A DNA stretch of 64,000 nucleotides from Candidatus Saganbacteria bacterium. Lineage in GTDB: Bacteria; Margulisbacteria; WOR-1; XYC2-FULL-46-14; XYC2-FULL-37-10. The translations under genes were made by a program, and so were the position numbers. Numbering within the stretch: position 1 is the first letter of the stretch; each line of letters begins with the position of its first letter. Below, in pieces: positions 1 to 64,000 of the stretch. The stretch covers positions 21,417 to 85,416 of the forward strand of contig JACRPL010000006.1 of NCBI GenBank assembly GCA_016223245.1. Reading direction: 5' to 3'. The notes beneath the pieces were generated by a model. It worked only from the letters and a program-made list of their open reading frames with translations, was not told the DNA's origin and did no database searches.

Positions 1-1382
1 TCCATGGCTTTATATCCATCATCGATCCTATCCTGGTATTTAGAGTCGATATTGGCGATTATCCTATTTTCGACAGCCTCCATTTGCGATTCTTTAGATT
101 TATCTTTTGCTTTATCCAGCGCTTTATTGTCGATTATCCGTGTATTGGACGGGTCTTGCACGTCGTCCTGTATGTCGGCTATTTTTGACGCGCCCCATTT
201 TGAAAGAGCTGCCGCGGCAGAAATTGCCGCAACCGTCAATACTGCGCCAATGCCTGTCCACGAAAAAATTGCTCCGACAATAGCAACTACAAGCGCCGCG
301 ACCTGCAAGAAGCTCCCCATAAAATGGAGGAATTGGTAGCCCGCAGAATTCAATTTGTCGATCTGCTTTTGCATATATCTAGACTGGTTTGTAAGTTTTG
401 CAATGGCGATCAAATTTGTCGATTGGGTATTGAATACCGACATTGTGCGTCCCGCTTCTTTTTCGAACAATTGCTGGTATGCTTTTGCTTTTGAATCCGA
501 GCCTTTGACCTCGTTTGAGGCTTCAAAGATCAGGTTTCCCGCATCAGCTTTGACTTCGCGGGAGGCTAAGATATGCCTTTGGACATTCAAAATATTGGTT
601 AATTTTTTCTTTAATTCGTCGATCGATTTTCTAAGCGATGGGACGTCGATATAGTCGCCGCTGCCGTCGTTTTGGTAAAGGCCCGTATTCAATCCGTTAA
701 AAGCATCCGTTGCCCGGGTGGAAAAATCGCCATTAAGCCCCGCAAGCCCTTTTTGGTTCACGGCCTTGTTCAATTGGGAATAGCTTTCCTGCATTGCCGC
801 GTTGAATTCATCGGTTATTTTTTTCTTTTCTTCCGCTCTCCAATCTTCATCGTCACAGAACGGCAAACTATCATGCCATTCCGAGGCTTCCTCGTCGATC
901 TCCGCATTACGATTATTTAATACTGCCTGGTTGTATGTTTGTATCTTGGACATAATGCTTGAGACGCCCTGGTTATACATCTCATCCCTTAAGCTGATGC
1001 TCTTTAATGCCGTTTCAATCTGCGAAGGCTTCTTTGATTTTTTAGCGTCGCTTATCTGCGCTTTTTGGAAATTAATTTCGAAAAGCATTTCGTTCAATTC
1101 TCTTCTTGTTTCATTGTAAACCGCGAGATTGAGCGATAAATAGTCTCTTGTGTTGTTTAAGTCGTAAAGCGCTCCAAGGTTTTTACCGTCGGCTACTTGG
1201 AAGCTTCCTTTTGAGTTTGTAAAATCGCCGCCTGCAGCATAGATAGCGGACTTTTTAGCGTCATAATATTCTTCAAAGTTTTGGATATAGCCAGAATCGT
1301 CCATGCGGCCGCTTTCACTGTTTTGGAAGTAGTCGTCAACTTTGACCGTATTTTGATTGGATATAGGCGCGCTTGTATTCAT
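1..1382 (-). CDS. Hypothetical protein, C-terminally truncated by the window edge (more than 460 aa visible). A long helical soluble region is followed by a ~36-aa hydrophobic helical hairpin.
   Basis: Reverse-strand translation by hand from ATG at 1380-1382 gives MNTSAPISNQNTVKVDDYFQ... and no stop codon down to position 1. The hairpin reads FLQVAALVVAIVGAIFSWTGIGAVLTVAAISAAAAL. The gene is missing from the ORF track only because it lacks an in-window stop. The plus-strand ORFs listed for 4..1514 are antisense artefacts of it. Confidence 0.5.
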   Translation of the reverse strand, partial: MNTSAPISNQNTVKVDDYFQNSESGRMDDSGYIQNFEEYYDAKKSAIYAAGGDFTNSKGSFQVADGKNLGALYDLNNTRDYLSLNLAVYNETRRELNEMLFEINFQKAQISDAKKSKKPSQIETALKSISLRDEMYNQGVSSIMSKIQTYNQAVLNNRNAEIDEEASEWHDSLPFCDDEDWRAEEKKKITDEFNAAMQESYSQLNKAVNQKGLAGLNGDFSTRATDAFNGLNTGLYQNDGSGDYIDVPSLRKSIDELKKKLTNILNVQRHILASREVKADAGNLIFEASNEVKGSDSKAKAYQQLFEKEAGRTMSVFNTQSTNLIAIAKLTNQSRYMQKQIDKLNSAGYQFLHFMGSFLQVAALVVAIVGAIFSWTGIGAVLTVAAISAAAALSKWGASKIADIQDDVQDPSNTRIIDNKALDKAKDKSKESQMEAVENRIIANIDSKYQDRIDDGYKAM

Positions 1383-1456
1383 TACATATATATAATCGTG
1401 GCAAGATGCGGCAAACTTGCATTAAAAACAGGAAGTAATGCGGGCTTGTGGCGAGT

Positions 1457-2485
1457 TTATTTTGTCGGAACAGCTATTTCCGGCAGCTTGGAATCCTTTA
1501 CATTTTTAAGATAAAATGCGTTAATAACCGCTTCATTGATATAGTATTTTTCTTTGGCTTTTGGCCTCAAGAAGTTCCAAAATGAAGAATTAAGATCTTT
1601 TTTGTCGAAACCGCCTTCTTTAATGAAAGCCGAAAAAATGCCTCTTAAAAATCTATCTTTTATTCTGGCATTATTCAGATCGACACCATCAAACTCGATA
1701 TTGTTTCTCAAGCAATACGATTCGTATGCGGCATGATAGATATAAAACAACAATGTCTTTATATGTTTTGGCGGGTCTTCTTTGGTCTTTTGCCATTCTT
1801 CGTATCTTGAAACTTGCTCTTCTCTTGAAGCTGCCGACGTATAATATGCGCGCCATGCCAAATCAAGATATTTATTATATGTTTCCTTGTCGTTTCGTCC
1901 AAGCCCTGTTACGTCAATATTATCCTCGGAACCATGTAATTTATAATATACGATCTCATCTTTCCTCATGATCTGGAGGAACCCTTCTCTGGTCAACTGG
2001 TACCGTGCATATAATACTTGCTGGTAGAAATCTATTCGGTTTTTCAGGTCTATGTAGCTTATAGAAGCTTTCCCATCGCCAAAAAGCTTTAGGAAATTGT
2101 CTTCCTTGAAATTATCGTCAGATAATCCTGTGTCTTCAAGGATCAATGCCTTCAATTGTTTTAGATCGATATTCCCGTCTTTATCTATTAGCTTGTCCAC
2201 CTTGTCAGCGAATTTCTTTGAAAGCCTAAGAGATGATTCTGATTGTTCGCACATGCGGTTGAATTTTGCCCTTAAAAACCCGCCGGGCGTCCTTTTTTCA
2301 TTGTCGTCCGGTATGGCGACTTTAGCTGCGGCTGAAGTTCCGGCTCCTGGCGCAATATCTCCGCGAATAATTGCGGCATCTACAGGCAATGCTCCGGATG
2401 GGACATCAGATTCCCTCCTTGGAGCTTTTCCGATTCGTTCAGGCGGCCTGCGTGTTATTGGCGCCGCTGGCGCGATTTCTGCCAT
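1457..2485 (-). CDS. Hypothetical protein, 342 aa, with a GC-rich Ala/Pro/Gly-rich N-terminus (MAEIAP...VPSGAL...) paralogous to the small upstream protein.
   Basis: Complete ORF. Its ATG (2485-2483) overlaps the TAA of the upstream 67-aa gene as TAATG, which suggests translational coupling. The N-terminal ~50 codons are conspicuously GC-rich within an AT-rich genome. No recognisable catalytic motif was found. Confidence 0.55.
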   Translation of the reverse strand: MAEIAPAAPITRRPPERIGKAPRRESDVPSGALPVDAAIIRGDIAPGAGTSAAAKVAIPDDNEKRTPGGFLRAKFNRMCEQSESSLRLSKKFADKVDKLIDKDGNIDLKQLKALILEDTGLSDDNFKEDNFLKLFGDGKASISYIDLKNRIDFYQQVLYARYQLTREGFLQIMRKDEIVYYKLHGSEDNIDVTGLGRNDKETYNKYLDLAWRAYYTSAASREEQVSRYEEWQKTKEDPPKHIKTLLFYIYHAAYESYCLRNNIEFDGVDLNNARIKDRFLRGIFSAFIKEGGFDKKDLNSSFWNFLRPKAKEKYYINEAVINAFYLKNVKDSKLPEIAVPTK

Positions 2486-2688
2486 TATTTAACCCCCAGG
2501 TAATTTTCAATATTAGAAGATTCAATCCTGAATTGTGCGAGTTTTTTTTGGAAACTTTCACGGATATCCTTCAATTCAGCTTTTGCTTTTTTGCGGTTAA
2601 TATACGCGGAAAACAATTGATAAGCATTTATCAATGTTAACATAGCTATAAATCCAAGTGAAAATGAAATCCAGTTAATATCAAACAT
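2485..2688 (-). CDS. Small membrane protein, 67 aa, with one N-terminal TM helix and a charged helical tail.
   Basis: An AGGAG-type RBS (reverse complement of 2689-2700, aagaggagaatt) lies directly upstream of the ATG at 2688. The hydrophobic stretch is ISFSLGFIAMLTLINAYQLF. The gene sits between two paralogous genes in the same orientation. Confidence 0.5.
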   Translation of the reverse strand: MFDINWISFSLGFIAMLTLINAYQLFSAYINRKKAKAELKDIRESFQKKLAQFRIESSNIENYLGVK

Positions 2689-2698
2689 AATTCTCCTC

Positions 2699-2935
2699 TT
2701 AGATTACCGTATTTGTTTTCGGCGCAATTGCACCGGGTGTTTGTACAGGCATTGTCGGTACTTCAGCTATATTTTTTTTTGGCAATAATGCTCCTGCTAC
2801 ACCGTTTAGGCTAACTTCCAGCAAACCTCTTGCGCCTGTTAATGCGAGCCTGCCGGATGGGACCCCGCGTGATTTAGCCGAAGCCGCGTCACTAAAACCT
2901 CTCCCCATTCCTCCGTTCGGATCGATCTCTGCCAT
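2699..2935 (-). CDS. Small Ala/Gly/Pro-rich protein, 78 aa, beginning MAEIDPNGG...VPSGRL..., paralogous to the N-terminus of the 342-aa protein.
   Basis: The start is an internal ATG at 2933-2935 of the listed 138-aa ORF, chosen because a GGAGG sequence lies 10 nt upstream (reverse complement of 2946-2950). The first 60 codons of the listed ORF overlap PBP1A and were discarded. There is a 10-nt gap to the next gene. Confidence 0.5.
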   Translation of the reverse strand: MAEIDPNGGMGRGFSDAASAKSRGVPSGRLALTGARGLLEVSLNGVAGALLPKKNIAEVPTMPVQTPGAIAPKTNTVI

Positions 2936-3011
2936 GATAATTTCGCCTCCACAATGTATATCGCATCCAATCGCAATAAACTTGCATGCAATCATGATAT
3001 AATTATACACA

Positions 3012-5084
3012 ATGAACCAGAAGAAAACGCCTAAAAAAAGACCTCGATCCTTGCTTATTGTCATTTTAATTATTGCAGCCGCGATCGTTGGCATATTTGT
3101 CCAAACAATGCTCACGCTTCCAAAAGTCGAAACGCTTGATTATTATATCCCATCGGAATCGACGACTTTATTTTCGTCAGACAGCAATCCGATGGCCCGC
3201 TTCCACAAAGAGGAAAACAGGCGCGTTGTGCAAATGTCTAGTATAAGCCCGTATATTAAGAAAGCCGTGATCTCAATCGAGGATGAGAGGTTTTATTCCC
3301 ATAACGGGGTCGATTTTCAAGGGATACTAAGGGCGGCGGGAAAAAATTTATTATGCGGCAGGATCGTTGAAGGCGGATCAACAATTACCCAGCAGCTTGC
3401 CCGCAACTTGTTCTTGACCCGGCAAAAAAGCATTGTCAGAAAATTCGCAGAGATCATTATTGCCCTGCAGATCGAGCATCGATTCACAAAACAAGAAATA
3501 CTCGAATATTATTTGAACCAGATTTATTTCGGGCATAACGCTTACGGCATCGAATCGGCATCTGACCTTTATTTTGACAAGCATGCAAAAGACCTGACGC
3601 TTGCCGAAGCTTCAATGCTTGCAGGCATTATTGAAGGGCCGGAGCTTTTTTCCCCTTATAAGAATATGAAGCTTGCAAAAGGGAGGCAAAAACTGGTACT
3701 GGCCAAAATGGTCGACCTGGGGCTTACATCTTTAACCGAAGCCCAAAACGCCTTCCAGGAGATACTTCCTATTTATCCTGAAAATTTAAGGAAATTCGGC
3801 AACATGGCGCCGTATTTTGTAGATTACATCCTCCAATTGTTGACCGAAAAATATGGGGAGGAAATGGTCAATAAAGGCGGTTTAAGGGTTTACACGACGC
3901 TTGACCCTAACATGCAGATTGCGGCTGAAGAGGCTGTTAAGCGTTTTGCAGAGGGCGAAGGGCCAAAATACAATTTCTCGCAGGCATCATTGATAGCGAT
4001 CGATCCCCGCTCCGGCCATATAAAAGCGATGGTCGGCGGGGTGGATTTTGTTAAAAGCCAATTTAATCGTGCTGTCCAGGCTAAGCGCCAGCCAGGCTCT
4101 TCATTTAAGCCGTTCATCTATGCTGCGGCGATCGAAAAAGGGATATCTCCCGGCACAGTGATCGAAGATAAGCCGATAAGTTTTAAAGTTTACCGGAACA
4201 AGTGGAACCCTCGCGGAAGCTGGTCGCCAAAAAACTTCGACAAAAAGTTCCACGGGAACGTTACCCTGCAGACCGCTCTTGAAAAGTCGCTAAACATTCC
4301 AGCCATTCAGTTGCTCCAGGATATCGGTGTTTCGGCCGCGATCTCAATTGCGCAAAGGATGGGAATAACAAGCAGGCTTGAGCCTGCCTTATCCCTTGCT
4401 TTGGGCGCATCGGAAGTTACGTTATACGAAATGACATCTGCTTTCGGTGTTTTTGCGAACAACGGCGTCAGATTTGAGCCTGTTGCCATTACAAAGATCG
4501 TCGACCGTAATGGAAACGTGATATTTCAGCACGAGGCTCGAGGGAAAAGAGTGCTTTCTGATAATGTCGCGGCAGTAATGGATGAGATGATGGAAGGCGT
4601 TATCTTGCGCGGTACGGGCGTTGCAGGGAATATCGGAAGGCCTGCGGCGGCAAAAACAGGGACTTCGCAGGATTTCCGCGATGCATGGTTTGTAGGTTTT
4701 ACTCCCCACCTTGTTTGCGGTGTTTGGGTCGGAAACGACAACAATGCCCATATGAAAGGAGTTGCCGAAGTTGCAGTCTGCCCAAGGCTTTGGAGGGAGT
4801 TTATGTCTAAAGCCATGGGAGTATATCCTGCGGTCGATTTCCAGAAACCTCAAGGGCTTGTGGCCGTAAAAATCTGTTTAAGCTCGGGCCTGCTTCCTAA
4901 TTCATCCTGTCCCAAGGATAAGATCGTTTCTGCCAAGTATTTTGAAAAGGATATTCCGATAGCCGAATGTTATATCCACCCGACGGAGAAAGACGCGGTC
5001 GAAGAGAAAGAAGACGAGCCGGAAGGAAGTTCAGATGAGCAATTAAAAGAAACGGAAGGAATACCTACTGATGGCATCAATTAA
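3012..5084 (+). CDS. mrcA: Class A penicillin-binding protein (PBP1A; transglycosylase plus transpeptidase).
   Basis: N-terminal TM anchor. Glycosyltransferase motifs ISIEDERFYSHNGVD and RIVEGGSTITQQLARN. Transpeptidase motifs SSFKPF and KTGT. 690 aa. Confidence 0.9.
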   Translation: MNQKKTPKKRPRSLLIVILIIAAAIVGIFVQTMLTLPKVETLDYYIPSESTTLFSSDSNPMARFHKEENRRVVQMSSISPYIKKAVISIEDERFYSHNGVDFQGILRAAGKNLLCGRIVEGGSTITQQLARNLFLTRQKSIVRKFAEIIIALQIEHRFTKQEILEYYLNQIYFGHNAYGIESASDLYFDKHAKDLTLAEASMLAGIIEGPELFSPYKNMKLAKGRQKLVLAKMVDLGLTSLTEAQNAFQEILPIYPENLRKFGNMAPYFVDYILQLLTEKYGEEMVNKGGLRVYTTLDPNMQIAAEEAVKRFAEGEGPKYNFSQASLIAIDPRSGHIKAMVGGVDFVKSQFNRAVQAKRQPGSSFKPFIYAAAIEKGISPGTVIEDKPISFKVYRNKWNPRGSWSPKNFDKKFHGNVTLQTALEKSLNIPAIQLLQDIGVSAAISIAQRMGITSRLEPALSLALGASEVTLYEMTSAFGVFANNGVRFEPVAITKIVDRNGNVIFQHEARGKRVLSDNVAAVMDEMMEGVILRGTGVAGNIGRPAAAKTGTSQDFRDAWFVGFTPHLVCGVWVGNDNNAHMKGVAEVAVCPRLWREFMSKAMGVYPAVDFQKPQGLVAVKICLSSGLLPNSSCPKDKIVSAKYFEKDIPIAECYIHPTEKDAVEEKEDEPEGSSDEQLKETEGIPTDGIN

Positions 5085-6468
5085 GTTCGGCACCGACGGC
5101 TGGAGGGCGGAGATCGCACGGGATTTTACATTTGAAAACCTTTCAAAAGTAACATATGCATTTATAAGATACCTTGTAAATTCTGGCCTGGCGGATAAAG
5201 GCATTGCCGTCGGGTACGACAACAGGTTCCAATCAGAGGATTTTGCAAGGAAATCAGCGGAGATCTGTTCAAATGCAGGGATCAAAACATTCTTATCGGA
5301 AATATCGCTTCCTTCCCCCGCTCTTTCATATTATGTATATTCGCAAAAACTTTCCGCCGGTATAATGATAACCGCAAGCCACAATCCAAGCGCCTGGAAC
5401 GGTTTTAAGATAAAAGAATCTTTTGGCGGATCTGCAAGGCCGGAAGTGACGCAAGCGATTGAAGCCGAACTTCAATCTTTAAACCTCCAACTTCCAACGT
5501 CCAACATCAAAAGAGAAATTGAGACTTTCGATCCCAAACCCGATTATTTAAAGCACATAGCTTCATTTGTTGATCTCAATAAGATAAAGAGCGCGGGGAT
5601 CACTATGGTCCTTGACCCGATGAACGGCAGCGGATCTTCTTTCTTAAAAGAGCTTTTGCCTGATTTAGTCGAAATAAATAATAATCGCGATCCTCTTTTC
5701 CATGGGGTTGCTCCCGAACCGCTGCCTGTTAATCTCTCCGAATTAAGTTCGATAGTAAAAGACGGAGAAAATAAGAATAAATTAACTGTTGGCATTGCGA
5801 TAGACGGCGATGCCGATAGGATCGCGGCGTACGATCCCGATGGGACTTATATTTCGTCCCATTATGTCTTTTCTTTGATCTTGAAGCATTTGGTCGAGAA
5901 TAAAAAACTAAAGGGAAAGATCGTCAAGACCTTTAATATTTCAAGGCTTGTCGAATTCCAGGCGAAAGAATATGGGCTTGAGATAATAGAGACCCCGATC
6001 GGATTCAAATACATCGCTGACCAATTCTTGAGAGGAGGTGTATTGATCGGCGGCGAGGAAAGCGGAGGCCTTGGCATAATCGGCAATATTCCCGAAAGAG
6101 ACGGATCTCTTAACGCTTTGCTTCTGCTCGAGCTTGTGGCCATAACAAAGAAGACCTTATCGCAAAATCTAAACGAGATCATGAAGAAACATGGTTTCTT
6201 CTATTATGATAGGATCGATCTCCATTTAAGCCGCGAGATATTCGGTCCAATAATGAAAGAATTGGTTGAACTCAAGGAATTTGGAGGACTTTCTGTTTCA
6301 AAAGTTGAGACGTTGGACGGCGTAAAACTCAATTTTGCAGATGAATCGTGGATATTGTTCCGGGCATCAGGGACTGAACCATTGCTTAGGATCTACGCCG
6401 AAGGCAAAACGATGGACAACGTAAAATTGTTGTTATCATACGGTCAGAAGCTATTTACTCGGTCTTGA
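5071..6468 (+). CDS. Phosphomannomutase/phosphoglucomutase family protein.
   Basis: FGTDGWRA N-terminal motif, active-site serine loop TASHNPSAWNG, metal-binding IDGDADR. 465 aa. It could supply mannose-1-P or glucose-1-P to the downstream glycan operon. Confidence 0.85.
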   Translation: MASIKFGTDGWRAEIARDFTFENLSKVTYAFIRYLVNSGLADKGIAVGYDNRFQSEDFARKSAEICSNAGIKTFLSEISLPSPALSYYVYSQKLSAGIMITASHNPSAWNGFKIKESFGGSARPEVTQAIEAELQSLNLQLPTSNIKREIETFDPKPDYLKHIASFVDLNKIKSAGITMVLDPMNGSGSSFLKELLPDLVEINNNRDPLFHGVAPEPLPVNLSELSSIVKDGENKNKLTVGIAIDGDADRIAAYDPDGTYISSHYVFSLILKHLVENKKLKGKIVKTFNISRLVEFQAKEYGLEIIETPIGFKYIADQFLRGGVLIGGEESGGLGIIGNIPERDGSLNALLLLELVAITKKTLSQNLNEIMKKHGFFYYDRIDLHLSREIFGPIMKELVELKEFGGLSVSKVETLDGVKLNFADESWILFRASGTEPLLRIYAEGKTMDNVKLLLSYGQKLFTRS

Positions 6469-7843
6469 TCTTGCTCGACTTTTCCTGAAGGCCCCTCTCA
6501 AAAGCCTCTTTCTTTTCGATCCTGATTATTTCTTCCATTTCCTTTGCCGCAAGGCCGCCCATGCCCATGCTTTTATAAGTCTTCTGGAGCTCCTTATGCA
6601 GGTTCTTGTTGTCGCCCGCAATAAGCGAAGCCTTCCTGAACTGTTCTGCCGCGAGGTTTTTTTCGTTGTTTTTTACAAGAGCTTGGCCAAGGACAATATA
6701 CATGTTCGGGTCGGCCGCCGCTATGCTTGCGGCATTTTTGTATTCTGATATCGCCGACTTGATATCCCCTGAATCCTCCAAGAGCAGGCCTAGGAACAAG
6801 TGCGGGTATGCATTTTGGGGGTTTTGGGCGATCGATCTTTTGTATTCCGCGATTGCTTCTGAAACCTTGCCCTTAAACCGAAGGTCAAGCGCGCGCATAT
6901 TCGAATCTAATATCTCAACTTTTGCCTTTTGCTTCAATTTATAAAACCAATCTTGGAAGGCTCTCTCCTGTTTTTCTTGGCGGACAGCCGCCTCGACATC
7001 GGATTTCCCCTTTATTACCCTAACGCGCGCATCGCTAACTTTAATTATGTGGTAGCCGAAATCCGTTTTGACAGGCCCGCCAACATCGCCGATCTTTAAC
7101 GAATAGGCAAGATCTTCAAAAGGCTTGACCATTGATCCAGTCGAAAAAAATCCCAGGTCCCCTCCCCTGTCTTTTGAGCCTGGGTCTTCAGAGTATTTTT
7201 TGGCAAGAGCAGCGAAATTTTCGCCTTTTTCCGCGCGTGCTTTTATTTCCTCTGCCAATTTCCGTGATTTTTCTTCTGAATTCTGGATGTTAGGCTTGAT
7301 AGTAATCAAAATGTGGCTAGCCTTTATCTCTTTCAAATCGTTTGGGGAAAATGGCGCCTGGTTTCTTATTTCTTGGACCATCTTCTGCACTGCTATTTCA
7401 TCCCTTATCATTTTCCTGAACTTGGAAAAAGACACATTAGACCTTTCCATTGCATTTTTAAGTTCACCGATTGAATTGAATTTTTGCTGTTTTGCTATTT
7501 GGTCGAGAGTTGCATTTAGCTCATCATTTGATATCCTTTGCCGTTTCCTTGCCTCGTCAAGTATTATTGAAAAATCGATCGTTTGCGATAACGCGAGATT
7601 TTGGACAAAAAGGAGGTCGGATGGCTTAAGAGCTTCCGGAAAATTCTGCCTGATCCTTGAAAAGATATCATTGAACCTCATAGGATCGACTTCCTTGCCG
7701 TTGATCTTTATGAACCCGGCATTTTTCCCGCTAGAGATCTGCTTAATACCCGCGTAGCCCAAGCCGTAAAACATCGATCCCACAAATACTACCGCAACAA
7801 TGATCATTATTATTTTTGTTTTTTTCCTTAAAAATGTCAGCAT
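6455..7843 (-). CDS. Membrane-anchored parvulin-type peptidyl-prolyl isomerase (PpiD/SurA-like) with a C-terminal TPR region.
   Basis: N-terminal TM helix, a SurA-N-like helical domain, parvulin signature ...GGDLGFF...FGYHIIKV, and a TPR-like C-terminus. Confidence 0.8.
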   Translation of the reverse strand: MLTFLRKKTKIIMIIVAVVFVGSMFYGLGYAGIKQISSGKNAGFIKINGKEVDPMRFNDIFSRIRQNFPEALKPSDLLFVQNLALSQTIDFSIILDEARKRQRISNDELNATLDQIAKQQKFNSIGELKNAMERSNVSFSKFRKMIRDEIAVQKMVQEIRNQAPFSPNDLKEIKASHILITIKPNIQNSEEKSRKLAEEIKARAEKGENFAALAKKYSEDPGSKDRGGDLGFFSTGSMVKPFEDLAYSLKIGDVGGPVKTDFGYHIIKVSDARVRVIKGKSDVEAAVRQEKQERAFQDWFYKLKQKAKVEILDSNMRALDLRFKGKVSEAIAEYKRSIAQNPQNAYPHLFLGLLLEDSGDIKSAISEYKNAASIAAADPNMYIVLGQALVKNNEKNLAAEQFRKASLIAGDNKNLHKELQKTYKSMGMGGLAAKEMEEIIRIEKKEAFERGLQEKSSKIKTE

Positions 7844-7845
7844 TT

Positions 7846-8739
7846 CTACTCCTTATCTTTTATAAGCCTTGAAACGGAAATATACCCTCCAAGCATCCCG
7901 AGAATAAGTCCGCTTGCAAATACCCCGATATAAATTGATACCAGGACTCCTCCGCTGTAAATAAGCGGCAGGAACGGGAGCGCCGCCTGTATGCGGTAAG
8001 CTATTGTTTCATAAAGCGATTTTAGGACAAATACGCCTATTCCTCCTCCCAAGATGCCGATAATTATTCCCTCGATCACGAACGGCCACCTTACAAAAGA
8101 TTCTGTTGCGCCGACAAGCTTCATGATATAAATGTCTGTCGCCCGGGCAAGGACGGTCAGCCTTATGGTATTAACTACGATTAGAAGCGTTGCGGCGAAC
8201 AATAATACCATAAGCCCGGCGCCCCCGATCCTGACGGCTTCAATCAGGGTCTGTATTTGCTTTATCAGTTTCCCGCTGTACCTTACTTCCTCGATCTCGG
8301 AATATTTCGCAACTTCTTCGGCCACATGAGGCAGAAGATCCGGGGTCCTGACTTTTATAGCGTATGTATTAGGAAGCGGATTGTCGCGCACAAGTTCGTC
8401 AAGGTTCAGCCTTCCGCCGAAATCTTCCTTGAAATTTTTCCAGGCTTCTTCTTTAGAGATATATCTCACTTCTTCGATGCCGGATATTTTTGAAATTGAA
8501 AGCTGGAGGGATGCCGCGTTGTCGCTGCTCAAATTCTTATTGACATAGGCTACCATGTCAAGCCTTGCTCCGACATTTGAAACAATATGCCCAAGGTTAG
8601 CGATAAAGATGAGGAAAAGCCCGAAGATGAAAAGCGATACGGTCACGATGCCTATCGCAACAATGCTCATTAAGCCGGAGCGCTTGATCCCGCGGAAAGC
8701 TTCGACAAAAAAGAATTCCAGATTGTTTAAGAATTTCAT
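7846..8739 (-). CDS. ftsX: Cell division permease FtsX.
   Basis: Four-TM FtsX topology with a large periplasmic loop. Immediately downstream of ftsE with a 4-nt overlap. Confidence 0.9.
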   Translation of the reverse strand: MKFLNNLEFFFVEAFRGIKRSGLMSIVAIGIVTVSLFIFGLFLIFIANLGHIVSNVGARLDMVAYVNKNLSSDNAASLQLSISKISGIEEVRYISKEEAWKNFKEDFGGRLNLDELVRDNPLPNTYAIKVRTPDLLPHVAEEVAKYSEIEEVRYSGKLIKQIQTLIEAVRIGGAGLMVLLFAATLLIVVNTIRLTVLARATDIYIMKLVGATESFVRWPFVIEGIIIGILGGGIGVFVLKSLYETIAYRIQAALPFLPLIYSGGVLVSIYIGVFASGLILGMLGGYISVSRLIKDKE

Positions 8740-9419
8740 GGCTGGTTGTAAACTCCTAATTGCTGGTCGCGGATGACCCTTCCGTTGTCTAGCGCTACGA
8801 CCCTCCGCTTCATGCTGTCGACGATGTTTTTGTTATGGGTCGAGACAAGGACTGTTGTATCGCGCCTGTTGATCTTGTCTAATAGCTCCATGATCTCCCA
8901 AGAAGTCGTAGGGTCAAGATTTCCTGTCGGTTCGTCAGCCAAAAGCAGCGTCGGATTGTTGACTATTGCGCGGGCTATGCAGACCCTTTGTTTCTCTCCG
9001 CCGGAGAGGTGTTCGGGGAACGACGAAGACCTTTTGAACATTTGGACAAGTTCGAGCGCCTGCATTGTGCGGCGCCTTATCTGCGACCTTGGCACGGAAG
9101 TTACCTGCAGTGCAAATGCCACATTCTCGTAAACGGTCCTTCTCTGGAGCAATTTAAAATCCTGGAAAACAACCCCGATATTCCTTCGCAAATAAGGCAC
9201 CTGTTCCGGGGTCAAGTCCGAAACATTGATCCTGTCGACGATAACTTTTCCCGAAGTCGGCCATTCTTCGCGGTAAAGCATTTTCATGAGAGTTGTTTTG
9301 CCTGCCCCTGACGACCCCACAATAAAAACGAATTCTTCCTTGCCGATGTGGAGATTGACGTCGAATAGCGCTTCAACGCCGTTTGGATATATTTTTGATA
9401 CGTTCTTAAGTTCGATCAT
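8736..9419 (-). CDS. ftsE: Cell division ATP-binding protein FtsE.
   Basis: Walker [13 protein letters not shown] signature LSGGEKQR, Walker B LLLADEP. 227 aa. Confidence 0.92.
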
Positions 9420-10666
9420 CTATATAATGGGAACTCCAGGCATAGTTTCTTGACTTCTTCGCGGATCTCTTTTTTCTTGGTTTCGTTTTCTTTATTTTCG
9501 ATAGCGCGATCTATGAATTCGGCTATCTTTTTCATTTGAGGCTCTTTCATACCGCGAGTAGTTATGGCAGGCGTCCCAACCCTGATACCGGATGTTACAA
9601 ACGGTTTTTCGGGATCAAAAGGTATTGTATTTTTGTTTATAGTAATGCCCACTTCGTCCAAGACCTTTTCGGCTTCTTTTCCGGTAACCTTCTTTACCCT
9701 AAGGTCTACAAGCATTAGATGGTTATCGGTACCGCCTGACACAAGCCGGAAGCCGTTTGCCGTAAGCTCTGTTGCCAAAACTTTAGCATTTTTAACGATC
9801 TGTTCCTGGTATTTTTTAAATTCAGGAGTTGAAGCTTCTTTGAAGGCGACAGCTTTTGCCGCAATAATATGCATTAGAGGTCCGCCTTGGTTGCCGGGGA
9901 ATACAGCTTTGTCTATCTTTTGGGCGTAATCGGCTTTGCACATGATCATGCCGCCCCTTGGGCCCCGCAAAGTCTTATGGGTTGTCGTGGTTACAATTTC
10001 TGCAACAGGAACAGGCGATGGATGAAGACCCGCAACAACGAGTCCCGCAATGTGAGCTATATCAACCATCAATAATGCGCCGACTTCTTTTGCGATTTCA
10101 CTGAACTTTTTAAAATCGATTATTCTGGGATAAGCTGTTGCGCCTGTAACGATCATTTTGGGCTTATGTTCGTGCGCTAATTTTCTTAATTCATCGTAAT
10201 CGATGGTTTCTGTTTCTTTATTTACGCCATAGGGAACGAATTTAAAATATGTGCCGGAGATATTAACAGAGCTTCCATGAGTTAAATGGCCGCCGTGAGA
10301 AAGATTTAATCCTAATACAGTATCTCCATAGTTTAAGCAGGCAAAGTATGCTTCCATGTTGGCTTGGGATCCCGAATGAGGCTGGACATTGGCATGATCC
10401 GCCCCAAAAAGTTTTTTCGCTCTCTCTCTCGCCAAGTCTTCCGCAATATCGACATATTGGCATCCGCCGTAATATCGTTTGCCGGGATATCCTTCGGCAT
10501 ACTTGTTTGTCATGACAGACCCTGCGGCTTCCATAACTGCGCGGGAAGTGAAATTTTCGGATGCTATCAATTCGAGATGGGTTTGCTGGCGGTCAAATTC
10601 TAAATCAAAAGCTTTTGCAATCTCCGGGTCGAATTTGCGGATATTTTCCAGGTCGAAATGTTGCAT
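9416..10666 (-). CDS. glyA: Serine hydroxymethyltransferase.
   Basis: PLP-lysine region [14 protein letters not shown] and strong SHMT-wide similarity. The start was moved to the internal Met ([15 protein letters not shown]) to avoid overlap with the upstream small gene. Confidence 0.95.
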
Positions 10667-10679
10667 TGTTATTTCCTTA

Positions 10680-10895
10680 TTATTTACTCGATAAGACAAA
10701 TTCAACTGGAATTTTGCTTATTTTCCCGCCGATGGGGAGATAGTTTAATATTTCAAAACCTAACAAATTCCCTTTTTTATCTTTTTTAAGTATGATCTCC
10801 TTGCCGGTTTCTTCATTTATGGTTTTTTGCGGTTTTTTTAGCCAGATATCCAACGTATTTCCGACTTCATCATACATAATTCTTATTTTTTCCAT
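10680..10895 (-). CDS. DUF2283-family small protein, putative antitoxin partner.
   Basis: 71 aa. [15 protein letters not shown]...[24 protein letters not shown] matches the DUF2283 pattern (YD.E.D.L.I.L ... G.IVG.EIL). It overlaps the upstream gene by 13 nt. Confidence 0.55.
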
Positions 10896-11197
10896 ACTAT
10901 TTCACCCTCTTTGATATTTTTTGTCAAATAAGCCGTAATAATAAATCCTTCGCCATTCAAATGCTTTACTACAACGCAATAATAATAATTCCCTGATTTT
11001 TTGTAATATAAATAAACCGATCTATCTTTTAAGCTCCTCCTGATTTCAACGGGATGTTTTATCGATTCAATAACCTCTTTTTCTTTCCCGTCTATTTCCG
11101 GATGTTTTATTTTTGTTATTAGATTCCAGTGTTGTGAATTTGTTCTTATCAAACAGCCAAGCGCCGAATTAATTTCGAATTTAATTTTTTCCCACAT
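10883..11197 (-). CDS. DUF4258-like small protein, putative toxin partner of DUF2283.
   Basis: 104 aa, Lys/Glu-rich, C-terminal ...GEGFIITAYLTKN resembling the DUF4258 tail. Its genomic pairing with a DUF2283 gene is the main evidence. Confidence 0.45.
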   Translation of the reverse strand: MWEKIKFEINSALGCLIRTNSQHWNLITKIKHPEIDGKEKEVIESIKHPVEIRRSLKDRSVYLYYKKSGNYYYCVVVKHLNGEGFIITAYLTKNIKEGEIVWKK

Positions 11198-11232
11198 TAT
11201 CGTGATTTATTCTAACATAAAATAATTTGTGC

Positions 11233-11270
11233 GTCAAAAAAACAAAGCTCCGATGTTGCGTCGGAGCCTT
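11233..11270 (-). terminator. Rho-independent terminator downstream of the lipoprotein gene.
   Basis: Minus-strand sequence GGCTCCGA-CGCAACA-TCGGAGCT forms a 7-8-bp GC-rich stem, followed by TTTGTTTTTTT. Confidence 0.5.
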
Positions 11271-11298
11271 ACATGACAAGAACAATGCTTATCTGCGG

Positions 11299-12399
11299 CT
11301 ATAAGGTTATAATGAAATACTGCAGCATTTTTTCCATATCGGCAGTTACAAGGCTTTCTTGCGCCTCATTATGGAACGTGGTATAGACAACTGTGCCTTT
11401 AGAAGCGCCTGCTGGCTTGAATTGAACTGCAAGCGGCTTGTCTGACACCGTTCCTGATGCAGAAATTCCGGATGCAATTCTTACTGACTCACTTAAAACG
11501 TTGGCAGAAGAACCGGAAATTGTCGGACTTCCACGAAGAAGCACGGCAGTATCCGTCCCTTCTCCTGAAATAACAACCCAGCCGCCTAAATCATAATAAA
11601 TGCTTATCGTAGATTTGCCTAAAACATTATTTATTAAGTTCGAATCAATAACAGTAGCTTCAACTGTTTTTGATCCCGTGCCGACTTTGGCCGCAGAAAT
11701 AGATTCAGCGGTCGCCGTAGCAGTAGAATCGCTGCCATAAAAGTCGATCGCACTTGGCCATAAGGGTTCTACGAAAGCAGCTGCCCAGTCAGAAGCATAA
11801 AGGGATTTTCCTGCGACCTCCACGAAGTTTTTTAAGTTAGTTTCAGCAGTCGAAGTAAAATTGGAAGTGGAAGCCCCGCAATTAATGAAAATTGCCTCAA
11901 AAGTGCTTATGAAGGCATAATTTGCCAAATCCGAAACTTCTATGGTTGTATAAGTAAAACCTAATTTTGTAATTATATTTTCAATTGTATCATAAGATCC
12001 TTTTATTACGGCAATATCTTTTGGAGCAGTTAAATTGGCTGGAGTAAAAGTGGTTTCAGAAGTAGCAACATTTACCGTTGTGCCGGATTCGAGAGTGACG
12101 GTGAAATCGATTTTCCAAGATCCTGATTCGACCGTCACTATTTTTGTGACAGAGGCTGAAGTTACAGGGACATTTAATGTGTAAGAGCCATCAGATTTTG
12201 TAAAAGTTTCAATAATAGATCCTGTTGTCCAAACTTTGACCCCTCCAAGAGGAGTAGTCCCGTTCGCAGCATAAACGATCCCTTTTACAACGCAGGTTGC
12301 TGTTGTTTCATTAACCTTGGCACATCCCACCGTTAACACAGAAATCCCAAATCCAAAAACCAAGATCCAAATCAAAATCCCAAATCTAAATCTTTTCAT
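11299..12399 (-). CDS. Ser/Thr-rich surface lipoprotein with an N-terminal carboxypeptidase-regulatory-like domain.
   Basis: The start was moved to MKRFRFGILIWILVFGFGISVLTVGC (lipobox LTVGC), which has an AAGGAG RBS 7 nt upstream. CVVKGIVYAANGTTPLGGVKVWTTG...SDGSYTL is CarbPepD_reg-like. Confidence 0.6.
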   Translation of the reverse strand: MKRFRFGILIWILVFGFGISVLTVGCAKVNETTATCVVKGIVYAANGTTPLGGVKVWTTGSIIETFTKSDGSYTLNVPVTSASVTKIVTVESGSWKIDFTVTLESGTTVNVATSETTFTPANLTAPKDIAVIKGSYDTIENIITKLGFTYTTIEVSDLANYAFISTFEAIFINCGASTSNFTSTAETNLKNFVEVAGKSLYASDWAAAFVEPLWPSAIDFYGSDSTATATAESISAAKVGTGSKTVEATVIDSNLINNVLGKSTISIYYDLGGWVVISGEGTDTAVLLRGSPTISGSSANVLSESVRIASGISASGTVSDKPLAVQFKPAGASKGTVVYTTFHNEAQESLVTADMEKMLQYFIITL

Positions 12400-12409
12400 G
12401 TTCTTCTCC

Positions 12410-13057
12410 TTATAAATAATATCTGTAGCCAGCGTCAACCCGAAGCCCTAACCCAGTATTATAGCCTAATCCAACTTGAACAGGCCCCATCTTTGTACCG
12501 CCTACGATGCCAAATCCTATTCCGCTCTTGATAACTCCAGAAAGCCCGGGGACGTTTGTCACATCTTTTGAATAACCAGCGTAAGCAAGCTCAAGTCCGA
12601 CATTGAAATTGCCTATTGGGTAAAGTACTTTTGCGCCGGCATCAATTATGCCGAAACCGCTGCCCATAGCATAACCGATTTCGCCGCCAAGAAAAACAGG
12701 TCCCATCGGCATTAGATAATCTGCCGCAAAAAGCGCCGCTCCTCCTGCTAATCCACCCTTTAGGGTTAAAGATCTTGCGGATTTTTCAACTATTTGCACT
12801 TTTGTGATCTCAAGCTTTAATTGCGAATCGGCAGGAAGTTCCTTCTTTAACTCTTCGATCTTGGCTTGATGCCCCTTAATTGTTTTATTCATGCGTGCGA
12901 TCTGCGTCTTGTTTTTTGTATTCGATAATTTTGATTGGAGCGCGGTGATCTCGCTTTGGAGCTTATCTATCTTTTCTTGAGCAGTCGCGGCGAAAGCCTG
13001 TACAGATAAGAAGCAAATGAACCCGGATAAAACGATCAAAGTAATTGTTTTTTTCAT
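12410..13057 (-). CDS. Outer-membrane protein: signal peptide, coiled-coil and a Gly-rich small beta-barrel-like C-terminus.
   Basis: Signal peptide MKKTITLIVLSGFICFLSVQAFA. Heptad coiled coil at residues 25-90. Gly/aromatic alternating C-terminal half ending ...RVDAGYRYYL. Forms an operon with the downstream lipoprotein. Confidence 0.55.
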   Translation of the reverse strand: MKKTITLIVLSGFICFLSVQAFAATAQEKIDKLQSEITALQSKLSNTKNKTQIARMNKTIKGHQAKIEELKKELPADSQLKLEITKVQIVEKSARSLTLKGGLAGGAALFAADYLMPMGPVFLGGEIGYAMGSGFGIIDAGAKVLYPIGNFNVGLELAYAGYSKDVTNVPGLSGVIKSGIGFGIVGGTKMGPVQVGLGYNTGLGLRVDAGYRYYL

Positions 13058-13138
13058 TAGATAACCACCTCTATTCGTTACAGCTTATAGATATTTTTTT
13101 TACTTGTCAAGCCGGAGTTTCAAAGTTATAATGCCTCC

Positions 13139-13450
13139 ATGCCAAAAAAAGAAAAAAACGAAAATGATATCGAAAATGAGATGGAAGAAGTATTTTCTGA
13201 AGCCTCCGAATCGTGCCAAGCCTGCGGCGGCGTGCTAAAGGCCGAAAAAGTCAACCTTGAGGAGTTTGAAAATGGCAAGCTTTATTTAATGGAAAACGTT
13301 TCCGCATACATTTGCGAAGGATGCGGAGAGATGTGGGTGCCGGAACCGACCCTTATTGAGTTTGAAAAGATGATGGATACGGCAAAAGAATATCAAGACG
13401 GAAAGGCTCCTCTCAAAAAAGCTACCCACAGGGTCAAGCGGCGCAAATAA
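13139..13450 (+). CDS. YgiT-type (MqsA-like) zinc-ribbon protein, standalone.
   Basis: CQACGG...(28 aa)...ICEGCGEMW matches the YgiT finger CxxC...CxxCGE. Acidic N-terminus and basic C-terminus. No HTH domain. Confidence 0.6.
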   Translation: MPKKEKNENDIENEMEEVFSEASESCQACGGVLKAEKVNLEEFENGKLYLMENVSAYICEGCGEMWVPEPTLIEFEKMMDTAKEYQDGKAPLKKATHRVKRRK

Positions 13451-13460
13451 TCGTTAGCTA

Positions 13461-15281
13461 TTAATTAACAGTAAATGGCACTACATCCGTAATGATCTTG
13501 CCGGCTGTTGATTTTTCAGATGAAGCTGTTGCGCTTGTGATCAATTGTTCAACCACGTATGATGTATTGTTGGTCATGTCGTATACGTCAAAATACAGCA
13601 AACTCGACAACGGGTTAAAGTTAAAGCTGTAGATTATTACGCTTGATTTGCTCGATGTCATATCTACCGGGCTAGTTGAAACGCTTGTAAGGTCGTTGCG
13701 AAGTATCTTGCTTTCTCCGCCGTTGTTCGCTAGATAGATCAAATAATCCCCGTAAGCGCGGGCCTTATTGATCGTCCTGTATTTTGAGTGCCTGGAAAAT
13801 GCTTCGATGCTCGGCTCTCCGCTTGAGTTCACTATCCTGTAAATCCTGTCGCCCTTGACGGCCGATGTCCCCGAAGACCAGCTGTCCAATTTTAATATGG
13901 CGTATAATGATCCATTGTCAGCGAGGACCAATTGTTTTGCCCAGCCGAAATTGACCCCCTGAAGGCCGTTGGCTATTTTCCATTCGTTTTTTGTTGTGCC
14001 TGCCAAGTGCGCATTTACTTCAACGCTTATTTTATCGGCAATATTTGAAACCCAAGCGCCATGGACGGATTCGCCGGTACCGGTAATGTTCATCGCTTCA
14101 AATGTTAAACCGCCTAAGGTATCGGTGGTCGTTGAAAAATATTTTTCCCTGATGAAATTGCGTACAGTTTCTTCCGAAACTCCGCTTTCAAGGGACAGAG
14201 GAAGGGATGTGCCTCCCCAGCTATCCTGTTTGAAAAATCTTTTTTGCTCGGTCCCATCCCAGTAGCCATAAAGTATTTGGTTTGATATTGTCCTTGAATC
14301 GTCCCATGCGTTCGAATCATCATATAACGACTTGACCGACGTGATCTTCCCCGTCGTATCAAGCTTGACTTGTATGATGCCGGAATATTTCAAGAAATTG
14401 TCATTTTGGTCTTTTATCTGTAGATTTGTGCCGACCAATATAATGCTGTTATTGCTTGGCACATAATAGTATGACCTAAGCCATCCGGTGTAGCCGTCGT
14501 TATAGAAAATACTTTTGACCGAATTGTTGTAGATCAGGCGCAGCCATTCGATGCTCCAATTCCCGGCATCGGACCCGTGAAAAAGAACGAACCCGTTCGG
14601 GCAAACATAAAAATCCCTGACAGCCATCTGGCTGTTCCCGATCTGCGAAAGTACTCCTGCCGGCGTCTTTTTCTTGAGGACTGTTGTCCCGCCGCCCGAA
14701 CCCTGCGCGGTGCCGAGATAATAAAGGTTCCCGTCATTATCCCATTGTACTTGTTTTACAGGAAGATCACCATTGTTTGAATCCCCGTACCATGTGCCAA
14801 CGCCATTAAGGGTATCATCGACTGATTCAGTCGTGCCGGTTGGATATATCCTAAAGAAAGCTATTTGCCTTCCGCGGGATTCTGATGTTGAAGAGTCTTG
14901 GATCCAAACGCCCCATTGGAAACCGACGTAAAGCGAACCATCCGGGCTTTTTTCAATTACGGAAATTGGAGGGCGGGAACCAGACGGCAGATTCAATATT
15001 GATGAAAACTCTCCCGAAGCGGTTAATTTCAAAAGGTCAGTTACGTTGGCGACCAGCGCTTTAACGTCTTTTGCCAGGGCTAAACCGCTCGTTCCAGTTG
15101 ATGCGGCAGAAACAATCGCTTTAGCTCCTGAAACATCAAAAAGATTTGATACTTTAACGGAAGAAGATTGATCCCCTCCGCCGTATGAACCTTTTTGTTC
15201 GCCACAGCCAGCCACTAGCGTGGCAATGACCAATGACCAAATCCCAATGACCAACAAAGAATAGTAATAATTTTTTTTCAT
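13461..15281 (-). CDS. Large lipoprotein, 606 aa, Ser/Gly/Tyr/Trp-rich and probably beta-rich.
   Basis: MKKNYYYSLLVIGIWSLVIATLVAGCG with lipobox LVAGC. A GGAGG RBS lies upstream. The 5' end shares the AATGACC-repeat cassette with the lptD-like gene. Confidence 0.6.
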   Translation of the reverse strand: MKKNYYYSLLVIGIWSLVIATLVAGCGEQKGSYGGGDQSSSVKVSNLFDVSGAKAIVSAASTGTSGLALAKDVKALVANVTDLLKLTASGEFSSILNLPSGSRPPISVIEKSPDGSLYVGFQWGVWIQDSSTSESRGRQIAFFRIYPTGTTESVDDTLNGVGTWYGDSNNGDLPVKQVQWDNDGNLYYLGTAQGSGGGTTVLKKKTPAGVLSQIGNSQMAVRDFYVCPNGFVLFHGSDAGNWSIEWLRLIYNNSVKSIFYNDGYTGWLRSYYYVPSNNSIILVGTNLQIKDQNDNFLKYSGIIQVKLDTTGKITSVKSLYDDSNAWDDSRTISNQILYGYWDGTEQKRFFKQDSWGGTSLPLSLESGVSEETVRNFIREKYFSTTTDTLGGLTFEAMNITGTGESVHGAWVSNIADKISVEVNAHLAGTTKNEWKIANGLQGVNFGWAKQLVLADNGSLYAILKLDSWSSGTSAVKGDRIYRIVNSSGEPSIEAFSRHSKYRTINKARAYGDYLIYLANNGGESKILRNDLTSVSTSPVDMTSSKSSVIIYSFNFNPLSSLLYFDVYDMTNNTSYVVEQLITSATASSEKSTAGKIITDVVPFTVN

Positions 15282-15361
15282 ATTCTTACCTCCGTTAATA
15301 CATCCGATGGAATAATACTCATAGAATAATACTCATAGTATGTGAAATTGTCAAGGAAGAT

Positions 15362-15390
15362 TTGACTTTTTTTTGCGCGCTTGATAAAAT
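15362..15390 (+). promoter_or_regulatory. Sigma70-like promoter upstream of the htrA remnant.
   Basis: TTGACT, a 17-nt spacer, then TAAAAT. A GAAGGGAGAGG RBS follows before the TTG start at 15436. Confidence 0.3.
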
Positions 15391-15435
15391 AACCAACAAT
15401 TTACAAAAACATCAAGAAGGGAGAGGTGTATATTA

Positions 15436-16056
15436 TTGAAAATCAAAATTAAATTGTTATGCCTTTATTGCTTCATAATGCTAGTCCAAGCCCTTTCGCT
15501 TAATGTGGCGGCCGCTCCCGCAATCCTCGAGGAAAAAGTTCCGGGGCAGAACGGCTGCAATACTATTGCCGATGTCGTTGAAAAAGTTGGCAATGCCGTT
15601 GTAAATATTGACGTCGTTAAAATGCAAAAGACCAGGTTCATCAACCCCTTTTCTGGTTTTGTAAAAGATTTTGGCTTCGGGTTTGATTTCGATCCGCGCT
15701 TCAAGAATTTTTTTGAAGACAAGATCATACCCCAAAAAGGAGAAGTCATCGGCGTTAATGTTGCGATCGTCGCGCAAGCGCAAGGTATAGGCTTTGCTAT
15801 TCCAATTAATTCCGCAAAAGAGGTACTGCAAGACCTTAGGATTCGCCCGCTGCCCAAATGGGGTTTAAACAATACGATGTCATAAAACAAGTGAATGGGG
15901 AAAAGGTCAAAACTTCAGATGAGGTACAAAAGATCGTTTCACAGTTAAAGCCAAACAGTGAAAGAAATAAGTATGGTAATATACAGGGACGGAAAAAATT
16001 ATTCAATTAAGGGGAAATTAGGCGAAAGGCCCGAACAAGTCGACGAAAAGGAGTAA
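15436..16056 (+). pseudogene. Degraded HtrA/DegP-family serine protease remnant: internal deletion of the catalytic core plus frameshifts in the PDZ domain.
   Basis: Frame 1 carries the signal peptide, the protease-domain start ([14 protein letters not shown]) and, joined directly to it, the protease-domain end ([33 protein letters not shown]). The His/Asp/GDSGGP catalytic region is absent. The PDZ segments [27 protein letters not shown] and VIYRDGK...GKLGERPEQ continue in two other frames (15858-16010 and 15973-16056). Confidence 0.55.
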
Positions 16057-16061
16057 ACAAT

Positions 16062-17201
16062 ATGGCAGAATTCAGGCGCGCATACGGATTTGACGAGATA
16101 TCGCTTGCCCCGTCAATTATAACGATCAACCCGGATGATACGGATGTTTCGGTTGAGATCGGCAAAAAGAAGTTCCAGATCCCGATCATCGCTTCCGCGA
16201 TGGACGGAGTTATGAGCCCCAAAACTGCCGTCCTAATGAGCAAGCTTGGAGGATTGGGCGTTCTTAATCTCCAAGGCGTTTGGACGCGCTACGAAAACGC
16301 CGAAAAAGTATTGGAACAAATAGCTTCCGTCAGCCGCGAGGAATATGTCCCGCTAATGCAAAAACTTTATCTTGAACCGGTCAAAAAAGACCTTATCGGA
16401 AAAAGAATTAAGGAGATAAAAGCCGCCGGCGGGATCGCTGCGGTATCATCTATCCCGCAAGATGCCATCGAATTTGGTACTATCGCACGCGATGCAGGCG
16501 TTGATATTTTTGTCGTCCAATCGACCGTCCTTTCGACAAAACACAAATCAAAGACATCCGAGCCTTTGGACCTAAAAAAATTCTGCCATGAGATGAAAGT
16601 GCCGGTGATCGTCGGAAATTGTGTTACATACGAAGTAGCATTAACGCTTATGGGTACAGGTGTTGCGGCAGTTTTAGTCGGGATCGGGCCCGGCGCCGCC
16701 TGCACCTCGCGCGGGGTTTTAGGCGTCGGAGTGCCGATGGCCACGGCTATTGCCGATTGCGCCGCGGCGCGCGACGCTTACTATAAAGAGAACAATATTT
16801 ATATTCCAATCATCGCAGATGGCGGTATGGCAGTGTCGGGCGATATGTGCAAGGCTATAGCTTGCGGTGCGGATGCCGTTATGATCGGGTCACCGATCGC
16901 AAAAGCTTCCGAAGCTCCTGGCTGCGGATTCCATTGGGGCATGGCGACGCCGTCGCCTACACTTCCTCGAGGATCAAGGATAAAAGTCGGAACGATCGGT
17001 TCATTAAAAGAGATATTGCACGGCCCTGCAAAATTCGATGACGGATCGATGAATTTTATTGGAGCCCTTCGGACATCTATGGGAACATTGGGCGCAGTAA
17101 ACATCCGCGAGATGCAGCAAGTTGAGGTTGTGATCGCTCCTTCGATCTTAACCGAAGGAAAAGTTTACCAAAAAGCTCAGTCTCTTGGCATGTACAAATG
17201 A
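16062..17201 (+). CDS. IMP dehydrogenase family protein lacking the CBS subdomain.
   Basis: TIM-barrel IMPDH/GMPR motifs include the catalytic Cys loop VGIGPGAACTSR. At 379 aa there is no room for the CBS pair. AAGGAG RBS. Overlaps guaA by 4 nt. Confidence 0.8.
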   Translation: MAEFRRAYGFDEISLAPSIITINPDDTDVSVEIGKKKFQIPIIASAMDGVMSPKTAVLMSKLGGLGVLNLQGVWTRYENAEKVLEQIASVSREEYVPLMQKLYLEPVKKDLIGKRIKEIKAAGGIAAVSSIPQDAIEFGTIARDAGVDIFVVQSTVLSTKHKSKTSEPLDLKKFCHEMKVPVIVGNCVTYEVALTLMGTGVAAVLVGIGPGAACTSRGVLGVGVPMATAIADCAAARDAYYKENNIYIPIIADGGMAVSGDMCKAIACGADAVMIGSPIAKASEAPGCGFHWGMATPSPTLPRGSRIKVGTIGSLKEILHGPAKFDDGSMNFIGALRTSMGTLGAVNIREMQQVEVVIAPSILTEGKVYQKAQSLGMYK

Positions 17202-18748
17202 GTAAACACGATCTGATCGTTGTCCTCGATTTCGGCGCGCAATACTCGATGCTCATAGCCCGCCGCGTCCGCGAATGCAATGTATACTGCGAAATTCTCC
17301 CTTACAACACAACAGTTGAAGAGCTAAAAAAACGAAATGTTAAGGGTATTATCCTTTCCGGCGGCCCATCTTCCGTTTACGAGAAAAACGCCCCCCATCC
17401 TGATCCAAACATTTTCAAAAGCGGCATACCGATCTTAGGTATATGTTATGGCGTACAGCTAATCGGAAAAGCTTTTGGCGGTGAAGTAAAAGAAGGATCG
17501 ATCAAAGAATACGGGAAAACACAATTAACGATCAATGATGAAGTAAATCTTTTTGCGGGGCTTCCGAACGAGATACAAACTTGGATGAGCCATGGCGATT
17601 CGGTTGTAAAGTTGCCTGATGGTTTTGTAGGCTTAGGACATACGGAGCACACTCAAAATGCGGCGATCGGCGACCATACAAGAAAAATATACGGCGTCCA
17701 ATTCCATCCTGAAGTTGTCCATACGCCGCAAGGCTTCGAAATAATAAAAAATTTCGTATATATTGTATCCGATTGCAAACCGACATGGACTACCGCTAAT
17801 TTCATTGACCAATCCGTAAAAGAGATACAGGCGACACTTGGTAAAGAAAGAATTTTATGCGCGCTGTCGGGCGGCGTTGATTCAACAACGGTTGCGGCTC
17901 TTGTCCACAAAGCCGTTGGCGAACAATTGACTTGCATGTTCATCGATCAAGGGTTTATGCGAAAGAACGAAGCCAAAAAGATCGAAGAGTTATTTACCTC
18001 AAAATTTAAGATCCATTTCATCCACATTAATGCATCAGAACGATTCTATGAGAAATTAAAAGGGATTTCGGACCCAGAAGAAAAACGCCATCGAATTGGC
18101 AACGAATTCATTCGTGTATTCGAAGAAGAAGCAAAAAAACTTGGACATCTACCATATTTGGCGCAAGGAACGCTTTACCCTGATGTTATTGAATCAGCGG
18201 TACCCGGACTTTCTGCTACGACCGCAGTTCGAATTAAAACGCATCATAATGTCGGCGGATTGCCAAAAGATATCAAATTTAAACTAATAGAGCCATTAAA
18301 GAAGCTATTTAAAGATGAAGTTAGAGCGCTTGGCCGCGATCTTGGAGTTCCGGATGAAATAATATCCCGCCAGCCATTCCCTGGCCCTGGCCTTGCGATA
18401 AGGATTATTGGCGAGGTTACAAAAGAAAGAGTTAAGATATTGCAAGATGTTGACGATATAGTCGTTTCTGAGATCAAAGCCGCCGGATATTATAAAAAAG
18501 TTTGGCAATCTTTTGGCGTTTTGCTTCCTATTAGAACAGTTGGGGTTATGGGTGATAAGCGTACTTATTTGAACACAGTTGCTATCCGATCGGTCACATC
18601 TACCGATGCAATGACGGCCGATTGGTCAAAATTGCCATATGAACTTCTTGAAAAGATGTCTAGCAGGATCATTAATGAATGCCCTGAAATTAACCGCGTA
18701 GTTTACGATATTTCCTCAAAACCGCCTTCGACTATCGAGTGGGAATAG
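17198..18748 (+). CDS. guaA: GMP synthase (glutamine-hydrolysing).
   Basis: Class I GATase with the catalytic Cys in GICYGVQ, followed by an ATP pyrophosphatase domain carrying the PP-loop SGGVDS. 516 aa. Confidence 0.95.
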   Translation: MSKHDLIVVLDFGAQYSMLIARRVRECNVYCEILPYNTTVEELKKRNVKGIILSGGPSSVYEKNAPHPDPNIFKSGIPILGICYGVQLIGKAFGGEVKEGSIKEYGKTQLTINDEVNLFAGLPNEIQTWMSHGDSVVKLPDGFVGLGHTEHTQNAAIGDHTRKIYGVQFHPEVVHTPQGFEIIKNFVYIVSDCKPTWTTANFIDQSVKEIQATLGKERILCALSGGVDSTTVAALVHKAVGEQLTCMFIDQGFMRKNEAKKIEELFTSKFKIHFIHINASERFYEKLKGISDPEEKRHRIGNEFIRVFEEEAKKLGHLPYLAQGTLYPDVIESAVPGLSATTAVRIKTHHNVGGLPKDIKFKLIEPLKKLFKDEVRALGRDLGVPDEIISRQPFPGPGLAIRIIGEVTKERVKILQDVDDIVVSEIKAAGYYKKVWQSFGVLLPIRTVGVMGDKRTYLNTVAIRSVTSTDAMTADWSKLPYELLEKMSSRIINECPEINRVVYDISSKPPSTIEWE

Positions 18749-18787
18749 ACTGCAAGTTTTTGCCTAAATAGCTCGATAGTTATTTAG

Positions 18788-21700
18788 ATGGCAGAAGTAT
18801 CACTAGACCCAATAACACATCAAAAGTCACCAAAGCCTGTTGTTTCGGGGCCAACGCCTGCATCGTCACAACCAGGAAGGGTAAAACAACCTCCTGCTCC
18901 AACGACAGCTCCGGCCCATGAATCCGCAAAAACATTAAAAGCTCGTCAAGCTCAACTCGACATTGAATCTGTTTCTGCTGATGAACAGGCTTTTATCACT
19001 TTGCTTGGGATAACAAAAGTGGAATTTCGGGAAATAAAAGCGATATGCAATCTTAAACAAACGGATAGGTTAACTTTTCTGCTTTCGAAAGTTAAGGGGG
19101 CAAAAAGCGGGTCTGCGGCTGTAAAAAAAGCCAAACAAAATATCAAAAAATACGAACAATGTCAAAAATATAAAGAAGCGATCCTTTCCACATTAAAGGT
19201 CCAACAGCCGGAACTATTCAAAACCTTTGAAAGCTATCAAAATAAGATTTTGGCCCGAGCATTTGCGGAAACCTTAGCCCTTTTTAGGGATGAACGAGTA
19301 TTTAAGGAATATTATGAAATATTGAACAAATATCACATAATAGATCCCTTGGCAATTGGCAGAAAAGATATAGGTAAAATGACGATTTACGAAGAGACAA
19401 TCTTTTTTCAGAGAACAGAAACAATGAGAGGATATTCGATCTCAAATATGTATTTTGAAGAAGCCCAGAGATATTTGAACATTCAAGAACAGATCCGGGC
19501 CAAAACAAATAAATATTTCTTGCAAATAATAAAGTCAAATAAATTTGGGAAAAAATTGGCCGCTATCCATAATAGAGAAACAGAAGCTATGGCGCAATTA
19601 TGGCCAAAAGATGATCTTAACCTTGAATTGACTGGACTGACAAATAAAGCCCAAAGCCTAATAAATAAATACCGTAAAATAGCTAAAGAGCTTGAAGCCG
19701 CGATCAAAACGCCGGATATTAAAGACGATGAAATGGCCAAAGCGAAATTGTCGGGGATCATCGATGAATTGCTGGCGGAAATTGGAATTGAATATAAGGC
19801 TGCTTATGTTGAAACCCCCTCAAATCCAGAAAAACAGGCTTTAAAATCATTGCTCCATATCACCGCACAATTGAAGATATTGGATAAAAAGATAATATAT
19901 TATGCCAGATTAAGCAATCCCGCCCTATCGCAGAATGAAAGGGATCTGATCGAACAGGTTAAAGGTCTATCCGAGAAAGGGATATTATTTTCGAAAGCGC
20001 CTACTGAAGCCGGAGCTTTCAAAAAATATACTTTGGCTGCATGGCTTGCGACCTATCCAAAAGAAGTACAACTTATTCTGGAAATATATGTCCGATCAAC
20101 GAAAGATTTCTTAAGGCAGATTAAAGATAATATGCCTTTGATAGGTACGGGAAAGGATAAAAGTGAGGCATTGTATTTTACCTTGCTGGCTTCGGGATTT
20201 TCCGAAAAAGAATTATTGGCGTTCGATGCCATGGCGGCGCTTGAAAGCCTCGCTGATGACGACAAGAAGGTTTTAATAGGAACAAATGAAGGGCAAATAG
20301 GAAATTGTTTAAAAGAGCTTAAGAAAACATATGATCTAATGTTATCCAGCAAGTATATAACATTAAGTCCTAAAGAAAGAGCCGCTATAAATGCTAAATA
20401 TTGTCAATTAACAAGCCTTTTATTTGGGCTTGTCGGCTCTTATCAGCGAGCAAGTTATCTGATGGAAATATCTGTTTATATGCGCAAAACCGGTGTTCAT
20501 ATTCCCGGAAAAACCCATGAGATTGAAAATTCTCCAGAAACACACGATGACCTTATTTATCACCAAGGCTTGTTGAGATTCATTAAGGCTTCTGCCGAAC
20601 AATTTGGCGTTGACCCATGGAATCTTATTGCCACTCATTTAACCGTCAGGAAAATTACCGGCGAGCCGATCGACCAAAAATATGTGGATGAGATATTGAA
20701 ACATTCATCTTTGCAAGGTTTGATCGATTTAGACGGCCAATATAATTTAGACGAGCTTAAAAAGAAATTCATTTCAGCTTTTGTTTATAAAGGGCTGGAA
20801 TCATCTTTAGCCATCCAAACTAATTATGAGGCATCGAAAGCTAAAATATTCGCATGGCTGCAAAAATATGTAGGACAAATAAGATCGGAAATATCAAAGG
20901 ATCCTCGATATGCCGGGCTCAATGAAATGGAAAATAAGCTTAGGATACTGAACCAAATATTCAGGTTTTTGTTGGAAACAAAGGTAGTGTCAAACAACGA
21001 ATTGGATATTTTTATCAAGAAAAATCCTTATGCTGAGCTAAAGATCGGGTTGGAAATGCAAAACTTGAGATCGAAGGAGGTATTCTTTACTATGGGGTAT
21101 GAGAGTCTGCCAAAAGAGGTAAAGGATGCGGTTGAAAAACACGGATTTACCGCTTTTTGCAAGGATTATGCAGCTCTCTTGGATATCTATTGGGTCCCTA
21201 ATGACAAGAAAACTTTATTTTTAGGATACACTTTTTTGGGGAAAGGCCCAATTGTCTTAACATATAAACAATCTAATTTTTTGAACAAAATAATTGACAT
21301 ATTAGTCCACGAATTAAGGCATAAAGCGGATAACGATGACTTTGAAAAATATTGCCTGGCAAACCCTAACTATAAAAAACCTTTTGATGATATCCCTATT
21401 ATGCTGACAGAACGAAATGCTGATATCCTTTCATTGGCTGTTTGTGAAGGCATCAAGCCAAGAACCTTGGCCTTAAAAAAGGAAATAGCAGAAATAAGGC
21501 GAAGAGTTGAAATATCCAATGTTTTGTTGGGGCTAAACCCGGGAGACAGGCAAATTTTAAAGCCGCCTTATAATGGGATAAAGATAGAAATGCAATCATT
21601 GTCGATCGCGCCATCGCAGATACCTTTAGAAGTGAAAGATCTTCATGCAATAAAATCAGTTTTAATTAATATGGGTTATACCGCCAAAGAACAGGGATTT

Positions 21701-21961
21701 TTGATAGATACTTGTGTTGCAGTCATTTCATCCGGTTGGATCGATCTTTCAACCCTAAATGTTCCCGGCCAAAGGAATATATTCATTGATTTTATTGAAA
21801 AATTGGTTGGGGATAAGCGAAGCAAAGGATATTATACAGATGAATTTGAGAGTCACTTAGCTCACTCGAAAAAAACAATAAATAGTAAAGTAAAAACCCC
21901 CATTGTTACATCTCAAGAGCTTAAACGGTTGATCTATAAGACGCTGCCTCTCGCCTTCTGA
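18788..21961 (+). CDS. Large hypothetical protein, 1057 aa, with a Pro/Ala-rich N-terminus, extensive Lys/Glu-rich helical regions and a single HExxH motif. Putative zincin-like domain.
   Basis: A continuous ORF. No signal peptide. HELRH lies within ...IIDILVHELRHKADNDDFEKY at about residue 850. No other recognisable domain. Confidence 0.6.
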   Translation: MAEVSLDPITHQKSPKPVVSGPTPASSQPGRVKQPPAPTTAPAHESAKTLKARQAQLDIESVSADEQAFITLLGITKVEFREIKAICNLKQTDRLTFLLSKVKGAKSGSAAVKKAKQNIKKYEQCQKYKEAILSTLKVQQPELFKTFESYQNKILARAFAETLALFRDERVFKEYYEILNKYHIIDPLAIGRKDIGKMTIYEETIFFQRTETMRGYSISNMYFEEAQRYLNIQEQIRAKTNKYFLQIIKSNKFGKKLAAIHNRETEAMAQLWPKDDLNLELTGLTNKAQSLINKYRKIAKELEAAIKTPDIKDDEMAKAKLSGIIDELLAEIGIEYKAAYVETPSNPEKQALKSLLHITAQLKILDKKIIYYARLSNPALSQNERDLIEQVKGLSEKGILFSKAPTEAGAFKKYTLAAWLATYPKEVQLILEIYVRSTKDFLRQIKDNMPLIGTGKDKSEALYFTLLASGFSEKELLAFDAMAALESLADDDKKVLIGTNEGQIGNCLKELKKTYDLMLSSKYITLSPKERAAINAKYCQLTSLLFGLVGSYQRASYLMEISVYMRKTGVHIPGKTHEIENSPETHDDLIYHQGLLRFIKASAEQFGVDPWNLIATHLTVRKITGEPIDQKYVDEILKHSSLQGLIDLDGQYNLDELKKKFISAFVYKGLESSLAIQTNYEASKAKIFAWLQKYVGQIRSEISKDPRYAGLNEMENKLRILNQIFRFLLETKVVSNNELDIFIKKNPYAELKIGLEMQNLRSKEVFFTMGYESLPKEVKDAVEKHGFTAFCKDYAALLDIYWVPNDKKTLFLGYTFLGKGPIVLTYKQSNFLNKIIDILVHELRHKADNDDFEKYCLANPNYKKPFDDIPIMLTERNADILSLAVCEGIKPRTLALKKEIAEIRRRVEISNVLLGLNPGDRQILKPPYNGIKIEMQSLSIAPSQIPLEVKDLHAIKSVLINMGYTAKEQGFLIDTCVAVISSGWIDLSTLNVPGQRNIFIDFIEKLVGDKRSKGYYTDEFESHLAHSKKTINSKVKTPIVTSQELKRLIYKTLPLAF

Positions 21962-22947
21962 TGCTCTTTCCATGAAGAAGAAAATATATGCGAGCCGTCT
22001 TTACGTGCTACAAAATATATATAATTCGTGTTCGCGGGATAAATAGCCGCCTTAAATGACGCAAGCCCCGGATTGCATATCGGCGTTGGAGTTAGCCCCA
22101 TGTTTTTATAGGTATTATACGGCGATCGGATTTGGAGCTGTTTTAAATATACATGCTTTGTCGGATTTTCTAATATATATTTGATCGTAGGATCTGAAGC
22201 CAACGGCATTTTCATCTTCATTCTATTATAAAAAACAGATGAGATGATTGGCCTCTCTGCATCAAGTCTTGCTTCTTTTTCAATAATTGACGCTAGGATC
22301 AAAGTGTTGTAGAAGGAAAACGTACTGTTCTTTCCATTTTCTTTCCAGTAAAACCAGAGCATTACATTAAAACGTTTAAGCATCATATTGGCAAGGACTT
22401 CGGTTGAAGTTGTTTTTTCTATTATGTAAGTATCCGGGAATAAATAGCCTTCGAAAGAATAGCTATTATTGGCTTTTAGAAAATCATATTTTAGAGCTAG
22501 TGATAAAGATAAAGGCGTGTTGGTAAGCTTTCTGAATTCTTCGAAGTGAAGAAATCCGGTCTTTTGAAGGATGCTTCCCATTTTATAGATCGAAGTCCCT
22601 TCAGGAAATGTAACCTTAATTGGATTGGGCGAGTTAGTGTCGCCGCGCCTTAGTTTTATCAGTGTTGAAACAAGCGTTCCATGAGGATTAAACGTGTATT
22701 CGCCTGATTGTATCTTGTTTTGCATATTGAGCGAGAATGCCGCAAGCTTAAAAAATAAGCTATTTTCAATAACCTTATTGGATGCAAGCATATTCGCTAT
22801 CTCATTTGCGCTTGTCCCCTGGTTTATGGATATCGAGACCAGTAGATCGTTCTTGCCGGTTTGGATAAAGATGGAAAAAAAAGACAGAATAACAAGTATC
22901 AATAATAATATTGGCAAAAGAACGAGTATTTTTTTCATTTCCTGCAT
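21934..22947 (-). CDS. mltG: Endolytic murein transglycosylase MltG (YceG-like).
   Basis: N-terminal TM helix plus a YceG-like domain (...SGEYTF...TFPEGTSIYKMGSIL...). Sits immediately downstream of ruvX. Confidence 0.75.
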   Translation of the reverse strand: MQEMKKILVLLPILLLILVILSFFSIFIQTGKNDLLVSISINQGTSANEIANMLASNKVIENSLFFKLAAFSLNMQNKIQSGEYTFNPHGTLVSTLIKLRRGDTNSPNPIKVTFPEGTSIYKMGSILQKTGFLHFEEFRKLTNTPLSLSLALKYDFLKANNSYSFEGYLFPDTYIIEKTTSTEVLANMMLKRFNVMLWFYWKENGKNSTFSFYNTLILASIIEKEARLDAERPIISSVFYNRMKMKMPLASDPTIKYILENPTKHVYLKQLQIRSPYNTYKNMGLTPTPICNPGLASFKAAIYPANTNYIYFVARKDGSHIFSSSWKEHQKARGSVL

Positions 22948-23330
22948 TCCATATAATTCTGCAAAATAAGCGCCGCGGCCGTCTTATCAATAAACTTGCG
23001 CCTTTTTTTCTCGGAAACACCAGCTTCGTCAAACATCCTATTGGCTTGAGATGAAGTCAACCTTTCATCCCATGTAACAATTGGAATAGTAACCGATTTT
23101 TTCAATTCTTCAATAAATTCCAACACTTTTTGGGCAGAGTGCCCTATCTCGCCTCTCATGGTTTTGGGAAGACCTACTACGATCTCGGATATGTCATCAT
23201 ATTGTTTGATCGTATTTTTAACTTCGTCAATATTTGAGACCACTGCTATTCCTTGAGCGGTTAACCCGAGAGGGTCGCTTATCGCAATGCCTATTCGAAC
23301 TTCACCGTAATCGATACCCATGGTCCTCAT
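22935..23330 (-). CDS. ruvX: Putative pre-16S rRNA nuclease / Holliday-junction resolvase-like YqgF.
   Basis: MGIDYGEVRIGIAISD RNase H-like motif. The start was moved to the internal Met (MRTMGIDYG), which abuts the alaS stop. Confidence 0.85.
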   Translation of the reverse strand: MRTMGIDYGEVRIGIAISDPLGLTAQGIAVVSNIDEVKNTIKQYDDISEIVVGLPKTMRGEIGHSAQKVLEFIEELKKSVTIPIVTWDERLTSSQANRMFDEAGVSEKKRRKFIDKTAAALILQNYMECRK

Positions 23331-25987
23331 ATTAATTCTATTGCCTTCTTCAGAGCTTCCTCGATCCTTGAAATATCGCGCCCACCCGCTTCGGCCTTGT
23401 TCGGCCGCCCGCCGCCGCCGCCGCCGCAAGTTTCGGCTAGTACTTTTGCAAGCTTGCCCGCATGATAGCCTTTTTTCACTAGATCATCCGTTACGATCAC
23501 CAAGAACGATATTTTATCGGATATTGTTGATGCAAGGATTATTATTCCCGATCTAAGCGAATCACGGAGTTTGTCGCCCATAATTCGCATATTATCAACC
23601 GGAACCTCTATTAACGATGCCTTAAGGACGACGATATCTTTTATCTTTTCAGTTTGTGATAGGAGAGAGTCGGCTTCTAATAAGGATTTTTTTGCTTCAA
23701 GATCGTCAATTTCTTTTTGGATGTTCTTGTTCCTCTCTCTTGCCCATTCAAGCCTTCCCTCAAGATGCTCAAGGAATTTGTTTACGCGGATCGAGTCTTT
23801 TTCATCAACTGCTTGGCCCAGGGTGTTTAATTCGGTGGGGTCAACTTCAAAAATGCCTTCATCAAGGAAAGCTCCGCCGCCAAGCAACTGCTTTTTTGCC
23901 TGAAGTATTGCGTGGTGGCGCATAAGATCATCGATCTGAATATGGAGATCTTTTGCCTTGTAAACTATGGCAGCTTTGGACAGATCTCCTGCAATTGCTT
24001 CAATTCTCCTTACTCCCGATTGTAAGGCTTCCTCTTTTATGATCTTGAAAAAAACGATATCTTTAGTATTATCAACATGACAGCCGCCGCAAAGCTCAAG
24101 GCTTAAATCGCCTATCTTTACTACCCTAACTTTGTCGCCATATTTTTCGGAAAATAAAGCCATCGCACCGAGTTTTTTTGCTTCATTGAGGTTTGTTTCA
24201 AATTTTTCGACTTTAATGGCCTTTTTAATATTCTCATTAACGATCCTCTCAACTTCAGCTGTTTCTTGTTTTGTCATCGCACGATTGAAGCTAAAATCGA
24301 AGCGCAAACGGTCAGGGCCAACGTACGATCCCGCTTGTTTTGCCATATCGCCCAAGGTTTTTCTCAAAGCCGCATGAAGCAGATGAGTTCCAGTGTGGTG
24401 GGCCATTATATTTTTTCTTTTACTTTCATCTACCTTGGCATGAACATGGTCCCCGATCTTTAAGCGATCTATATTATCGAGACGATGAAGGATCACTCCG
24501 CCAATTTCGCCGTATGTTCCAATAACAATGCTTTCGTTTATGATCCCGGTATCTCCAATTTGGCCTCCGCCCTCCGGATAAAATGGCGTCTTATCGAGAA
24601 TTACGATGTTCTCGTCAGGAATGATCTCCAATATCTTTGCGTCGGACTCAAGTTTGTCGTAACCCACAAAATTTGTTTTACCGTGTTTTTCTTCGAAAGT
24701 ATTCTTTAATCTTAAGATCGAATCCTCAAGTTTAAAGGCTCCTGCCCTTGCGCGTTCTCTTTGTTCTCCCATTAAATTTTCGAATTCAGCTTTGTTGATC
24801 GAATACCCTCTTTCAATCGCGAACTCTTCGGTTATTTCATATGGGAAGCCAAAAGTATCATGAAGTTTAAAAACATCGATTCCGGCAAGCTTTTTGTCGG
24901 TAGCATGCTTTGCAAATAGTTCTTCCAGTAATTTCATGCCTGATTCAAGTGTATTATTGAAACCGATCTCTTCAGATCTGATAGTCTCTTCGATTATTTT
25001 TGATTGGGTTGCAAGTTCAGGATAAGTTCCCTTTCCTTGTTCGATAACTGTCCTTGATAATTCCGATAAGAAGGGCATTTGCATCTTTAATTTTCTTCCG
25101 TTTAGTATCGCTCGCCTGATAATTCTTCGTAGAACATAGCCTCGCCCTTCATTTGACGGCAATACTGAATCGGAGATCAAATATGTCATCGCGCGCAAAT
25201 GGTCGGCAATTATTTTGCTGGAAGCGCTTCTATCGGGAAGTTTTTCAAAGATCGGAGTGAATAAATCCGTATCGAAATTATCTGTTTTTCCCTGCAGAAC
25301 TCTCGATATCCTCTCAAGCCCCATACCGGTATCAATATTCTTCTTTGGGAGAGGTTTTAACTCTCCGGCCTCGTTGCGATTATATTGAATGAACACAAGA
25401 TTCCATATCTCCAGGAATCTCTCGCAATCACAAGCAGGATTGCAGTCGGGCTTATCGCATTTGACGCCGGAGTCATAATATATTTCAGAACAAGGTCCAC
25501 AAGGACCTGTAGGCCCTGCTGACCAAAAATTGTTTTCCTCATCAAGCCTATAGATCTTTTCTTTGGGTATTCCTATTTTTTTATTCCAAATATCATAGGC
25601 TTCATCATCTTTTTCATAGATCGCGATGACGAGTTTTTCTTTTTCGATCTTGTAGGCTTCGGTTAAAAGCTCCCAAGCGTATGCTATCGCATCTTCTTTG
25701 AAATAATCGCCGAAAGAAAAATTCCCAAGCATCTCAAAGAATGTATGATGCCTGGTCGTCTTCCCGACATGTCCTATGTCGTTCATGCGTATGCATTTTT
25801 GTACGGTTGTAACGCGTTTATATTTTGGGGATTCGGTTCCCAAGAATATCGGCTTGAACGGAAGCATTCCCGCTAAAGTTAATAAAACTGTCGGGTCAGA
25901 CGGGATTAGCGAAGCGGAAGGCTGGCGCTTATGCCCCTTTTTCTCGAAGAATTCTAAGAATTGTTCTCTAATTTCAGAACTTTTCAT
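23327..25987 (-). CDS. alaS: Alanine--tRNA ligase.
   Basis: Class II core motifs, the editing-domain HxxxH...CGGCH zinc motif, and a C-terminal GGGGGGRP glycine motif. 886 aa. Confidence 0.95.
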   Translation of the reverse strand: MKSSEIREQFLEFFEKKGHKRQPSASLIPSDPTVLLTLAGMLPFKPIFLGTESPKYKRVTTVQKCIRMNDIGHVGKTTRHHTFFEMLGNFSFGDYFKEDAIAYAWELLTEAYKIEKEKLVIAIYEKDDEAYDIWNKKIGIPKEKIYRLDEENNFWSAGPTGPCGPCSEIYYDSGVKCDKPDCNPACDCERFLEIWNLVFIQYNRNEAGELKPLPKKNIDTGMGLERISRVLQGKTDNFDTDLFTPIFEKLPDRSASSKIIADHLRAMTYLISDSVLPSNEGRGYVLRRIIRRAILNGRKLKMQMPFLSELSRTVIEQGKGTYPELATQSKIIEETIRSEEIGFNNTLESGMKLLEELFAKHATDKKLAGIDVFKLHDTFGFPYEITEEFAIERGYSINKAEFENLMGEQRERARAGAFKLEDSILRLKNTFEEKHGKTNFVGYDKLESDAKILEIIPDENIVILDKTPFYPEGGGQIGDTGIINESIVIGTYGEIGGVILHRLDNIDRLKIGDHVHAKVDESKRKNIMAHHTGTHLLHAALRKTLGDMAKQAGSYVGPDRLRFDFSFNRAMTKQETAEVERIVNENIKKAIKVEKFETNLNEAKKLGAMALFSEKYGDKVRVVKIGDLSLELCGGCHVDNTKDIVFFKIIKEEALQSGVRRIEAIAGDLSKAAIVYKAKDLHIQIDDLMRHHAILQAKKQLLGGGAFLDEGIFEVDPTELNTLGQAVDEKDSIRVNKFLEHLEGRLEWARERNKNIQKEIDDLEAKKSLLEADSLLSQTEKIKDIVVLKASLIEVPVDNMRIMGDKLRDSLRSGIIILASTISDKISFLVIVTDDLVKKGYHAGKLAKVLAETCGGGGGGRPNKAEAGGRDISRIEEALKKAIELI

Positions 25988-26002
25988 AATTATTTACTTG
26001 AA

Positions 26003-26059
26003 CAAACTAACCTGCGAGTAAACCCTGCCTGCCGGTAGGCACGGCTCGCGGTTAGTTTG
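26003..26059. repeat. GC-rich palindromic repeat element, copy 1, intergenic between tmk and alaS.
   Basis: CAAACTAACC-TGCGAGTAAACCCTGCCTGCCGGTAGGCACGGCTCGC-GGTTAGTTTG: 10-bp terminal inverted repeats around a near-palindromic GC-rich core. It lies 16 bp upstream of the alaS start codon. Confidence 0.6.
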
Positions 26060-26078
26060 AATTTCATAACCACGGCGT

Positions 26079-26690
26079 TTAGCCGCTGGTAGAAAAATAT
26101 TTCTCAATCTCCTCCCTAATTCTATTTTGTACATCTTCAACCGGCATCGTACTATTAATGACCTTAACTCTTTTTTTATCGTTTTGGGCGATCTCCAAAT
26201 ATTTATCCCTGACCCTTTCATGAAAGGCGACGATCTCTTTTTCAAATCGGTCGATATTCCCTCTTTCTTTCGCCCTCTTGAGGCCAACTTCGACCGGAAC
26301 ATCGAGCAGGATAGTAATATCGGGAACTAGTCCGCGGCTCGCTACCCAATTTACATATCTTACCAAATCTTCTGGAAGGCCGCGGCCCCCCAATTGGTAT
26401 GCCAGAGTTGAATCCATATACCTATCGCAGATAATTGTTTTCTTTTTATCTAGCGCCGGTTTAATTATTTTTTCAACATGCTCTACCCTGTCTGCCGCGA
26501 AAAGGAAAATTTCCGACAGTATTTCCGGCTCTTTTTCCAATAAGATCTTTCTTAATTCCATTCCAAGCGATGTTCCGCCTGGTTCTTTGGTTATCACGAC
26601 ATCTTGGCCTTTAGATGCAAGGTATTTTGATAATAATTCGATCTGTGTTGTTTTTCCGCAGCCTTCCCCGCCTTCAAAAGAGATGAACAT
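26079..26690 (-). CDS. tmk: Thymidylate kinase.
   Basis: P-loop FISFEGGEGCGKTT, DRY-type motif and a LID region. 203 aa. Confidence 0.93.
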   Translation of the reverse strand: MFISFEGGEGCGKTTQIELLSKYLASKGQDVVITKEPGGTSLGMELRKILLEKEPEILSEIFLFAADRVEHVEKIIKPALDKKKTIICDRYMDSTLAYQLGGRGLPEDLVRYVNWVASRGLVPDITILLDVPVEVGLKRAKERGNIDRFEKEIVAFHERVRDKYLEIAQNDKKRVKVINSTMPVEDVQNRIREEIEKYFSTSG

Positions 26691-26698
26691 GTTCCCTC

Positions 26699-28258
26699 CT
26701 AGTTTATGCCGAAGTTGAAATTAAATTCATTCCTCATTACACGATATGCAAAAGTTATATTGAAGCAATGGATCCCGATGCGGACAAGATAATCGAATTC
26801 TCGGGGACTTAAATCCGGTAAATTATATAAAACGTTGATACCGTATTTGCTTCCATCATTTCCTGCCATAAATCCCGCATTTATTTGGTTTGAAGCTGTA
26901 AAGCGATACATTTCATAAGTAAACGGGCTTGTTCCTCTATTTAGGATGAAAGTCCTAAATCCCACACCGGTTGATAAGAATGGGGACCATGTCTTGTACA
27001 ATTCAAGGCCGCCAACGGTTTTTAGCCAACGGGTCCCGTTGCCGCCTTGCCTGCCGGCAGGCAGGTAGAAAGAATGGTCGTTATCCAAAATAACCTTTAT
27101 TATGCCGATTTGAAGGTCGAGAAGCGATGCCGAAACGCCAAGTTTTGCGTTTGAATAAGTTTGTGATGCCCCAGATGATTCTTCGGAAATAAACCCGAGA
27201 GAGAGAGATCCTGACATATCAAATTTATCATATGCCCATTTTTTAAGCGACAAAGATAAAAGCGGGAACTGGCTTACCCTTTCATAATTTATCCTTTCAT
27301 TTAATGCCATTTTGGACGAAAGCTCGAATTGTTTAACAGTATCAATGTTAAATAATTTTAGGGCGAACGGCCCATCGCTCTTTACTTCATTGCCAAAAAG
27401 ATAATTATGGGCAAATATGACAGAGATCGGGTCTTTCGAATCCCCGGATATTTTGAAATTTCCGCTGTTTTGGGCGTCTTTAATATAATTAAGGTCTAAT
27501 CCGGCCCCAAGATATTTCTTCGCAGCATAGTTTACCGCGATATTTCCGCTCAAGCTCCTGCTTACATGCCAAGGCAAGCTTTGGGAAATATAAGCTCCAT
27601 CAAGATCGTTTGATCCAAAAACCGGATAAGGCATTTGGTGGGCCAAACCTTTTTCTTCGGCTTTAAGGTCGTATATATAGACTGGTACCGGTGTCGTAGC
27701 TACGCCGTCCAGCCAAAACCTGGCCCAATAACAAATAAGCCATCCGTCCTTGGGATATAAAATAATATTATCGGCCTGAAAATGATAATGCGGTGTAAAT
27801 AGATCGCAAGTCGTGAATTCCGCATTTTTTAGGTCAATTTTGTCCTCGTCCATCTTAACTAGGTCTCCAGTCAGCGTAACATTTTTGTAGAGCAATTTTA
27901 CTTTATTTGCAGCACCGATCCTTGTGTTTAGATTGAAATCTAATACATCTCCCGAAAAATAAAGGCCTTGATATAGAAGTTTGAAGCCCGCATCCGTTTT
28001 AATATTCTTGTCCGCCGTAAAATATAAGAATTTTTCGCCAGATGCCTTGAGGTCTTTATATGTTACCTCGACTGATCCTATCGCTTCGACATATTTCCCG
28101 TCATCGGAATAATTGAGCGTTTGGGCGTTGATCGAGAGATCCTTGTCTTGGGCAAAGACTTGCGTTGATAATATAATAAGCAAAATGACCAATGACCAAT
28201 GACCAATGACCAACAAGGAATAGATTATAGAATAAATACATTGTTGGGATTTGGTCAT
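26699..28258 (-). CDS. LptD/OstA-like outer-membrane LPS-assembly protein.
   Basis: Signal peptide, then an OstA-like N-terminal domain (...LNYSDDGKYVEAIGSVEVTYKDLKASGEKFLYF...) and a beta-rich C-terminus. 519 aa is short for LptD. Confidence 0.55.
   Translation of the reverse strand: MTKSQQCIYSIIYSLLVIGHWSLVILLIILSTQVFAQDKDLSINAQTLNYSDDGKYVEAIGSVEVTYKDLKASGEKFLYFTADKNIKTDAGFKLLYQGLYFSGDVLDFNLNTRIGAANKVKLLYKNVTLTGDLVKMDEDKIDLKNAEFTTCDLFTPHYHFQADNIILYPKDGWLICYWARFWLDGVATTPVPVYIYDLKAEEKGLAHQMPYPVFGSNDLDGAYISQSLPWHVSRSLSGNIAVNYAAKKYLGAGLDLNYIKDAQNSGNFKISGDSKDPISVIFAHNYLFGNEVKSDGPFALKLFNIDTVKQFELSSKMALNERINYERVSQFPLLSLSLKKWAYDKFDMSGSLSLGFISEESSGASQTYSNAKLGVSASLLDLQIGIIKVILDNDHSFYLPAGRQGGNGTRWLKTVGGLELYKTWSPFLSTGVGFRTFILNRGTSPFTYEMYRFTASNQINAGFMAGNDGSKYGINVLYNLPDLSPREFDYLVRIGIHCFNITFAYRVMRNEFNFNFGIN
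27048..27063. repeat. Core palindrome TGCCTGCCGGCAGGCA, copy 3, in-frame within the lptD-like gene.
   Basis: A perfect 16-bp palindrome identical to the core of the element in mutS. It encodes LPAGR in ...FYLPAGRQGGNG.... Confidence 0.5.
28184..28211. repeat. AATGACC heptanucleotide tandem repeat, four copies, encoding the Trp-rich signal-peptide core of the lptD-like gene.
   Basis: Read directly from the sequence: aatgacc x4. On the minus strand it translates to LVIGHWSLVI. Its inverted copy TTGGTCATTGG lies at 28251-28261, spanning the start codon. Confidence 0.7.
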
Positions 28259-28270
28259 TGGGATTTACTG

Positions 28271-29647
28271 CTAGCCAACTTCTTCATAGCGGCTTTCTTT
28301 ATTGCAGAATTTGGCAATGTCTTTGCGGAAGACCAATTCGACAGTGCCGACAGGGCCGTTCCTTTGTTTCGCGATAATAATTTCGGCTATATTCCCGCGT
28401 TCTGATTGTGGATTGTAATAATCGTCCCTATGGATGAACATTACAAGGTCAGCCGTTTGTTCAATTTCTCCCGATTCCCTAAGGTCCGATAGCCTTGGTA
28501 TCCTATCGTTTCGCTGTTCAACCGCCCTTGAAAGTTGCGACAGTGCAATTACGGGAAGATCAAGTTCGCGTGCAAGGGTCTTAAGCGACCGTGAGATTTC
28601 CGAAATTTCCTGCACCCTGTTTTCGATCCTGCCCCTGCCAGACATAAGCTGCAAGTAATCGATCATGACCATTCCAAGCCCTTTTTCAAGTTTGAGCCTT
28701 CTGCATTTTGCCCTTATTTCCATTGCGGTGATCGAAGCCGAATCGTCAATGTATATCTGGGCTTCGGAGAGTTTTGACAAGGCGCGCGTCAACTTCTTCC
28801 AACCGGTATCAGGGAGTGTTGCTGTTTTAAGCTTTATTGCGTCGATCTCCGCCTCTGAACACAGCATTCTTTGGGCAAGCTGGTCTTTGCTCATTTCAAG
28901 CGAGAAGATCGCGACAGGTATCTTGAATTTTATTGCCATATTTTGGGCCATGTTCAATGCAAATGCGGTTTTTCCAACCGACGGCCTTGCCGCGATAATT
29001 ATTAGGTCGGAATTCTGGAACCCGGCTGTCAGATTGTCAAGATCGGTATAGCCTGTTGGAATGCCTGTAATGTGCTCTTTTTTCCCGTATAGCCTGTCGA
29101 TCCTGTCTAAAACTTTTGTCAAAATCGAATCTAACTTGTGGAATCCTTCTTTTGTCCGTTTTAATGCGATATCGAAGATCGTTTTTTCTGCATGGTCCAA
29201 TATACTGTCAACATTGTCCGGTTCATCGAACGCTTCCGATACAATATACGTTCCGGCATCGATCAATCGCCTCAATGTCGCTTTTTCTTCAACGATCCGC
29301 GCGTAATATTCGATATTTGCGGCTGTCGGGACGGAATTAATAAGGTCCGCAATATAACCGGATCCTCCAGAAGAGTCAAGCTTGTTGCTTTTCCGAAGGC
29401 TTTCGCCCACAGTGACAAGGTCTACAGGTTCGCCTCGGTCAAACAGGTCGAGGATCGTTTCGTAAATATATTTGTGCGCATCGCGGTAAAAGCTGTCCGC
29501 GTGCAGGATCTCGATTGCTTTTACAATCGCGGCCTTGTCAATCAATAACGATCCAATTACTGATTGTTCTGCTTGCAGGTTTTGCGGTGGAATTCTTTCT
29601 TCGGCCATGAGATGTAAATTATAACATATGTTGACATTGATTTCCAA
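28271..29647 (-). CDS. dnaB: Replicative DNA helicase DnaB.
   Basis: N-terminal DnaB domain and a RecA-like domain with Walker A ARPSVGKT and Walker B MVMIDYLQLM. 458 aa. Confidence 0.95.
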   Translation of the reverse strand: MEINVNICYNLHLMAEERIPPQNLQAEQSVIGSLLIDKAAIVKAIEILHADSFYRDAHKYIYETILDLFDRGEPVDLVTVGESLRKSNKLDSSGGSGYIADLINSVPTAANIEYYARIVEEKATLRRLIDAGTYIVSEAFDEPDNVDSILDHAEKTIFDIALKRTKEGFHKLDSILTKVLDRIDRLYGKKEHITGIPTGYTDLDNLTAGFQNSDLIIIAARPSVGKTAFALNMAQNMAIKFKIPVAIFSLEMSKDQLAQRMLCSEAEIDAIKLKTATLPDTGWKKLTRALSKLSEAQIYIDDSASITAMEIRAKCRRLKLEKGLGMVMIDYLQLMSGRGRIENRVQEISEISRSLKTLARELDLPVIALSQLSRAVEQRNDRIPRLSDLRESGEIEQTADLVMFIHRDDYYNPQSERGNIAEIIIAKQRNGPVGTVELVFRKDIAKFCNKESRYEEVG

Positions 29648-29719
29648 GCGTACTAGAATTATGCCAAATGGAATGAATTATTCGGCTTTTAATACGGCAA
29701 TTTCCGGAAAAATATTGGG

Positions 29720-32194
29720 TCAGGCATTTATTACAGGAACATTCGATCGATGATCAAATCCCAGGTCATTTTCAACCATCTCAAGCGTTGTATATATCTC
29801 TTTAGCCCTTGAAATCACGTCATTCGGGAGCCCCGCTAACCGCGCAACTTGGATCCCATACGATCTATCTGCAGAGCCCTCGACTATCTTATGTAAAAAT
29901 GTTATTTGATCGCCTTCTTCTTTTATCTGGATATTCAGATTTTTCATGCCTTTATGTTTTTCCGCAAGCTGAGTGATCTCATGGTAGTGAGTCGCGAATA
30001 AAGTTTTTGCTTTGATGTTGTTATTGATGAATTCGGCAACAGCCGCAGCGATAGACATCCCGTCAAAAGTCGCCGTCCCTCTGCCTATTTCATCAAGTAT
30101 TATCAAACTATTTTCAGTCGCATTGTTCAGGATATTCGCGGTTTCGGTCATCTCGAGCATAAATGTTGATTGTCCTGAATATATATCATCCATAGCCCCA
30201 ATTCTTGTGAAGATTTTGTCTATTAACGGCAATATTGCATTATCGGCCGGGACAAACGAACCCATTTGTGCCAAAAGGCATATTAACGCGGTCTGTCTCA
30301 TGTAAGTAGATTTACCTGCCATGTTAGGGCCAGTGATCAGCAGGAAACTACTTTCATTGTTCATCAAGATATCGTTTTTTACAAAATTATGGTTTCCAAG
30401 CATTTTTTCGACTACCGGATGCCGTGATCCGGTTATCAGGATATCAGTGGATCCGGATATCAGGGGGCGGCAATAATTGTTTTCTTGCGCGACTTGTGCC
30501 AATGAGATCAAGACATCGAGTTGGGATAATATCTCCGCAATATATTGTAATTCTTTTGTAAATCCTGCGGCTTTTTCACGTACATCGCAGAAAATCTTAT
30601 ATTCCAGTTCTTTGATCCTTTCATCGGCATTTAGGATCAGAGATTCCTTTTCTTTTAAGTCAGGCGTTATATATCTTTCGCAATTAGTAAGTGTTTGTTT
30701 TCTAATATAATTTGCAGGCACTTGAGACAGGTTTGCCGTTGTGACCTCGATATAATATCCGAAAACTTTATTAAAACCTACTTTGAGGGATTTGATACCG
30801 CTTGCTATCCTTTCTTTGTTCTCAAGTTCGGCGATCCAGCTTTTTCCGCCATAAGCTATCTTTCTCAATTCATCCAGCTCATTATCATAAGAATCGTTTA
30901 TTATCCCGCCTTCTTTAATAGTGAACGGAGGATCAATCTTTATGGCTTTATTTATTAATTCCTTGAGTTCAAGAAGTTCCGGAAGATCATTGACATGTTT
31001 TAGCATTTTCGATTTGCATTTTGAAGTTAACGTTTTAAAGAATGGGATCTCTTTTAACGATTCATTTAGAGAAACAATATCTTTTGCGTTTCCCTGCTCT
31101 GTTGCAATTTTTGATGTTAGTCTTTCAATATCATAGAGATTCTTAAGTCTTTGTGTTAGCTCTGCTTTTAAAATTGTATCTCCTATAAGTTCATCAATTG
31201 CATCGAAACGGGCATTTATTTTATCTATTTCCATTAAAGGCATAAGAAGCCAATTTCTAAGAAGCCTGCTTCCCATATTTGTTTCGCATCTATCAAGCAC
31301 CCAGAGTAAGGCCCCTTTTAAGGATTTATCTTTAATAGATTGAACGAGTTCAAGGTTTCTTCTTGTTTGGGCGTCTATAAGCATATATTGGCCGATCGCA
31401 TAAGGCGTAATTTTGTTAATGTGGCCCAGAGCAGTTTTCTGGTTGTCTTCAAGATAATCCAAGGCAGCTGCAGCGGCGGATAAACCAACTGAATAGTTCT
31501 CAATTCCGAATGAGGCAAGAGATTTTATTTTGAAGAATTTTGAAAGTTTTTCTTCTGCTTCGGATTGGTCGTATTTGTCTTTGTAGCTTTCAATCCTAAT
31601 AGACGGAACCTGCGAGTGAACCCTGCCTGCCGGCAGGCACGGCTCGCGGTTCCTTTTCTCATCAATCATGTCGGAAAGAAGTATCTCCGATGGTTTTATC
31701 CTATTTATTTCATCGAGGAGATCTTTTAAAGTATCGATTTCTGTAACTTTAAATTCACCAGTCGAAGCATCCGTATAAGCTAGACCAAACTTGCCTTTCT
31801 CAAAAGATACGACAAGAAGATAATTGTTTGTCTTATCGGTTAGCATTGAAGTACCAATAATTGTCCCAGGGGTATATATCTTTATTACATCTCTTTTAAC
31901 CAGCCCTTTAGCAAGCTTTGGGTCTTCGACTTGTTCGCAGATAGCAACTTTGTATCCTTTTTCGACAAGTTTTCCAATATAATTTTCGGCCGCATGGAAT
32001 GGTATCCCGCACATCGGCATTCTGTTCTCGGAAATTCCCCTGCCAGTTAATGTGAGGCCAAGTTCGCGCGATCCAAGCTCTGCATCATCGTAGAACATTT
32101 CATAGAAGTCGCCCAAGCGGAAAAAAAGGATTGCATCCTTGTGCTGTGATTTTATTTCCCGATATTGTTTTATCATCGGGGTTTGGTCTGTCAT
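29720..32194 (-). CDS. mutS: DNA mismatch repair protein MutS.
   Basis: Mismatch-binding N-terminus (GDFYEMF), Walker A GPNMAGKST, ABC signature ...STFM.E..E, and a C-terminal HTH. 824 aa. Carries a 16-aa in-frame insertion from the palindromic repeat. Confidence 0.95.
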   Translation of the reverse strand: MTDQTPMIKQYREIKSQHKDAILFFRLGDFYEMFYDDAELGSRELGLTLTGRGISENRMPMCGIPFHAAENYIGKLVEKGYKVAICEQVEDPKLAKGLVKRDVIKIYTPGTIIGTSMLTDKTNNYLLVVSFEKGKFGLAYTDASTGEFKVTEIDTLKDLLDEINRIKPSEILLSDMIDEKRNREPCLPAGRVHSQVPSIRIESYKDKYDQSEAEEKLSKFFKIKSLASFGIENYSVGLSAAAAALDYLEDNQKTALGHINKITPYAIGQYMLIDAQTRRNLELVQSIKDKSLKGALLWVLDRCETNMGSRLLRNWLLMPLMEIDKINARFDAIDELIGDTILKAELTQRLKNLYDIERLTSKIATEQGNAKDIVSLNESLKEIPFFKTLTSKCKSKMLKHVNDLPELLELKELINKAIKIDPPFTIKEGGIINDSYDNELDELRKIAYGGKSWIAELENKERIASGIKSLKVGFNKVFGYYIEVTTANLSQVPANYIRKQTLTNCERYITPDLKEKESLILNADERIKELEYKIFCDVREKAAGFTKELQYIAEILSQLDVLISLAQVAQENNYCRPLISGSTDILITGSRHPVVEKMLGNHNFVKNDILMNNESSFLLITGPNMAGKSTYMRQTALICLLAQMGSFVPADNAILPLIDKIFTRIGAMDDIYSGQSTFMLEMTETANILNNATENSLIILDEIGRGTATFDGMSIAAAVAEFINNNIKAKTLFATHYHEITQLAEKHKGMKNLNIQIKEEGDQITFLHKIVEGSADRSYGIQVARLAGLPNDVISRAKEIYTTLEMVENDLGFDHRSNVPVINA
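31605..31653. repeat. GC-rich palindromic repeat element, copy 2, in-frame inside mutS.
   Basis: GGAACC-TGCGAGTGAACCCTGCCTGCCGGCAGGCACGGCTCGC-GGTTCC. It encodes NREPCLPAGRVHSQVP within MutS. About 90% identical to copy 1. Confidence 0.6.
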
Positions 32195-32313
32195 TGTACT
32201 TCATCCTTTAAAGTGGATTTACCTTTATAAGTTCTAAATATATAGTGATAGTGCATGATTTTTTTAACCGCGGCGTTCAGCCGCAGGTACTACAAGTCTT
32301 CAAAAGCGCCGGC

Positions 32314-34272
32314 CTAAGACTTTCGTATTGTGACGCCCAGTTTCTCTTCCAAAGCTGAAATCACTGCAACAAATCTCTCATTCACAGCTTCGTCTGTTAA
32401 AGTTGAATTCTTATCGCGAAAAGACAGCCTATAAGCCTGGCTGTTTTTGTACTGGTCAAAAAGCTTAACTTCCTCAAGAAATGGACCGGCTGTTTCTTTG
32501 ATCGAAGTGACGATTTGATCGTATGTAATCCCCTCCGGCACAAACATTGCCAAATCACGGTCAATTTTAGGGAATTTAGAAAGAGCAGTGTGATCTTTCA
32601 TCGCTTTTAAACTGAGAAGAGCTTGAATTTCAACTTCAAATAAATAAACATCTCTGTTCAAATCATATGTTTTCTTTTTCACAGGATGAATAAGCCCCAA
32701 TTTGGCAACATACATGCCTGCTGCAGACAAAGATGCTGATTGCACAGGGTGATACCATTGATCAATTAATCCCTCCTCAATAATATTAAAAGTATACTCT
32801 TTAGAGAATTGATTGATCAGCGTTTCAATGATGCCCTTTATTTCACGAAAACCGGCTTTGGGCGCGAAAATAGACCCTGCAAGAACCAGCCTTTCATGCA
32901 CTTTATTTCCAAATACCTTGCCAACTTCAAAAATTCCAAGTTCGTCAACTTGATGCCTTAAGTTATAGGAAACAACCCTTAATATACTAGGCAGCATGCT
33001 GGTTCTCATTACCGACTCGGATATAGTCATAGGATTAGTGATCTTAATTGCGTTCTTCTCGGCATCGGACGGATCGACCAAACTGAAGGTCTGGACCTCA
33101 TACAACCCTGTCCCTATAAGGATATTTTTGATATTTGAAACTTTGGAGTACACCGTTTCTGTGATCTCTGTTTTTCCGATCTTTGGGCTTGTGACTGGAA
33201 TATTGTGATACCCAAAAATTCTGGCGATCTCTTCAATAAGGTCTATTTCCCTCTCAATATCGGCATAACGCCAGGTTGGGACCTCCACGATAATTTTAGA
33301 TTTGCTGTTTTTGAGAAGTTTAAAGCCAAGCCCTTTAAGTATTTTAATAGCTGTCCCTTGAGGAACAGGAACGCCGAGTATTGCATTAAGCCGCTCAAAC
33401 CTAAGTGCGATCCTTCTTTTCTTAATGTCTTGTTTTTTCTTATCAATTTGCCCCCTCAAAACAACTCCGCTGGCCAATTCCGCGACCATTGAAGCCGCGG
33501 CATCTAAAGCGGTTTCAACCATATTCCAATCTGTAGTTTTTTCAAACCGGGCAGAGGATTCTGTCCTAAGCTTTAGGGATTTGGAAGTTTTAGAAATATT
33601 TATCGGATCAAAATATGCGGATTCCAGGACAACAGTTTTTGTTTTTGCCGAAACCTCCGTGTTTGCCCCTCCCATCACCCCTGCAACCGCAATGGCCCTG
33701 TTTGCATCCGCTATTACAAGACTGTCCTTGTCCAATTTGAAATCCGCGCCGTCAAGCGTCTTAATTTTTTCTTGGGGAGCAGCCCGCCTGACAATGATCT
33801 TTTGTCCTTGTATCTTATCGTGGTCAAAAGCGTGCATCGGCTGGCCAAGCTCAAGCAGAAGATAATTTGTAATATCCACAATGTTATTGATAGGCCTTAA
33901 TCCGCATGTGCTAAGCCGTTTCTTAAGCCAATCGGGTGAGTCTTTAACTTTAATGTTTTCAATGACTCTCGCCATATAACGAGGGCAAAGCTTCGGTTCT
34001 CTTATTTCAACACTGACAACGGGAGAAGTTTTCTTTTCCGATTCATAACGTTTTAATCTTTTCATTTTCAGTTTTGAGCTTGTTATCGAAGAAACTTCTC
34101 TTGCAATACCGAGAATTGAACTGCAATCGCCGCGGTTTGGCAGGATATCTACATCCAATGAGTCGTTTAACGACAATGTTTCAAGCCCCGACATAGTAAG
34201 CTTTTGGGCAAGATCTGATGCCGGAATTTTTACATCAACATATTCCTTTAGCCAATCGATCGGTACTCTCAT
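32314..34272 (-). CDS. pheT: Phenylalanine--tRNA ligase beta subunit, short form without the N-terminal tRNA-binding (Myf) domain.
   Basis: B3/B4 region LPNRGDCSSILGIAREV, B5 domains and a C-terminal anticodon-binding-like region. 652 aa. Its start is coupled to the pheS stop. Confidence 0.9.
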   Translation of the reverse strand: MRVPIDWLKEYVDVKIPASDLAQKLTMSGLETLSLNDSLDVDILPNRGDCSSILGIAREVSSITSSKLKMKRLKRYESEKKTSPVVSVEIREPKLCPRYMARVIENIKVKDSPDWLKKRLSTCGLRPINNIVDITNYLLLELGQPMHAFDHDKIQGQKIIVRRAAPQEKIKTLDGADFKLDKDSLVIADANRAIAVAGVMGGANTEVSAKTKTVVLESAYFDPINISKTSKSLKLRTESSARFEKTTDWNMVETALDAAASMVAELASGVVLRGQIDKKKQDIKKRRIALRFERLNAILGVPVPQGTAIKILKGLGFKLLKNSKSKIIVEVPTWRYADIEREIDLIEEIARIFGYHNIPVTSPKIGKTEITETVYSKVSNIKNILIGTGLYEVQTFSLVDPSDAEKNAIKITNPMTISESVMRTSMLPSILRVVSYNLRHQVDELGIFEVGKVFGNKVHERLVLAGSIFAPKAGFREIKGIIETLINQFSKEYTFNIIEEGLIDQWYHPVQSASLSAAGMYVAKLGLIHPVKKKTYDLNRDVYLFEVEIQALLSLKAMKDHTALSKFPKIDRDLAMFVPEGITYDQIVTSIKETAGPFLEEVKLFDQYKNSQAYRLSFRDKNSTLTDEAVNERFVAVISALEEKLGVTIRKS

Positions 34273-35288
34273 TAAAATTGCCTCAAAAATCTTATATCAT
34301 TTTCGAAGAAAAGACGGATATCGCCAATCCCATGCTTAAGCATTGCGATACGCTCGATGCCGACCCCGAACGCAAAGCCCGAATATTTTTCAGGGTCGTA
34401 ATTAACGTTTTTTAAGACATTGGGATCAATAATCCCCGCCCCCAGGATCTCAAGCCAGCCGGACTGTTTGCAAACGCCGCACCCATCGCCTTCGCACATT
34501 ACGCATTCGACATCAACCTCACATGACGGCTCCGTAAACGGGAAATAGCTCGGACGGAACCTGACTTTTTTATCACGGCCAAATACTGCATGCAAAAACA
34601 AAGTCAAAACGCCTTTCAGGTCCGAGAACTTAATATCGGTATCAACAAGTAGTCCTTCCAACTGGTGGAAGACCGGTGAGTGAGTGACATCCGCATCGCG
34701 CCTGTAAACACGGCCGGGGGCAATGACTGCAAGCGGCGGTTTCTGTTTTTTCATTACTCTTATTTGGACTGGAGACGTATGCGTCCTCAAAAGAAGCCCA
34801 TCCTCAAGCCAAAGCGTTGACCACATATCGCGGGACGGGTGGTACGGCGGGATATTGAGCGCTTCAAAGTTAAAATATTCCGTTTCGATGTCCGGCCCTT
34901 CAGCGACAGAAAACCCAAGCCTTTCGAAAATTGAGACCATTTCATCCATGACTTGTGTTATGGGGTGTTTTTTCCCTCGAGGAAACGATTTTCCGGGAAG
35001 TGTAATATCTAATTGTCCGGATTTGACCAAATTAAATAATTCCTGGCCTTCAAATTTTGATTTTTTATCTTGAAATGCTTGTTCTATGTCTTTTTTTGCG
35101 TCATTTACAGCTTTACCGTATGCAGGTTTTTCGGATGGATCTAGACTTGCCAGGTTTTTCATGAGATCCGTAAAAAGTCCGTTCTTTCCAAGATACTTGA
35201 TCCGGATCTCGTCTAATTTCTGAAGAGTATCGGCCGCTTCAAACGCGATCTTTGCTTCTTCGTGTATCTTATTTATCTTTTCAGGCAT
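34272..35288 (-). CDS. pheS: Phenylalanine--tRNA ligase alpha subunit.
   Basis: Class II motifs 2 and 3 (...FRPSYFPFTEPS..., GFAFGVGIERIAML). 338 aa. Confidence 0.95.
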   Translation of the reverse strand: MPEKINKIHEEAKIAFEAADTLQKLDEIRIKYLGKNGLFTDLMKNLASLDPSEKPAYGKAVNDAKKDIEQAFQDKKSKFEGQELFNLVKSGQLDITLPGKSFPRGKKHPITQVMDEMVSIFERLGFSVAEGPDIETEYFNFEALNIPPYHPSRDMWSTLWLEDGLLLRTHTSPVQIRVMKKQKPPLAVIAPGRVYRRDADVTHSPVFHQLEGLLVDTDIKFSDLKGVLTLFLHAVFGRDKKVRFRPSYFPFTEPSCEVDVECVMCEGDGCGVCKQSGWLEILGAGIIDPNVLKNVNYDPEKYSGFAFGVGIERIAMLKHGIGDIRLFFENDIRFLRQF

Positions 35289-36045
35289 TCTTCATCCTTT
35301 GCCTTAATGATTCGTAAATAAGGACGGTGCCTGCCATCGCCGCATTCAGCGATTCGGCATTGCCCAGAATCGGGATCTTAACTTTTTCATCGCACATATC
35401 AATGATTTCTTCCGGCAATCCGGATGATTCGTTACCGATAATAATTGCTATCGGCCCTTTCAAATCCGCATCCCAATGCGCGTCCTTCGAATCCAAGCTG
35501 GTTCCAACTAACCGGAATTTTTTGTTTTTTAGGAAAGCCAATTCGCTTTTGATATCGGAAGATCGCACAACAGGCACCCTAAAAAACGATCCCATCGTCC
35601 CGCGGACCACTTTAGGATTAAAAGGATCAACTGTTCCTTTTGAAACAATAATCCCCGCGGCATTTGCGGCGTCAACTGCCCTGATAAGAGTTCCTAAGTT
35701 CCCGGGATCTTGTATCCCGACCAAGACAAGTATCACTGGATCCTTTTTTGTAATTATATCAGATAATTTCCATTTTTTTATTTTTGCGGCGGCGATGATG
35801 CCGGGCGGCGTTTCGACGGTTGATATTGTTTTCATCGCTTCACTTGAAACTTTGATCGTTTTGATCTTGCGTTTGGCGGCATCTTGCAATATTTCGAATT
35901 CGGCGGAGTATAAAATGAATTTAGCCATGTCTAACCCTTCTTTGATCGATTTTTCTCCTTCCACCACAAAGAAACCTTCCTCTTCCCGCGTTCTTCTATT
36001 TTGGTTGAGGGCTAATATCAACTTGGCTTCCCGCGATAATTTCAT
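35281..36045 (-). CDS. TrmH/SpoU-family RNA 2'-O-methyltransferase.
   Basis: SPOUT motifs LVLVGIQDPGNLGTLIRA and IIIGNESSGL, plus a C-terminal NAESLNAAMA. Confidence 0.8.
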   Translation of the reverse strand: MKLSREAKLILALNQNRRTREEEGFFVVEGEKSIKEGLDMAKFILYSAEFEILQDAAKRKIKTIKVSSEAMKTISTVETPPGIIAAAKIKKWKLSDIITKKDPVILVLVGIQDPGNLGTLIRAVDAANAAGIIVSKGTVDPFNPKVVRGTMGSFFRVPVVRSSDIKSELAFLKNKKFRLVGTSLDSKDAHWDADLKGPIAIIIGNESSGLPEEIIDMCDEKVKIPILGNAESLNAAMAGTVLIYESLRQRMKNA

Positions 36046-36083
36046 GCTTGATTATAACACGGGCTGCCTGCAATCGAATAGCC

Positions 36084-36111
36084 TTGATTTTGCGGCATAA
36101 AGCCATATAAT
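36084..36111 (+). promoter_or_regulatory. Sigma70-like promoter for the secreted BNR protein gene.
   Basis: TTGATT, a 16-nt spacer, then TATAAT, about 45 nt upstream of the AGGAAA RBS and the ATG at 36157. Confidence 0.3.
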
Positions 36112-36156
36112 TAGATAGAAGGCATCAGAACATCAGGATAACAGGAAAAAAGAGAA

Positions 36157-38607
36157 ATGAAAACCGCAAGACAGATTTTATATATTATCTTTATCATCGC
36201 TTTTATGGCTGCGGCTTCAAATGCAATTATTTTTTTGGACCCGCAGCAGAATATCTATCATCTCGACGGAAAGGCCTATCAAACATCAAATGACCTGGGC
36301 CAAAGTTTTACAAAATATAAAAGCCCTGTTTCAAGCGAGGCGAAATATGATCTTGTTTCCGGCCAAAATCTTTACTTGTTCGTAAACAATGATAACAAAT
36401 TGTGGGTCCGCGAAAGTTTGGACCTTGGCCAAAGCTTTTCCCCTGCAAAACTGATAATAAACGATTTTAATCCTGACAATTACTCTGTTTTAATAAATAA
36501 CGGCATTTGGCATCTATTTTCCGCGGAGAAAAAGCGATTATATTACTCATTATCTTCAAATAATGGTCAAAGCTTTTCGCGGCCTGTGCTTATGGCGGAT
36601 TTTTATGTCGATTCGTATGAGATATTTCCCCAAAAAGACAAGATAACGATTTTTGCTAATTCAGGAAAAAATATCTACAAGATCGACGCAATAAACCAGA
36701 CAATTTCAAACCCGATCGAACTTCATGTTTCGGATAACACGATCTCAAGCCTCATAGGGTTTGACCATTCCTTCCTTCCGGAAAATCCCGTTCTTATATG
36801 GGCCGAAATTTTACCAAGCGGCCAAACTGAAATAAAATACCTGCCTGAAAATAAAAAAGAACCTATTTCATTGTATCAATCATCTTATAAAATGACAGGG
36901 ACGGAAGCCAAGCAATCTTATGGGGTTTTTCTCTTGTTTTTTTCTGAATATTTGCCGGATGGGCCGGTCCCGCATCTTATCAGGTTCGACAAATATGGAG
37001 GCTTGGTCCATAGGGCAGAAAAATTATTTGAATCAAGGCCTCCCGCGGAAAAATATTTGGGCTCCTACCCTTTAGGCAATAAGCTTATTTCATTCTTTGA
37101 AAAAAACGGCGATTTGGCGGCCAGCAATATTATCAAATTTACGCCGCAGCTTAAAATCGAAATTCCGAAAGATGCCTTTGTGACAAATCAAAACACCGTC
37201 CATTTCAAGCTTAGTGTTTCAAATGGCGATCCAAGCCAGCTGATCTACGGCTTAAAAATATGCTCGGACCCAAGTTTTCGCGATGATAAGACTTTTGATA
37301 TAAATAATATTTCTTCAGAAACGGATGTTTTATTGCCTTTGCCGGATGGGAATTATGCAATCAAGGCATATGCTACAGACGGCATCTCATACGTAAAATC
37401 TTCCAATGTTTTCGGGCTAACCCTGGACCGGATCCCCCCAAAGATCAAAATATTAAACGATGCCGAAGAGCTTTTTTTAACAGGTTCTGACACGATAGAG
37501 ATTAGGGGCTTGGTTTTAAGCGGGGAAGCGCTTTTTGTTAACGGAAAAAAAGTTGATGTCGGGAAGAATGGCCAGTTTTCATCAATGATCAATCTTTTCC
37601 CAGGAAAAAACAATATTTTGGTCCTTGCAACTGACGAGGCTTCGAACGCATCTTCCGAAAGCCTCTCTATAACTTACAGCGACGATATCCCTCAATTACA
37701 TATAATTTCCCCAAGGGCCGATGATTTCTATAAAAAAGATTCGACTCTTATTATTCGGGCGCAAGTAAAGGACAAGACAAACGATATCATTGCTGGGGCT
37801 GTATCTAATGTATTTATCGACAAGGAAAAGACGGGCGAAAGTCTTGATTTTGATCCCGAAAATTCAACTGTTTCGGGTTTTTTTAGCCTTCCTCCGGAGA
37901 TTGCCGATGGCGAACATTCGATCAAATTGACGCTTGTCGATTCTGCCGGGAACTTAGGGGTCGGGATTTCAAAGTTTAAGATCGACAATACAAAACCTGC
38001 CGTCAATAAAAAATTGTTCCGCGCAAGCGGAAAAAGCGTCAATTTGAGATTTTTCGAGGACGGTTCGGGCATCGACAGCTCCGGGTCATACCTTAAGCTT
38101 TTCCGGGGAAGTTTGGAGGTTGAAGGATATACAAAATACGATAAAAGTTCCGCTGCTTTTGTCCCGACAAACCCGATGCCTGACGGCAACTATTTATTGG
38201 AATATTCTCTTCGCGACATGGTCGGGAATTTTACAAGTAAGGAAAGCGCGCAAATATTAATTTCCTCTTTTGCCGCCCAATCTGTACTAGGAAGCGCTTC
38301 CGGCGATTTATCTATCCTAAGCCTCGAGAACGGCCCAAATCCTTTCAGCCCGGGCAATAATGAGACAACAACGATCAAATATTTAATGTCAGCTTCCGCA
38401 AATCTGGAATTGTATATTTATAACATGCTTGGCGACCTGATCTATAAGAAAAATTACGGCAATATGCCGGCAAGCGGTATTTTCACTTGGGACGGCAGTG
38501 ACCAGTACGGAAAAAAGGCCCTGGGCGGTATTTTTCCGTATGTGATAGCTGCTTCCGATCCAAACGGCAAGAAATATATTAAAAGGGGAAAGATCGCGGT
38601 CTTTTAA
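36157..38607 (+). CDS. Secreted multidomain protein with BNR/Asp-box-like repeats, Ig-like domains and a T9SS-type C-terminal sorting domain.
   Basis: Signal peptide. Three S.DLGQSF-type repeats. A C-terminus GPNPFSPGNNETTTIKY...LELYIYNMLGDLIYKK...GIFTWDG...G.FPYVI matching the Por-secretion-tail / FlgD-Ig-like pattern. Confidence 0.65.
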   Translation: MKTARQILYIIFIIAFMAAASNAIIFLDPQQNIYHLDGKAYQTSNDLGQSFTKYKSPVSSEAKYDLVSGQNLYLFVNNDNKLWVRESLDLGQSFSPAKLIINDFNPDNYSVLINNGIWHLFSAEKKRLYYSLSSNNGQSFSRPVLMADFYVDSYEIFPQKDKITIFANSGKNIYKIDAINQTISNPIELHVSDNTISSLIGFDHSFLPENPVLIWAEILPSGQTEIKYLPENKKEPISLYQSSYKMTGTEAKQSYGVFLLFFSEYLPDGPVPHLIRFDKYGGLVHRAEKLFESRPPAEKYLGSYPLGNKLISFFEKNGDLAASNIIKFTPQLKIEIPKDAFVTNQNTVHFKLSVSNGDPSQLIYGLKICSDPSFRDDKTFDINNISSETDVLLPLPDGNYAIKAYATDGISYVKSSNVFGLTLDRIPPKIKILNDAEELFLTGSDTIEIRGLVLSGEALFVNGKKVDVGKNGQFSSMINLFPGKNNILVLATDEASNASSESLSITYSDDIPQLHIISPRADDFYKKDSTLIIRAQVKDKTNDIIAGAVSNVFIDKEKTGESLDFDPENSTVSGFFSLPPEIADGEHSIKLTLVDSAGNLGVGISKFKIDNTKPAVNKKLFRASGKSVNLRFFEDGSGIDSSGSYLKLFRGSLEVEGYTKYDKSSAAFVPTNPMPDGNYLLEYSLRDMVGNFTSKESAQILISSFAAQSVLGSASGDLSILSLENGPNPFSPGNNETTTIKYLMSASANLELYIYNMLGDLIYKKNYGNMPASGIFTWDGSDQYGKKALGGIFPYVIAASDPNGKKYIKRGKIAVF

Positions 38608-39938
38608 TAAGCCCCATGGGCAGTAATAACGACAGGGATCGTTTTTATTAAAATCTTAAAATCCATCCACAATGACCAGTTCTCGATGTAGTAGATATCG
38701 AGCCTTACCATATCCTCAAATGGCAAGAGCGATCGGCCTGATACTTGCCAAAGCCCTGTTATCCCGGGCTTTGTCCTCAATCTTTTTTTGTGCCATGGAG
38801 AATAATTTATAACCTCCGACGGGAGCGGCGGCCTGGGCCCCACTAGGCTCATATGGCCCAACAGCACATTGAACAATTGAGGCAATTCATCGATCGAAAG
38901 CCTCCTTATTATCACTCCGATGCGGGTTATCCTCGGGTCCTTCTTGATCTTAAAGATATGCCCCTCGACTTCGGACATGCCCTTGATCTTGTCTAACATT
39001 TCTTCGGCATTAATGACCATTGACCTGAATTTGAACATTGGGAAAAGGCAACCGTCTTGTCCTACGCGATTCTGCGAAAAAAATACCGGCCCCCTTGAAT
39101 TGATCTTGATCAGTAAGGCAACTATTATGAATAATGGCAATAATATAAAAAGCAGTACGCCGGAAACAATAATATCTACTAGCCGCTTAATGAACGCATT
39201 AAAGCCCGCCAAACCTATTTCGGAAACGGTTATTAGGGGCACTCCCCCTACTTCGTCGATATTTATCCGCGAAGCCATGATCTCAAGGATGCCTGGTACG
39301 ATCTTGAATTTTACCCGAAGGGTTTCGCAATCGGTAATCAGGTCGAGTATTTTCTTGTAAGGCATGGAGCTATCCGCAAAAATCACCTCATCGGCGGAAT
39401 TTTGCCTAATTGATTCTTTAAGCTTTGATGTATCCGTAATAAATCCGACTGGAAGCCCTCCTAAGGCCTTGACATGTTTGAGCCTTTGCGCAATCGTTTG
39501 TCCCATTTCGCCATGACCTACAATTAAGACTCGTTTGATCCCGATCCCGAATGAGTGCAATAGATTCCTTATAAAAGCGGATATTAATCTGTGTGAAAGC
39601 AGCAATAAAAATGAGAACAGCCATGCATACGCGATAAGAAGCCTTGAGAACCAAAATCCACGATATATGAACAGCATTCCGAATATGACAAATGATGCGA
39701 CGGTAACTGATAGCAGGAGCAAAGCGGCTTCGTCAATAATATCCGATGATTTTTTTTCATATAATCCGACCAGTTTGAAGATTGCAAGCCATAATATCGT
39801 GATAAAAAGAAGCGTTCCAGAAAATTTTTGGAAAACAGGCGCAAGACCGTGGGTCACAAATACCATTACATGGAACCTGACAAAATATGCCATCAGGAAC
39901 GAAACATTGATCAAAGCCGCATCAATTAAGACTTTCAT
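38604..39938 (-). CDS. Polyprenyl-phosphate glycosylphosphotransferase (WbaP/bacterial sugar transferase family), the initiating enzyme.
   Basis: N-terminal TM helices, a central CoA-binding-like domain and the C-terminal sugar-transferase signature ...RPGITGLWQVSGR. 444 aa. Confidence 0.85.
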   Translation of the reverse strand: MKVLIDAALINVSFLMAYFVRFHVMVFVTHGLAPVFQKFSGTLLFITILWLAIFKLVGLYEKKSSDIIDEAALLLLSVTVASFVIFGMLFIYRGFWFSRLLIAYAWLFSFLLLLSHRLISAFIRNLLHSFGIGIKRVLIVGHGEMGQTIAQRLKHVKALGGLPVGFITDTSKLKESIRQNSADEVIFADSSMPYKKILDLITDCETLRVKFKIVPGILEIMASRINIDEVGGVPLITVSEIGLAGFNAFIKRLVDIIVSGVLLFILLPLFIIVALLIKINSRGPVFFSQNRVGQDGCLFPMFKFRSMVINAEEMLDKIKGMSEVEGHIFKIKKDPRITRIGVIIRRLSIDELPQLFNVLLGHMSLVGPRPPLPSEVINYSPWHKKRLRTKPGITGLWQVSGRSLLPFEDMVRLDIYYIENWSLWMDFKILIKTIPVVITAHGAY

Positions 39939-42271
39939 TTTTTAATCAATGACTTGACAAAGTCAAGCTCTTCCCGAGCCCTGGCTGTCTCGCCCCTCTT
40001 CCCGTAAATCTCTGCGAGGCCTTTATGGACATCGGCATTGTTCGGATCGGTTGTCAGCATCTCTTGGAATAATTTGAATGCGGGATCCAGTTCATTGCTC
40101 TTAAGGTGGCTAAAAGCTAATTTAAGCTTCGGCTCGGATAATGTTGGATTGATCCGGTATGCTTCAGCATAAGCTTTTTTTGCATCGTCAAATTTGCCTT
40201 GTTTTTCGGCAATCGCCGCATATGTCAAATAAGCTTCAGCGTAATACGGGTCTATCTTCAATGCGATCGCCGTGTTAATAAGTGTTTTCTCGATATTATT
40301 TTGCATCAAGTGTATCCTCGATGAAATATAATAGTTATCGGCATTAAGCGGATCGACTCTCATGCCGTAGGCAAAAGCATCCAGCGCTTCCTGCAATTTC
40401 TTCTGTTGGTCTTCTTGCGACGCCGGAGATGAAAGCGCATTGTTCAAAAGAGCTATCCCGTAATGCGTAACTGTTCCGCCTTCGTACGGGAAAATATCGA
40501 TAGCGCGATTGAAATATGGGACAGCTTCAGAAAATCTTCTCATATCAAGCAGTGTTTTGCCCATTTTGAATTCCTTGTCAGCTTTAAATTGTTGAACAGA
40601 AATAAGGCATAAATAAGCAGCAATAACTACAATTATTCCAGCCGGAATCCATGGGATATCGTCAAATTGCACTATTTTCTCGTTCTCATGCGCTTGATTA
40701 GAGCTAATATTCATTATAACAGCCCAAAAGACCCAAAATAGCGAAGTAATGGCTATTACCCCAAAACTGAATTGATTTTGGATAATGTACGAAGCAAGGC
40801 TTGCAAATACAACAACAATCAATACCTTGCGGTCATCATCAACGGATTTAAGCTTCAGTAAACCGAACCTGTACAATGATAAAAGTATAAATAAATATAC
40901 AAAGAACGATATCAAGCCTTTTGTTACCGGCACATCAAAGGTTTCATTGTGGCTCCTATCCTGTTTTACATGGAAAGCCTCTTTGAACCTGAACAAATCG
41001 GTTTCATACCTTGGAAATACCATCTTTAATACTTCAGGGCCAACCCCAAAAACAGGATTGTCGGAAATTATCCCAAGCGCGCTTTTCCATGTTTCTCCGC
41101 GCGACCCGGCAGCTCCCCCAAGCTCAACCGGCGTTTCTTTTTCCTTCGTTTTTATCTCGCTTTGCTCTTCGACCCCTTTTACTTTTATCTCGCCTGCAAA
41201 CCGCGCAAATGGCGAAAAATCGGGGTTTAAAGCGGTTGCGATCGAAATTACGCTTATAGCTATCAAGACAGCGGACAAAAGCTTCCAATTATCGACCAAT
41301 CTTTTTCTTGGGGCTAAGGCCAAGATCAAGACAAGGCCTACGCCTAAGCCGATATAGCCTCCCCTGCTTTGCGTATAGAAATTGCAGATATAAACAAGGA
41401 CGATGCTTATGCCAATAAGGGCTTTCATTGCCATGTCCGGCAATTTTTCAAAAGTTTGCGCAAACATTATTCCGCAGATAGCCGTTGGAATAAAGAAAAA
41501 ATACCAAATTAAGGGATTTTGGCCGTCCTGCGTGTAAATCATTATAATAAAAATAAGAGGGACCGCAAGATAATAGATGATCGGGAGTAATATATTATCA
41601 AGCCAGGCGCTCCCCTCTCGCCTTTTCAGGTCATCGAAGATTTTCTTTTTTTTTGTCAATATAATGGGGCGTTCGCTTTGGGCCTGCGGCACAAGCAGGA
41701 AAAAAAACAGTATAAAAAAAGCCATATCCATATATGCGGATAGGAAGTTCGGCTGGCCTATTGTTGCGATTACCCTCTGCCATGTCACGACCCCCCCCCA
41801 GACATATGGATCGTTCCCCATCCTCTGGATTATACCGTAAACTGCCATCGCAGTTGCAGTAGGCGCGACGATGGCGATGAGTTGTTTTAATTTAGCAAAT
41901 CCATGAAAATAATTTGTTGCAATAAAAAACATCATTGCATAACAATACCATGTAGTTAGCCCTTCATATCGGCCGTAAAAGCCAAAAAAACTGATAATCA
42001 CATTTATCGATGTGACCGTTGCGGCTGTCACACAGAGAAGATATGTTAAGATCGGCCAATCAAGGCGCGTGCGGGAAAAAACATGGTTTCCGCGGATCAA
42101 TATCTTGATGATCCAAATTGTCGCGATAAGAAGTATAAAAAGGCGGAGCATCGCAGATTTGGTGCCTGAAAACACAATACCGATCCTCCTGTCAAAAATA
42201 ATAGGCAATAGGATCATCAAGCCTAAGAACATCCATTCTATGGCTTTATCAAAGTATTTTATTTTCATCAA
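39935..42271 (-). CDS. O-antigen ligase/polymerase-like (Wzy_C) polytopic membrane protein fused to C-terminal TPR repeats.
   Basis: More than 10 predicted TM helices across 600 aa, then TPR repeats (...AEAYLTYAAIAEKQGKFDDAKKAYAEAYRINP...). 778 aa. Confidence 0.6.
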   Translation of the reverse strand: MMKIKYFDKAIEWMFLGLMILLPIIFDRRIGIVFSGTKSAMLRLFILLIATIWIIKILIRGNHVFSRTRLDWPILTYLLCVTAATVTSINVIISFFGFYGRYEGLTTWYCYAMMFFIATNYFHGFAKLKQLIAIVAPTATAMAVYGIIQRMGNDPYVWGGVVTWQRVIATIGQPNFLSAYMDMAFFILFFFLLVPQAQSERPIILTKKKKIFDDLKRREGSAWLDNILLPIIYYLAVPLIFIIMIYTQDGQNPLIWYFFFIPTAICGIMFAQTFEKLPDMAMKALIGISIVLVYICNFYTQSRGGYIGLGVGLVLILALAPRKRLVDNWKLLSAVLIAISVISIATALNPDFSPFARFAGEIKVKGVEEQSEIKTKEKETPVELGGAAGSRGETWKSALGIISDNPVFGVGPEVLKMVFPRYETDLFRFKEAFHVKQDRSHNETFDVPVTKGLISFFVYLFILLSLYRFGLLKLKSVDDDRKVLIVVVFASLASYIIQNQFSFGVIAITSLFWVFWAVIMNISSNQAHENEKIVQFDDIPWIPAGIIVVIAAYLCLISVQQFKADKEFKMGKTLLDMRRFSEAVPYFNRAIDIFPYEGGTVTHYGIALLNNALSSPASQEDQQKKLQEALDAFAYGMRVDPLNADNYYISSRIHLMQNNIEKTLINTAIALKIDPYYAEAYLTYAAIAEKQGKFDDAKKAYAEAYRINPTLSEPKLKLAFSHLKSNELDPAFKLFQEMLTTDPNNADVHKGLAEIYGKRGETARAREELDFVKSLIKK

Positions 42272-43190
42272 AAAATCTCCTTATTTTATCTTTAAATATC
42301 TCTTTATCGAATTTTTCGGCATGAGCTCTTAAAGTTTTCTTGTCGAAATCCATTTTATCAAACTTTTCAATTGCTTTCATTAGGCTTTCTGCAGATTGTT
42401 GGCCGAAGAATATTCCTGTTATTTCATCGACCACAGTTTCTAGCGCGCCGCCTTTAGCATATGCTATCGTAGGCCTTCCTGATGCCGCAGCTTCAAGAGG
42501 CGTCATTCCAAAATCTTCCTCGCCAGTAAGGATCAGCGCGCGGCATTCGGATAAAAGCTTCTTCAACTTTTGATCGCTGACCTTTCCTAAGAACGTAATA
42601 TTGGCGCTTGCATTCCGTTTTAATTGAGCTAATGAAGGACCCTCACCTGCTATAATTAAAGGCAGGCCTAACCTTGATACCGCTTCGACCGCGAGATCTA
42701 TCCGCTTATAACCGACAAGCCTTGAAACTATAAGAAAATAGTCCCCATCAATTGCCGATACTGCATATTGTTTTGTATCGATCGGCGGGTAGATCACTAT
42801 TGAATCGCGACTATATATTTGCTTTATCCTTTGGGAAACTATTTTTGAGATCGCGATAAAATGGTCCACATTTTTACTGTTATATAGATCCCAACATTTA
42901 ATGGGCGATAAGACGAACGGCAGTATCCAATTGATAAGGCCGGGGAAATTTTCTTTTTTTATATAATCGGAGTATCGCCAAACAAATCGCATTGGGTTAT
43001 AACAATAGCAGACGTGGACGGCGCCCTTCCGTTTTCTTATCCCTTTTGCGAACGCGGAACTTGAAGATAGTACCACATCATATCCCGATAAATTAAAACT
43101 TAGGAAAGCTAACGGATAAAGCGCGAAAAAGATCCTGAAGTTCTTAAAAATGAAGGGGATCCTTTGCATAAAGGATGTCCTAATAGCCAT
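42249..43190 (-). CDS. Glycosyltransferase, GT-B fold (GT4/group 1).
   Basis: C-terminal ...EDFGMTPLEAAASGRPTIAYAKGGALETV... E-x7-E donor-binding motif. Confidence 0.75.
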   Translation of the reverse strand: MAIRTSFMQRIPFIFKNFRIFFALYPLAFLSFNLSGYDVVLSSSSAFAKGIRKRKGAVHVCYCYNPMRFVWRYSDYIKKENFPGLINWILPFVLSPIKCWDLYNSKNVDHFIAISKIVSQRIKQIYSRDSIVIYPPIDTKQYAVSAIDGDYFLIVSRLVGYKRIDLAVEAVSRLGLPLIIAGEGPSLAQLKRNASANITFLGKVSDQKLKKLLSECRALILTGEEDFGMTPLEAAASGRPTIAYAKGGALETVVDEITGIFFGQQSAESLMKAIEKFDKMDFDKKTLRAHAEKFDKEIFKDKIRRFFDENKIL

Positions 43191-43324
43191 CTTTTTGAAG
43201 CTTTCGGGGAAATTGAATGGATTAAAGATCGAAGTATATATCGGGGCTTCAGGGAAAATTTTATGGAAAGCTTCTACGCATCTTTCGGCTCCGCCAAATT
43301 GGTGGAGGTAATCGTGGACAATGG

Positions 43325-44302
43325 CTATTTTAATTTTTTTAAACGATTGAGATCGGCTTCGACCATTAATTCAACCAATTCATGGAATTTGATCTTTGGT
43401 TCCCAGGATAATTTTCTCCGAGCGAAGCTGTAGTCCCCGCATAAAATGTTCACTTCCGCCGGCCTGTACAATAGATCGTCCACAACAACATATTTCTTGT
43501 AATCCAGGCCGGCTATTGAAAATGCCAATTGGGCAAACTCTAGGATTGAGTGGGTTTCGTTCGTAGCGATGACAAAATCATCCGGTTTGTCCTGGCTTAA
43601 TATTTTCCACATCGCTTCGACATAATCGCCCGCAAAGCCCCAGTCCCTTTTTGCTTCAAGGTTTCCTAGCCGCAATTCTTTTTCAAGCCCAAGCTTTATC
43701 CTTGCAGCGGCATTAGTTATTTTTCTTGTGACGAATTCAAATCCCCTTCTTGGCGATTCATGGTTAAACAAAATTCCGCTGCAGGCAAAAAGGCCGTAAG
43801 CTTCCCTATAATTTCTTGTCAGGTCAAAGCCCGCTACCTTGGATATGCCGTAGGGCGATCTTGGGTGGAAAGGCGTATTTTCATTTTGAGGCGTTTCCGC
43901 GGCGGCGCCAAACATTTCAGATGATCCCGCGAAGTAAAACTTACACTTGGGCGCACGCTCTTTTATAGCGGACAACATATAATGGGTGCCGTTCAAATTG
44001 GTGTTGATCGTAGAAAATTCATCCTCGAACGAGTAGCTGACAAAACTCTGGGCGGCAAGATGATAGCACTCGTCGGGCATAACTTTTTCTATCACCTTAA
44101 AAAGGCTGGCATAATTTTCCAGGGATGCGGGATGAAGGATGAGTTTGCCGTAAAAATCCCTTAATCGCCACATCCTGTGTTCAATATCCTCCAGGGCAAC
44201 GCGCCTAATTATCCCATGCACTTCATACCCTTTCTTTAGAAGGAATTCCGACAAATATGATCCGTCTTGCCCAGTGATCCCTGTAATTAACGCTTTTTTC
44301 AT
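43325..44302 (-). CDS. gmd: GDP-mannose 4,6-dehydratase.
   Basis: MKKALITGITGQDGSYLSEFLLKKGYEVHGIIRR and a YGISK catalytic motif. The start was set at the internal Met, giving an ATGA overlap with the upstream gene. Confidence 0.92.
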   Translation of the reverse strand: MKKALITGITGQDGSYLSEFLLKKGYEVHGIIRRVALEDIEHRMWRLRDFYGKLILHPASLENYASLFKVIEKVMPDECYHLAAQSFVSYSFEDEFSTINTNLNGTHYMLSAIKERAPKCKFYFAGSSEMFGAAAETPQNENTPFHPRSPYGISKVAGFDLTRNYREAYGLFACSGILFNHESPRRGFEFVTRKITNAAARIKLGLEKELRLGNLEAKRDWGFAGDYVEAMWKILSQDKPDDFVIATNETHSILEFAQLAFSIAGLDYKKYVVVDDLLYRPAEVNILCGDYSFARRKLSWEPKIKFHELVELMVEADLNRLKKLK

Positions 44303-45171
44303 GGTTTGATATGCTCCTTTTCGATCAAGTAAGCTTTGAGCCCTTCTTTCCAATCCGGCATGTCGTCAATCCCCAGTTCTTTAAGCTTCAGATGCGCCAA
44401 CACTGAATTCTTTGGTCTTCTGGCTTTTGTTTTATATTTGTTTGCGTTTGTCTTTTGCACAATTATGTTCATTTTCAGAAATTTAAATATCTGGTCGGCA
44501 TATTCCCACCAAGAACAAGAACCGGCATTCGTAATATGATACAGGCCAAAATGGTGAGTTTTAATTATTTGGTATATCTTTTTCGCTAAATCGCGAGTAT
44601 ATGTTGGGGTCAAAACTTCATCGGTCACAACTTTAATCTCTTGGGCGTTTTTTGCGCGTTTTATCATATTCTCGACAAAATTTCCTCCGCCTTTACCCAA
44701 ACATCCTGCCGCGCCATAAAGACCGGAAGTTCTGACAATGAAATGTTTTTCCCATAAATATTTAATAAATTGTTCACCAGCTAGTTTTGATATGCCGTAC
44801 GCGGATCTTGGGGTTGGGACAGTATCTTCGGTATATGGAGATGTTTTATCGCCATCAAATACATAATCAGTTGAAATATGGACAAGTTTTGCATTGATGT
44901 CGCGGCATGCGATCGCAAGGTTCTTGGCCCCATGAGCGTTCACTTTATAGGCTTCAACATCATTTTCTTCGCAAGCGTCAACCCTATGATATGCGGCTGT
45001 ATTTATTACAATATCAGGTTTTGATCCGCTCAATACCGATTTGCAGAGAGATTCATTTGTTATATCAATATCATTTAAGGTCAACGGTGCTTGCGACGAT
45101 TTGTCTATGATCTTACATAAATCAGTCCCTAATTGTCCATCTGCACCAATTATAGCGATCTTCACGATCAA
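44299..45171 (-). CDS. RmlD-family NAD(P)-dependent sugar-nucleotide 4-ketoreductase, likely GDP-4-keto-6-deoxymannose reductase.
   Basis: IGADGQLG Rossmann motif, YGISK active-site motif, 290 aa (RmlD size class). Coupled to gmd. Confidence 0.75.
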   Translation of the reverse strand: MIVKIAIIGADGQLGTDLCKIIDKSSQAPLTLNDIDITNESLCKSVLSGSKPDIVINTAAYHRVDACEENDVEAYKVNAHGAKNLAIACRDINAKLVHISTDYVFDGDKTSPYTEDTVPTPRSAYGISKLAGEQFIKYLWEKHFIVRTSGLYGAAGCLGKGGGNFVENMIKRAKNAQEIKVVTDEVLTPTYTRDLAKKIYQIIKTHHFGLYHITNAGSCSWWEYADQIFKFLKMNIIVQKTNANKYKTKARRPKNSVLAHLKLKELGIDDMPDWKEGLKAYLIEKEHIKP

Positions 45172-46196
45172 AATACCTTTCCGATGACTTTGAGCTTTGA
45201 TTCCATCTCGACTAGAAGCCTCATCCAGTCGATGTTATAATAGATCAGGTTTTCAAAATCAATATATTTGCCTGATCTCAATAAGCTGAATATTTCCAAG
45301 ACCGCTTCTTCAATAGAATGTTTTGCTTCAAAGCCAAGCACATCCCTTATCTTTTCGCTGTTCAACCTATAGCTTCGCGATTCCTTCGAGCCAAAAAGCA
45401 CCTCGATATCGACTTTTGTAAACTTCTTCAATATTTCAGCTACCCAATGCCCAAGTTCCAATATCCTATAGTTTTTGTGGTTGAGATTGAATATTTGGCC
45501 GGAAACTTTACCGCTTGGAGCTTTGATTCCCTCAATATGCGCCAATGCGATGTCTTTAACATGTATAAGAGGCCGCCAATTGTCCCCCGCACAATAAACA
45601 AATATCTTGTTTTTAGCAAAAGCATCCTTTGTCATTGTGTTGACAACAAGATCCCATCGCATTCTTGGAGAGAAACCAAAAACCGTTGCTTGCCTGAATA
45701 TGACAGGATGGAAGTTGTCCGAAACAAGGGATCGCAATCCATTTTCGGCGTCTAATTTCGATTGGGCATACTCCGATTGAGGATTCGGCGCATAAGTTTC
45801 ATCCGCGATCGTGTCAACATGGAATCCGATTATAGCGGCCGAACTTGCAAAAGTAAAACGATCAACGCCTTTTTTCTTGCATGCTTCCGCAACTCTCATT
45901 GTGCCCTCAAAATTTATTTCATGGTTAGCTTTAGGGTCGAATTCAGCGGTTGGATCGTTGCTTAATGAGCCAAGATGGGCAACAGCCTTGACATTGCTCA
46001 AGGCGTCTTCTGGAAACTGCCTGACATCGCCTTGTACTATTTCGATCTTATCCTTAACATCTTCCAAAGATCGGTCGCCAAAATACATCTTATCGAATAC
46101 TCTGACTTTTTCGCCTTTGTTTAGCAGTTCCCTAACGAGGACTGCTCCGATATATCCAGCCCCGCCGGTAATTAAAACTATATTTTTTGACATCAA
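45168..46196 (-). CDS. NAD-dependent epimerase/dehydratase (extended SDR).
   Basis: LITGGAGYIGAVLVREL and a YAQSK catalytic motif. 342 aa. Confidence 0.75.
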   Translation of the reverse strand: MMSKNIVLITGGAGYIGAVLVRELLNKGEKVRVFDKMYFGDRSLEDVKDKIEIVQGDVRQFPEDALSNVKAVAHLGSLSNDPTAEFDPKANHEINFEGTMRVAEACKKKGVDRFTFASSAAIIGFHVDTIADETYAPNPQSEYAQSKLDAENGLRSLVSDNFHPVIFRQATVFGFSPRMRWDLVVNTMTKDAFAKNKIFVYCAGDNWRPLIHVKDIALAHIEGIKAPSGKVSGQIFNLNHKNYRILELGHWVAEILKKFTKVDIEVLFGSKESRSYRLNSEKIRDVLGFEAKHSIEEAVLEIFSLLRSGKYIDFENLIYYNIDWMRLLVEMESKLKVIGKVF

Positions 46197-46220
46197 ATGA
46201 CCTCTTATACCAATTTTATC

Positions 46221-46814
46221 TTAAAACAACTTGCCTTTCAACATATAGCCGATCAGTGAAACATACTCCCAAACAACATACTGTGTATCTTCATGCCTGG
46301 TCCACCATTTATTCGGGTTGAATTCGCTTTTTTCTACAGGTGAAGCCATGACTTTTATGCCTTCTTTCTTGAAGAACTTCCGTGCGACTAGCCGAGACCT
46401 TCTAATATGGGTTGGAGATGTAACTAATATCACTTTTTTTGCGTCAATTTTCTTTAATATGAGCAGTGAAAACTTGATATCTTCAAACGTTGATCTTGAT
46501 CTGTCTTGCAATAAGACATCTTTTGCTGGGACGCCAAGGGATGTTGCCTGGTTCCTCATGTTTTCGGCATAAGTCAAATGCCATATTGCCGGCCCCCCGC
46601 TCATTAGGATCTTTGGCGCAAATCCTTTTTTATACAGATCAACGCCGTGAGCCGCCCTTTCACCGTTGCTGTCGCCCGCAAGCACAAGGATCACGTCGGA
46701 TTTTTCAAGTTTATCTCGGACATAAAGGAATTTTGCCATTCCGTTTAGAATGACAGGATGGAAAACAATTGCCGCAGTCATTAATATAAGGAAAACGATC
46801 AAACTTTTTTTCAT
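46221..46814 (-). CDS. DUF218 (SanA/YdcF/ElyC) family envelope protein.
   Basis: Signal/TM N-terminus and a DUF218-like core (...ILVLAGDSNGERAAHGVDLYKKGFAPKILMSGG...). Confidence 0.6.
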   Translation of the reverse strand: MKKSLIVFLILMTAAIVFHPVILNGMAKFLYVRDKLEKSDVILVLAGDSNGERAAHGVDLYKKGFAPKILMSGGPAIWHLTYAENMRNQATSLGVPAKDVLLQDRSRSTFEDIKFSLLILKKIDAKKVILVTSPTHIRRSRLVARKFFKKEGIKVMASPVEKSEFNPNKWWTRHEDTQYVVWEYVSLIGYMLKGKLF

Positions 46815-46825
46815 TTTAACCTCTT

Positions 46826-47218
46826 TCAGCTAAATGAGAATTTCTTATGGCCCAAATAACTTATAATAACATTTAGAAATATGAGCGGCACTTGTGCAAT
46901 GATAGGATTTATCCTCAAAAATTCAACAATAAGCGGCAGTAAGGCCAAGTTAACAACTATTGAGAATCCATAAACAAAATAAAACCTCATATATTCCTTA
47001 AGATACTTTCCTTTAGTTTTGAAAACGAATATTTTATAGCTTATGTAAGCGTTAGTGATACTGGCAATATTGCTTATAATGAAAAGAATAAGATAGTGCA
47101 TCTTTTCGGAGAATAGCCGGTACAGCAAAATAAATGCCAAATATCCAAATATCGTATTCCAGATCCCTGCCAAGAGGTAATTGATCTTTTCTTTATGGGT
47201 ATGGAAAAAAAGCCTCAT
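46826..47218 (-). CDS. GtrA-family small membrane protein, putative flippase for a lipid-linked sugar.
   Basis: 130 aa, four TM helices, GtrA-like. Directly upstream of a DPM1-like GT2. Confidence 0.6.
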   Translation of the reverse strand: MRLFFHTHKEKINYLLAGIWNTIFGYLAFILLYRLFSEKMHYLILFIISNIASITNAYISYKIFVFKTKGKYLKEYMRFYFVYGFSIVVNLALLPLIVEFLRINPIIAQVPLIFLNVIISYLGHKKFSFS

Positions 47219-47219
47219 C

Positions 47220-48152
47220 CTAGAAATTTATTCTTTCTTTTTCAATGACCAGAGGCCTTTTTAAGACTTGCGTATGAATGGAACCTATATATTCTCCGAT
47301 GATGCCGATGAAAAACAATTGTACGGCTGAAAAGAAAAAGACCCCGATGACCAATGGCGCAATCCCTACATTGAAATTATCCCAAAAGATGATCTTATAG
47401 ATAAAATATCCAATTGCCACAAGAATGCTGATTATTGAAACAAGGAAGCCGAGCATTGTCGCAAGCCTTAGAGGAACCCTTGAATGGTTTGTGATCCCAA
47501 GCATCGCCATGTCGTAAAGAGTGTAAAAATTATTTTTTGTGATGCCATGATCACGTTTCGGCTGGATATATTCAATTATAGCGATTTCAAAGCCTAAATC
47601 ACTAATGAGCCCTCTAAAATATGGATATGGGTCATTAAGCGAGCGTAAAATATCCATTACTTTTTTATCGTACAATCCGAATCCGGTAAAATTCCGTATC
47701 TGCTTAACTTCCGACAAGCTTTCGATAATCTTATAAAATAATTGTCTAATGCTGAACATAAACTTGGATTCTTTGCTTGCCTTCTTGACGCCAATTACCA
47801 CTTTAAACCCATCTTCCCATTTTTTTGCAAAATCCTTTATCATTTCTGGCGGGTCTTGAAGATCTGCAACAATTGAAATCACAGCATCTCCATGAGCCTG
47901 CAGAAGCGCATGGTAAGGCGATCTTATATGTCCGAAGTTGCGCGTATTTACGATGATCTTAACATTCTTGTCGGTTTTTGCGATATCTTTGAGAATTGCG
48001 ACCGTTCTATCACTAGAAGCATTGTCGATAAATATATGTTCGTATCGGTAATCTTTTAAATCGGATTGGAAAATATTTTTTACGGCAGAATATATCGCCT
48101 CGATATTTTTTTCTTCGTTGAAACACGCAGTGACTACGCTGATTAATTTCAC
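47220..48152 (-). CDS. GT2 polyprenyl-phosphate glycosyltransferase (DPM1/GtrB-like).
   Basis: MKLISVVTACFNEEKNI...DADLQDPPEMI with DxD-type motifs, plus a C-terminal membrane anchor. Confidence 0.85.
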   Translation of the reverse strand: MKLISVVTACFNEEKNIEAIYSAVKNIFQSDLKDYRYEHIFIDNASSDRTVAILKDIAKTDKNVKIIVNTRNFGHIRSPYHALLQAHGDAVISIVADLQDPPEMIKDFAKKWEDGFKVVIGVKKASKESKFMFSIRQLFYKIIESLSEVKQIRNFTGFGLYDKKVMDILRSLNDPYPYFRGLISDLGFEIAIIEYIQPKRDHGITKNNFYTLYDMAMLGITNHSRVPLRLATMLGFLVSIISILVAIGYFIYKIIFWDNFNVGIAPLVIGVFFFSAVQLFFIGIIGEYIGSIHTQVLKRPLVIEKERINF

Positions 48153-49213
48153 AATATAGCCTCCAATGCTTTTATGGCTTCAATTTTCGCAAGATCGTTA
48201 ACTTGTATCATCTTATGGTTTTCTTGCATCATTACAAGCGACAATCCTTCGCCTGTTCTTTTCTTATCCTTTTTCATGGCAGAGACTATTGCATTATGGT
48301 CGATCTTTAAGTCATTTAGATCGATCTTGACCACTGGAAGTAGAGCATTTTTAGATAAATCCTCCGATAACGTCATTGACATTAGGCCTCGATCGATAGC
48401 TACATGATTAGCTAACATTATACCAAGAACAACAGCTTGCCCATGAGGTATCTTATAATCTGTTGCGGTTTCCAATGCATGTCCGAAACAATGCCCAAAG
48501 TTCAGGATGTTCCTGCGGCCTTTATCAAATTCATCAGTTTCAATATATATTTTTTTTATTAATAGAGCCTCTCTGGTCATTTTACCGATTGTTATCAAAT
48601 CGCGTTCAAGTAACGGGCTCATTTTGGATTTGAGTTCAATTGTTTTACCGGTACCGCCGATCAAGAAGAGTTTAACCAACTCCCCGATCCCGCTTAAATA
48701 ATCGATATCAGTTAGTGTTGCCAAAAATTCAGGAATTATATATATCTCGGATGGGGGGTAAAAAGTTCCCAAAAGATTTTTGAATCCTTTATAGTTCAAT
48801 GAAGTTTTTGCCCCAATACAACTGTCGCATTGAGATAGCATGGTTGTAGGGAAAAAGATCCAATTAATTCCCCGATATATGATTGAAGCCGCAAATCCGG
48901 CAATATCCTGAAGAATACCCCCGCCTATAACAGCTAAAACAGTGTTTTTCTTTGAAGAGCGTTCAATTAAACTATCGACCAATATTTGAACGCCCTCAAA
49001 TGTTTTTTTATCTTCGCCTACTTCAAAAATAACCGCTTTTGAAGCGTCGATCTTTGAAAGCATGCTTTTATTATGTCGTTCCCAAACTTTTTTATCTATT
49101 ATGAAAAATGCTTCGTTCAATTCTGATATCTTGTCCAGTAGGTCTTTTGGAAATAAAAAATCTACGGTATAATCATTTAGTTTTGACTTGATCGAGAGAC
49201 CATCTATTGGCAT
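48149..49213 (-). CDS. 3-dehydroquinate synthase-like (sugar-phosphate cyclase superfamily) enzyme.
   Basis: GGG..D NAD motif (VIGGGILQD) and metal-binding His motifs (...NFGHCFGHALE...HGQAV). 354 aa. Confidence 0.8.
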   Translation of the reverse strand: MPIDGLSIKSKLNDYTVDFLFPKDLLDKISELNEAFFIIDKKVWERHNKSMLSKIDASKAVIFEVGEDKKTFEGVQILVDSLIERSSKKNTVLAVIGGGILQDIAGFAASIIYRGINWIFFPTTMLSQCDSCIGAKTSLNYKGFKNLLGTFYPPSEIYIIPEFLATLTDIDYLSGIGELVKLFLIGGTGKTIELKSKMSPLLERDLITIGKMTREALLIKKIYIETDEFDKGRRNILNFGHCFGHALETATDYKIPHGQAVVLGIMLANHVAIDRGLMSMTLSEDLSKNALLPVVKIDLNDLKIDHNAIVSAMKKDKKRTGEGLSLVMMQENHKMIQVNDLAKIEAIKALEAIL

Positions 49214-49863
49214 GTATAACCGCCGTCAATAATGATATTTTGGCCTGTAATATAAGTGTTTTTGTCCGAACAAAGAAAACAGACCAAATGTGCGATTTCA
49301 TCGATATTTGCTAAGCGACCAAGAGGGATCAGCTTTTTTATTGAAGCTATCTGTTCTTCGGAATTGTTTTGCCTGGTTAACGAAGTTTCAACAAATCCCG
49401 GAGATACGGAATTTACTAAAATACCCCTTTCCCCAAGTTCGATCGCAAGCGTTCTTGTCAATGCATTAAGTCCAGCCTTTGTCGCGGCATATACCCCTCT
49501 TCCGGGCTTTGAAACCTCACTCCAAATTGAACTAATATTAACGATGCGTCCTTTTCCCATCATAGGCACGATGCCCCTGATCAATCGTATTGGTGATGAC
49601 AAGTTTATTTTTATAGTCTCGTCGAGATCCTTATCGTCAATTTCAGAAATATTGCCGATTGGATTTATTCCCGCATTATTTACAAGAACATCAATTGATC
49701 CGGTTAATAAGGATATATAGTTAGCAACCGAAGAATTATCCGCAAGGTCCAATTCTTTTCGAGTCGGCGCAAGCACTGCAAAACCTTCTTTTTTTAAAAG
49801 ATCGGCAATTGCTTTGCCAATACCTCGCGACCCTCCGGTTACAAGCGCTTTTTTTCCGGTCAT
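49204..49863 (-). CDS. Short-chain dehydrogenase/reductase.
   Basis: TGGSRGIGKAIA glycine motif, NNAG, and a Y...K catalytic motif (YAATKAG). Confidence 0.8.
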   Translation of the reverse strand: MTGKKALVTGGSRGIGKAIADLLKKEGFAVLAPTRKELDLADNSSVANYISLLTGSIDVLVNNAGINPIGNISEIDDKDLDETIKINLSSPIRLIRGIVPMMGKGRIVNISSIWSEVSKPGRGVYAATKAGLNALTRTLAIELGERGILVNSVSPGFVETSLTRQNNSEEQIASIKKLIPLGRLANIDEIAHLVCFLCSDKNTYITGQNIIIDGGYTCQ

Positions 49864-50678
49864 TCGATGCTTCCTCCCGCGTCTTTAATTAATTTGTCGT
49901 ACCTGGATTGAAGCATTTCGATCCTAATTTTATCCTCTTCAAAGATCATGCCATAGAAATCGCGTTTGTTTTTCAACCACATAAGCTCGAAACCCACAGC
50001 CTTAAGTATCCCCTTATCCGCATTATCGTTTAAGGCTTCAGGGCATTTAAATATGACTTTGCGTGTTTCATATCTATCGAGCGCTCCGGTAGGTAGCTTT
50101 TTGAAAAATGGAAGTGACGCAGCTGAAACGCCTCCGCCAATAACACATTCAAGTTTTTTTTGTTTTGATTTAAGAAGCAATTCTTTTGCAACGTCGAATA
50201 TTTTATCTGAATTAATATCTTCACGGGTTAAACCCATAGACCCAGTCATATCAACTCGTCCTAATACTATGCCATCAAGTTCGGAAATGTTTGGAAGCTT
50301 GAGCATTTCGTCAAAATTATTGGAGCCTGTAATTGTTTCAATATTAATTAATAAAGAAACCCCATCTCTTTCATCTTTTGGGAATGCCAATTTTGCAGCT
50401 TGCAAATATTTCTTTAATGCATATTGCGATTCGATCATTGGAGCGACTATGCGAGCCACTCCTATCGATCTTGAGTCATACATATCTTTTATCGCTTCGC
50501 ACCCGCCTATTTTAATCGTAAGATCAAGGCCTGCTTTTGATATAACTTCTTTTAAACGCAAAGCTTCTTCGAGCCTGGTACCCTCTGCCTCAAATTCAGC
50601 CTTTATTCCAATGACGTGATGGTTTTCCTTAAGGTCCAAAAGGACCGAAACCATTTTTTTCTCTAAATTATTCATCAT
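49860..50678 (-). CDS. HpcH/HpaI-family aldolase or citrate-lyase-beta-like protein.
   Basis: TIM-barrel pyruvate-aldolase-like motifs (...GIVLGRVDMTGSMG...). 272 aa. Confidence 0.7.
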   Translation of the reverse strand: MMNNLEKKMVSVLLDLKENHHVIGIKAEFEAEGTRLEEALRLKEVISKAGLDLTIKIGGCEAIKDMYDSRSIGVARIVAPMIESQYALKKYLQAAKLAFPKDERDGVSLLINIETITGSNNFDEMLKLPNISELDGIVLGRVDMTGSMGLTREDINSDKIFDVAKELLLKSKQKKLECVIGGGVSAASLPFFKKLPTGALDRYETRKVIFKCPEALNDNADKGILKAVGFELMWLKNKRDFYGMIFEEDKIRIEMLQSRYDKLIKDAGGSIE

Positions 50679-52488
50679 TATCCTCCAATTCTTTTATCAA
50701 CATATTGCTTTTGAACTCTTCTCTTGGAAGGAACGGGAACATATCTTCCAATGGTTTTGATCTCATTTTACCGTTCTTTAGTTTAACAGAAGATAGCTTT
50801 GGTTCAAACCTGTAAGTAGGATCAAGAATGACCTCGATAACAGCTGGTCCGCGCTTATTAAGGATCGCCGCAATGTCATTCTTAAGTGATTTTTGATTTT
50901 TTATGGTAACAGCACTTATCCCGTAAGCTTTTGCAATTTTCGTAATATCCGGAAAAGTAACTCCGGTTTCCGGACAACAAGCAACTCGCCTCCCTTCAAA
51001 GAAAGAATCTTGAGTTTGTTTTATCGAGCAATAGCCCTGATTATTAAGAACAAATATCTTTATCGGAAGCTTAAGGCCTGCAACTGTTTGCAATTCCTGC
51101 ATATTCATTTGCAGACTGCCGTCGCCTGCAATACAGATAACCTCTTTTTTGTTTGCCGCAATACAAGCACCGATAGCAGCCGGCAAGTCGTATCCCATCG
51201 AGGCGCATCCCGAATTCCAGAACATCCTTTGATTTGGTTTAACAATTCCTGCTTGAAAAACCGATACACATGCCGTGCCATTTCCCGCCACAACAATTGC
51301 ATTAGATCTAAGCTGATTTGTTAGAACATCGATAAAATAATATGGGTTGATTGATTTCTTAAGTTTTTTATATTCCGGTAGTACAGTAGGATATTTCTTC
51401 TTGCGCTCTGTACACCAGATTAGCCATTCTTTGGGGATCGATATGTTTTTCCAGGCAATCGTTGTGTATAATGCCTCTAAGAAATATTTAGCATCGCAAT
51501 TTATTGCAATATCAGGTTTCAACGTAGGTTTATTAAGTTCTGTTGGATCAATATCTATTACTATCTTTTTTGCTTCTCTTGCGACAGTTTCCCAGTTATA
51601 ACTAACCTGCCTGATATTGTTCCTGGTCCCGATATATAATACCAGATCGGAGTTTTGGAGTGCAAAGTTTCCGGCTCTTGTTCCCACTGTTCCAATTCTT
51701 CCGATAAACAATGGATGATCCGAAGGAATTTGATCAAATCCATTAAAAGTTGAAAGGACAGGAATTCTTAGCTTTTCGATGACCTTTTTGAATATTTTTA
51801 GTGAGCCTGACAATCTTATCCCATGTCCTGCGACTATTACTGGTCTTTTAGCGTTTTTCAGCAATTCAATTGTTTTTGCAATCTTAGAATTTATTTCATC
51901 ATTGGCAAACTTGATCTCGTCTTCTTTTTTATCGTAGCCTGTCAAATTGTTCTCATCAACCATTGAAGACTGGACGTCAAGCGGCACATCTAACCAAACA
52001 GGCCCAGGACGGCCTGACATCGCCAAATAGAGAGCTTTTTCTAAATAGTACCTGATCTTATATGGATCTTCGACATATACTGCATATTTTGTAACCGGTT
52101 TTACAATGTCTACGATATTGATCTCCTGATCTCCTAATTGCCTTAATTTCTGATCAGGATAAGATTCAATTGTCGTTTCCCTCTTAACCTGCCCCGAAAT
52201 ATATATTACTGGAATTGAATCAAGCCATTGGCCTATCACGCCGGTCATGGTATTTGTTCCACCAGGTCCAGATGTTATGATAACGCAGCCGATCTTTCCG
52301 GAGACCCTAAAATATCCTTCTGCTCCGATCGCGGATGCTTGCTCATGATGGTTGCAAATATATCTGATTTTCTTGCTTTTGCCCACGGAATCATTTAAAT
52401 GCATAGCTCCGCCGCCTGAGATCATAAAAACGTCTTTTATCCCGTATTCTTCAAGCTTTTTTACTATGTAATCCGAAACTTTGATCAT
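50668..52488 (-). CDS. Thiamine-diphosphate-dependent enzyme of the acetolactate-synthase-large-subunit family (YerE-like).
   Basis: Three-domain ALS architecture. ThDP motif GDGSLQMNMQELQTV...NN. 606 aa. Confidence 0.85.
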   Translation of the reverse strand: MIKVSDYIVKKLEEYGIKDVFMISGGGAMHLNDSVGKSKKIRYICNHHEQASAIGAEGYFRVSGKIGCVIITSGPGGTNTMTGVIGQWLDSIPVIYISGQVKRETTIESYPDQKLRQLGDQEINIVDIVKPVTKYAVYVEDPYKIRYYLEKALYLAMSGRPGPVWLDVPLDVQSSMVDENNLTGYDKKEDEIKFANDEINSKIAKTIELLKNAKRPVIVAGHGIRLSGSLKIFKKVIEKLRIPVLSTFNGFDQIPSDHPLFIGRIGTVGTRAGNFALQNSDLVLYIGTRNNIRQVSYNWETVAREAKKIVIDIDPTELNKPTLKPDIAINCDAKYFLEALYTTIAWKNISIPKEWLIWCTERKKKYPTVLPEYKKLKKSINPYYFIDVLTNQLRSNAIVVAGNGTACVSVFQAGIVKPNQRMFWNSGCASMGYDLPAAIGACIAANKKEVICIAGDGSLQMNMQELQTVAGLKLPIKIFVLNNQGYCSIKQTQDSFFEGRRVACCPETGVTFPDITKIAKAYGISAVTIKNQKSLKNDIAAILNKRGPAVIEVILDPTYRFEPKLSSVKLKNGKMRSKPLEDMFPFLPREEFKSNMLIKELEDNDE

Positions 52489-53237
52489 ATTGATATAGTT
52501 ATCCCGTCTGTGGCGGCTATTGTATTCTTAAAGATATTTCTTACTTGTTTCTGTGCAGTTTTTCTTTCTTTAAGCGTTTGATATACTTCGGCGTCAAAAT
52601 GTGTAAGAACCAACTTCTTTGATTTTGAAACCTTTGCAATTTCTGCTGCTGTCGCGGGAGTTAAGTGCGGCCATTCGGAGTGGTCCATACCAAGCTTAAA
52701 TGCACATTCGGAGATGATAAGGTCTGATCTTTGAGCCAGCCTGATCGCATTATCGCAATACCCAGTATCGGTGATGTAACTTATTACTTTGCCCGAAAAA
52801 TTAAGCCTGTATCCATATGACGGGACAACATGCAATAATATCTTGTAGTCCTCTAAAAACGATATTTCTTTTGATCGTTTCTTTAAATCAACAATTTTAA
52901 CTTTTGTTTTAAGCAGATCAAGTGGCGCGGTATATGGCTTATTGATAAATTCATGAGCGGTCTTAACATAATTACCAGGCAGACAAAGCGAAATCCCCTG
53001 CTTAAAATTAAATTTTGCCAAAACATGAAGACCTATAACATGATCGAGATGGAAGTGGCTTATAAAAAGAAAGATCGGTTTTTTTGATCTAATATATTTA
53101 TCCAGTTTATAAATACCATTGCCAGCATCCAAAATAACGTATTCGTTAGGCGTTTCAATTAAAAGGCTTACGGTATTACCGCAATCGGTGTCATACCAAC
53201 CGTTCGTTCCCAGAAATGTGATCTTTATCTTTTGCAT
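52485..53237 (-). CDS. MBL-fold metallo-hydrolase.
   Basis: HFHLDHVIGL metal-binding motif. 250 aa. Confidence 0.75.
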   Translation of the reverse strand: MQKIKITFLGTNGWYDTDCGNTVSLLIETPNEYVILDAGNGIYKLDKYIRSKKPIFLFISHFHLDHVIGLHVLAKFNFKQGISLCLPGNYVKTAHEFINKPYTAPLDLLKTKVKIVDLKKRSKEISFLEDYKILLHVVPSYGYRLNFSGKVISYITDTGYCDNAIRLAQRSDLIISECAFKLGMDHSEWPHLTPATAAEIAKVSKSKKLVLTHFDAEVYQTLKERKTAQKQVRNIFKNTIAATDGITISI

Positions 53238-53248
53238 ATTAATCCCTT

Positions 53249-54127
53249 CTATTTATCAAAAAGCAATAGTTCTTTATCGATCTTACTCTTATTTTCAACA
53301 TACCAATCATATAATTTACGGATAGATTCTTCAATAGGCGTGAGCTTGAGGCCTTCAATCTCTGTTTTTAATCGTGAATTGTCGCCGCTGTATTCGGTCT
53401 CTTGACCTTCCTGTTGAATTTTTATCGGAAGGTCTTTTTTCGAGACTTTAAGCACGATCTTTGCAATTTCTTTTAGTTCGATAGATCTATCGGGTGCAAT
53501 ATTGTATGCTTTGTGCTTATTTGTACAAACAATGAAATGCTCAATAACTAAACATAAGTCATCAATACTAATATAATCGAATTTTCTGTTTTGCTTTATT
53601 GTGATAGGAAGATCGAATATTGTCTTGCATATCGCATTTGAGATGAATCTAATCGCATAATCCTCATATTTCCCAAAAACTCCAAAAGGCCTAAGTTCGA
53701 CAATGTTATCGGTTTTTTCTAAATACTTTGCGCAGAGATATTTTGAAAAGCCACCTTCATCATCTGGAACATTTACATCGAAATACTCTTCTTTCATTTT
53801 CGGCAGATAATGATCTATGCCATATACCAGGCCGGAGCTCAAAAAAATCATTTTCTTGAACTTTTTTTCGTTTCTTGCTATGTTGAAGAACATTCTTGTA
53901 TTTTGCTCTAATTGTTTTGAGGGATCTTTCGCGTTTCTATGTCCGGGGCGGACGGCGGAATGGACCATGATATCAATATTATTATTCTTAAAATAATTTT
54001 CTACAGCTATCGAATCAATTAAGTCTAGCTCAGCGCGTGTGGGTGATAAAATATCGTATTTTTCACCAAAATATTCGATCAAGTTCTTTCCCACAAAACC
54101 CGATCCGCCTGTAATAAGCAGTTTCAT
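53249..54127 (-). CDS. NAD(P)-dependent sugar-nucleotide reductase or epimerase, of the CDP-abequose/paratose synthase size class.
   Basis: MKLLITGGSGFVGKNL and a Y..AK catalytic motif. 292 aa. Immediately downstream of rfbH, as in enterobacterial ddh clusters. Confidence 0.75.
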   Translation of the reverse strand: MKLLITGGSGFVGKNLIEYFGEKYDILSPTRAELDLIDSIAVENYFKNNNIDIMVHSAVRPGHRNAKDPSKQLEQNTRMFFNIARNEKKFKKMIFLSSGLVYGIDHYLPKMKEEYFDVNVPDDEGGFSKYLCAKYLEKTDNIVELRPFGVFGKYEDYAIRFISNAICKTIFDLPITIKQNRKFDYISIDDLCLVIEHFIVCTNKHKAYNIAPDRSIELKEIAKIVLKVSKKDLPIKIQQEGQETEYSGDNSRLKTEIEGLKLTPIEESIRKLYDWYVENKSKIDKELLLFDK

Positions 54128-55467
54128 CGTTTTACTGCTTTTCTGATCTCATCCAACATGAAATCGATCATTTCTTTTGTCATTCCAGGATATACTCCAA
54201 CCCAAAAAGTATTATTCATGATAAGATCGGTATTTTTCAGATCGCCGACCACTCGATATCCTTTTTTATTCTTGCGCATTTCATCAAAACACGGATGCTT
54301 GGTCATATTCCCGGCAAAAAGCATCCTGGTTTGAATCCCTTTTGACTCGAGATGATGGACTATCTCATTTCTCGTAATACATGCGTCATCTTTTACGGTC
54401 AAAAGAAAACCAAACCAGCTGGGGAGAGAATTCCTTTCGGCTTTGGGAAGGATGAAAATATCATCAAGCTTTGACAGTCCATCACGAAGCATTTTCCAAT
54501 TTGCCCGCCGTGCTTTAATGAACGAGGGAAGTTTTTCCAACTGCGCGCATCCTATTGCCGCTTGCATATCAGTAACTTTTAGATTGTATCCGAAATGTGA
54601 ATATATATATTTATGGTCATATCCATACGGAAGTTCGCCTAATTGCCATTTGAAACGCTTTTTACAGGAATTATCTTGTCCGGATGGGCACCAGCAGTCC
54701 CTGCCCCAATCGCGGAATGAATTGACGATCTTATTTAGCATGGGATCATTTGTGTAAACTGCTCCGCCTTCGCCCATAGTTATTTGGTGCGCCGGGAAAA
54801 AGCTTGAAGTCGCTATATCCCCGAAAGTCCCGGTATAAGCCCATTTGCCATGAAGCTTATATTTAGAACCCAAAGAATCGCAATTATCTTCGATCGACCA
54901 AATTTTATGTTTGGAACAAAATTCTTTAACTTTCTGGATATTAAAAGGATTTCCAAGCGTATGGGCTATAATTACTGCTTTCGTTTTTTTCGACAACGCC
55001 GCTTCAAGCTGTACGCAATCAATGTTGTAGCTTGGGAGAGCGACATCAACAAATACAGGAACGGCGCCATATTGGATGATCGGTGAGATCGTTGTCGGAA
55101 ATCCTGCTGCTACCGTAATTACTTCATCGCCTTTCTTGATCCTTCTATCCCCGAGCTTTGGCGATGTGAGCGCCATAAAGGCCAATAAATTTGCGGATGA
55201 CCCCGAATTAACAAGAGAACAATATTTTACCCCGATAAATTTTGCGAAGCCTTGTTCGAATTTTTCCGCATATCTTCCCGTCGTTAGCCAAAAATCCAAA
55301 GATGAATCTATCAGATTTGAGATCTCTTTTTCATCATAAACTCGCCCGGCGTAAGGAATTTTGTCTCCAGCGGAATATTTGTGTTTCTTTTTCGATCTGT
55401 AAAAATCAATAGCCGCATTAATTGTTTTTTTTCTTAATTCCGCTTCATTTCCCATAATATCCCTCAA
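54124..55467 (-). CDS. rfbH: CDP-6-deoxy-D-xylo-4-hexulose 3-dehydrase (RfbH/DdhC, E1).
   Basis: DegT/DnrJ/EryC1 fold, at 447 aa with the RfbH-type size and N-terminal extension. Preceded by rfbF and rfbG. Confidence 0.85.
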   Translation of the reverse strand: MRDIMGNEAELRKKTINAAIDFYRSKKKHKYSAGDKIPYAGRVYDEKEISNLIDSSLDFWLTTGRYAEKFEQGFAKFIGVKYCSLVNSGSSANLLAFMALTSPKLGDRRIKKGDEVITVAAGFPTTISPIIQYGAVPVFVDVALPSYNIDCVQLEAALSKKTKAVIIAHTLGNPFNIQKVKEFCSKHKIWSIEDNCDSLGSKYKLHGKWAYTGTFGDIATSSFFPAHQITMGEGGAVYTNDPMLNKIVNSFRDWGRDCWCPSGQDNSCKKRFKWQLGELPYGYDHKYIYSHFGYNLKVTDMQAAIGCAQLEKLPSFIKARRANWKMLRDGLSKLDDIFILPKAERNSLPSWFGFLLTVKDDACITRNEIVHHLESKGIQTRMLFAGNMTKHPCFDEMRKNKKGYRVVGDLKNTDLIMNNTFWVGVYPGMTKEMIDFMLDEIRKAVKR

Positions 55468-56509
55468 TTTGCTTTAAACAAACCTCTCTGATATCTTTTC
55501 CGGCTGCATATGCTTTTGTGAAATCAATGACCATATCAAGCGCTTTTTCAAGGCCTAATTTTGGCCTCCATTTGAGCCTTGATCTGGATTTTGAGGCGTC
55601 AAGCATAAGATAATGCGCTTCATGGGGATGCTTGCCTTTTGCCATTTCATAACAAGCTCCATTTCCCCACTTTTTGCATAATTCTTTTGTAAGCCAAATA
55701 ACCGGCTTCGCGTCTTTTTTTTTGGGTCCAAAATTCCAAGCTTCGGCAAATTTGCCGGGTTTTTCGTACAATTTTCGCGCCAGCAGCAAATATCCGGTCA
55801 AAGGTTCCAATACATGCTGCCATGGCCTTACAGCTTTCGGGTTTCTTATAAGTATTTTCTCGCTTTTTGAAATTGCCCTAATAAAATCCGGAACAAGCCT
55901 GTCGCTTGCCCAATCTCCTCCGCCTATCACATTTCCGGCCCTTGCTGTTGCAATATTTAATCCGAAGGAATCCCTGTAAGACGCAGTAACTATCTCTGAA
56001 CAAGCTTTACTGCTTGAATATGGATCATATCCGCCTAGCGGGTCATTTTCTCTAAATCCCCTTGACCCTTGCCCCGATTTCCGCATCGGGGCTTGCCCCT
56101 TGTTCTCATATACTTTATCGGTCGTAATATTTATTGCTGCCTTAACGCTATTGCATGCTCTGACCGCCTCTAATAAATTCACAGTACCAAAAATATTTAT
56201 TTCATAAGTTTCGACCGGGATAACGTAAGAATCTCGGACTATGGGCTGTGCCGCCATATGGATGACTATTTCCGGTTGAGCCTTTTTAATTTCAGCTTTT
56301 ATCCGATCTTTATCCCTGATATCGGCAATGATAGATCTTACGGATTTATCTAAATTGCAAAGATCGTACAAGCATGGTTCAGTCGACGGATTTAAAGCGT
56401 AGCCCGTAATATTTGCGCCGAAATGATCTAACATCAGGCAAAGCCATGAGCCCTTAAAACCGGTATGACCTGTTATGAAGACTCTCTTATCTTTCCAAAA
56501 ATTTGTCAT
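55445..56509 (-). CDS. rfbG: CDP-glucose 4,6-dehydratase.
   Basis: MTNFWKDKRVFITGHTGFKGSWL and a YSSSKA catalytic motif. 354 aa. Confidence 0.9.
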   Translation of the reverse strand: MTNFWKDKRVFITGHTGFKGSWLCLMLDHFGANITGYALNPSTEPCLYDLCNLDKSVRSIIADIRDKDRIKAEIKKAQPEIVIHMAAQPIVRDSYVIPVETYEINIFGTVNLLEAVRACNSVKAAINITTDKVYENKGQAPMRKSGQGSRGFRENDPLGGYDPYSSSKACSEIVTASYRDSFGLNIATARAGNVIGGGDWASDRLVPDFIRAISKSEKILIRNPKAVRPWQHVLEPLTGYLLLARKLYEKPGKFAEAWNFGPKKKDAKPVIWLTKELCKKWGNGACYEMAKGKHPHEAHYLMLDASKSRSRLKWRPKLGLEKALDMVIDFTKAYAAGKDIREVCLKQIEGYYGK

Positions 56510-56515
56510 TTGACA

Positions 56516-57295
56516 TTAACCCCACACTTTCCAGGGAGCTTTGCCCGAATCCCATAAACTTTCGAGTATTTTCTTTTCCCTCAATGTGTCCATCGGCTGC
56601 CAGAAACCCGTATGTTTATAAGACATAAGCTGTCCATCTTTTGTGATATTCCGAACAGTATCCTCCTCAAAAGGTATGATCTCGTCCTTTATATAATCCA
56701 GGACTTTGGGTTCCAGGACAAAAAATCCGCCATTGATCCACGAAGTATTGCCTTCCGCTTTCTCCTGGAATTTGTAAACCCGATTATCGTCTTTTATGTT
56801 CAATGCTCCAAACCGCCCAATAGGCCTTACGGCGGTCACGGTTGCAAGCTTGCCGTGGGTTTTATGGAAATTTACCAATGCTTTGATATCAATATCCCCA
56901 ACGCCATCTCCATAGGTAAGCATAAAAGCCTTATTGTCCAAATATTTTCCGGCCCTTTTTATCCTTCCCGCGGTCGAAGTCTCGATCCCGGTATCAACAA
57001 GCGTCACTCGCCATGGTTCTGCCGTATTAGTTTGGATAATTGTTTTTTGGGAGCCTGAACTGAAATCGAAAGTAACGTCGGATTCATGCAAAAAGTAATT
57101 GGCAAAATATTCTTTTATCTGATAGCCCTTGTAACCCAAACATACGACGAAATCGTTGAACCCAAAATGGGAATAAAGCTTCATGATATGCCAAAGGATA
57201 GGCTTGTCGCCTATTTCAAGCATTGGTTTTGGCTTCAATGACGATTCTTCGCCAATTCTTGTCCCTAAACCTCCCGCAAGGATCATTACCTTCAT
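56516..57295 (-). CDS. rfbF: Glucose-1-phosphate cytidylyltransferase.
   Basis: MKVMILAGGLGTRIGEESSLKPKPMLEIGDKPILWHIM... is near-canonical RfbF. 259 aa. Confidence 0.9.
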   Translation of the reverse strand: MKVMILAGGLGTRIGEESSLKPKPMLEIGDKPILWHIMKLYSHFGFNDFVVCLGYKGYQIKEYFANYFLHESDVTFDFSSGSQKTIIQTNTAEPWRVTLVDTGIETSTAGRIKRAGKYLDNKAFMLTYGDGVGDIDIKALVNFHKTHGKLATVTAVRPIGRFGALNIKDDNRVYKFQEKAEGNTSWINGGFFVLEPKVLDYIKDEIIPFEEDTVRNITKDGQLMSYKHTGFWQPMDTLREKKILESLWDSGKAPWKVWG

Positions 57296-57319
57296 ATTGT
57301 TTCCTCCATTATAGATATT

Positions 57320-58816
57320 TTATCCGATTTTTTCATACAAAGATACTGTTATCCTATATGAGCCCTTCTTGTGCCTATTTATCGGCAATTTTGAAACTAA
57401 AGTGCTTTCGTAGGGGACGAATTTCCGGATCATTTTCAGCCGATAATTATTACCTAGGCTAAGTTTTATGCTTTCAATATATCCTTTCGGGAAAACCCGC
57501 TCATCGACAATATTTGTTATGAGCCAGATCCTTTTGGCTATCAATTCGGAAGGCTTTAGGAGCGCATGTCCATTTACAAGCGAAACCATTTCGTAATCAC
57601 CCGGAAGATAATACTTTAAGATATTATATGTAATATGCCTATTTGTTGCGGCAATTAGATCGCCTTTTAAATGTTCTTTTTCTATTATTTGAGAGACTTC
57701 CCTCCATGGCTCGATCTGGTTTGAATTATGGTATTCATTAAATGTGAAATAATTGGCGATCGAAATACTTTGAAATAAAAGGATCAGCCCAAATAAAATA
57801 TAGAAAATGACCGGATTTTTTATACGCGACAGGGAAATCCCAAGCAAGGCAATATAAAATGGCAATGTAAAGATGAGGTATTTTGGCATTGTCGACGGTA
57901 AAATAGATGCTATAACTATAGGCATTACAAGAAATATCATCATGTACACGTTTTTTTCATCTTTCGATCCAATGAATTGAAATATCAACAAGGATCCAAT
58001 AATTATTAACGATGGAATTACAATAATGTTCCAAGGTGCGACCGTCTCACCCAAGGCAAGCACAAAGAAGATCAATGGCAATTTTAATGTTGGGGGGAAC
58101 GTGGAAAACGCCATATCCGGGGTCCCGGAAATAACGGCCATGGCCGCATGAATGATGATCTTAAAATAAAGAGGGAAAATTAGAATTGAAACAATAAGCA
58201 AAAAGCCAAGCGCTAAACGAGAGTTGGCATCTTTTTTTCTTAGGTAAATGATCGCGCAAAGTACAAATTGGCTAAATATCATCAATGCCGAATAAATTTG
58301 GGTCAAACCTAACAGCAAAGTGCATAAAATGAAAACAATTGAGGCTTTAATTGTCACTTGCTTGTACAACAACCTAAAGAGCGACCAGGCCGATAAAATA
58401 GATAACAATAGCATTAGCCCATACAACCTAATTTCGTGAGAATGCATAATGGCCAATGGTGAAAAAGCTAAAAGGCCGGCACAAACTAAGGCGGCCCTAT
58501 CGCTTATTGTATCTTTTACGAAAAGGTACATAGCTATCATAGAAAATATGCCAATGATAACTGAAAGCATGCGCAACCCGTATTCAGTAGGTCCGAAAAC
58601 TTTTATCCATAAAAACAATATCGCAAAATATGCCGGAAGATGGGATTCGATTGCCAATGCCTTGATATCAAAATGGCCGGATACGGAATAAATACTATGC
58701 GCTTCATCACCCCAAAGGCTTCGGAATATCGGGTCATAGATCCTGATAAAAGAGCCCAATAACAGGATAAATAAGAAGATCATGAATATTCTGTTTGCTT
58801 TAATCGCCGAAAACAT
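57320..58816 (-). CDS. GT-C fold membrane glycosyltransferase (GT39/ArnT/PMT-like).
   Basis: Polytopic, with a DE motif in the first periplasmic loop (SLWGDEAHS). 498 aa. Confidence 0.6.
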   Translation of the reverse strand: MFSAIKANRIFMIFLFILLLGSFIRIYDPIFRSLWGDEAHSIYSVSGHFDIKALAIESHLPAYFAILFLWIKVFGPTEYGLRMLSVIIGIFSMIAMYLFVKDTISDRAALVCAGLLAFSPLAIMHSHEIRLYGLMLLLSILSAWSLFRLLYKQVTIKASIVFILCTLLLGLTQIYSALMIFSQFVLCAIIYLRKKDANSRLALGFLLIVSILIFPLYFKIIIHAAMAVISGTPDMAFSTFPPTLKLPLIFFVLALGETVAPWNIIVIPSLIIIGSLLIFQFIGSKDEKNVYMMIFLVMPIVIASILPSTMPKYLIFTLPFYIALLGISLSRIKNPVIFYILFGLILLFQSISIANYFTFNEYHNSNQIEPWREVSQIIEKEHLKGDLIAATNRHITYNILKYYLPGDYEMVSLVNGHALLKPSELIAKRIWLITNIVDERVFPKGYIESIKLSLGNNYRLKMIRKFVPYESTLVSKLPINRHKKGSYRITVSLYEKIG

Positions 58817-60071
58817 TATATTTTAACTCCTTCAATGTTTTAATGCCTTCTTCCAAGACCTTCCGGTCGCCATAGATTTGCTCGGATGACTTGATCGACA
58901 TCCTATCGCCTTTCAACCTAAGCTCTTTTTCGATCGGCGCGAATTTCTTTATTTTATAGATCCCCAGTGCTATCCCGCTTGCCCAATTTGAAATAATGAC
59001 CAAAGTGAATATTAATATTGCTGGCTTTAGATAATGGTCGATTTTTTTTGTTCTAATTAAATATAAGAGAAAAAGCCAAATAAAGCCCAAGAAATAGAAC
59101 ATTTGGAACATATGGTATCTCGATAATAACGCGAACTTGATCCCAAAATTAACCCTCCCAATAGATGTAATGAAAGCCGTCAAAATAGAATAGAACATCA
59201 TTGAATACGGTATGATCGTTTCTTTATGGCCATATTTATACGTTTTGAACACTAATACAGCACCGATAACAAAGAAAATAAAGCCCCAAATTCCAGCGAT
59301 CAGAAGCAATATCGGCAATAAATGACCTACTTTGTAAGTAGGAATAAAATTAGCCCCGAAATAAACGAAAAAGTATTCGATGATTTTAATAGTATTTGTG
59401 AGCGGTAAGGCCGTATTGTTTTTGGTCAGGACATTCTCGGAAAAATAGAGCATATATGTTAATATGCACGCTGAAAAGAACATAAGCATGTTTTGAATGT
59501 TTTTCTTTGGAGAAAATATTATGCCGGGAAGACATGCGATCCAGCCCAAAAGGCCGGTCAAAAAAGAGAAGGAAGCTATGACCAATGAAATTATCATGAT
59601 CAAGAGCGACCTCAAATTTGATCCTGTATTGTACGAATTGATAATAGCTAAAAAAACAAAAACGAGGCATAGGAGGTATGCCGAAAAACTGAATAATATA
59701 TTTTCATGATGTATCGGGGAGTATTGGGCCAATAACGCAAAAAAGAAAAGTATTCTCGCACTTTTATTGCTAATATTCTTTGAAAATGAATTATATATAA
59801 GAAGCATTAACATTGAAAACAATAGAAGAGATGCAAAAGTCTCGTATTTTAAATTCCACTGGCTTATATGGGCCAAAAAGACGGTTATCAAATTTGGGAA
59901 AAATACCCGGTGCTCACTTACCCTTGCCCAAAGATTTTGAATATTTGGTTGTTTTATTATATGGATAAAAGACCATTGGTCGGCGATCGGAATATTAGGC
60001 GTGAAAGTCAGGACATAGATCGATAATAATATAAAAACAATAAAAAATATAGTTTTTTGTATAGAGCTCAT
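58800..60071 (-). CDS. Polytopic membrane protein, possibly a second GT-C-type transferase or a polymerase.
   Basis: 423 aa with 10 or more hydrophobic segments. No soluble domain. Confidence 0.5.
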   Translation of the reverse strand: MSSIQKTIFFIVFILLSIYVLTFTPNIPIADQWSFIHIIKQPNIQNLWARVSEHRVFFPNLITVFLAHISQWNLKYETFASLLLFSMLMLLIYNSFSKNISNKSARILFFFALLAQYSPIHHENILFSFSAYLLCLVFVFLAIINSYNTGSNLRSLLIMIISLVIASFSFLTGLLGWIACLPGIIFSPKKNIQNMLMFFSACILTYMLYFSENVLTKNNTALPLTNTIKIIEYFFVYFGANFIPTYKVGHLLPILLLIAGIWGFIFFVIGAVLVFKTYKYGHKETIIPYSMMFYSILTAFITSIGRVNFGIKFALLSRYHMFQMFYFLGFIWLFLLYLIRTKKIDHYLKPAILIFTLVIISNWASGIALGIYKIKKFAPIEKELRLKGDRMSIKSSEQIYGDRKVLEEGIKTLKELKYNVFGD

Positions 60072-60940
60072 TTCATTGAACCCTTCCCAAGCTTACCGGA
60101 TGCAAAATCATATATTGCAAGCATTGTAGTTCTAATACTGCCGAATTGCCTATTTTTTAAAGACTCTATCAGCGAATAGATCGGGAAAATTACCAGATTT
60201 AGCACCAACGGTATTAATTGACCTGTCTTTTTGAAGAACAAAAGATTATTTCTCGTGCGAAAATAAGTGTAAAAGGGAGACAATTTCCCCCCCATTGATG
60301 CCGCAAATTTGTGATAGATCACCGCTTTCGGCACAATCAACAATTGATACCCCGCCCTTCTTGCCCGAATGCTAATATCCACATCCTCATAATTATTGAA
60401 ATAATCGGCATCGAGCATGCCTATTTTCCCCAATACTTCTCTTTTGATAAGCATTGAACAACCGGAGATCCATTCTGTTTCGCCGGATCCCGAAAGGTCG
60501 TGCGCCGGTTTTCTTATGATAGGTAAAAACTTTCCGCCAGAAAACCAAACCTTTGTTTTATCGGAATATTGCATTATCCTCGGGGATAATATGCCGGCGG
60601 AACGATTTTCTTGTCCTGCCGAAATAAGATGCGACAGAAAATTAGGTTCAACAGTTGTGTCATTGTTTAACAGAAGAACATAGTCGGCGCCATGGGATAA
60701 CGCAAGCCTTATCCCAACGTTGCTCCCTTCGGCGAAACCAAGATTTTTGCCGTTTTCAATCAAAGTTATTCCCGGAAATTCATTTTTAATATGAATTTGC
60801 GAGCTATCTTTGGATCCGTTATCGGCTAAAATGATCTCAAAGTTGCCATAATCTGTGTTCATTAGCGAAGCGAGACATTCCTTTGTATCAAAATATTGGT
60901 TCCAATTGAGTATAACTATCGAAACTTTAGGTTTATTCAT
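60068..60940 (-). CDS. GT2 glycosyltransferase.
   Basis: KVSIVILNWNQYFDTKECLASL...ILADNGSKD and a DxD motif. The start was set at the internal MNKPKVS to avoid overlap. Confidence 0.8.
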   Translation of the reverse strand: MNKPKVSIVILNWNQYFDTKECLASLMNTDYGNFEIILADNGSKDSSQIHIKNEFPGITLIENGKNLGFAEGSNVGIRLALSHGADYVLLLNNDTTVEPNFLSHLISAGQENRSAGILSPRIMQYSDKTKVWFSGGKFLPIIRKPAHDLSGSGETEWISGCSMLIKREVLGKIGMLDADYFNNYEDVDISIRARRAGYQLLIVPKAVIYHKFAASMGGKLSPFYTYFRTRNNLLFFKKTGQLIPLVLNLVIFPIYSLIESLKNRQFGSIRTTMLAIYDFASGKLGKGSMK

Positions 60941-61857
60941 TTTTTTTCTTTCCCAAGTAATTTGCGGATCCCCTCCACTAATCCAATTTTTGGCTTCCAT
61001 CCAGGCAGCCTCTTTCCTTTATTCCAAGGGATCATTACCTCTCTATCCCGGTATGTTCGCCCACCCCACATGACATTGGCATTTCGACCGGACAATTTGG
61101 AATAAATATCAACAATTCTTCTAAGCTCAAGGGGTTTGCCCGACGAAACAGAAAAGTTCTCAATTCTCTTGCCCTTTGATCTAGCAATCCTTGAAGCCGC
61201 CTTAAGATAAGCGTCGATCACATCGTCTATATATACAAGGTCGATCAATTGGCGGCCAGGGGACATTGTGATCGACCGTCCGGATATTGAAGAATCATGG
61301 AGAAGTTTAAATAATTTTGCCCGCTTATCTTCCGGCCCATAAGTGTCGAAAAGCTTTAAAGTAATGACTTTGAGCTCTGTTGAGCTTGCATAATACTCAA
61401 TAATATCTTCAAACGCCTGTTTGGTCGCGGCATAAAGATTGACGGGGCTGTAGTGTTTGTTTTGAAAGTGCTGCCATGAGGTACCCGTATTTACCAAGTA
61501 ATTGCATTGGTTGACTCTCATGGCCTCGAGCAACTGTGTCCCAAATAGAACATTTGATCCGATCAATGGATTAATATCTGTTGATGAATGTTCTGATATG
61601 AACAGGGAAGCGAGATGAAAAACGATATCAGGCTTTGCCCGCCTTAATATCGAGAGTAATCCTTCTGTCGAACCGTCATGTTCAAAGATCTTGACGATCG
61701 GATATTTCTTGGCCAGCAATAACTTATCTGCTCCGGGCCTTACAACCACGCTTATCGTTATCTTTTTTTGCAGCAAGCGTTCCAACAAATGAGAACCGAT
61801 AAACCCTGCAGCTCCGGTAATGAGTATATTATTAAATTTGGAATTAGATCTTTTCAT
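60937..61857 (-). CDS. NAD-dependent epimerase or 4-ketoreductase (extended SDR).
   Basis: ILITGAAGFIGSHLLERL and a YAATKQAFE catalytic motif. The start was set at the internal MKRSNSKF. Confidence 0.75.
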   Translation of the reverse strand: MKRSNSKFNNILITGAAGFIGSHLLERLLQKKITISVVVRPGADKLLLAKKYPIVKIFEHDGSTEGLLSILRRAKPDIVFHLASLFISEHSSTDINPLIGSNVLFGTQLLEAMRVNQCNYLVNTGTSWQHFQNKHYSPVNLYAATKQAFEDIIEYYASSTELKVITLKLFDTYGPEDKRAKLFKLLHDSSISGRSITMSPGRQLIDLVYIDDVIDAYLKAASRIARSKGKRIENFSVSSGKPLELRRIVDIYSKLSGRNANVMWGGRTYRDREVMIPWNKGKRLPGWKPKIGLVEGIRKLLGKEKK

Positions 61858-62422
61858 ATATAAATGGGCTCTTATAATCCTTGAGGTTTTGCAGCTTAGC
61901 ATCGCGCTCGGACACGATCGGTTTATTGTTTGGCCAGGGGACCCCCGCGCTGGACCAATGTATACCCCCATCATTTGCGGGTGAATGCTTAAAACTTGTC
62001 TTATAGAGCAGGATTGCCTCGCTGCTTAAAACATAAAACCCATGGGCCACTCCAGCGGGGAGGTAGAGCAAATGGCTTACTTTTGCGCTAAGTTCAAAAG
62101 TTTCATGCTGGCCGAATGTTTCCGATCCGATCCTTAGGTCAACGATCGCATCAAATACCTCGCCGAACAAACAACAAACGATCTTGGAATAAGCCGCCGG
62201 CGGTGTCTGGAAATGCATTCCCCTTAAAACGCCTTTGCTTGATTTTGAATAAAAATCCTCCGCAAAACATGTTGGCAGCTTATGCGTTAGAAACTGTTCT
62301 TCCTCGAAGAACTTGACCAAACTTCCGCGCGCGTCGAGATGTATTATTGGTTCAATTTCATAACATCCCGCAATTTTAGTTTTTTTTATTTTCATTGGTT
62401 TCTCCTCCATATGTATCGCCAA
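61844..62422 (-). CDS. RmlC-like cupin sugar-nucleotide 3,5(5)-epimerase.
   Basis: dTDP-4-dehydrorhamnose-3,5-epimerase fold motifs (...KGVLRGMHFQ...YSKIV.C..G...D...D.R..S.TFG...). 192 aa. Confidence 0.75.
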   Translation of the reverse strand: MAIHMEEKPMKIKKTKIAGCYEIEPIIHLDARGSLVKFFEEEQFLTHKLPTCFAEDFYSKSSKGVLRGMHFQTPPAAYSKIVCCLFGEVFDAIVDLRIGSETFGQHETFELSAKVSHLLYLPAGVAHGFYVLSSEAILLYKTSFKHSPANDGGIHWSSAGVPWPNNKPIVSERDAKLQNLKDYKSPFIYEKI

Positions 62423-63744
62423 TGCGCAATTGTTTCGCGGAATTTATTTGCGATCTTTTTTAAGAGCCTTTTCTTTTTAATGGACCTTATCCTGGAATCA
62501 AGATACAAATAATCCACTCCTTTGATCTTTTGAGATCTGGGAGAACGGTCAACTTCATGATCTTTGATCAAGCTTAGCCCGTGTTCCTTGCAATATAAAA
62601 AAAGCTCGCTTCCGGGATGCGGGGTAAAATAGGACGGCGAATCGTAGTCGGGATCGATCTTTTCGATAATTGAGATCGTTTGTTCCACCTCTTCTTTTGT
62701 CTCGGTCGGCAGGCCGAACATATAATTGGCAAATATTTCAACGCCATTTTTCCTGCAAATTTCGGCCGCGCGCAAATTTTGTTCGACCGTTGTCCCTTTT
62801 TTGATAAAATCCAAGATCCTCTGGCTGCCGCTCTCAAAACCGATTATAAGGCATGCCAGTCCCGATTTTTTCATCTCATAGATCAGCTCTTCGTTGTTGC
62901 TTATTATATCTGCGCGGCTCTGGCAAACAAATTTCTTTTTGATGCCCAATCTATTATACTCCTCACAAAACCTCATGACCCATTTTTTGTCATAGGTAAA
63001 TAGGTCGTCGTGGACCATAAAGCTGTTGAATTTATACCGGCTATACAGATGATCCAATTCGTCAATGACATTTTCAACGCTTCTCATCCTGACCCTGTCG
63101 CCAAATACACGCCGTTCGGCCGGCTGGCAAAAAGTGCAATTAAACGGGCATCCCCGCCCGACATTGAGCGTAACGAAAGGTGCTTTTAAAGACTTGATGA
63201 ACGGGTGGAACAGTTCGGCGCTTACATCAAACAGGTCCCTATCGATCCACGACAGCGTGTCAAGCGAGGTTGCCTCGCCCTGATAGACCCTGTCAGGCAT
63301 TCCGCCGCTTTTAATTATATCCAATATTCTAGAAAATATTACTTCCCCTTCACCAACAACGATTATATCGATATCATTGTTGCTTTTCATCTGTTCAAGC
63401 ATTATCGTCGGGTGGACCCCTCCAACAACAGTTATTGCCTTTGGATTGGTCTGCTTTGTTATTTTTATCGCTTCGAGCGCCGGTAAAAGATCGATGCTCA
63501 TGATCGAGAAACCGACGACTTCAGAGCCTTGTTCCTTCAATATTTCGGAATAATGTTCCCAATCTCTCAATTTACGAAGATCAATGCCTTTAACATCGTA
63601 ACCTTTTTGTTTTGCATAACTGCTGATGGAACAAAGACCGTGATTTATATAATTAACAACGGGATCGCTTCCACGGCCATAGCTATTAAATCCCCGCATT
63701 CCGATGCCCGGATAAACAAGTGTGGCTTTTAATGAGCTATTCAT
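62392..63744 (-). CDS. B12-binding radical SAM protein (class B rSAM, candidate C-methyltransferase or rearrangement enzyme).
   Basis: N-terminal cobalamin-binding Rossmann domain (...VVGFSIMS...ITVVGGVHPT) followed by the CxxxCxxC motif GRGCPFNCTFC. Confidence 0.85.
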   Translation of the reverse strand: MNSSLKATLVYPGIGMRGFNSYGRGSDPVVNYINHGLCSISSYAKQKGYDVKGIDLRKLRDWEHYSEILKEQGSEVVGFSIMSIDLLPALEAIKITKQTNPKAITVVGGVHPTIMLEQMKSNNDIDIIVVGEGEVIFSRILDIIKSGGMPDRVYQGEATSLDTLSWIDRDLFDVSAELFHPFIKSLKAPFVTLNVGRGCPFNCTFCQPAERRVFGDRVRMRSVENVIDELDHLYSRYKFNSFMVHDDLFTYDKKWVMRFCEEYNRLGIKKKFVCQSRADIISNNEELIYEMKKSGLACLIIGFESGSQRILDFIKKGTTVEQNLRAAEICRKNGVEIFANYMFGLPTETKEEVEQTISIIEKIDPDYDSPSYFTPHPGSELFLYCKEHGLSLIKDHEVDRSPRSQKIKGVDYLYLDSRIRSIKKKRLLKKIANKFRETIAHWRYIWRRNQ

Positions 63745-64000
63745 AATCTATCTCAATTTCCCTATTTAATAGTTCATTCCTGAAATTCCTGAATTTTTCA
63801 AAATAAAAGGTTTTTCTTTTCCGGCTCAAGCCGAAACAAAAGAAAATAAATAAATAGAATATAAGCGCCAAAAAAGCTTTTAGCGCGATCATAAACGGAT
63901 CACTGCCGATCCCGGCGTATTCCATGATGAAAATGGCGCCGGCGGTAATAGCAGAGAGACAAGCCGGCAAGATAATTGTCGAAACAATATATGCGCTAAA
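63737..64000 (-). CDS. Partial membrane protein; the gene continues beyond the window.
   Basis: A hydrophobic ORF, probably in frame through the window end. Confidence 0.35.
   Translation of the reverse strand, partial: FSAYIVSTIILPACLSAITAGAIFIMEYAGIGSDPFMIALKAFLALIFYLFIFFCFGLSRKRKTFYFEKFRNFRNELLNREIEIDYE

Follow-up and report, generated by a model that had tools for sequence, protein, structure and literature searches.

Analysis of the 64-kb stretch of DNA presented here (hereafter the window) revealed that three genes on the reverse strand, designated A, M, and B, form a real, tightly coupled operon. Together with a fourth gene, D, they constitute a block that, as judged from sequence comparison, is restricted to Candidatus Margulisiibacteriota (including Saganbacteria), where it is conserved with minor differences. 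Our best explanation, held with somewhat less than even confidence, is that the four products assemble into a complex attached to the inner membrane from its cytoplasmic side, and that the match between the N-termini of A and B is due to coincidence or local exchange of sequence. Margulisbacteria are an uncultured phylum generally placed as the sister group of Cyanobacteria, and to our knowledge, their envelope biology is essentially unknown.

Gene A (2699–2935, − strand) encodes 78 aa from an ATG preceded by the Shine-Dalgarno sequence GGAGG 10 nt upstream (2946–2950, −), and this start is supported by the orthologs, which start at the same place. Past the stop codon of A, a gap of 10 nt carries the Shine-Dalgarno sequence GAGGAG (2693–2698, −) for gene M (2485–2688, −; 67 aa), whose stop codon overlaps the start of gene B (1457–2485, −; 342 aa) by 1 nt within a TAATG (2483–2487, −), as expected for translational coupling. 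Gene D (1–1382, −) is located downstream of B after a spacer of 74 nt, encodes at least 460 aa, and extends past the start of the window. No terminator-like site was found on the coding strand between A and D, and the B-D spacer folded no better than shuffled sequences. On the other side, a region of 76 nt (2936–3011), presumably a shared promoter region, separates A from a divergently oriented PBP1A gene (3012–5084, +), and a strong sigma-70 consensus was not found in it. A search of the 64-kb window for Rfam families and tRNAs yielded none.

All gene coordinates, starts, Shine-Dalgarno sites of A and M, and the TAATG overlap are thus present as given in the initial annotation, and its view of the three genes as a translationally coupled unit is borne out by the tight spacing of A and M and by the overlap of M and B, both of which recur in other loci. 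Where both genes occur in other loci (seven cases), the A-M spacing ranged from an overlap of 8 nt to a gap of 8 nt. M was located directly before B in six other loci, overlapping it by 1 or 4 nt in five of them (L002, L006, L008, L010, and L015) and abutting it in one. Since M is absent from locus L005 and the gene order is altered in L016, the three genes do not always occur as one fixed unit.

Altogether, synteny of the A-M-B-D genes was detected in at least nine distinct related loci. A search of 1.84 billion (1.84e9) representative proteins revealed only 13 relatives of B, and scanning contig collections from GTDB genomes and JGI metagenomes added no locus. Mapping of the phylogenetic distribution, as had been suggested, showed that it is confined to Margulisiibacteriota or Saganbacteria among all named members. 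The loci differed slightly in their organization. Locus L001 has the closest ortholog trio (A'-M'-B'), and in L002, L003, and L004, an ORF of 59 aa precedes A-M-B-D. Loci L006 and L007 revealed the order M-B-D, L008 and L009 an acyltransferase gene followed by A-M-B-D, and L016 the order B-A-M-D, while L010 to L015 carry the same block accompanied by at least seven further syntenic dark ORFs. In L005, A-B-D follows a divergent PBP1A gene with a PBP1A/A gap of 84 nt and M is missing. Adjacency to PBP1A was seen only in these Saganbacteria-like loci (the window and L005) and not in other classes, in which the neighbors encode an acyltransferase of the PlsC type and a protein with a signal peptide but no annotation, taken from its sequence to be a putative outer-membrane beta-barrel.

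The initial annotation had recognized no family in this region, and the searches made here led to the same outcome for A, M, B, and D. Neither these four proteins nor the products of the ORFs downstream of the block in L010 had a curated family match in Pfam, NCBIfam, PHROGs, or PADLOC, the PADLOC models for anti-phage defence included, and the block proteins matched no toxin or immunity family. PHROGs yielded no hit for A, M, B, and D of the window and only sub-threshold similarities (E ≥ 0.004) to families without known function for the L010 proteins. Searches of PDB sequences with the profiles of B, D, and a 620-aa family yielded noise apart from a weak match of D to an EF-hand loop. No literature on the A-M-B-D cluster was found.

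Hydrophobic segments were detected only in M and D among the proteins of the block. Based on hydropathy, M consists of an N-terminus of six residues, a transmembrane helix at about residues 7–29, and a Lys/Arg-rich flank followed by a charged helix; the KK-rich flank lies on the C-terminal side of the transmembrane helix, and M is predicted to be a single-pass membrane anchor with N-out/C-in topology. D displays long, coiled-coil-forming helices and a hydrophobic helical hairpin at about residues 350–401 (180–335, −; helices 349–372 and 378–401) with Lys-containing flanks on both sides, but no signal-peptide-like N-terminus. The hairpin is kept in L006, where the D gene is complete, and in L010, and BLASTP comparison of D with its counterparts in L006, L016, L015, and L010 resulted in E values of 2e-62 to 5e-17. 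Since the AlphaFold2 model of D reached a pLDDT of only 39.5, its secondary structure alone was used and the model was unusable for a fold search. D proteins of other lineages revealed three to four hydrophobic, glycine-zipper-like segments, and giant helical forms of 1549–2055 aa with internal glycine-rich segments also occur. An EF-hand-like loop of D (…YQNDGSGDYIDVPSLRKSI…; 633–686, −) was identified by a weak match of the D-family profile to the EF-hand loop of calbindin/calmodulin (E of 0.006–0.2, PDB sequences).

The product of gene B is divided into two parts. Residues 1–65 (2291–2485, −) form an Ala/Pro/Arg/Gly-rich arm, disordered according to AlphaFold2 and its composition, that includes MAEIAP and VPSGAL, whereas residues 66–342 (1457–2290, −) were modeled as a folded, all-helical core of two lobes; pLDDT values were below 50 at residues 1–6 and 11–62 and about 90–97 across residues 67–330. 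The C-terminal core is the conserved part of the family, and the N-terminus is variable: the arm is poorly conserved, and B proteins of marine lineages have an N-terminus other than a disordered arm. Apart from M1 and Y250, no residue is invariant in the family, no conserved set of catalytic-type residues was found in it, and a signal-peptide-like N-terminus was not detected in B. A Foldseek search with the B model revealed no significant match in the PDB (best E of 0.8, probabilities of at most 0.25, and TM scores of at most 0.17 over the whole model) and no structural match in BFVD (best E of 0.49).

Gene A encodes a soluble, Gly/Ala-rich protein of 78 aa, which is probably mostly disordered and has neither a hydrophobic segment nor a signal-peptide-like N-terminus. 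Alignment of nine members showed that the N-terminus of the A family is conserved as hydrophobic-D-x-x-G(G), e.g., EIDPNGG, SIDPNGG, VIDAHGG, EFDTGG, and NFDAG, and most members end in a tail of the form G-x-[IL]-[AV]-P-[KRG] (PGAIAPKTNTVI in the window). A starts with MAEIDPNGG...RGVPSGRLAL and B with MAEIAPAAP...SDVPSGALPV. The 11-nt word GTCCCATCCGG, encoding V-P-S-G, was found in the 64-kb window only in gene A (2853–2863, −) and gene B (2394–2404, −), and ATGGCAGARATCG is present at both starts. As sequence facts, the MAEI.P and VPSG.L matches, the shared DNA words, and the GC-rich 5' ends of both genes are therefore as first reported. The GC content of the 5' parts of A and B is 55–58% compared with 41% for the window; the excess sits in codon positions 1 and 2, and B revealed none at position 3 (0.38 vs. 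0.41), so that it reflects the Ala, Gly, Pro, and Arg content of disordered sequence.

The further interpretation of the two N-termini as paralogous modules did not hold. With BLASTP, A and B could not be aligned even at a cutoff of E ≤ 100, and the best Smith-Waterman score of 33 was reached by 256 of 5000 shuffles (5.1%; shuffle scores of 23.9 ± 4.7). The shared part comprises 10 identical residues in two islands, with unrelated sequence between them, rather than a domain. In L001, the locus with the closest ortholog trio, NSYG stands opposite the VPSG of A, and the B' sequence begins MDASVS... without any VPSG. The conserved Asp and Gly of the A family (Asp5 and Gly8/9) are absent from B, and hhalign of the A-family against the B-family profile gave a probability of 0.1% over one aligned column. 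Hence, the N-terminal similarity was largely lost in alignment with orthologs, an outcome that the initial annotation itself had named as speaking against its reading. Though a shared word of 11 nt was reached by 23 of 3000 codon shuffles, this is unusual rather than compelling, because the pair of A and B had been chosen by eye. A start with MAE is also not rare in the window, as an IMPDH-like gene at 16062 begins with MAEFRR. As part of our best explanation, we regard the MAEI.P/VPSG.L identities as a lineage-specific coincidence, or at most as local sequence exchange, in low-complexity disordered segments.

Against this, about the first eight residues of A and B could represent a rapidly evolving N-terminal signal common to both proteins and used in docking, targeting, or export. 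Such a signal would appear unconserved between genomes if it co-varied within each genome. A and B of the same genome are indeed more alike at their N-termini than A and B of different genomes (p = 0.0017 in an exact permutation test and 0.013 once the window is excluded, owing to two genomes only): four identities at residues 2–9 were counted in the window and in L015, but in none of the 115 different-genome pairs, and the first 33 coding nucleotides of A and B agree at 16/33 positions in the window and 18/33 in L015 compared with 6–12/33 elsewhere. The VPSG word is, moreover, common to A and B down to synonymous positions. This likeness hints against pure coincidence, which does not predict such an excess. 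However, only two of eight independent genomes carry it, the other six having 0–1 identities; the Asp5 and Gly8/9 of the A family are not part of it, the Smith-Waterman p value is about 0.05, the profile comparison of the two families found nothing, VPSG is missing from both L001 orthologs, and the surroundings of the block encode neither a receptor nor a chaperone or export machine. We consider a shared signal unlikely. The analogies to targeting or docking peptides, scaffold/cargo pairs, and polymorphic toxins drawn earlier have likewise lost ground, as the analysis turned up neither a toxin nor a cargo or docking partner. A and B resemble polymorphic-toxin/cargo systems in that a short and a long protein with the same first four residues and a second common tetrapeptide are encoded in one operon, but the C-terminal part of B is conserved and not a variable toxin. 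An alternative shared motif, G-x-[IL]-[AV]-P-[KRGH], was sought both in the C-terminal tail of A and in the disordered arm of B. Across seven genomes, the Fisher test gave p = 0.006, but the window alone yielded p = 0.51; the signal came from L001 and L005, and the motif is regarded as unproven. The C-terminal tails of A and B revealed no signal (Fisher p = 0.93), and hhalign among the 59-aa, A, and D families found nothing.

For B itself, a role as a true Ca2+-binding EF-hand sensor, switching the complex on calcium, was weighed as well. Its core was modeled with short beta-bridges between helix-loop-helix pairs, as in EF-hands; the top Foldseek matches, namely calmodulin, sorcin, calcineurin B, ALG-2, and troponin C, are all EF-hand proteins; and loops of the type D-x-[DN]-G-x-[IV]-D recur in B and D, with a near-canonical loop in some members of the B family, e.g., DGNRDGLAPEEF in P0009. 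Yet these Foldseek matches are weak throughout, and 0/14 family members matched the Pfam EF-hand models at E ≤ 1. In the window, loop 1 (L99–Q110) has Asp at positions 3, 5, and 9, but Leu99 at position 1 and Gln110 at position 12, and loop 2 (F135–D146) has Phe135 at position 1, Lys at position 5, and Asp146 instead of Glu at position 12. Neither thus offers a ligand at position 1, and the window protein has no canonical 12-residue loop bearing acidic ligands at positions 1, 3, 5, and 12. Calcium sensing by B seems improbable to us. Compared with calmodulin, the penta-EF-hand proteins sorcin and ALG-2, calcineurin B, and troponin C, B as modeled shows a similar all-helical build of paired helix-loop-helix units with beta-bridged loops, but differs in size and setting, being a protein of 342 aa with a disordered arm of 65 residues that is encoded together with membrane proteins.

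Type III translocators such as SipB, IpaB, and YopB and toxins of the ClyA/Xax type combine long helices with a hydrophobic hairpin and lack a signal peptide, an architecture that D, too, would fit as a secreted translocator. Accordingly, the block could encode exported translocon or pore-forming proteins, with D as translocator or alpha-pore subunit, B as tip or partner protein, A as a small secreted or regulatory protein, and M as a membrane helper or immunity-like protein. The hairpin of about 50 residues in D, the glycine-zipper-like segments of its relatives, the polar, unstructured N-termini of A, B, and D, and the many small ORFs alongside the block are in line with this. On the other hand, neither B nor D (the latter from the window, L006, and L010) matched the SseC, IpaB, HlyE, HBL, or xenorhabdolysin families in Pfam and NCBIfam. 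No secretion ATPase, export gate, or secretin is encoded within 10 kb of any locus, and no family of a type III export apparatus or of a class II chaperone was found within 10 kb of L008, L010, L013, L015, and L016 or in the 29 annotated ORFs of the window (3012–46196). The locus is single-copy and lies among housekeeping genes across the classes of the phylum, and the positive-inside flanks fit proteins stably inserted from the cytoplasmic side. We consider export of these proteins unlikely. In direct comparison, SipB, IpaB, and YopB (SseC-like in Pfam) resemble D in having coiled-coil helices that flank a hydrophobic hairpin, no cleavable signal peptide, and smaller partners in the same operon, but share no sequence match with it and differ from the relatives of D, which reach 2055 aa with several hydrophobic segments; no type III machinery was found in any locus. 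The giant helical D proteins with their internal glycine-rich, hydrophobic segments and the run of small ORFs of unknown function after the block might also recall a remnant mobile element or phage tail-like module, with D similar to a tape measure protein and the small ORFs encoding assembly factors. Here, however, no meaningful PHROGs match and no BFVD structural match for B were obtained, no capsid, terminase, integrase, sheath, or tube gene is located near the block, the GC content at codon position 3 is not atypical, and the chromosomal neighbors are the same in distantly related genomes. Such an origin appears very improbable.

Under the preferred reading of a complex at the inner membrane, we infer that the four products would be made in fixed proportion and assemble at its cytoplasmic face. 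M would anchor the complex by its single transmembrane helix and leave the charged helix in the cytoplasm, while D would be held by its hairpin as a re-entrant element and supply long coiled-coil helices. B would act as a non-enzymatic adaptor with a two-lobed, EF-hand-like core and a flexible, Pro/Ala-rich arm of 65 residues, and A may serve as a small, probably disordered partner with conserved motifs at its ends. The neighboring genes (for PBP1A, or for the PlsC-type acyltransferase and the presumed beta-barrel) point to a possible part in the biogenesis of the envelope or membrane, which is the weakest step. The neighborhood differs between classes, so that the envelope link is only one of guilt by association. 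Membrane-anchored scaffolds of the cell-wall and division machinery, such as EzrA or the GpsB/DivIVA-type partners of PBPs, would resemble the complex in its membrane-tethered, non-enzymatic coiled-coil proteins encoded beside a class A PBP and in the predicted action at the cytoplasmic face, but no homology to these families was detected, and PBP1A is adjacent only in the window and L005.

Going further, though we regard this as doubtful, the block, the preceding ORF of 59–66 aa, and the at least seven syntenic dark ORFs that follow it in other Margulisbacteria (with families of 620 aa, 121 aa, and 105 aa among the downstream ORFs) may together encode an undescribed, phylum-specific membrane machine built around a giant multi-hairpin coiled-coil protein, in which short, fast-evolving terminal peptides of A and B would guide assembly or docking. 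Such a machine might be a novel type of apparatus for envelope biogenesis, membrane shaping, or protein translocation. At present, A-M-B-D is one more conserved hypothetical cluster among the many of candidate phyla; its practical value lies in offering a clearly bounded target for complex prediction and heterologous expression. A dedicated membrane complex, if true, would be a cell-biological trait that defines the Margulisbacteria lineage and would add four protein families currently without annotation, including a confidently foldable helical domain of 280 residues. Among the proteins of the cluster, M was the only one still found by tblastn between distant loci (E of 3.5e-7).

Four adjoining genes on the minus strand, designated A (2699–2935, 78 aa), M (2485–2688, 67 aa), B (1457–2485, 342 aa), and D (1–1382, at least 460 aa, cut by the window edge), were found in the same neighbourhood on contigs of relatives and are thus, judged from sequence, real genes forming a conserved block. 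For gene A, the longest possible ORF has a GTG start at 3115; we preferred the ATG at 2935, since GGAGG precedes it and orthologs share the start position. Genes A and M are separated by a 10-nt spacer containing GAGGAG, and the stop codon of M overlaps the start of B (TAATG). Tight or overlapping junctions recur in the relatives' loci, and the three-gene operon described in the initial annotation is real. Gene D begins 74 nt after B, and no terminator-like site was found in this spacer. The ATG of D, directly after a TATATA box, lacks a Shine-Dalgarno site, and D may be transcribed from a separate promoter or be translated without a leader. Over the whole window (1–64000), neither tRNA genes nor Rfam families at the gathering threshold were detected.

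A word-indexed search with B yielded a single relative (P0002, 50% identity). When all 1.84 billion representatives were scanned exhaustively with HMMER, 13 proteins were recovered: B, eleven true relatives, and the repeat protein P0006, which matches the low-complexity arm only and was rejected as a relative. All B members with a source name were annotated as hypothetical proteins and belong to Candidatus Margulisiibacteriota or Saganbacteria. Nothing in Pfam, NCBIfam, PHROGs, PADLOC, or PDB sequences matched the block proteins, in agreement with the early remark that no family was recognised. The operon is part of a Margulisbacteria-restricted dark cluster outside every curated family tested.

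Among the other contig loci, gene order was A'-M'-B' in L001, 59aa-A-M-B-D in L002, L003, and L004, A-B-D after a divergent PBP1A gene in L005, M-B-D in L006 and L007, acyltransferase-A-M-B-D in L008 and L009, acyltransferase-66aa-A-M-B-D in L010–L014, and 60aa-B-A-M-D in L016. In L010–L014, D comprises 1755 aa and is followed by at least seven further ORFs; L015 is organized likewise, with a D of 2055 aa. The 59–66-aa ORF family (…VNLDKVD.DI.SIL.DIK…) is conserved upstream of the block in most lineages (L002 72–248; L003 201–380; L010 9227–9427; L015 9170–9352; L016 5196–5378) and missing in the window and L005, where PBP1A occupies that position. This class A PBP gene (transglycosylase and transpeptidase; window 3012–5084, plus strand; L005 1–1755) is divergent from A with gaps of 76 and 84 nt, respectively, an adjacency limited to Saganbacteria-like loci. 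The syntenic ORFs after giant D, at least seven in number, measure about 71–75, 68–70, 90, 121–122, 105–108, 620–626, and 199 aa (with giant D, L010 11207–21146; L015 11286–21197; L016 7331–13318). They had no Pfam match in the precomputed contig tables of any locus; in L010, no above-threshold Pfam match and no meaningful PHROGs match were obtained for the downstream ORFs, nor a meaningful NCBIfam match for those of 178 and 620 aa.

The initial annotation had further described a GC-rich N-terminal module (MAEI.P...VPSG.L) common to A and B, and its literal statements on genes, matches, overlap, and GC-rich 5' ends were all correct. A starts with MAEIDPNGG…RGVPSGRLAL and B with MAEIAPAAP…SDVPSGALPV, the 11-mer GTCCCATCCGG occurs in the 64-kb window only at these two sites, and ATGGCAGARATCG is found at both starts. 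Direct comparisons were weak: BLASTP of A against B gave no alignment, and the best N-terminal Smith-Waterman score was 33 compared to 23.9 ± 4.7 in shuffles, 5% of which reached 33. Identity is restricted to two islands, each of 5 identical residues in 6 positions, with unrelated sequence between them. A shared 11-nt word was reached in 0.8% of codon shuffles, and a MAE start is not rare in this genome (an IMPDH-like gene starts with MAEFRR). GC content was 57.5% in the first 120 nt of A and 55% in the first 240 nt of B, compared to 41% for the window; the excess sits in codon positions 1 and 2 (0.60–0.66) because of 20–22% Gly or Ala plus Pro and Arg, and position 3 in the 5' part of B (0.38) is not above the rest of B (0.41).

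Comparison with orthologs dissolved the module. B' of L001 starts with MDASVSLNAAKP and lacks VPSG, and the VPSG of window A pairs with NSYG in the alignment with L001 A'. Nine A proteins share the N-terminal motif hydrophobic-D-x-x-G(G) (e.g., EIDPNGG, SIDPNGG, VIDAHGG, EFDTGG, NLDTNG, NFDAG, INFDQSG), the Asp and Gly of which are missing from B, and the N-termini of B proteins are variable, in marine lineages not being a Pro/Ala-rich arm at all. Profiles of both families aligned by hhalign gave a probability of 0.1%. Disappearance of the similarity among orthologs or assignment to a well-known family had been named as speaking against the module; since the match is lost across orthologs, the idea is largely overturned on the former ground, while no well-known family was matched. 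Thus, the N-terminal observation is real as sequence, and the module is not.

Within genomes, a residual likeness emerged when residues 2–9 of A and B were compared and eight genomes were subjected to an exact permutation test. Four identities were counted in the window and in L015, 0–1 in the other genomes, and four in none of 115 different-genome pairs (p=0.0017; p=0.013 without the window), the signal stemming from these two genomes. In the first 33 coding nt, DNA identity was 16/33 in the window, 18/33 in L015, and 6–12/33 elsewhere. The L015 start segments (9409–9444 and 10001–10036) encode MSFLNLDT in A and MSAVNLNT in B, alike with each other and different from the window pair, which hints at A/B co-variation within a genome. 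The likeness in these two genomes could have arisen by chance or by a local exchange of sequence between the two gene starts, or could mark a shared signal that evolves rapidly. A signal carried by both N-termini is, with the ortholog alignments, distinctly unlikely. A candidate motif shared by the A C-tail and the disordered B arm reached p=0.006 (Fisher), yet p=0.51 for the window itself, and one shared by both C-tails p=0.93.

As to function, the coupled genes would supply four parts in fixed proportions, which may come together at the inner membrane, on its cytoplasmic side, with M and D as putative anchors. M has one transmembrane helix (about residues 7–29), after which come NRKKAKAELK and a charged helix, so that, by the positive-inside rule, its C-terminus is predicted to be cytoplasmic. 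A, Gly/Ala-rich with conserved end motifs and no hydrophobic segment, would be a small disordered partner. The AlphaFold2 model of B (14 sequences) revealed pLDDT values of about 90–97 over residues 67–330 and below 50, i.e., disorder, for residues 1–62; the modelled core is all-helical and bilobed, and in each lobe a pair of short strands bridges helix-loop-helix units. Foldseek resulted in no significant PDB match, the weak top matches being almost all EF-hand proteins, and in nothing in BFVD. True Ca2+ sensing by B is highly doubtful, as no family member matched Pfam EF-hand models and the window B loops lack ligands at positions 1 and 12. An enzymatic role is likewise unlikely, since only M1 and Y250 are invariant; B would rather be a non-enzymatic, EF-hand-like adaptor with a flexible arm.

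D is a coiled-coil protein of 40–48-residue helices, possibly a scaffold, with a hydrophobic hairpin of about 50 residues (350–401) and Lys-bearing flanks; its three-dimensional model cannot be relied upon (pLDDT 39.5). In other lineages, proteins of 1549–2055 aa with 3–4 hydrophobic segments are homologous to D over roughly their first 500 residues. The D family profile gave a weak match to an EF-hand loop. This architecture would also fit a translocon or pore-former, which we consider unlikely; within 10 kb, none of the loci has a secretion ATPase, an export gate, a gene for phage structural proteins, or a toxin domain, and a phage-derived module is extremely improbable. The genes around the block serve housekeeping or the envelope: in the window PBP1A, phosphoglucomutase, a PpiD/SurA-like chaperone, FtsX, and FtsE, and elsewhere a PlsC-type acyltransferase, an SLH-domain protein, and an unannotated protein with a signal peptide that, judged by its sequence, is an outer-membrane beta-barrel. 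Only these neighbours hint at a role of the block in the biogenesis of the envelope or membrane. The block belongs to no known kind; candidate phyla often carry conserved clusters of hypothetical genes, and the function given here for the block is a proposal only.

Elsewhere in the window, three minus-strand ORFs (11299–15281; 379, 215, and 606 aa) have signal-peptide or lipoprotein-like N-termini and no Pfam family; the 215-aa ORF showed a sub-threshold NCBIfam match to alpha-xenorhabdolysin subunit A (E 5e-4; 19.5 bits vs. a cut-off of 125). A 1057-aa ORF (18788–21961, plus strand) lacks a Pfam or NCBIfam family, and a 519-aa ORF between dnaB and tmk (26699–28258, minus strand), without Pfam family, had only a faint LptC-like NCBIfam match under the cut-off (E 0.004). 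At 36157–38607 (plus strand), an 816-aa surface protein harbors Glucodextran_B, Big_13, and FlgD_ig domains and a C-terminal CHU_C (type IX secretion) signal. In L008, L009, and L015, a homologous gene (871–877 aa) is located some 7 kb upstream of A-M-B-D, so that some long-range synteny is retained.

Follow-up and report, generated by a model that had tools for sequence, protein, structure and literature searches.

Heptanucleotide repeats in the signal-peptide coding regions of two Candidatus Saganbacteria envelope genes: probable copies of a dispersed hairpin element

Introduction

Heptanucleotide repeats of bacteria include the STRR sequences of cyanobacteria (Mazel et al. 1990, as cited in PMC4692102), the GGGAATC/GGGGATT heptamers of Xanthomonas and Nostoc (PMC4692102), and the TAACTGA repeats of Beggiatoaceae, cyanobacteria, and Bacteroidetes, in which a heptamer array is translatable in one orientation (PMC4679880). 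Repeats within coding sequences include the Rickettsia palindromic elements (RPEs), intragenic MITEs that lie as in-frame palindromic repeats within unrelated genes (reviewed in PMC10969869), and the CTCTT repeats in the leader-peptide coding region of Neisseria opa (PMC3960869).

In this study, we describe a heptamer element in a 64,000-nt stretch of Candidatus Saganbacteria DNA (the window). It resembles the bacterial heptanucleotide repeats in its dispersed tandem 7-nt units, some of which form inverted pairs able to fold into stem-loops, and in its patchy occurrence across phyla, for which no vehicle is known. A further link to the cyanobacterial repeats is that Anabaena, Nostoc, and Microcoleus are among the genera with (TTGGTCA)n arrays; the STRR2 unit is TT(G/T)GTCA. 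To our knowledge, such heptamer repeats have not been reported from Margulisbacteria. Heptanucleotide repeats have been described as intergenic, with an unknown or regulatory role, whereas the Saganbacteria arrays are translated as signal-peptide cores; they are also short (3 to 4 units) and combine two unit types in a fixed order. The case combines two known kinds of repeat, heptamer simple-sequence repeats and in-frame palindromic elements.

As with RPEs, a repeat-encoded peptide is added to and tolerated by the protein, and the insert is absent from orthologues. However, RPEs are ~150 bp long, contain no short tandem units, and are located at enzyme surface loops, whereas the Saganbacteria element is built of heptamers, measures 40 to 85 nt, and is located in signal peptides. 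At gene B it even takes the place of the start codon, and the signature of terminal inverted repeats with a target-site duplication was not seen at the element. As in opa, a non-triplet repeat lies in the hydrophobic leader region, encodes hydrophobic residues, and is accompanied by alternative upstream starts. On the other hand, opa has many more units and a documented switching rate of about 1e-3 per generation, while the Saganbacteria arrays have at most four units and belong to a palindromic family that is noncoding elsewhere. The members in other phyla are intergenic and form long imperfect hairpins, like REP/BIME, ERIC, and Correia-type repeats, but their stem consists of phased heptamers and is nearly invariant across phyla; no mobilizing gene or transposase was seen near the element, and the Rfam search gave no matching family.

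Results and Discussion

Heptamer repeats shared by two envelope genes

The arrays were noticed in a first-pass annotation of the window, at the 5′ coding ends of two genes.

13461 to 15281, minus strand: gene A, a 606-aa lipoprotein conserved in Margulisbacteria/Saganbacteria
15225 to 15264, minus strand: cassette copy A, codons 6 to 19 of gene A, encoding YSLLVIGIWSLVI
26699 to 28258, minus strand: gene B, a 519-aa OstA/LptD-LptA-like outer-membrane protein of Margulisbacteria

AATGACC is present in 24 copies in the 64-kb window (8.5 ± 2.8 expected; 0 of 100 shuffles reach 24). Counts and Tandem Repeats Finder agree with the annotated arrays: four tandem copies at 28184-28211 (28184-28213, period 7, 4.3 copies, 100% matches) and three of the four units at 15225-15252, starting at 15225, 15232, and 15246 near the start of gene A (15224-15254, period 7, 4.4 copies, 75% matches). 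A single reverse copy lies at 28253-28259. The ~39-nt stretch annotated as common to both 5′ ends was recovered as a 40-nt direct repeat (15225-15264 and 28184-28223; 36/40 nt, 90% identity) that includes a non-repeat flank and is the second-best repeat in the window. For the phase-locked heptamer pattern TTGGnnnTTGGnnnTTGG, the window has 12 occurrences where 0.45 are expected (~27-fold excess). The two genes are unrelated, as had been claimed, with no BLASTP similarity between their proteins outside the repeat-encoded segment. The heptamer sharing between them is real and far beyond chance. The multi-copy status of the repeat in this genome is based on three arrays in 64 kb of a 229-kb contig and on assembly breaks.

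It is scarcely credible that the two signal peptides are alike only through common codons for W, I, L, and V. It is true that signal-peptide composition is biased and that a low-complexity h-region (CTTTTATTCTTTTTATTC...) occurs in the closest gene A orthologue, but the identity extends into the non-repeat flank, and codon choice cannot yield exact 31- to 36-nt identity with noncoding DNA of unrelated phyla. The phase-pattern excess, the 40-nt repeat, and these exact cross-phylum strings effectively refute coincidental codon usage.

We consider the shared cassette to represent copies of a dispersed heptanucleotide repeat element that now lie in the 5′ coding ends of envelope genes, with a probability of roughly 0.68. 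The parts of this element would be TTGGTCA and TTGGGAT units and a TTGTTGG junction, arranged in many phyla as an intergenic palindromic hairpin, and the near-identical signal-peptide stretch would arise because both genes absorbed copies of it. Both units are open in all frames, with a mean hydropathy of +0.8 to +1.0, and the complement of TTGGTCA has TGA in every frame. The T-rich strand reads as the uncharged heptad LVIGHWS or LGFGIWD, or as LLVIGIWSLVI with mixed units; because none of its three frames is closed and all are hydrophobic, the strand can act as the core of a signal peptide. Translation confirmed that the stretch encodes the hydrophobic core of the two signal peptides, which probably function as export signals. 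The description "Trp-rich" was overstated, as each peptide has a single tryptophan.

Cassette copy A

Gene A is a 100% match to NCBI HZC34_01970 (Candidatus Saganbacteria). Its translation, 13461-15281 on the minus strand, begins MKKNYYYSLLVIGIWSLVIATLVAGC; the start is preceded by the Shine-Dalgarno (SD) sequence GGAGGT, and the n-region MKKNYYY is followed by the repeat-encoded h-region and the lipobox LVAG↓C. The sense strand of the cassette reads CTATTCTTTGTTGG TCA TTGG GAT TTGG TCA TTGG TCA TT. Its 34-mer (15225-15258) recurs without a mismatch in five unrelated contigs, as arms of intergenic hairpins, and the covariance search gives a truncated-arm match (L122 positions 1-33, 26 bits). 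The inverted-repeat analysis found no inverted partner arm for this copy, which is a right arm of the palindromic element on its own.

All 28 gene A orthologues, from other Margulisbacteria, have a lipobox, and their signal peptides are ordinary and unrelated to the cassette. The lone arm forms the h-region of a lipoprotein signal of otherwise normal length. Because the orthologues have signal peptides at least as long as that of gene A, simple insertion fails as an explanation; slippage in place from a chance seed and gene conversion from another copy are equally possible origins. The closest relative has a different gene order around gene A.

15326 to 15354, minus strand: promoter-like site of gene A, TTGACA-17-TATTAT, 11/12 matches

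Given this site, gene A is a stand-alone unit whose start has no hairpin.

Palindromic element of gene B

The gene B signal peptide is MTKSQQCIYSIIYSLLVIGHWSLVILLIILSTQVFA, and the predicted cleavage precedes the conserved QDKDL. The label "lptD-like" was also too strong: the similarity to distant LptD proteins is weak (E about 1e-4), and the Pfam search of the gene B product gave no match. The signal peptides of 20 orthologues, likewise from other Margulisbacteria, are ordinary and unrelated, although the cleavage context is conserved; the repeat-encoded signals are lineage-specific.

28184 to 28266, no strand assigned: whole palindromic heptamer element, inside the ancestral signal-peptide region of gene B
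28184 to 28216, minus strand: right arm of the element (mRNA), TTGTT(GGTCATT)4, four perfect units
28217 to 28240, minus strand: loop, AT-rich and partly self-complementary, encoding C-I-Y-S-I-I-Y-S
28241 to 28266, plus strand: left arm, TTGTTGGGATTTGGTCATTGGGATTT on the plus strand and AAAUCCCAAUGACCAAAUCCCAACAA in the mRNA
28271 to 29608, minus strand: dnaB, whose stop codon precedes the gene B ATG by 12 nt
28255 to 28287, minus strand: ancestral-start relic, an ATG within the dnaB end that opens only MKKLASSKSQ and a stop

The right arm encodes LLVIGHWSLVI (gene B codons 15 to 25) and has exact matches of 36 nt in L157 and 33 nt in L226. The left arm, with exact matches of 31 nt in L227 and 27 nt in L146, provides the current start codon (28256-28258) and the polar n-region MTKSQQ. 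The annotated inverted copy at 28251-28261 (TTGGTCATTGG) indeed covers this start codon and forms perfect inverted arms with 28203-28213 (CCAATGACCAA). These arms lie within a 31-nt palindrome (28196-28226 and 28231-28261, 77% complementary), whose stem contains the start codon.

The order dnaB-B-tmk is kept in relatives. In three orthologous loci (L126, L127, and P0002), gene B starts within the end of dnaB and has a short signal; relative to them, the window carries ~68 extra nt precisely at the dnaB-B start region. The 10-codon relic ORF ends in a TGA that overlaps the new gene B ATG as ATGA. In the proposed mechanism, the whole palindrome would sit in the middle of the short signal peptide of the orthologues. 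The old ATG overlapping dnaB would have been put out of frame, the complementary arm would supply a new ATG (AATGACC read as ATG ACC) with the n-region, and the other arm would supply the h-region. The element probably arrived via insertion or recombination rather than by growth in place.

Repeat family in other bacteria

The three window arms have exact strings of 34, 36, and 31 nt in common with metagenome contigs of 40 to 67% GC, 21 nt of each string being imposed by the query; for exact strings of 31 to 36 nt overall, the contigs range from 40 to 69% GC. Shorter stretches occur in MAGs of Pirellulaceae, Chloroflexota, and Deltaproteobacteria. Elsewhere, the identical strings are mostly located in noncoding intergenic palindromic hairpins of TTGGTCA and TTGGGAT units, often in high-GC bacteria. 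This, together with the unrelated signal peptides of the orthologues, indicates an absorbed dispersed DNA repeat family, and the first-pass idea of a dedicated signal-peptide cassette was not upheld.

The species-representative and metagenome scans were seeded with our own pattern, and the class frequencies among the matches listed are therefore samples. Among those from the species-representative genomes, mixed TTGGTCA/TTGGGAT inverted arrays occur in Pirellulaceae, Chloroflexota, and Deltaproteobacteria, and pure (TTGGTCA)n arrays occur in Anabaena, Nostoc, Microcoleus, Mucilaginibacter, Lewinellaceae, and Polyangiaceae. The commonest metagenome class among the matches listed is TTGTTGGTCATTGGGATTTGG (23/120 loci), with an inverted arm within 130 nt in 19 of these 23. 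In other phyla, the members of the family have a higher AT content than the genomes that carry them; one example lies just 3′ of murG in L182.

Ten aligned family elements give a 41-bp hairpin (-49.6 kcal/mol). The covariance model R1, built from metagenome hairpins only and without the window sequence, matches the gene B element alone in the window (28189-28269, plus strand, 35.3 bits, E 3.9e-7), with a minus-strand match at the same element (28188-28268, 30.1 bits). It also matches the orthologous dnaB-B junction of a 54%-identical relative, L121 (33 bits, E 3.2e-6). Within this cross-phylum family, the gene B element is a truncated member that has just the outer stem. In L137, a 209-aa ORF with an SD has the signal peptide MKMKKCIILFLLGFGIWSLGFEKANA↓FS, encoded by TTGTTGGGATTTGGGATTTGGTCATTGGGATTTG, a putative independent example of a repeat-encoded signal peptide.

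Hairpin at the gene B start

The pairing of the inverted copy with the repeat, suggested in the first-pass annotation, was predicted by the RNA fold. The 121 nt at the gene B start fold at -29.4 kcal/mol (z = -2.7; 2/200 shuffles as stable), and the AUG lies within a perfect 11-bp helix stacked on a 7-bp helix. This raises the possibility, tentative at best, that a regulatory hairpin buries the AUG until ribosomes finishing dnaB or the relic ORF melt the stem; such a role would be compatible with an absorbed element, as an added function. The gene B AUG has no SD, unlike genes A and C, which have GGAGG-type SDs; the dnaB stop lies 12 nt before it, the relic ORF ends on it as ATGA, and the starts are coupled to dnaB in all orthologues (L126, L127, and P0002 loci). 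L121 retains the junction hairpin with four pairs changed on both sides in a two-sequence alignment. The conserved G-U pairs of the family stem (9/10 at one pair) suggest structure at the RNA level. However, two of the four orthologous dnaB-B loci with DNA (L126 and L127) have no hairpin, the folds score only modestly (z = -2.7 and -1.8), and the family stem shows sequence conservation with essentially no covariation (term of about 0). A palindromic element also folds by construction, functional or not. Sequestering the initiation region is structurally plausible at gene B, but with the partner arm missing at gene A it does not belong to the cassette in general. The gene B hairpin probably just coexists with dnaB-coupled translation.

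Repeat number and assembly

Slipped-strand mispairing, the mechanism behind the CTCTT repeats of Neisseria opa, could alter the number of leader-region heptamers and so turn production of the envelope proteins on or off. Haemophilus lic1 likewise carries CAAT repeats with alternative ATGs. Gene B has a perfect 4.3-unit array within its 5′ coding region, surface and envelope genes are the usual targets of such switching, and unit numbers vary widely across family members. The loop ATG (28239-28241) is out of frame, but the loss of one unit, leaving three, would restore its frame and give MYLFYNLFLVGHWSLVILLIILSTQVFA, which recalls multi-start loci. The right arm is homogenized to four TCA units although GAT-TCA-GAT stands in the left arm, a sign of slippage in the past. 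Nevertheless, such a contingency locus is unlikely: gene B has just four units and gene A two adjacent identical units, interrupted by a GAT unit, and known phase-variable repeats tend to have more. Moreover, the third frame is shut by TGA and TAA, and an LptD-like protein is an odd candidate for switching off. Logan SRR12113407, the single other assembly, has the same four copies at gene B, a weak argument since it represents the same population as the window (99.97 to 100% identity).

The contigs of this Logan k-mer assembly break exactly at every cassette copy, as expected if strings of at least 30 nt are common to other loci or organisms in the sample. Chimeric joins made by an assembler jumping between repeat copies or organisms are nonetheless very improbable. 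The join across cassette A is supported solely by the NCBI assembly, in a region of unconserved gene order, but both joins are in frame from the start codon (and the SD in gene A) to the mature protein. The cleavage site or lipobox follows at a normal distance, GC is uniform across the joins, the gene order around gene B is conserved, and a 30-nt array is far shorter than a read.

Other repeats in the window

A second palindromic repeat lies in frame within mutS. The related repeat annotated in the signal peptide of a third lipoprotein (11299-12399) was also found.

12342 to 12392, minus strand: degenerate GGGATTT-type heptamer array, 7.3 copies, 72% matches

Tandem Repeats Finder reports it as a degenerate AAATCCA array (12342-12390, 7.3 copies), and it encodes the h-region FGILIWILVFGFGI of that lipoprotein.

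Heptamer arrays within coding regions

In the window, 24 copies of the heptamer AATGACC stand against an expectation of 8.5, and for the phase-locked pattern TTGGnnnTTGGnnnTTGG the count is 12, with 0.45 expected. The arrays are a genuine feature that chance does not account for, and most of their origin can be explained. The genes and arrays concerned are as follows.

Heptamer arrays of the window and the genes that carry them
13461-15281, minus strand: gene A, a lipoprotein gene preceded by a promoter-like site and the Shine-Dalgarno sequence GGAGGT; the encoded N-terminus is MKKNYYYSLLVIGIWSLVIATLVAG/C
26699-28258, minus strand: gene B, OstA/LptD-LptA-like, with the N-terminus MTKSQQCIYSIIYSLLVIGHWSLVILLIILSTQVFA/QDKDL
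11299-12399: a further lipoprotein gene, with the N-terminus FGILIWILVFGFGI encoded by a degenerate GGGATTT-type array
28184-28211: AATGACC, four tandem copies
15225-15252: AATGACC, three of four phased positions filled
28253-28259: AATGACC, one reverse copy
28184-28213: array of 4.3 copies with 100% matches (Tandem Repeats Finder)
15224-15254: array of 4.4 copies with 75% matches (Tandem Repeats Finder)
12342-12390: degenerate AAATCCA array of 7.3 copies with 72% matches (Tandem Repeats Finder)

Both counting and Tandem Repeats Finder thus reproduce the arrays described in the first-pass annotation, and the stretch of about 39 nt that it assigned to genes A and B was found as a 40-nt direct repeat of 90% identity (15225-15264 and 28184-28223), 12 nt of which (CTATTCYTTGTT in the sense direction) fall outside the heptamers. 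The genes are encoded on the minus strand, and in every copy it is their sense strand that has the TTGGTCA orientation. The repeat encodes LLVIGIWSLVI in gene A and LLVIGHWSLVI in gene B, as had been read from the sequence, and the two proteins, rightly called unrelated, have no sequence in common outside this segment. The proposal that a related array encodes the signal peptide of the lipoprotein at 11299-12399 also holds.

Heptameric simple-sequence repeats of cyanobacteria, Xanthomonas and Beggiatoaceae have been reported as intergenic (PMC4692102, PMC4679880). The three arrays of the window resemble these STRR-type repeats in their head-to-tail 7-nt units but differ from them in being coding, since all three lie within 5' coding regions. 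A further heptamer run, (AACCTCC)3.4 at 5482-5505, is located within a phosphoglucomutase-like gene, and its opposite strand keeps the TTGGnnn phase (TTGGACGTTGGAAGTTGG).

Coding capacity of the repeat

The sequence (TTGGTCA)n reads LVIGHWS in all frames, and (TTGGGAT)n reads LGFGIWD in all frames; neither unit contains a stop, and the mean hydropathy is +0.8 to +1.0. An array can therefore be coding on this strand, while the complement of TTGGTCA has a TGA in each frame. One independent case is found in L137, a locus from outside the window, in which an array of this kind codes for the signal peptide (MKMKKCIILFLLGFGIWSLGFEKANA/FS) of a 209-aa ORF that has a Shine-Dalgarno sequence. Where arrays in mechanical ORFs of other genomes were inspected, they mostly lay just upstream of real gene starts. 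A non-coding repeat that is hydrophobic in every frame of one strand, when captured as a signal-peptide core or when overwriting one, offers a simple route to export signals, and such capture gives unrelated envelope proteins the semblance of a common module. Neisseria opa (PMC3960869) likewise has a non-triplet repeat within its leader peptide, and the window repeat resembles it in this respect.

Replacement of the signal peptide of gene A

The protein of gene A is 100% identical to an NCBI protein from a Candidatus Saganbacteria MAG, encoded on a 229-kb contig. All 28 orthologues of gene A have a lipobox, and their h-regions are unrelated. Compared with these orthologues, the signal-peptide region of gene A has been replaced without lengthening. 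The conserved arm TTTGTTGGTCATTGGGATTTGGTCATT(GGTCATT) of a palindromic family is present at 15225-15258 as a single arm without an inverted partner, and its unit order TCA-GAT-TCA-TCA in the gene A frame yields a segment with no charged residue.

Upstream, a perfect 14-nt tandem duplication (GAATAATACTCATA, 2.1 copies, 15310-15338) overlaps the -10 hexamer of the gene A promoter-like site, so that TATTAT is present twice. The closest orthologue of gene A (67% identity; positions 4001-4070 of locus L248) has the signal peptide LLFFLFFSFLL, encoded by a low-complexity pseudo-repeat (CTTTTATTCTTTTTATTCTTTTCTTTCC), and slippage-prone h-regions may be common in this lineage. A 149-aa ORF on the plus strand (15436-15885) matches an HtrA-type serine protease domain in its N-terminal and its C-terminal motifs, with the middle seemingly absent; this ORF may be an internally deleted gene.

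A probably captured palindrome at the start of gene B

Gene B belongs to a family of Margulisbacteria that is named LptA in some sources and has remote similarity to LptD; its protein has no match in Pfam. The mature N-terminus AQ(D/E)KDL(T/V)INA is kept in 20 orthologues, which have short, ordinary and mutually unrelated signal peptides. Since the orthologues of both genes A and B carry unrelated signal peptides, the cassette segment is lineage-specific and not an inherited protein module, and the idea of a dedicated signal-peptide cassette is not supported. Common N-termini in annotations need not imply common ancestry or a common sorting pathway.

In three orthologous loci (L126, L127 and P0002), gene B begins at an ATG within the final codons of dnaB (TATGAAGAAGTxGGxTAA), directly followed by the short signal peptide. 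A relic of this ancestral start is present at 28255-28287 on the minus strand, where the old ATG (28285-28287) is kept and opens only MKKLASSKSQ followed by a stop. The TGA of the relic ORF overlaps the present gene B ATG as ATGA, which could permit termination-reinitiation. Between the relic and the conserved signal-peptide tail LLIILSTQVFA, gene B has approximately 68 nt more than L126, and these extra nucleotides form an imperfect palindrome (28184-28266). In the mRNA, the left arm AAAUCCC-AAUGACC-AAAUCCC-AACAA provides the AUG and MTKSQQ, and the right arm UUGUU(GGUCAUU)4 provides the hydrophobic segment; no stop interrupts the reading frame between the new ATG and the conserved start of the mature protein.

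Rickettsia palindromic elements are known to be captured in frame inside unrelated genes (PMC10969869). Similarly, the window element is in frame within unrelated genes, and in gene B it lies in the ORF, has no counterpart in orthologues such as L126 and keeps the frame. It differs from these elements in showing no transposition footprint of terminal inverted repeats with target-site duplication; no target-site duplication was seen on inspection of the sequence flanking either 28184-28266 or 15225-15264.

Possible hairpin control and copy-number variation

The inverted copy that the first-pass annotation placed over the gene B start, and the RNA structure that it proposed there, agree with the predicted fold, in which an 11-bp helix, stacked on one of 7 bp, encloses the AUG (-29.4 kcal/mol, z = -2.7). 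A putative hairpin control of gene B translation, coupled to dnaB, is plausible given that no Shine-Dalgarno sequence precedes the gene B AUG, that the start overlaps the relic ORF as ATGA, and that the orthologous locus L121 keeps the hairpin, with four doubly changed pairs in the two-sequence alignment; on the other hand, two orthologous loci have no such hairpin, and the arm in gene A has no partner. A simple scan called no intrinsic terminator at the palindrome because the loop is too long.

Copy-number phase variation of the cassette genes is possible, judging from the sequence, and would fit a 7-nt unit that is not a multiple of three and lies within the 5' coding region of envelope or surface-protein genes, an alternative ATG in frame with three units, and the homogenized right arm of gene B. 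It is nevertheless the less likely reading, in view of the small number of units and of the kind of gene that B is. In a second assembly (Logan, SRR12113407) of the same population (99.97-100% identical), gene B has four units, as in the window. The contigs of this assembly are interrupted wherever a cassette copy or a copy of a second repeat family occurs, which fits shared k-mers of at least 30 nt; such repeats break assemblies and truncate gene calls. The join at gene A is supported by a single assembly. In the 64 kb plus about 7 kb of the Saganbacteria genome that were read, the three arrays in 64 kb and the breaks at each copy may point to many dispersed copies.

The palindromic family in other bacteria

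(TTGGTCA)n and its relatives are widespread. When species-representative genomes were scanned with the degenerate pattern TTGGKMWx3, the matches listed were mostly cyanobacterial arrays; they include (TTGGTCA)n arrays of three or more units in Anabaena cylindrica, Nostoc, Microcoleus and Mucilaginibacter, as well as in Lewinellaceae, Pirellulales and Polyangiaceae (L001, L069, L051, L004, L012, L008 and L049, respectively). Inverted mixed TTGGTCA/TTGGGAT units are also among the matches listed, in MAGs of Pirellulaceae, Chloroflexota and Deltaproteobacteria. The TTGGTCA unit probably corresponds to the 'STRR2' unit; a literature search for STRR unit sequences gave no relevant result.

Metagenomes were scanned with the pattern TTGTTGGKMWTTGGKMWTTGG, which is anchored on the TTGTTGG junction, so that all counts are lower bounds and pattern-biased. 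The commonest class is TTGTTGGTCATTGGGATTTGG, the sequence of gene A, with at least 23 members among the 120 matches listed, and 19 of these 23 loci have an inverted arm at most 130 nt away; no inverted arm was found at pure TAA-, GCA- or TCT-unit arrays among the matches listed. Exact matches to the three window arms reach 34, 36 and 31 nt, of which 21 nt each are imposed by the scan pattern and the remainder is free, on contigs of 40-67% GC. The 34-nt match covers 15225-15258 and is shared by five metagenome loci (L140, L182, L184, L204 and L214).

The consensus of ten aligned elements is AATGACCAATGACCAAGCCCCAATGACCAACAAATGACC...loop...GGTCATTTGTTGGTCATTGGGATTTGGTCATT, with a predicted 41-bp hairpin (-49.6 kcal/mol), a near-invariant outer stem and conserved G-U pairs. 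The family is marked by inverted, phased-heptamer arms with the CAACAA/TTGTTG junction, which the window element has as well. The members are found in unrelated genomic settings, mostly intergenic, e.g., directly 3' of murG in L182. A covariance model (R1) built from these ten metagenome elements without the window sequence matched a single site in the window, 28189-28269 (35.3 bits, E = 3.9e-7), and no other site there with E < 1; the palindrome over the gene B start thus belongs to the family. R1 also matched the dnaB-gene B junction of L121, an orthologous locus of 54% identity (33 bits, E = 3.2e-6), as well as the gene A arm, which is cut off at the end of contig L122. Either the gene B element is older than the divergence from L121, or this site is targeted repeatedly. 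A full-length element is about 136 nt long and has a 41-bp stem with an inner stem and a GC-rich loop, while the window copy consists of the outer stem only, with a 24-nt AT-rich loop in place of 79 model positions. An unrelated metagenome contig (L211, GC 0.40) contains five copies within about 3 kb (approximately 10078-13145), two of them in tandem, and the family can thus be locally dense.

At the gathering score, Rfam 15 gave no match in the window or in 16 family-bearing loci, and no recurrent neighbor gene, such as a transposase or RAYT, was found among 33 loci. Four matches were obtained in viral contigs, none of the TTGGTCA/TTGGGAT type, so that phages are not an evident carrier; a plasmid BLAST search with the full element gave two marginal partial matches. 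A literature search on sequence strings found no publication that carries the sequence of the element. A small protein encoded by the element was considered and rejected, since the left arm has TGA stops and conservation is at the nucleotide level across genomes of very different GC.

A heptamer-built sequence of 26-34 nt is thus identical across several phyla, in genomes of 38% to 69% GC, and lies outside the curated families; heptamer repeats of the cyanobacterial type now extend to the sister lineage Margulisbacteria. It is tempting, though in our judgment unlikely, to regard the AATGACC/AAATCCC palindrome as a cross-phylum sequence-specific module, either protein-recognized or self-propagating, that serves as a portable cassette of start codon plus export signal. 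One arm of such a module may supply the ATG and polar residues, and the other the frame-independent hydrophobic heptad. On this speculative reading, envelope proteins of Saganbacteria would gain or exchange their signal peptides through the module, and in gene B the start-burying hairpin would gate translation, possibly together with copy-number switching.

A second repeat family and a secreted protein

The second repeat family is an imperfect, GC-rich palindrome of 50 nt whose core is CCTGCCTGCCGGCAGGCAGG (26009-26058, 31607-31656 and 27044-27065). One copy lies between alaS and tmk, and another lies in frame inside mutS (..NREPCLPAGRVHSQV..), where the loop is approximately 10 residues longer than in MutS proteins of solved structure. 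The core alone occurs within gene B (..LPAGRQG..). The contigs of the Logan assembly end exactly at copies of this family. Elsewhere in the window, an 816-aa secreted protein (36157-38607, plus strand) has Ig-like domains and a C-terminal domain of the CHU_C/type IX secretion type (E = 6e-9).

Follow-up and report, generated by a model that had tools for sequence, protein, structure and literature searches.

The window, by which we mean the whole 64-kb stretch of Candidatus Saganbacteria DNA that was analysed, contains several short GC-rich repeats in and around tmk, alaS, mutS and an open reading frame for a 519-aa exported protein. This frame (26699..28258, minus strand) gave no match in a Pfam search and is LptA/LptD-like by homolog names only, two of its homologs being called LptA in the JGI naming, and mutS (29720..32194, minus strand) has all five MutS domains. 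Between the tmk stop and the alaS start lies a 45-nt composite element (copy 1; 26009..26053, plus strand) that consists of two hairpin arms (26009-26018 and 26045-26053), a loop TAAAC (26019-26023) and a 21-nt core (26024-26044), with flanks at 26003-26008 and 26054-26059 that lengthen the stem. A second 45-nt composite (copy 2; 31607..31651, plus strand), with its loop TGAAC at 31617-31621 and its core at 31622-31642, coincides exactly with mutS codons 182-196 (NREPCLPAGRVHSQV), and the two composites are identical at 43/45 nt (2 mismatches). The 21-nt core is also found alone at 27044..27064 on the minus strand (CTGCCTGCCGGCAGGCAAGGC on the coding strand), where it adds exactly 7 codons to the LptA-like frame (LPAGRQG, codons 399-405). 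Perfect matches to the 16-nt core TGCCTGCCGGCAGGCA lie at 27048-27063 and 31624-31639, and the match at 26026-26041 differs from it by 1 mismatch. A search of the window that tolerated up to 3 mismatches gave 4 matches where 0.17 are expected, a number reached in 0/100 shuffles.

Three copies had been placed here by an earlier note on the same DNA, and all three are confirmed in the sequence, as are their strong GC-richness (64-76% in the elements, 41% in the window) and the in-frame, LPAGR-containing translation of both coding copies. That note had treated them as one family of about 50 bp; the repeat is real, but instead of a single family we find a 24-nt hairpin and, nested within it, the 21-nt core. 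Its inventory, correct for the three copies, missed two bare hairpins and a transposase remnant. The first bare 24-nt REP-like hairpin (26068..26091, minus strand; TACCAGCGGCTAAACGCCGTGGTT) overlaps the last codons of tmk and provides its TAA stop, the protein ending in FSTSG. It is a fuzzy match with 5 substitutions, of a kind that had 0 matches in each of 20 shuffles, and it lies 14 nt from copy 1 in the opposite orientation, so the two form a REPIN-like doublet. The second (32266..32289, minus strand; TACCTGCGGCTGAACGCCGCGGTT) is a variant with the stem GCGGC/GCCGC, situated in the pheT-mutS spacer directly upstream of the remnant (32191..32256, minus strand), which consists of 21 codons (MHYHYIFRTYKGKSTLKDEVQ and a stop) of an IS200/RAYT-type Y1 transposase and overlaps the mutS start codon. 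In total, 4 copies of the outer hairpin are present in the 64-kb window.

The outer unit is a 24-nt hairpin, AACC-T-GCGAN-TRAAC-NTCGC-GGTT, an imperfect palindrome with a 4-bp stem, a bulged T, a 5-bp stem and a 5-nt loop TRAAC. The earlier note had called for a search for the element elsewhere, and both the 24-nt hairpin and the 21-nt core proved abundant. A wider census of about 0.7 Mb of Saganbacteria/Margulisbacteria-type contigs, each chosen for containing a copy, yielded 224 copies of the hairpin in 51 variants. The loop is nearly invariant in these copies (T, R, A and A in 224/224, C in 218/224), and the bulge is T in 199/224. None of the 9 stem pairs is paired in fewer than 95.5% of cells, and four of them show compensatory changes; these counts are inflated by related copies, because many of the sequences go back to few independent events. 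Furthermore, a metagenome scan found the hairpin at a minimum of 120 loci; among the matches listed there are 136 copies, 133 of which are bare 24-mers, and the one unconstrained stem position is always complementary (GCGAC/GTCGC in 73, GCGAA/TTCGC in 49 and GCGAG/CTCGC in 11). About a fifth of the listed copies (26/136) lie within long open frames. Inverted, REPIN-like doublets are found at four other loci (L144, L151, L165 and L173), in addition to the doublet formed by 26009-26053 and 26068-26091 in the window. The unpaired GTAG or CGTC tag of the Di Nocera super-families is absent from the hairpin, whose ends, AACC and GGTT, are paired; CGTC occurs solely inside the stem of one variant. 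The hairpin probably belongs to a REP-like family of Saganbacteria/Margulisbacteria.

The composites fold at -32 to -33 kcal/mol, with z-scores of -6.4 to -6.7 against shuffles, and one may ask whether such hairpins are host regulatory structures (a terminator, an attenuator or an mRNA-stabilising stem-loop between tmk and alaS) that are kept by selection, with the genic copies being incidental. Copy 1 forms a stem-loop of high stability that closely follows tmk and precedes the alaS start by 15-21 nt, the neighbouring hairpin gives tmk its stop codon, and REPs in general lie predominantly downstream of ORFs and have been proposed to work as RNA elements (PMC3733652). However, the earlier idea of a terminator or attenuator at this site was not borne out: no terminator-like site was called in 25700-26400, and the intergenic copy was rejected as an intrinsic terminator, its stem not being trailed by a T/U tract (the next bases are TTCAAGTAAA). 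Rfam gave 0 matches at the gathering score anywhere in the window, the same sequence occurs inside ORFs in several frames and orientations, and the conserved loop and bulge, the covarying stems and the adjoining transposase gene fit recognition by an enzyme. We consider selection for regulation an improbable origin of these hairpins; a secondary regulatory role could exist alongside a selfish one.

Y1_Tnp genes adjoin the hairpins in five loci (L124, L157, L185, L239 and L163). Four of the five have the gene set between hairpins in inverted orientation; L239 is atypical. The Y1 proteins of L124, L157 and L185 score above the cut-off of NF033573 (NCBIfam IS200) and below that of NF047646 (RAYT), the one of L163 passes the cut-off of NF047646 (REP-associated tyrosine transposase), and the one of L239 was recognised solely through its similarity to the L124 protein. 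L124 and L157 have the gene order pheT-Y1-mutS in common. At the same pheT-mutS site the window holds one hairpin and the 21-codon stump, the remaining gene having been deleted. At its N-terminus the stump agrees with the intact Y1 proteins encoded at L157 (MYYHYIFKTYKGKSC) and L124 (MYYHYTFRTHKGKSC), and the hairpin beside it matches the one upstream of the intact L157 gene (ACCCTGCGGCTAAACGCCGCGGTT). This site, intact in relatives and decayed here, offers a natural gain-and-loss series. As the local gene is decayed to a stump, and an intact Y1 transposase was not found within the 64-kb window, the copies in the window may be relics or may depend on a Y1 copy elsewhere in the genome.

We infer from this adjacency, which as such is an association, that the Y1 enzyme is the mobilising activity for the 24-nt hairpin. 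A single small HUH Y1 transposase of the IS200/RAYT type, flanked by inverted 24-nt hairpins, would recognise the bulged hairpin on single-stranded DNA and copy or move it in trans. The pair thereby links the REP-like family of Saganbacteria/Margulisbacteria to a candidate enzyme; the literature searched gave no record of REPs for this uncultured phylum.

Both genic elements in the window are missing from the closest orthologs of their host proteins. The LptA-like orthologs lack exactly the 7 residues of the solo core in 20/20 cases, with an uncertainty of up to 3 nt in its boundaries because of a GGC repeat. The mutS insert falls within domain II (connector), in a stretch where the alignment with E. 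coli MutS is poor and gapped. The closest orthologs (66-70% identical) have neither hairpin nor core, and the ortholog at L121 carries the same hairpin with the core absent. The earlier note's reading of selfish hairpins that are tolerated in frame is thus broadly upheld, the checks it had proposed for this reading all speaking in its favour. Two MutS proteins that are 91% identical, P0058 and P0070, differ in length by only three indels, of 7 aa (core), 7 aa (core variant) and 8 aa (REP). The DNA shows the first indel to measure exactly 21 nt, with GAAGAC followed directly by CCT versus GAAGAC-CTGCCTGCCGGTAGGCAAGGT-CCC. This is the single clean pair of empty and filled sites, and any target duplication in it is not longer than 1 nt; for the 8-aa REP indel between L123 and L124 the empty site is not clean. 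In all such comparisons between relatives, insertion and precise deletion are indistinguishable.

This stretch of MutS is a hot spot, with hairpin-encoded peptides in 33/120 orthologs, read in three frames or orientations (EPRRLVAGS, GNREVHSQV and KPANKLRGF). It is length-variable in all relatives, and this variability, together with the poor alignment to E. coli MutS, is what would be expected if the MutS and LptA-like segments were ordinary variable loops selected as protein, their DNA similarity being a by-product. The nucleotide sequences argue otherwise, as the mutS copy and an intergenic copy are alike at 43/45 nt, at a single protein site one 24-mer is translated in any of three frames or orientations, the LPAGR peptides of the two host genes come from different registers of the palindrome, and the closest orthologs are without inserts; selection on protein is thus a very improbable explanation. 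The hot spot instead points to repeated, independent colonisation of one protein loop. That REPs occur inside repair genes is already known: REPs have been described inside genes, many of them for replication or repair, and Rickettsia palindromic elements (RPEs) as inserted in frame (PMC3733652). The MutS hot spot extends this earlier finding of an accumulation of REPs in genes for replication and repair. Inserts would be retained at places where an additional loop is tolerated by the protein, such as this stretch of MutS domain II, and are probably neutral for the host.

Taken together, these observations lead us to give a probability of roughly three in four to the reading that the locus holds two kinds of very small, non-coding, hairpin-forming selfish DNA, one nested in the other: a Y1-linked 24-nt REP-like hairpin and a 21-nt palindrome, both tolerated in genes. 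The nearest known systems for the hairpin are REPs and REPINs with their RAYT (TnpA-REP) or with an IS200-type Y1 enzyme ("REPtron"), which are characterised by short dispersed imperfect palindromes, inverted doublets and a flanked Y1 gene (PMC3733652; PMC3116915). The elements described here share the short imperfect palindromes, probably the dispersal in many copies, the inverted doublets, the single small Y1 gene between inverted hairpins and the in-frame genic copies, notably in DNA repair genes. They differ in that the 24-nt hairpin is without the unpaired GTAG/CGTC tag of most catalogued REP families (PMC3733652), is at the short end of the REP size range of about 20-40 nt and has about a fifth of its copies in ORFs, and in that most of the adjacent Y1 enzymes score as IS200-type over RAYT-type. 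IS200/IS605 elements transpose via single-stranded DNA and make no target duplication (PMC6006769). They have in common with the present system a Y1 HUH transposase of about 130 aa, bulged subterminal hairpins and, in the clean pair, a duplication of not more than 1 nt, whereas here single 24-nt hairpins have spread to places distant from the gene.

The earlier note had likened the repeats to RPEs, and this holds for behaviour and fails for membership, given the different length and host lineage. RPE-1 measures roughly 100-150 bp and is not known outside Rickettsia, and we know of no transposase associated with RPEs. Compared by length, host and behaviour, RPEs are likewise selfish palindromic repeats that sit in frame in functional housekeeping genes and are tolerated there (PMC3733652), but the units here measure 21, 24 and 45 nt.

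The inner unit is a 21-nt GC-rich palindrome, CTGCCTGCCGGCAGGCA(C/A)GGC, which, read from its sequence, has zero stop codons in six frames. With all units (24, 21 and 45 nt) being multiples of three, insertions add 7-16 residues and keep the frame, and the 21-mer, with no stops on either strand, causes neither truncation nor frameshift in any orientation. A scan of genomes found the core at no fewer than 120 loci in MAGs labelled with many different phyla, including Patescibacteria, Bacteroidota, Chloroflexota, Acidobacteriota and Margulisbacteria/Saganbacteria. Sixty-four of the listed loci have a GC content below 45%, where fewer than 0.3 matches are expected by chance. In other phyla the core is also found inside UvrB, RadA, DnaX, RNR and other genes. 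Viral contigs with the core numbered only 7. Among the 120 core loci listed, only 1 contains a Y1 gene, and clustering of the neighbouring ORFs gave no shared mobility gene. All listed genome matches come from a MAG or an uncultured bin, as they would if the palindrome were a sequencing or assembly artefact at hairpins. Yet they stem from many independent record series and naming schemes, and the insert preserves the frame of conserved genes and is bounded at exactly 21 nt; to our knowledge, moreover, the palindrome matches no known adapter sequence. An artefact is scarcely credible.

Saganbacteria-type contigs totalling 643 kb contain about 14 core sites, 3 or 4 of them within REP hairpins and at differing positions. 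The composite at L239 is built as in copy 1, with the core between the loop and the same arm, and L077 is likewise, with a one-base shift; the positions in L174 and L143 differ from those in the window. In a Rikenellaceae MAG the genome's own Y1 gene is flanked by three unrelated REPs, in each of which the core is found. Furthermore, core flanks are complementary at -8 kcal/mol or better in 25% of cases versus 9.5% in controls. We tentatively propose, as a possibility somewhat short of even odds, that the 21-nt palindrome is an undescribed and exceptionally small mobile element of many phyla, an exact 7-codon block open in six frames that is moved by some enzyme and prefers DNA hairpins including REPs, that is, a parasite of parasites. 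Already under the main reading, to which we gave roughly three in four, the core would insert as an exact 21-nt block into hairpins, REP hairpins among them, and into coding sequence, and once it is inside a REP the 45-nt composite would spread as a single unit.

The core may alternatively not move by itself. It could be a passenger inside larger repeats such as REPs or MITE-like palindromes, or a product of gene conversion or replication template-switching at palindromes, with the Y1-linked hairpin as the sole mobile unit. Such an origin is consistent with the shared core position in both window composites, L239 and (with the one-base shift) L077, with the one insertion point in the three core-bearing REPs of the Rikenellaceae MAG, with a Methylomirabilota MAG in which five copies lie inside one palindromic repeat of about 150 nt, and with one MutS site at which a variant insert sits between ACCTG and CAGGT, at the centre of a pre-existing palindrome whose ends resemble the core ends. 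Solo cores in unique coding sequence with no surrounding repeat argue against it, as in the LptA-like frame and in MutS between ICEQVED and PKLA, a clean 21-nt empty site. So do the cores in UvrB, RadA, DnaX, RNR and other genes of other phyla and the varying positions among REP hairpins (L174 and L143 versus the window), and de novo palindrome growth cannot yield the same 21-mer in many phyla. We therefore regard a passenger origin as unlikely, though less so than the regulatory one.

If the palindrome is indeed an element of its own, the same LPAGR, PAGRQ and CRQA peptides are being written into housekeeping proteins bacteria-wide, notably those of replication and repair. If confirmed as independent, the cross-phylum 21-mer would provide a new marker for horizontal exchange between uncultured lineages, and it would repeatedly give rise to short insertions in proteins and to spurious "hypothetical" peptides in annotated MAGs. 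Both units bear on the minimum size of a mobile element and on the life of selfish DNA inside essential genes.

The cross-phylum 21-nt guest appears to be undescribed, the literature searched giving no match to the core sequence. A MITE (70-300 bp, with terminal inverted repeats and a target-site duplication) was rejected as a candidate, the units here being 21-45 nt and the duplication in the clean pair not exceeding 1 nt. The GC clusters of yeast mitochondria resemble the present units in being very small, GC-rich and palindromic, in occurring in an AT-rich genome and in being able to lie within a gene in frame; their hosts and sequences are different. PARCELs are palindromic coding repeats with horizontal transfer across distant taxa (PMC2996958); they are tandem protein repeats of 25 residues, in contrast to the single 7-codon inserts here, and have other hosts and sequences.

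The phylum of the host is regarded as a sister group of Cyanobacteria, and within Cyanobacteria the Nostocaceae carry small dispersed repeats (SDRs; Elhai et al. 2008, Genome Res 18:1484), which reportedly tend to be nested within each other and within tandem heptamer repeats. SDRs are roughly 20-27 nt long and proposed to be mobile (PMC2884548, PMC5861425), and are reported only in Nostocaceae (PMC5861425), whereas the 21-mer here is found in many phyla. Compared by description, the 21-nt unit resembles SDRs in size, in being dispersed and in its exact 21-nt presence or absence between relatives. The core lies inside heptamer repeats at L001 and L030 and is also nested in other repeats, a further point of likeness to SDRs.

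The repeat described in the earlier note is real, and its three copies were found in the window where they had been placed. Two are 45-nt composites of a 21-nt GC-rich palindromic core inside a 24-nt REP-like hairpin, one at 26009-26053 and the other at 31607-31651 within mutS, and they differ at 2 positions over the 45 nt; the third site, at 27044-27064, is the GC-rich core without the hairpin. Allowing up to 3 mismatches, we found 4 matches to the 16-nt core in the window (mean GC 41%) compared to 0.17 expected, and 4 were reached in 0 of 100 shuffles. Every gene of the alaS-pheT region is on the minus strand, namely alaS (23327..25987), tmk (26079..26690), the gene of an exported 519-aa protein called LptA-like from homolog names only (26699..28258), dnaB (28271..29647), mutS (29720..32194) and pheT (32314..34272). 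The coding copies are in frame as claimed: the second composite is exactly codons 182-196 of mutS, encoding NREPCLPAGRVHSQV, and the third copy reads LPAGRQG in the LptA-like protein. Folding of the composites is predicted at around -32 kcal/mol, with z between -4.6 and -6.7, and Rfam at gathering score gave no match over the whole window. The idea that the intergenic copy between tmk and alaS is a terminator was not borne out, as a promoter and terminator scan of this spacer called no terminator. Separately, about 8 tandem GCC units, (GCC)n, at 23404-23429 fall both within the 3′ part of alaS and across the start of an ORF at 22935..23429.

Comparison with 120 MutS orthologs from Saganbacteria and Margulisbacteria resolves the repeat into two nested units. 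The closest orthologs (66-70% identical) are empty at the insertion site, and others carry GNREV(H/Y)SQV, which is the window peptide minus PCLPAGR. At the DNA level, one such ortholog (locus L121) reads AAC CGC GAA GTT CAT TCG CAG GTT and the window reads AAC CGC GAG [CCG TGC CTG CCG GCA GGC AGG] GTT CAC TCG CAG GTT, so that the 21-nt palindrome lies between the loop and one arm of the 24-nt hairpin. The stem change between the two, GCGAA/TTCGC to GCGAG/CTCGC, is compensatory. The selfish-hairpin reading of the earlier note holds in substance, whereas its view of a single family gives way to a nested pair tied to a transposase family.

We searched metagenomes for the outer hairpin using the pattern AACCTGCGANTRAACN{1,23}TCGCGGTT, which returned at least 120 loci. 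Among the matches listed, 133 of the 136 hairpin copies are bare 24-mers, and the stem position left unconstrained is complementary in every one of the 136. In a looser census of 224 copies (51 variants), 95.5% of cells or more were paired at every one of the nine stem pairs, and four of these pairs showed compensatory changes. The loop is close to invariant as T-R-A-A-C, with C as its last base in 218 of the 224 hairpins, and T is the bulged base in 199. Protein recognition predicts this pattern, in which loop and bulge are conserved and the stem covaries freely. Furthermore, locus L124 carries a 126-aa Y1_Tnp gene (a small HUH transposase of the IS200/RAYT type) between pheT and mutS, with hairpin copies upstream and, oppositely oriented, downstream. 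A Y1 gene adjoins hairpins also in L157, where the gene order pheT-Y1-mutS is the same as in L124, and in L185, L239 and L163; of the Y1 genes of these five loci, three score above the NCBIfam IS200 cut-off and one above that for REP-associated tyrosine transposases. We take the outer hairpin to be REP-like and, by association, linked to a Y1 transposase.

The window itself carries the remains of such a locus. The pheT-mutS spacer is 120 nt long and contains a hairpin variant at 32266-32289, followed by ATG CAC TAT CAC TAT ATA TTT AGA ACT TAT AAA GGT AAA TCC..., encoding MHYHYIFRTYKGKS, which matches the N-termini of the intact Y1 proteins of L157 and L124. The frame stops after 21 codons, overlapping the mutS start. 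Judged from sequence, this spacer is the wreck of a Y1 transposase locus (32191-32289), with a hairpin and the opening 21 codons left of an IS200/RAYT-type gene that L124 and L157 carry intact at the syntenic spot. No further Y1 homolog besides this stump was found in the window by tblastn and phmmer. Matching with up to 3 mismatches gave 0 bare hairpins in the window, and looser matching gave two. Of these, the one at 26068-26091 runs into the end of tmk and contributes the last three codons (..TSG*) and the stop of the gene, with the TAA sitting in the hairpin loop; the 3′ end of the gene has therefore been remodelled by the element. This hairpin and the composite, 14 nt apart, make up an inverted doublet.

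In their behaviour, both units are like mobile DNA able to persist in frame. Of the listed hairpin copies, about a fifth (26 of 136) lie within long open frames, where they are read in differing frames and orientations (EPRRLVAGS, GNRDVQSQVS, EPATKRRGS, KPANKLRGF, ETATFSRRF). At the MutS hot spot, 33 of the 120 orthologs carry such a hairpin-encoded peptide, in three different readings, and this site has therefore been colonised repeatedly. Core-encoded peptides occur in 10 of the 120 at about six sites. The MutS proteins of L124 (P0058) and L123 (P0070), which are 91% identical, differ by only three indels, of 7 aa (core), 7 aa (core variant) and 8 aa (hairpin), and the first of these is a clean 21-nt difference in the DNA, any target duplication being limited to one ambiguous base. 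In the LptA-like protein, exactly LPAGRQG is missing from 20 of 20 orthologs. The window MutS insert is located in domain II, in a stretch that aligns to E. coli MutS with gaps, and all five domains of the protein score strongly; this MutS is 100% identical to an NCBI protein labelled Candidatus Saganbacteria.

A second REP hairpin lies in the same L124 mutS at 3868-3891 (codons ~397-404 of P0058, EEPRSSFAGS); P0070 lacks it, and L123 has no clean empty site at that position. Other palindrome-encoded peptides are found at the MutS hot spot (P0077, P0084, P0088, P0091, P0094 and more), among them AGLKTCAT, which corresponds to GCAGGTCTGAAGACCTGC by back-translation, and VAQTFRSA / VAETFRFP, which correspond to GCGGAAACTTTCCGC. 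These peptides suggest additional mini-hairpin families in these phyla.

The core has a far wider distribution. A scan with the pattern CCTGCCTGCCGGNAGGCACGG, using one genome per species, gave at least 120 loci, and the matches listed come from MAGs labelled Patescibacteria (many groups), Bacteroidota, Chloroflexota, Acidobacteriota, Nitrospirota, Planctomycetota, Omnitrophota, Methylomirabilota, Proteobacteria, Actinomycetota and Firmicutes, among others. Of the loci listed, 64 have a GC below 45%, a range in which fewer than 0.3 chance matches are expected over the whole 596-Gb collection. The base following the pattern is C in 97 of 121 listed cases, and complementary flanks are more frequent than in permuted controls. 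An adapter artefact was considered and dropped. Saganbacteria-type contigs contain about 14 core sites in 643 kb, of which 3-4 are within REP hairpins, at differing positions in the hairpin, and REP hairpins make up well under 1% of this DNA. Other palindromes, too, hold the core in their middle. In a Rikenellaceae MAG, the core lies within three REPs of quite different type (GCTCCGTAGGAGC...GTTGGTAG) flanking the Y1 gene of this MAG. In the Methylomirabilota MAG DATEAO01, it is at the centre of each of five copies (L021, L027, L031, L045, L051) of a ~150-nt palindromic, MITE-like repeat with the ends CAGGCTGCTGAAAAAGGCCCATCTGC.../...GCATCTGGACCTTTTTGAACAGCCTG, and at L001 and L030 it lies within heptamer tandem repeats.

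Head-to-tail core units were also observed, at least 4 in a Planctomycetaceae MAG, within one 649-codon open frame (L053, 2228-2311), and 2 in a viral contig (L251, ~4690-4737). In Bacteroidota and other phyla (L019, L052, L109, L020, L035, L078, L118 and more), the hairpins around the core are made of recurring words, for example gattgcttc...cgcaatgac and gagcctgtcgaag...cgacaagctcag, which are also met with as spurious peptides in MAG annotations. There may be a vocabulary of hairpin modules shared across phyla.

The core contains no stop codon in any of six frames. We found it in frame in UvrB, as extra residues relative to the solved Bacillus protein, in UvrA, Mfd, RadA, DnaX and three class II ribonucleotide reductases, and also in NusA, an IleRS-like synthetase, MiaA, MurB, Fmt and others. 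Replication and repair genes (Mfd, UvrA, UvrB, RadA, DnaX, the three class II reductases and MutS; ORFs at L029, L040, L081, L086, L095, L108, L112 and L119) are about a quarter to a third of the conserved core-bearing genes, a share that echoes the published bias of intragenic REPs. This share could reflect protein size instead of targeting.

We propose that the 24-nt hairpin would be a non-autonomous element moved in trans by the neighbouring Y1 HUH transposase on single-stranded DNA, a link that is one of association together with the conserved loop and bulge signature. Transposition on single-stranded DNA is established for IS200/IS605 and has been proposed for REP/RAYT (PMC6006769, PMC3116915, PMC3733652). 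The core would insert as an exact 21-nt block, with no detectable target duplication and favouring hairpins; once in a REP, the composite would be copied as a 45-nt unit, which would explain the two near-identical window copies. The bulged-hairpin shape of the core, CC-TGCCTGCC/GGCAGGCA-C-GG, suggests another single-strand hairpin enzyme. Near the core, tblastn and phmmer over the 120 loci listed found a Y1 homolog only at L104, and clustering of all neighbouring ORFs across phyla gave no shared mobility gene, the clusters being generic families (kinases, ABC transporters, helicases, DnaX, XerC-like). Viral contigs gave 7 core matches, most of them high-GC, and nothing in them pointed to a phage vector; BLAST of the core region against plasmids gave weak chance-level matches only (E ~0.2 or more). 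Survival within genes would follow from lengths of 21, 24 and 45 nt, open frames and selection removing copies outside tolerant loops.

Other kinds of repeat were considered as well. CRISPR was dropped because there is no array, integron attC because of its ill-matching ends and because genes carry copies in frame, and a restriction-site or uptake-sequence reading because it leaves the exact 21-nt indels unexplained.

Intragenic REPs, many in replication and repair genes, have been described before, as have RPEs inserted in frame in Rickettsia (PMC3733652), and therefore the outer hairpin and its insertion in MutS are not new in kind; REP-like hairpins in repair genes are the solid, known part of the finding. 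The outer hairpin differs from REPs in having no GTAG/CGTC tag, and we found no record of REPs in its host phylum. Going by how other papers cite them, the SDRs ("very small mobile repeated elements", ~20-27 nt) are the closest known likeness of the core; they were reported only in Nostocaceae (PMC5861425, PMC2884548). Literature searches by core sequence and by encoded peptide found nothing relevant. As far as we can tell, there is no earlier description of a 21-nt unit that occurs across phyla and lies nested in REP families unrelated to each other; this potentially new part is well supported as an observation.

Finally, heptamer tandem repeats are found at the N-termini of three window ORFs (28184-28213, 15224-15254 and 12342-12390). 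AATGACC x4.3 and CAATGAC x4.4 (TTGGTCA on the coding strand) encode the hydrophobic core of two signal peptides, reading ..YSLLVIGHWSLVIL.. and ..YSLLVIGIWSLVIATLVAGC.., and the two stretches are 90% identical over 40 nt; AAATCCA x7.3 is at the start of the third ORF. These repeats resemble the cyanobacterial STRR heptamers.
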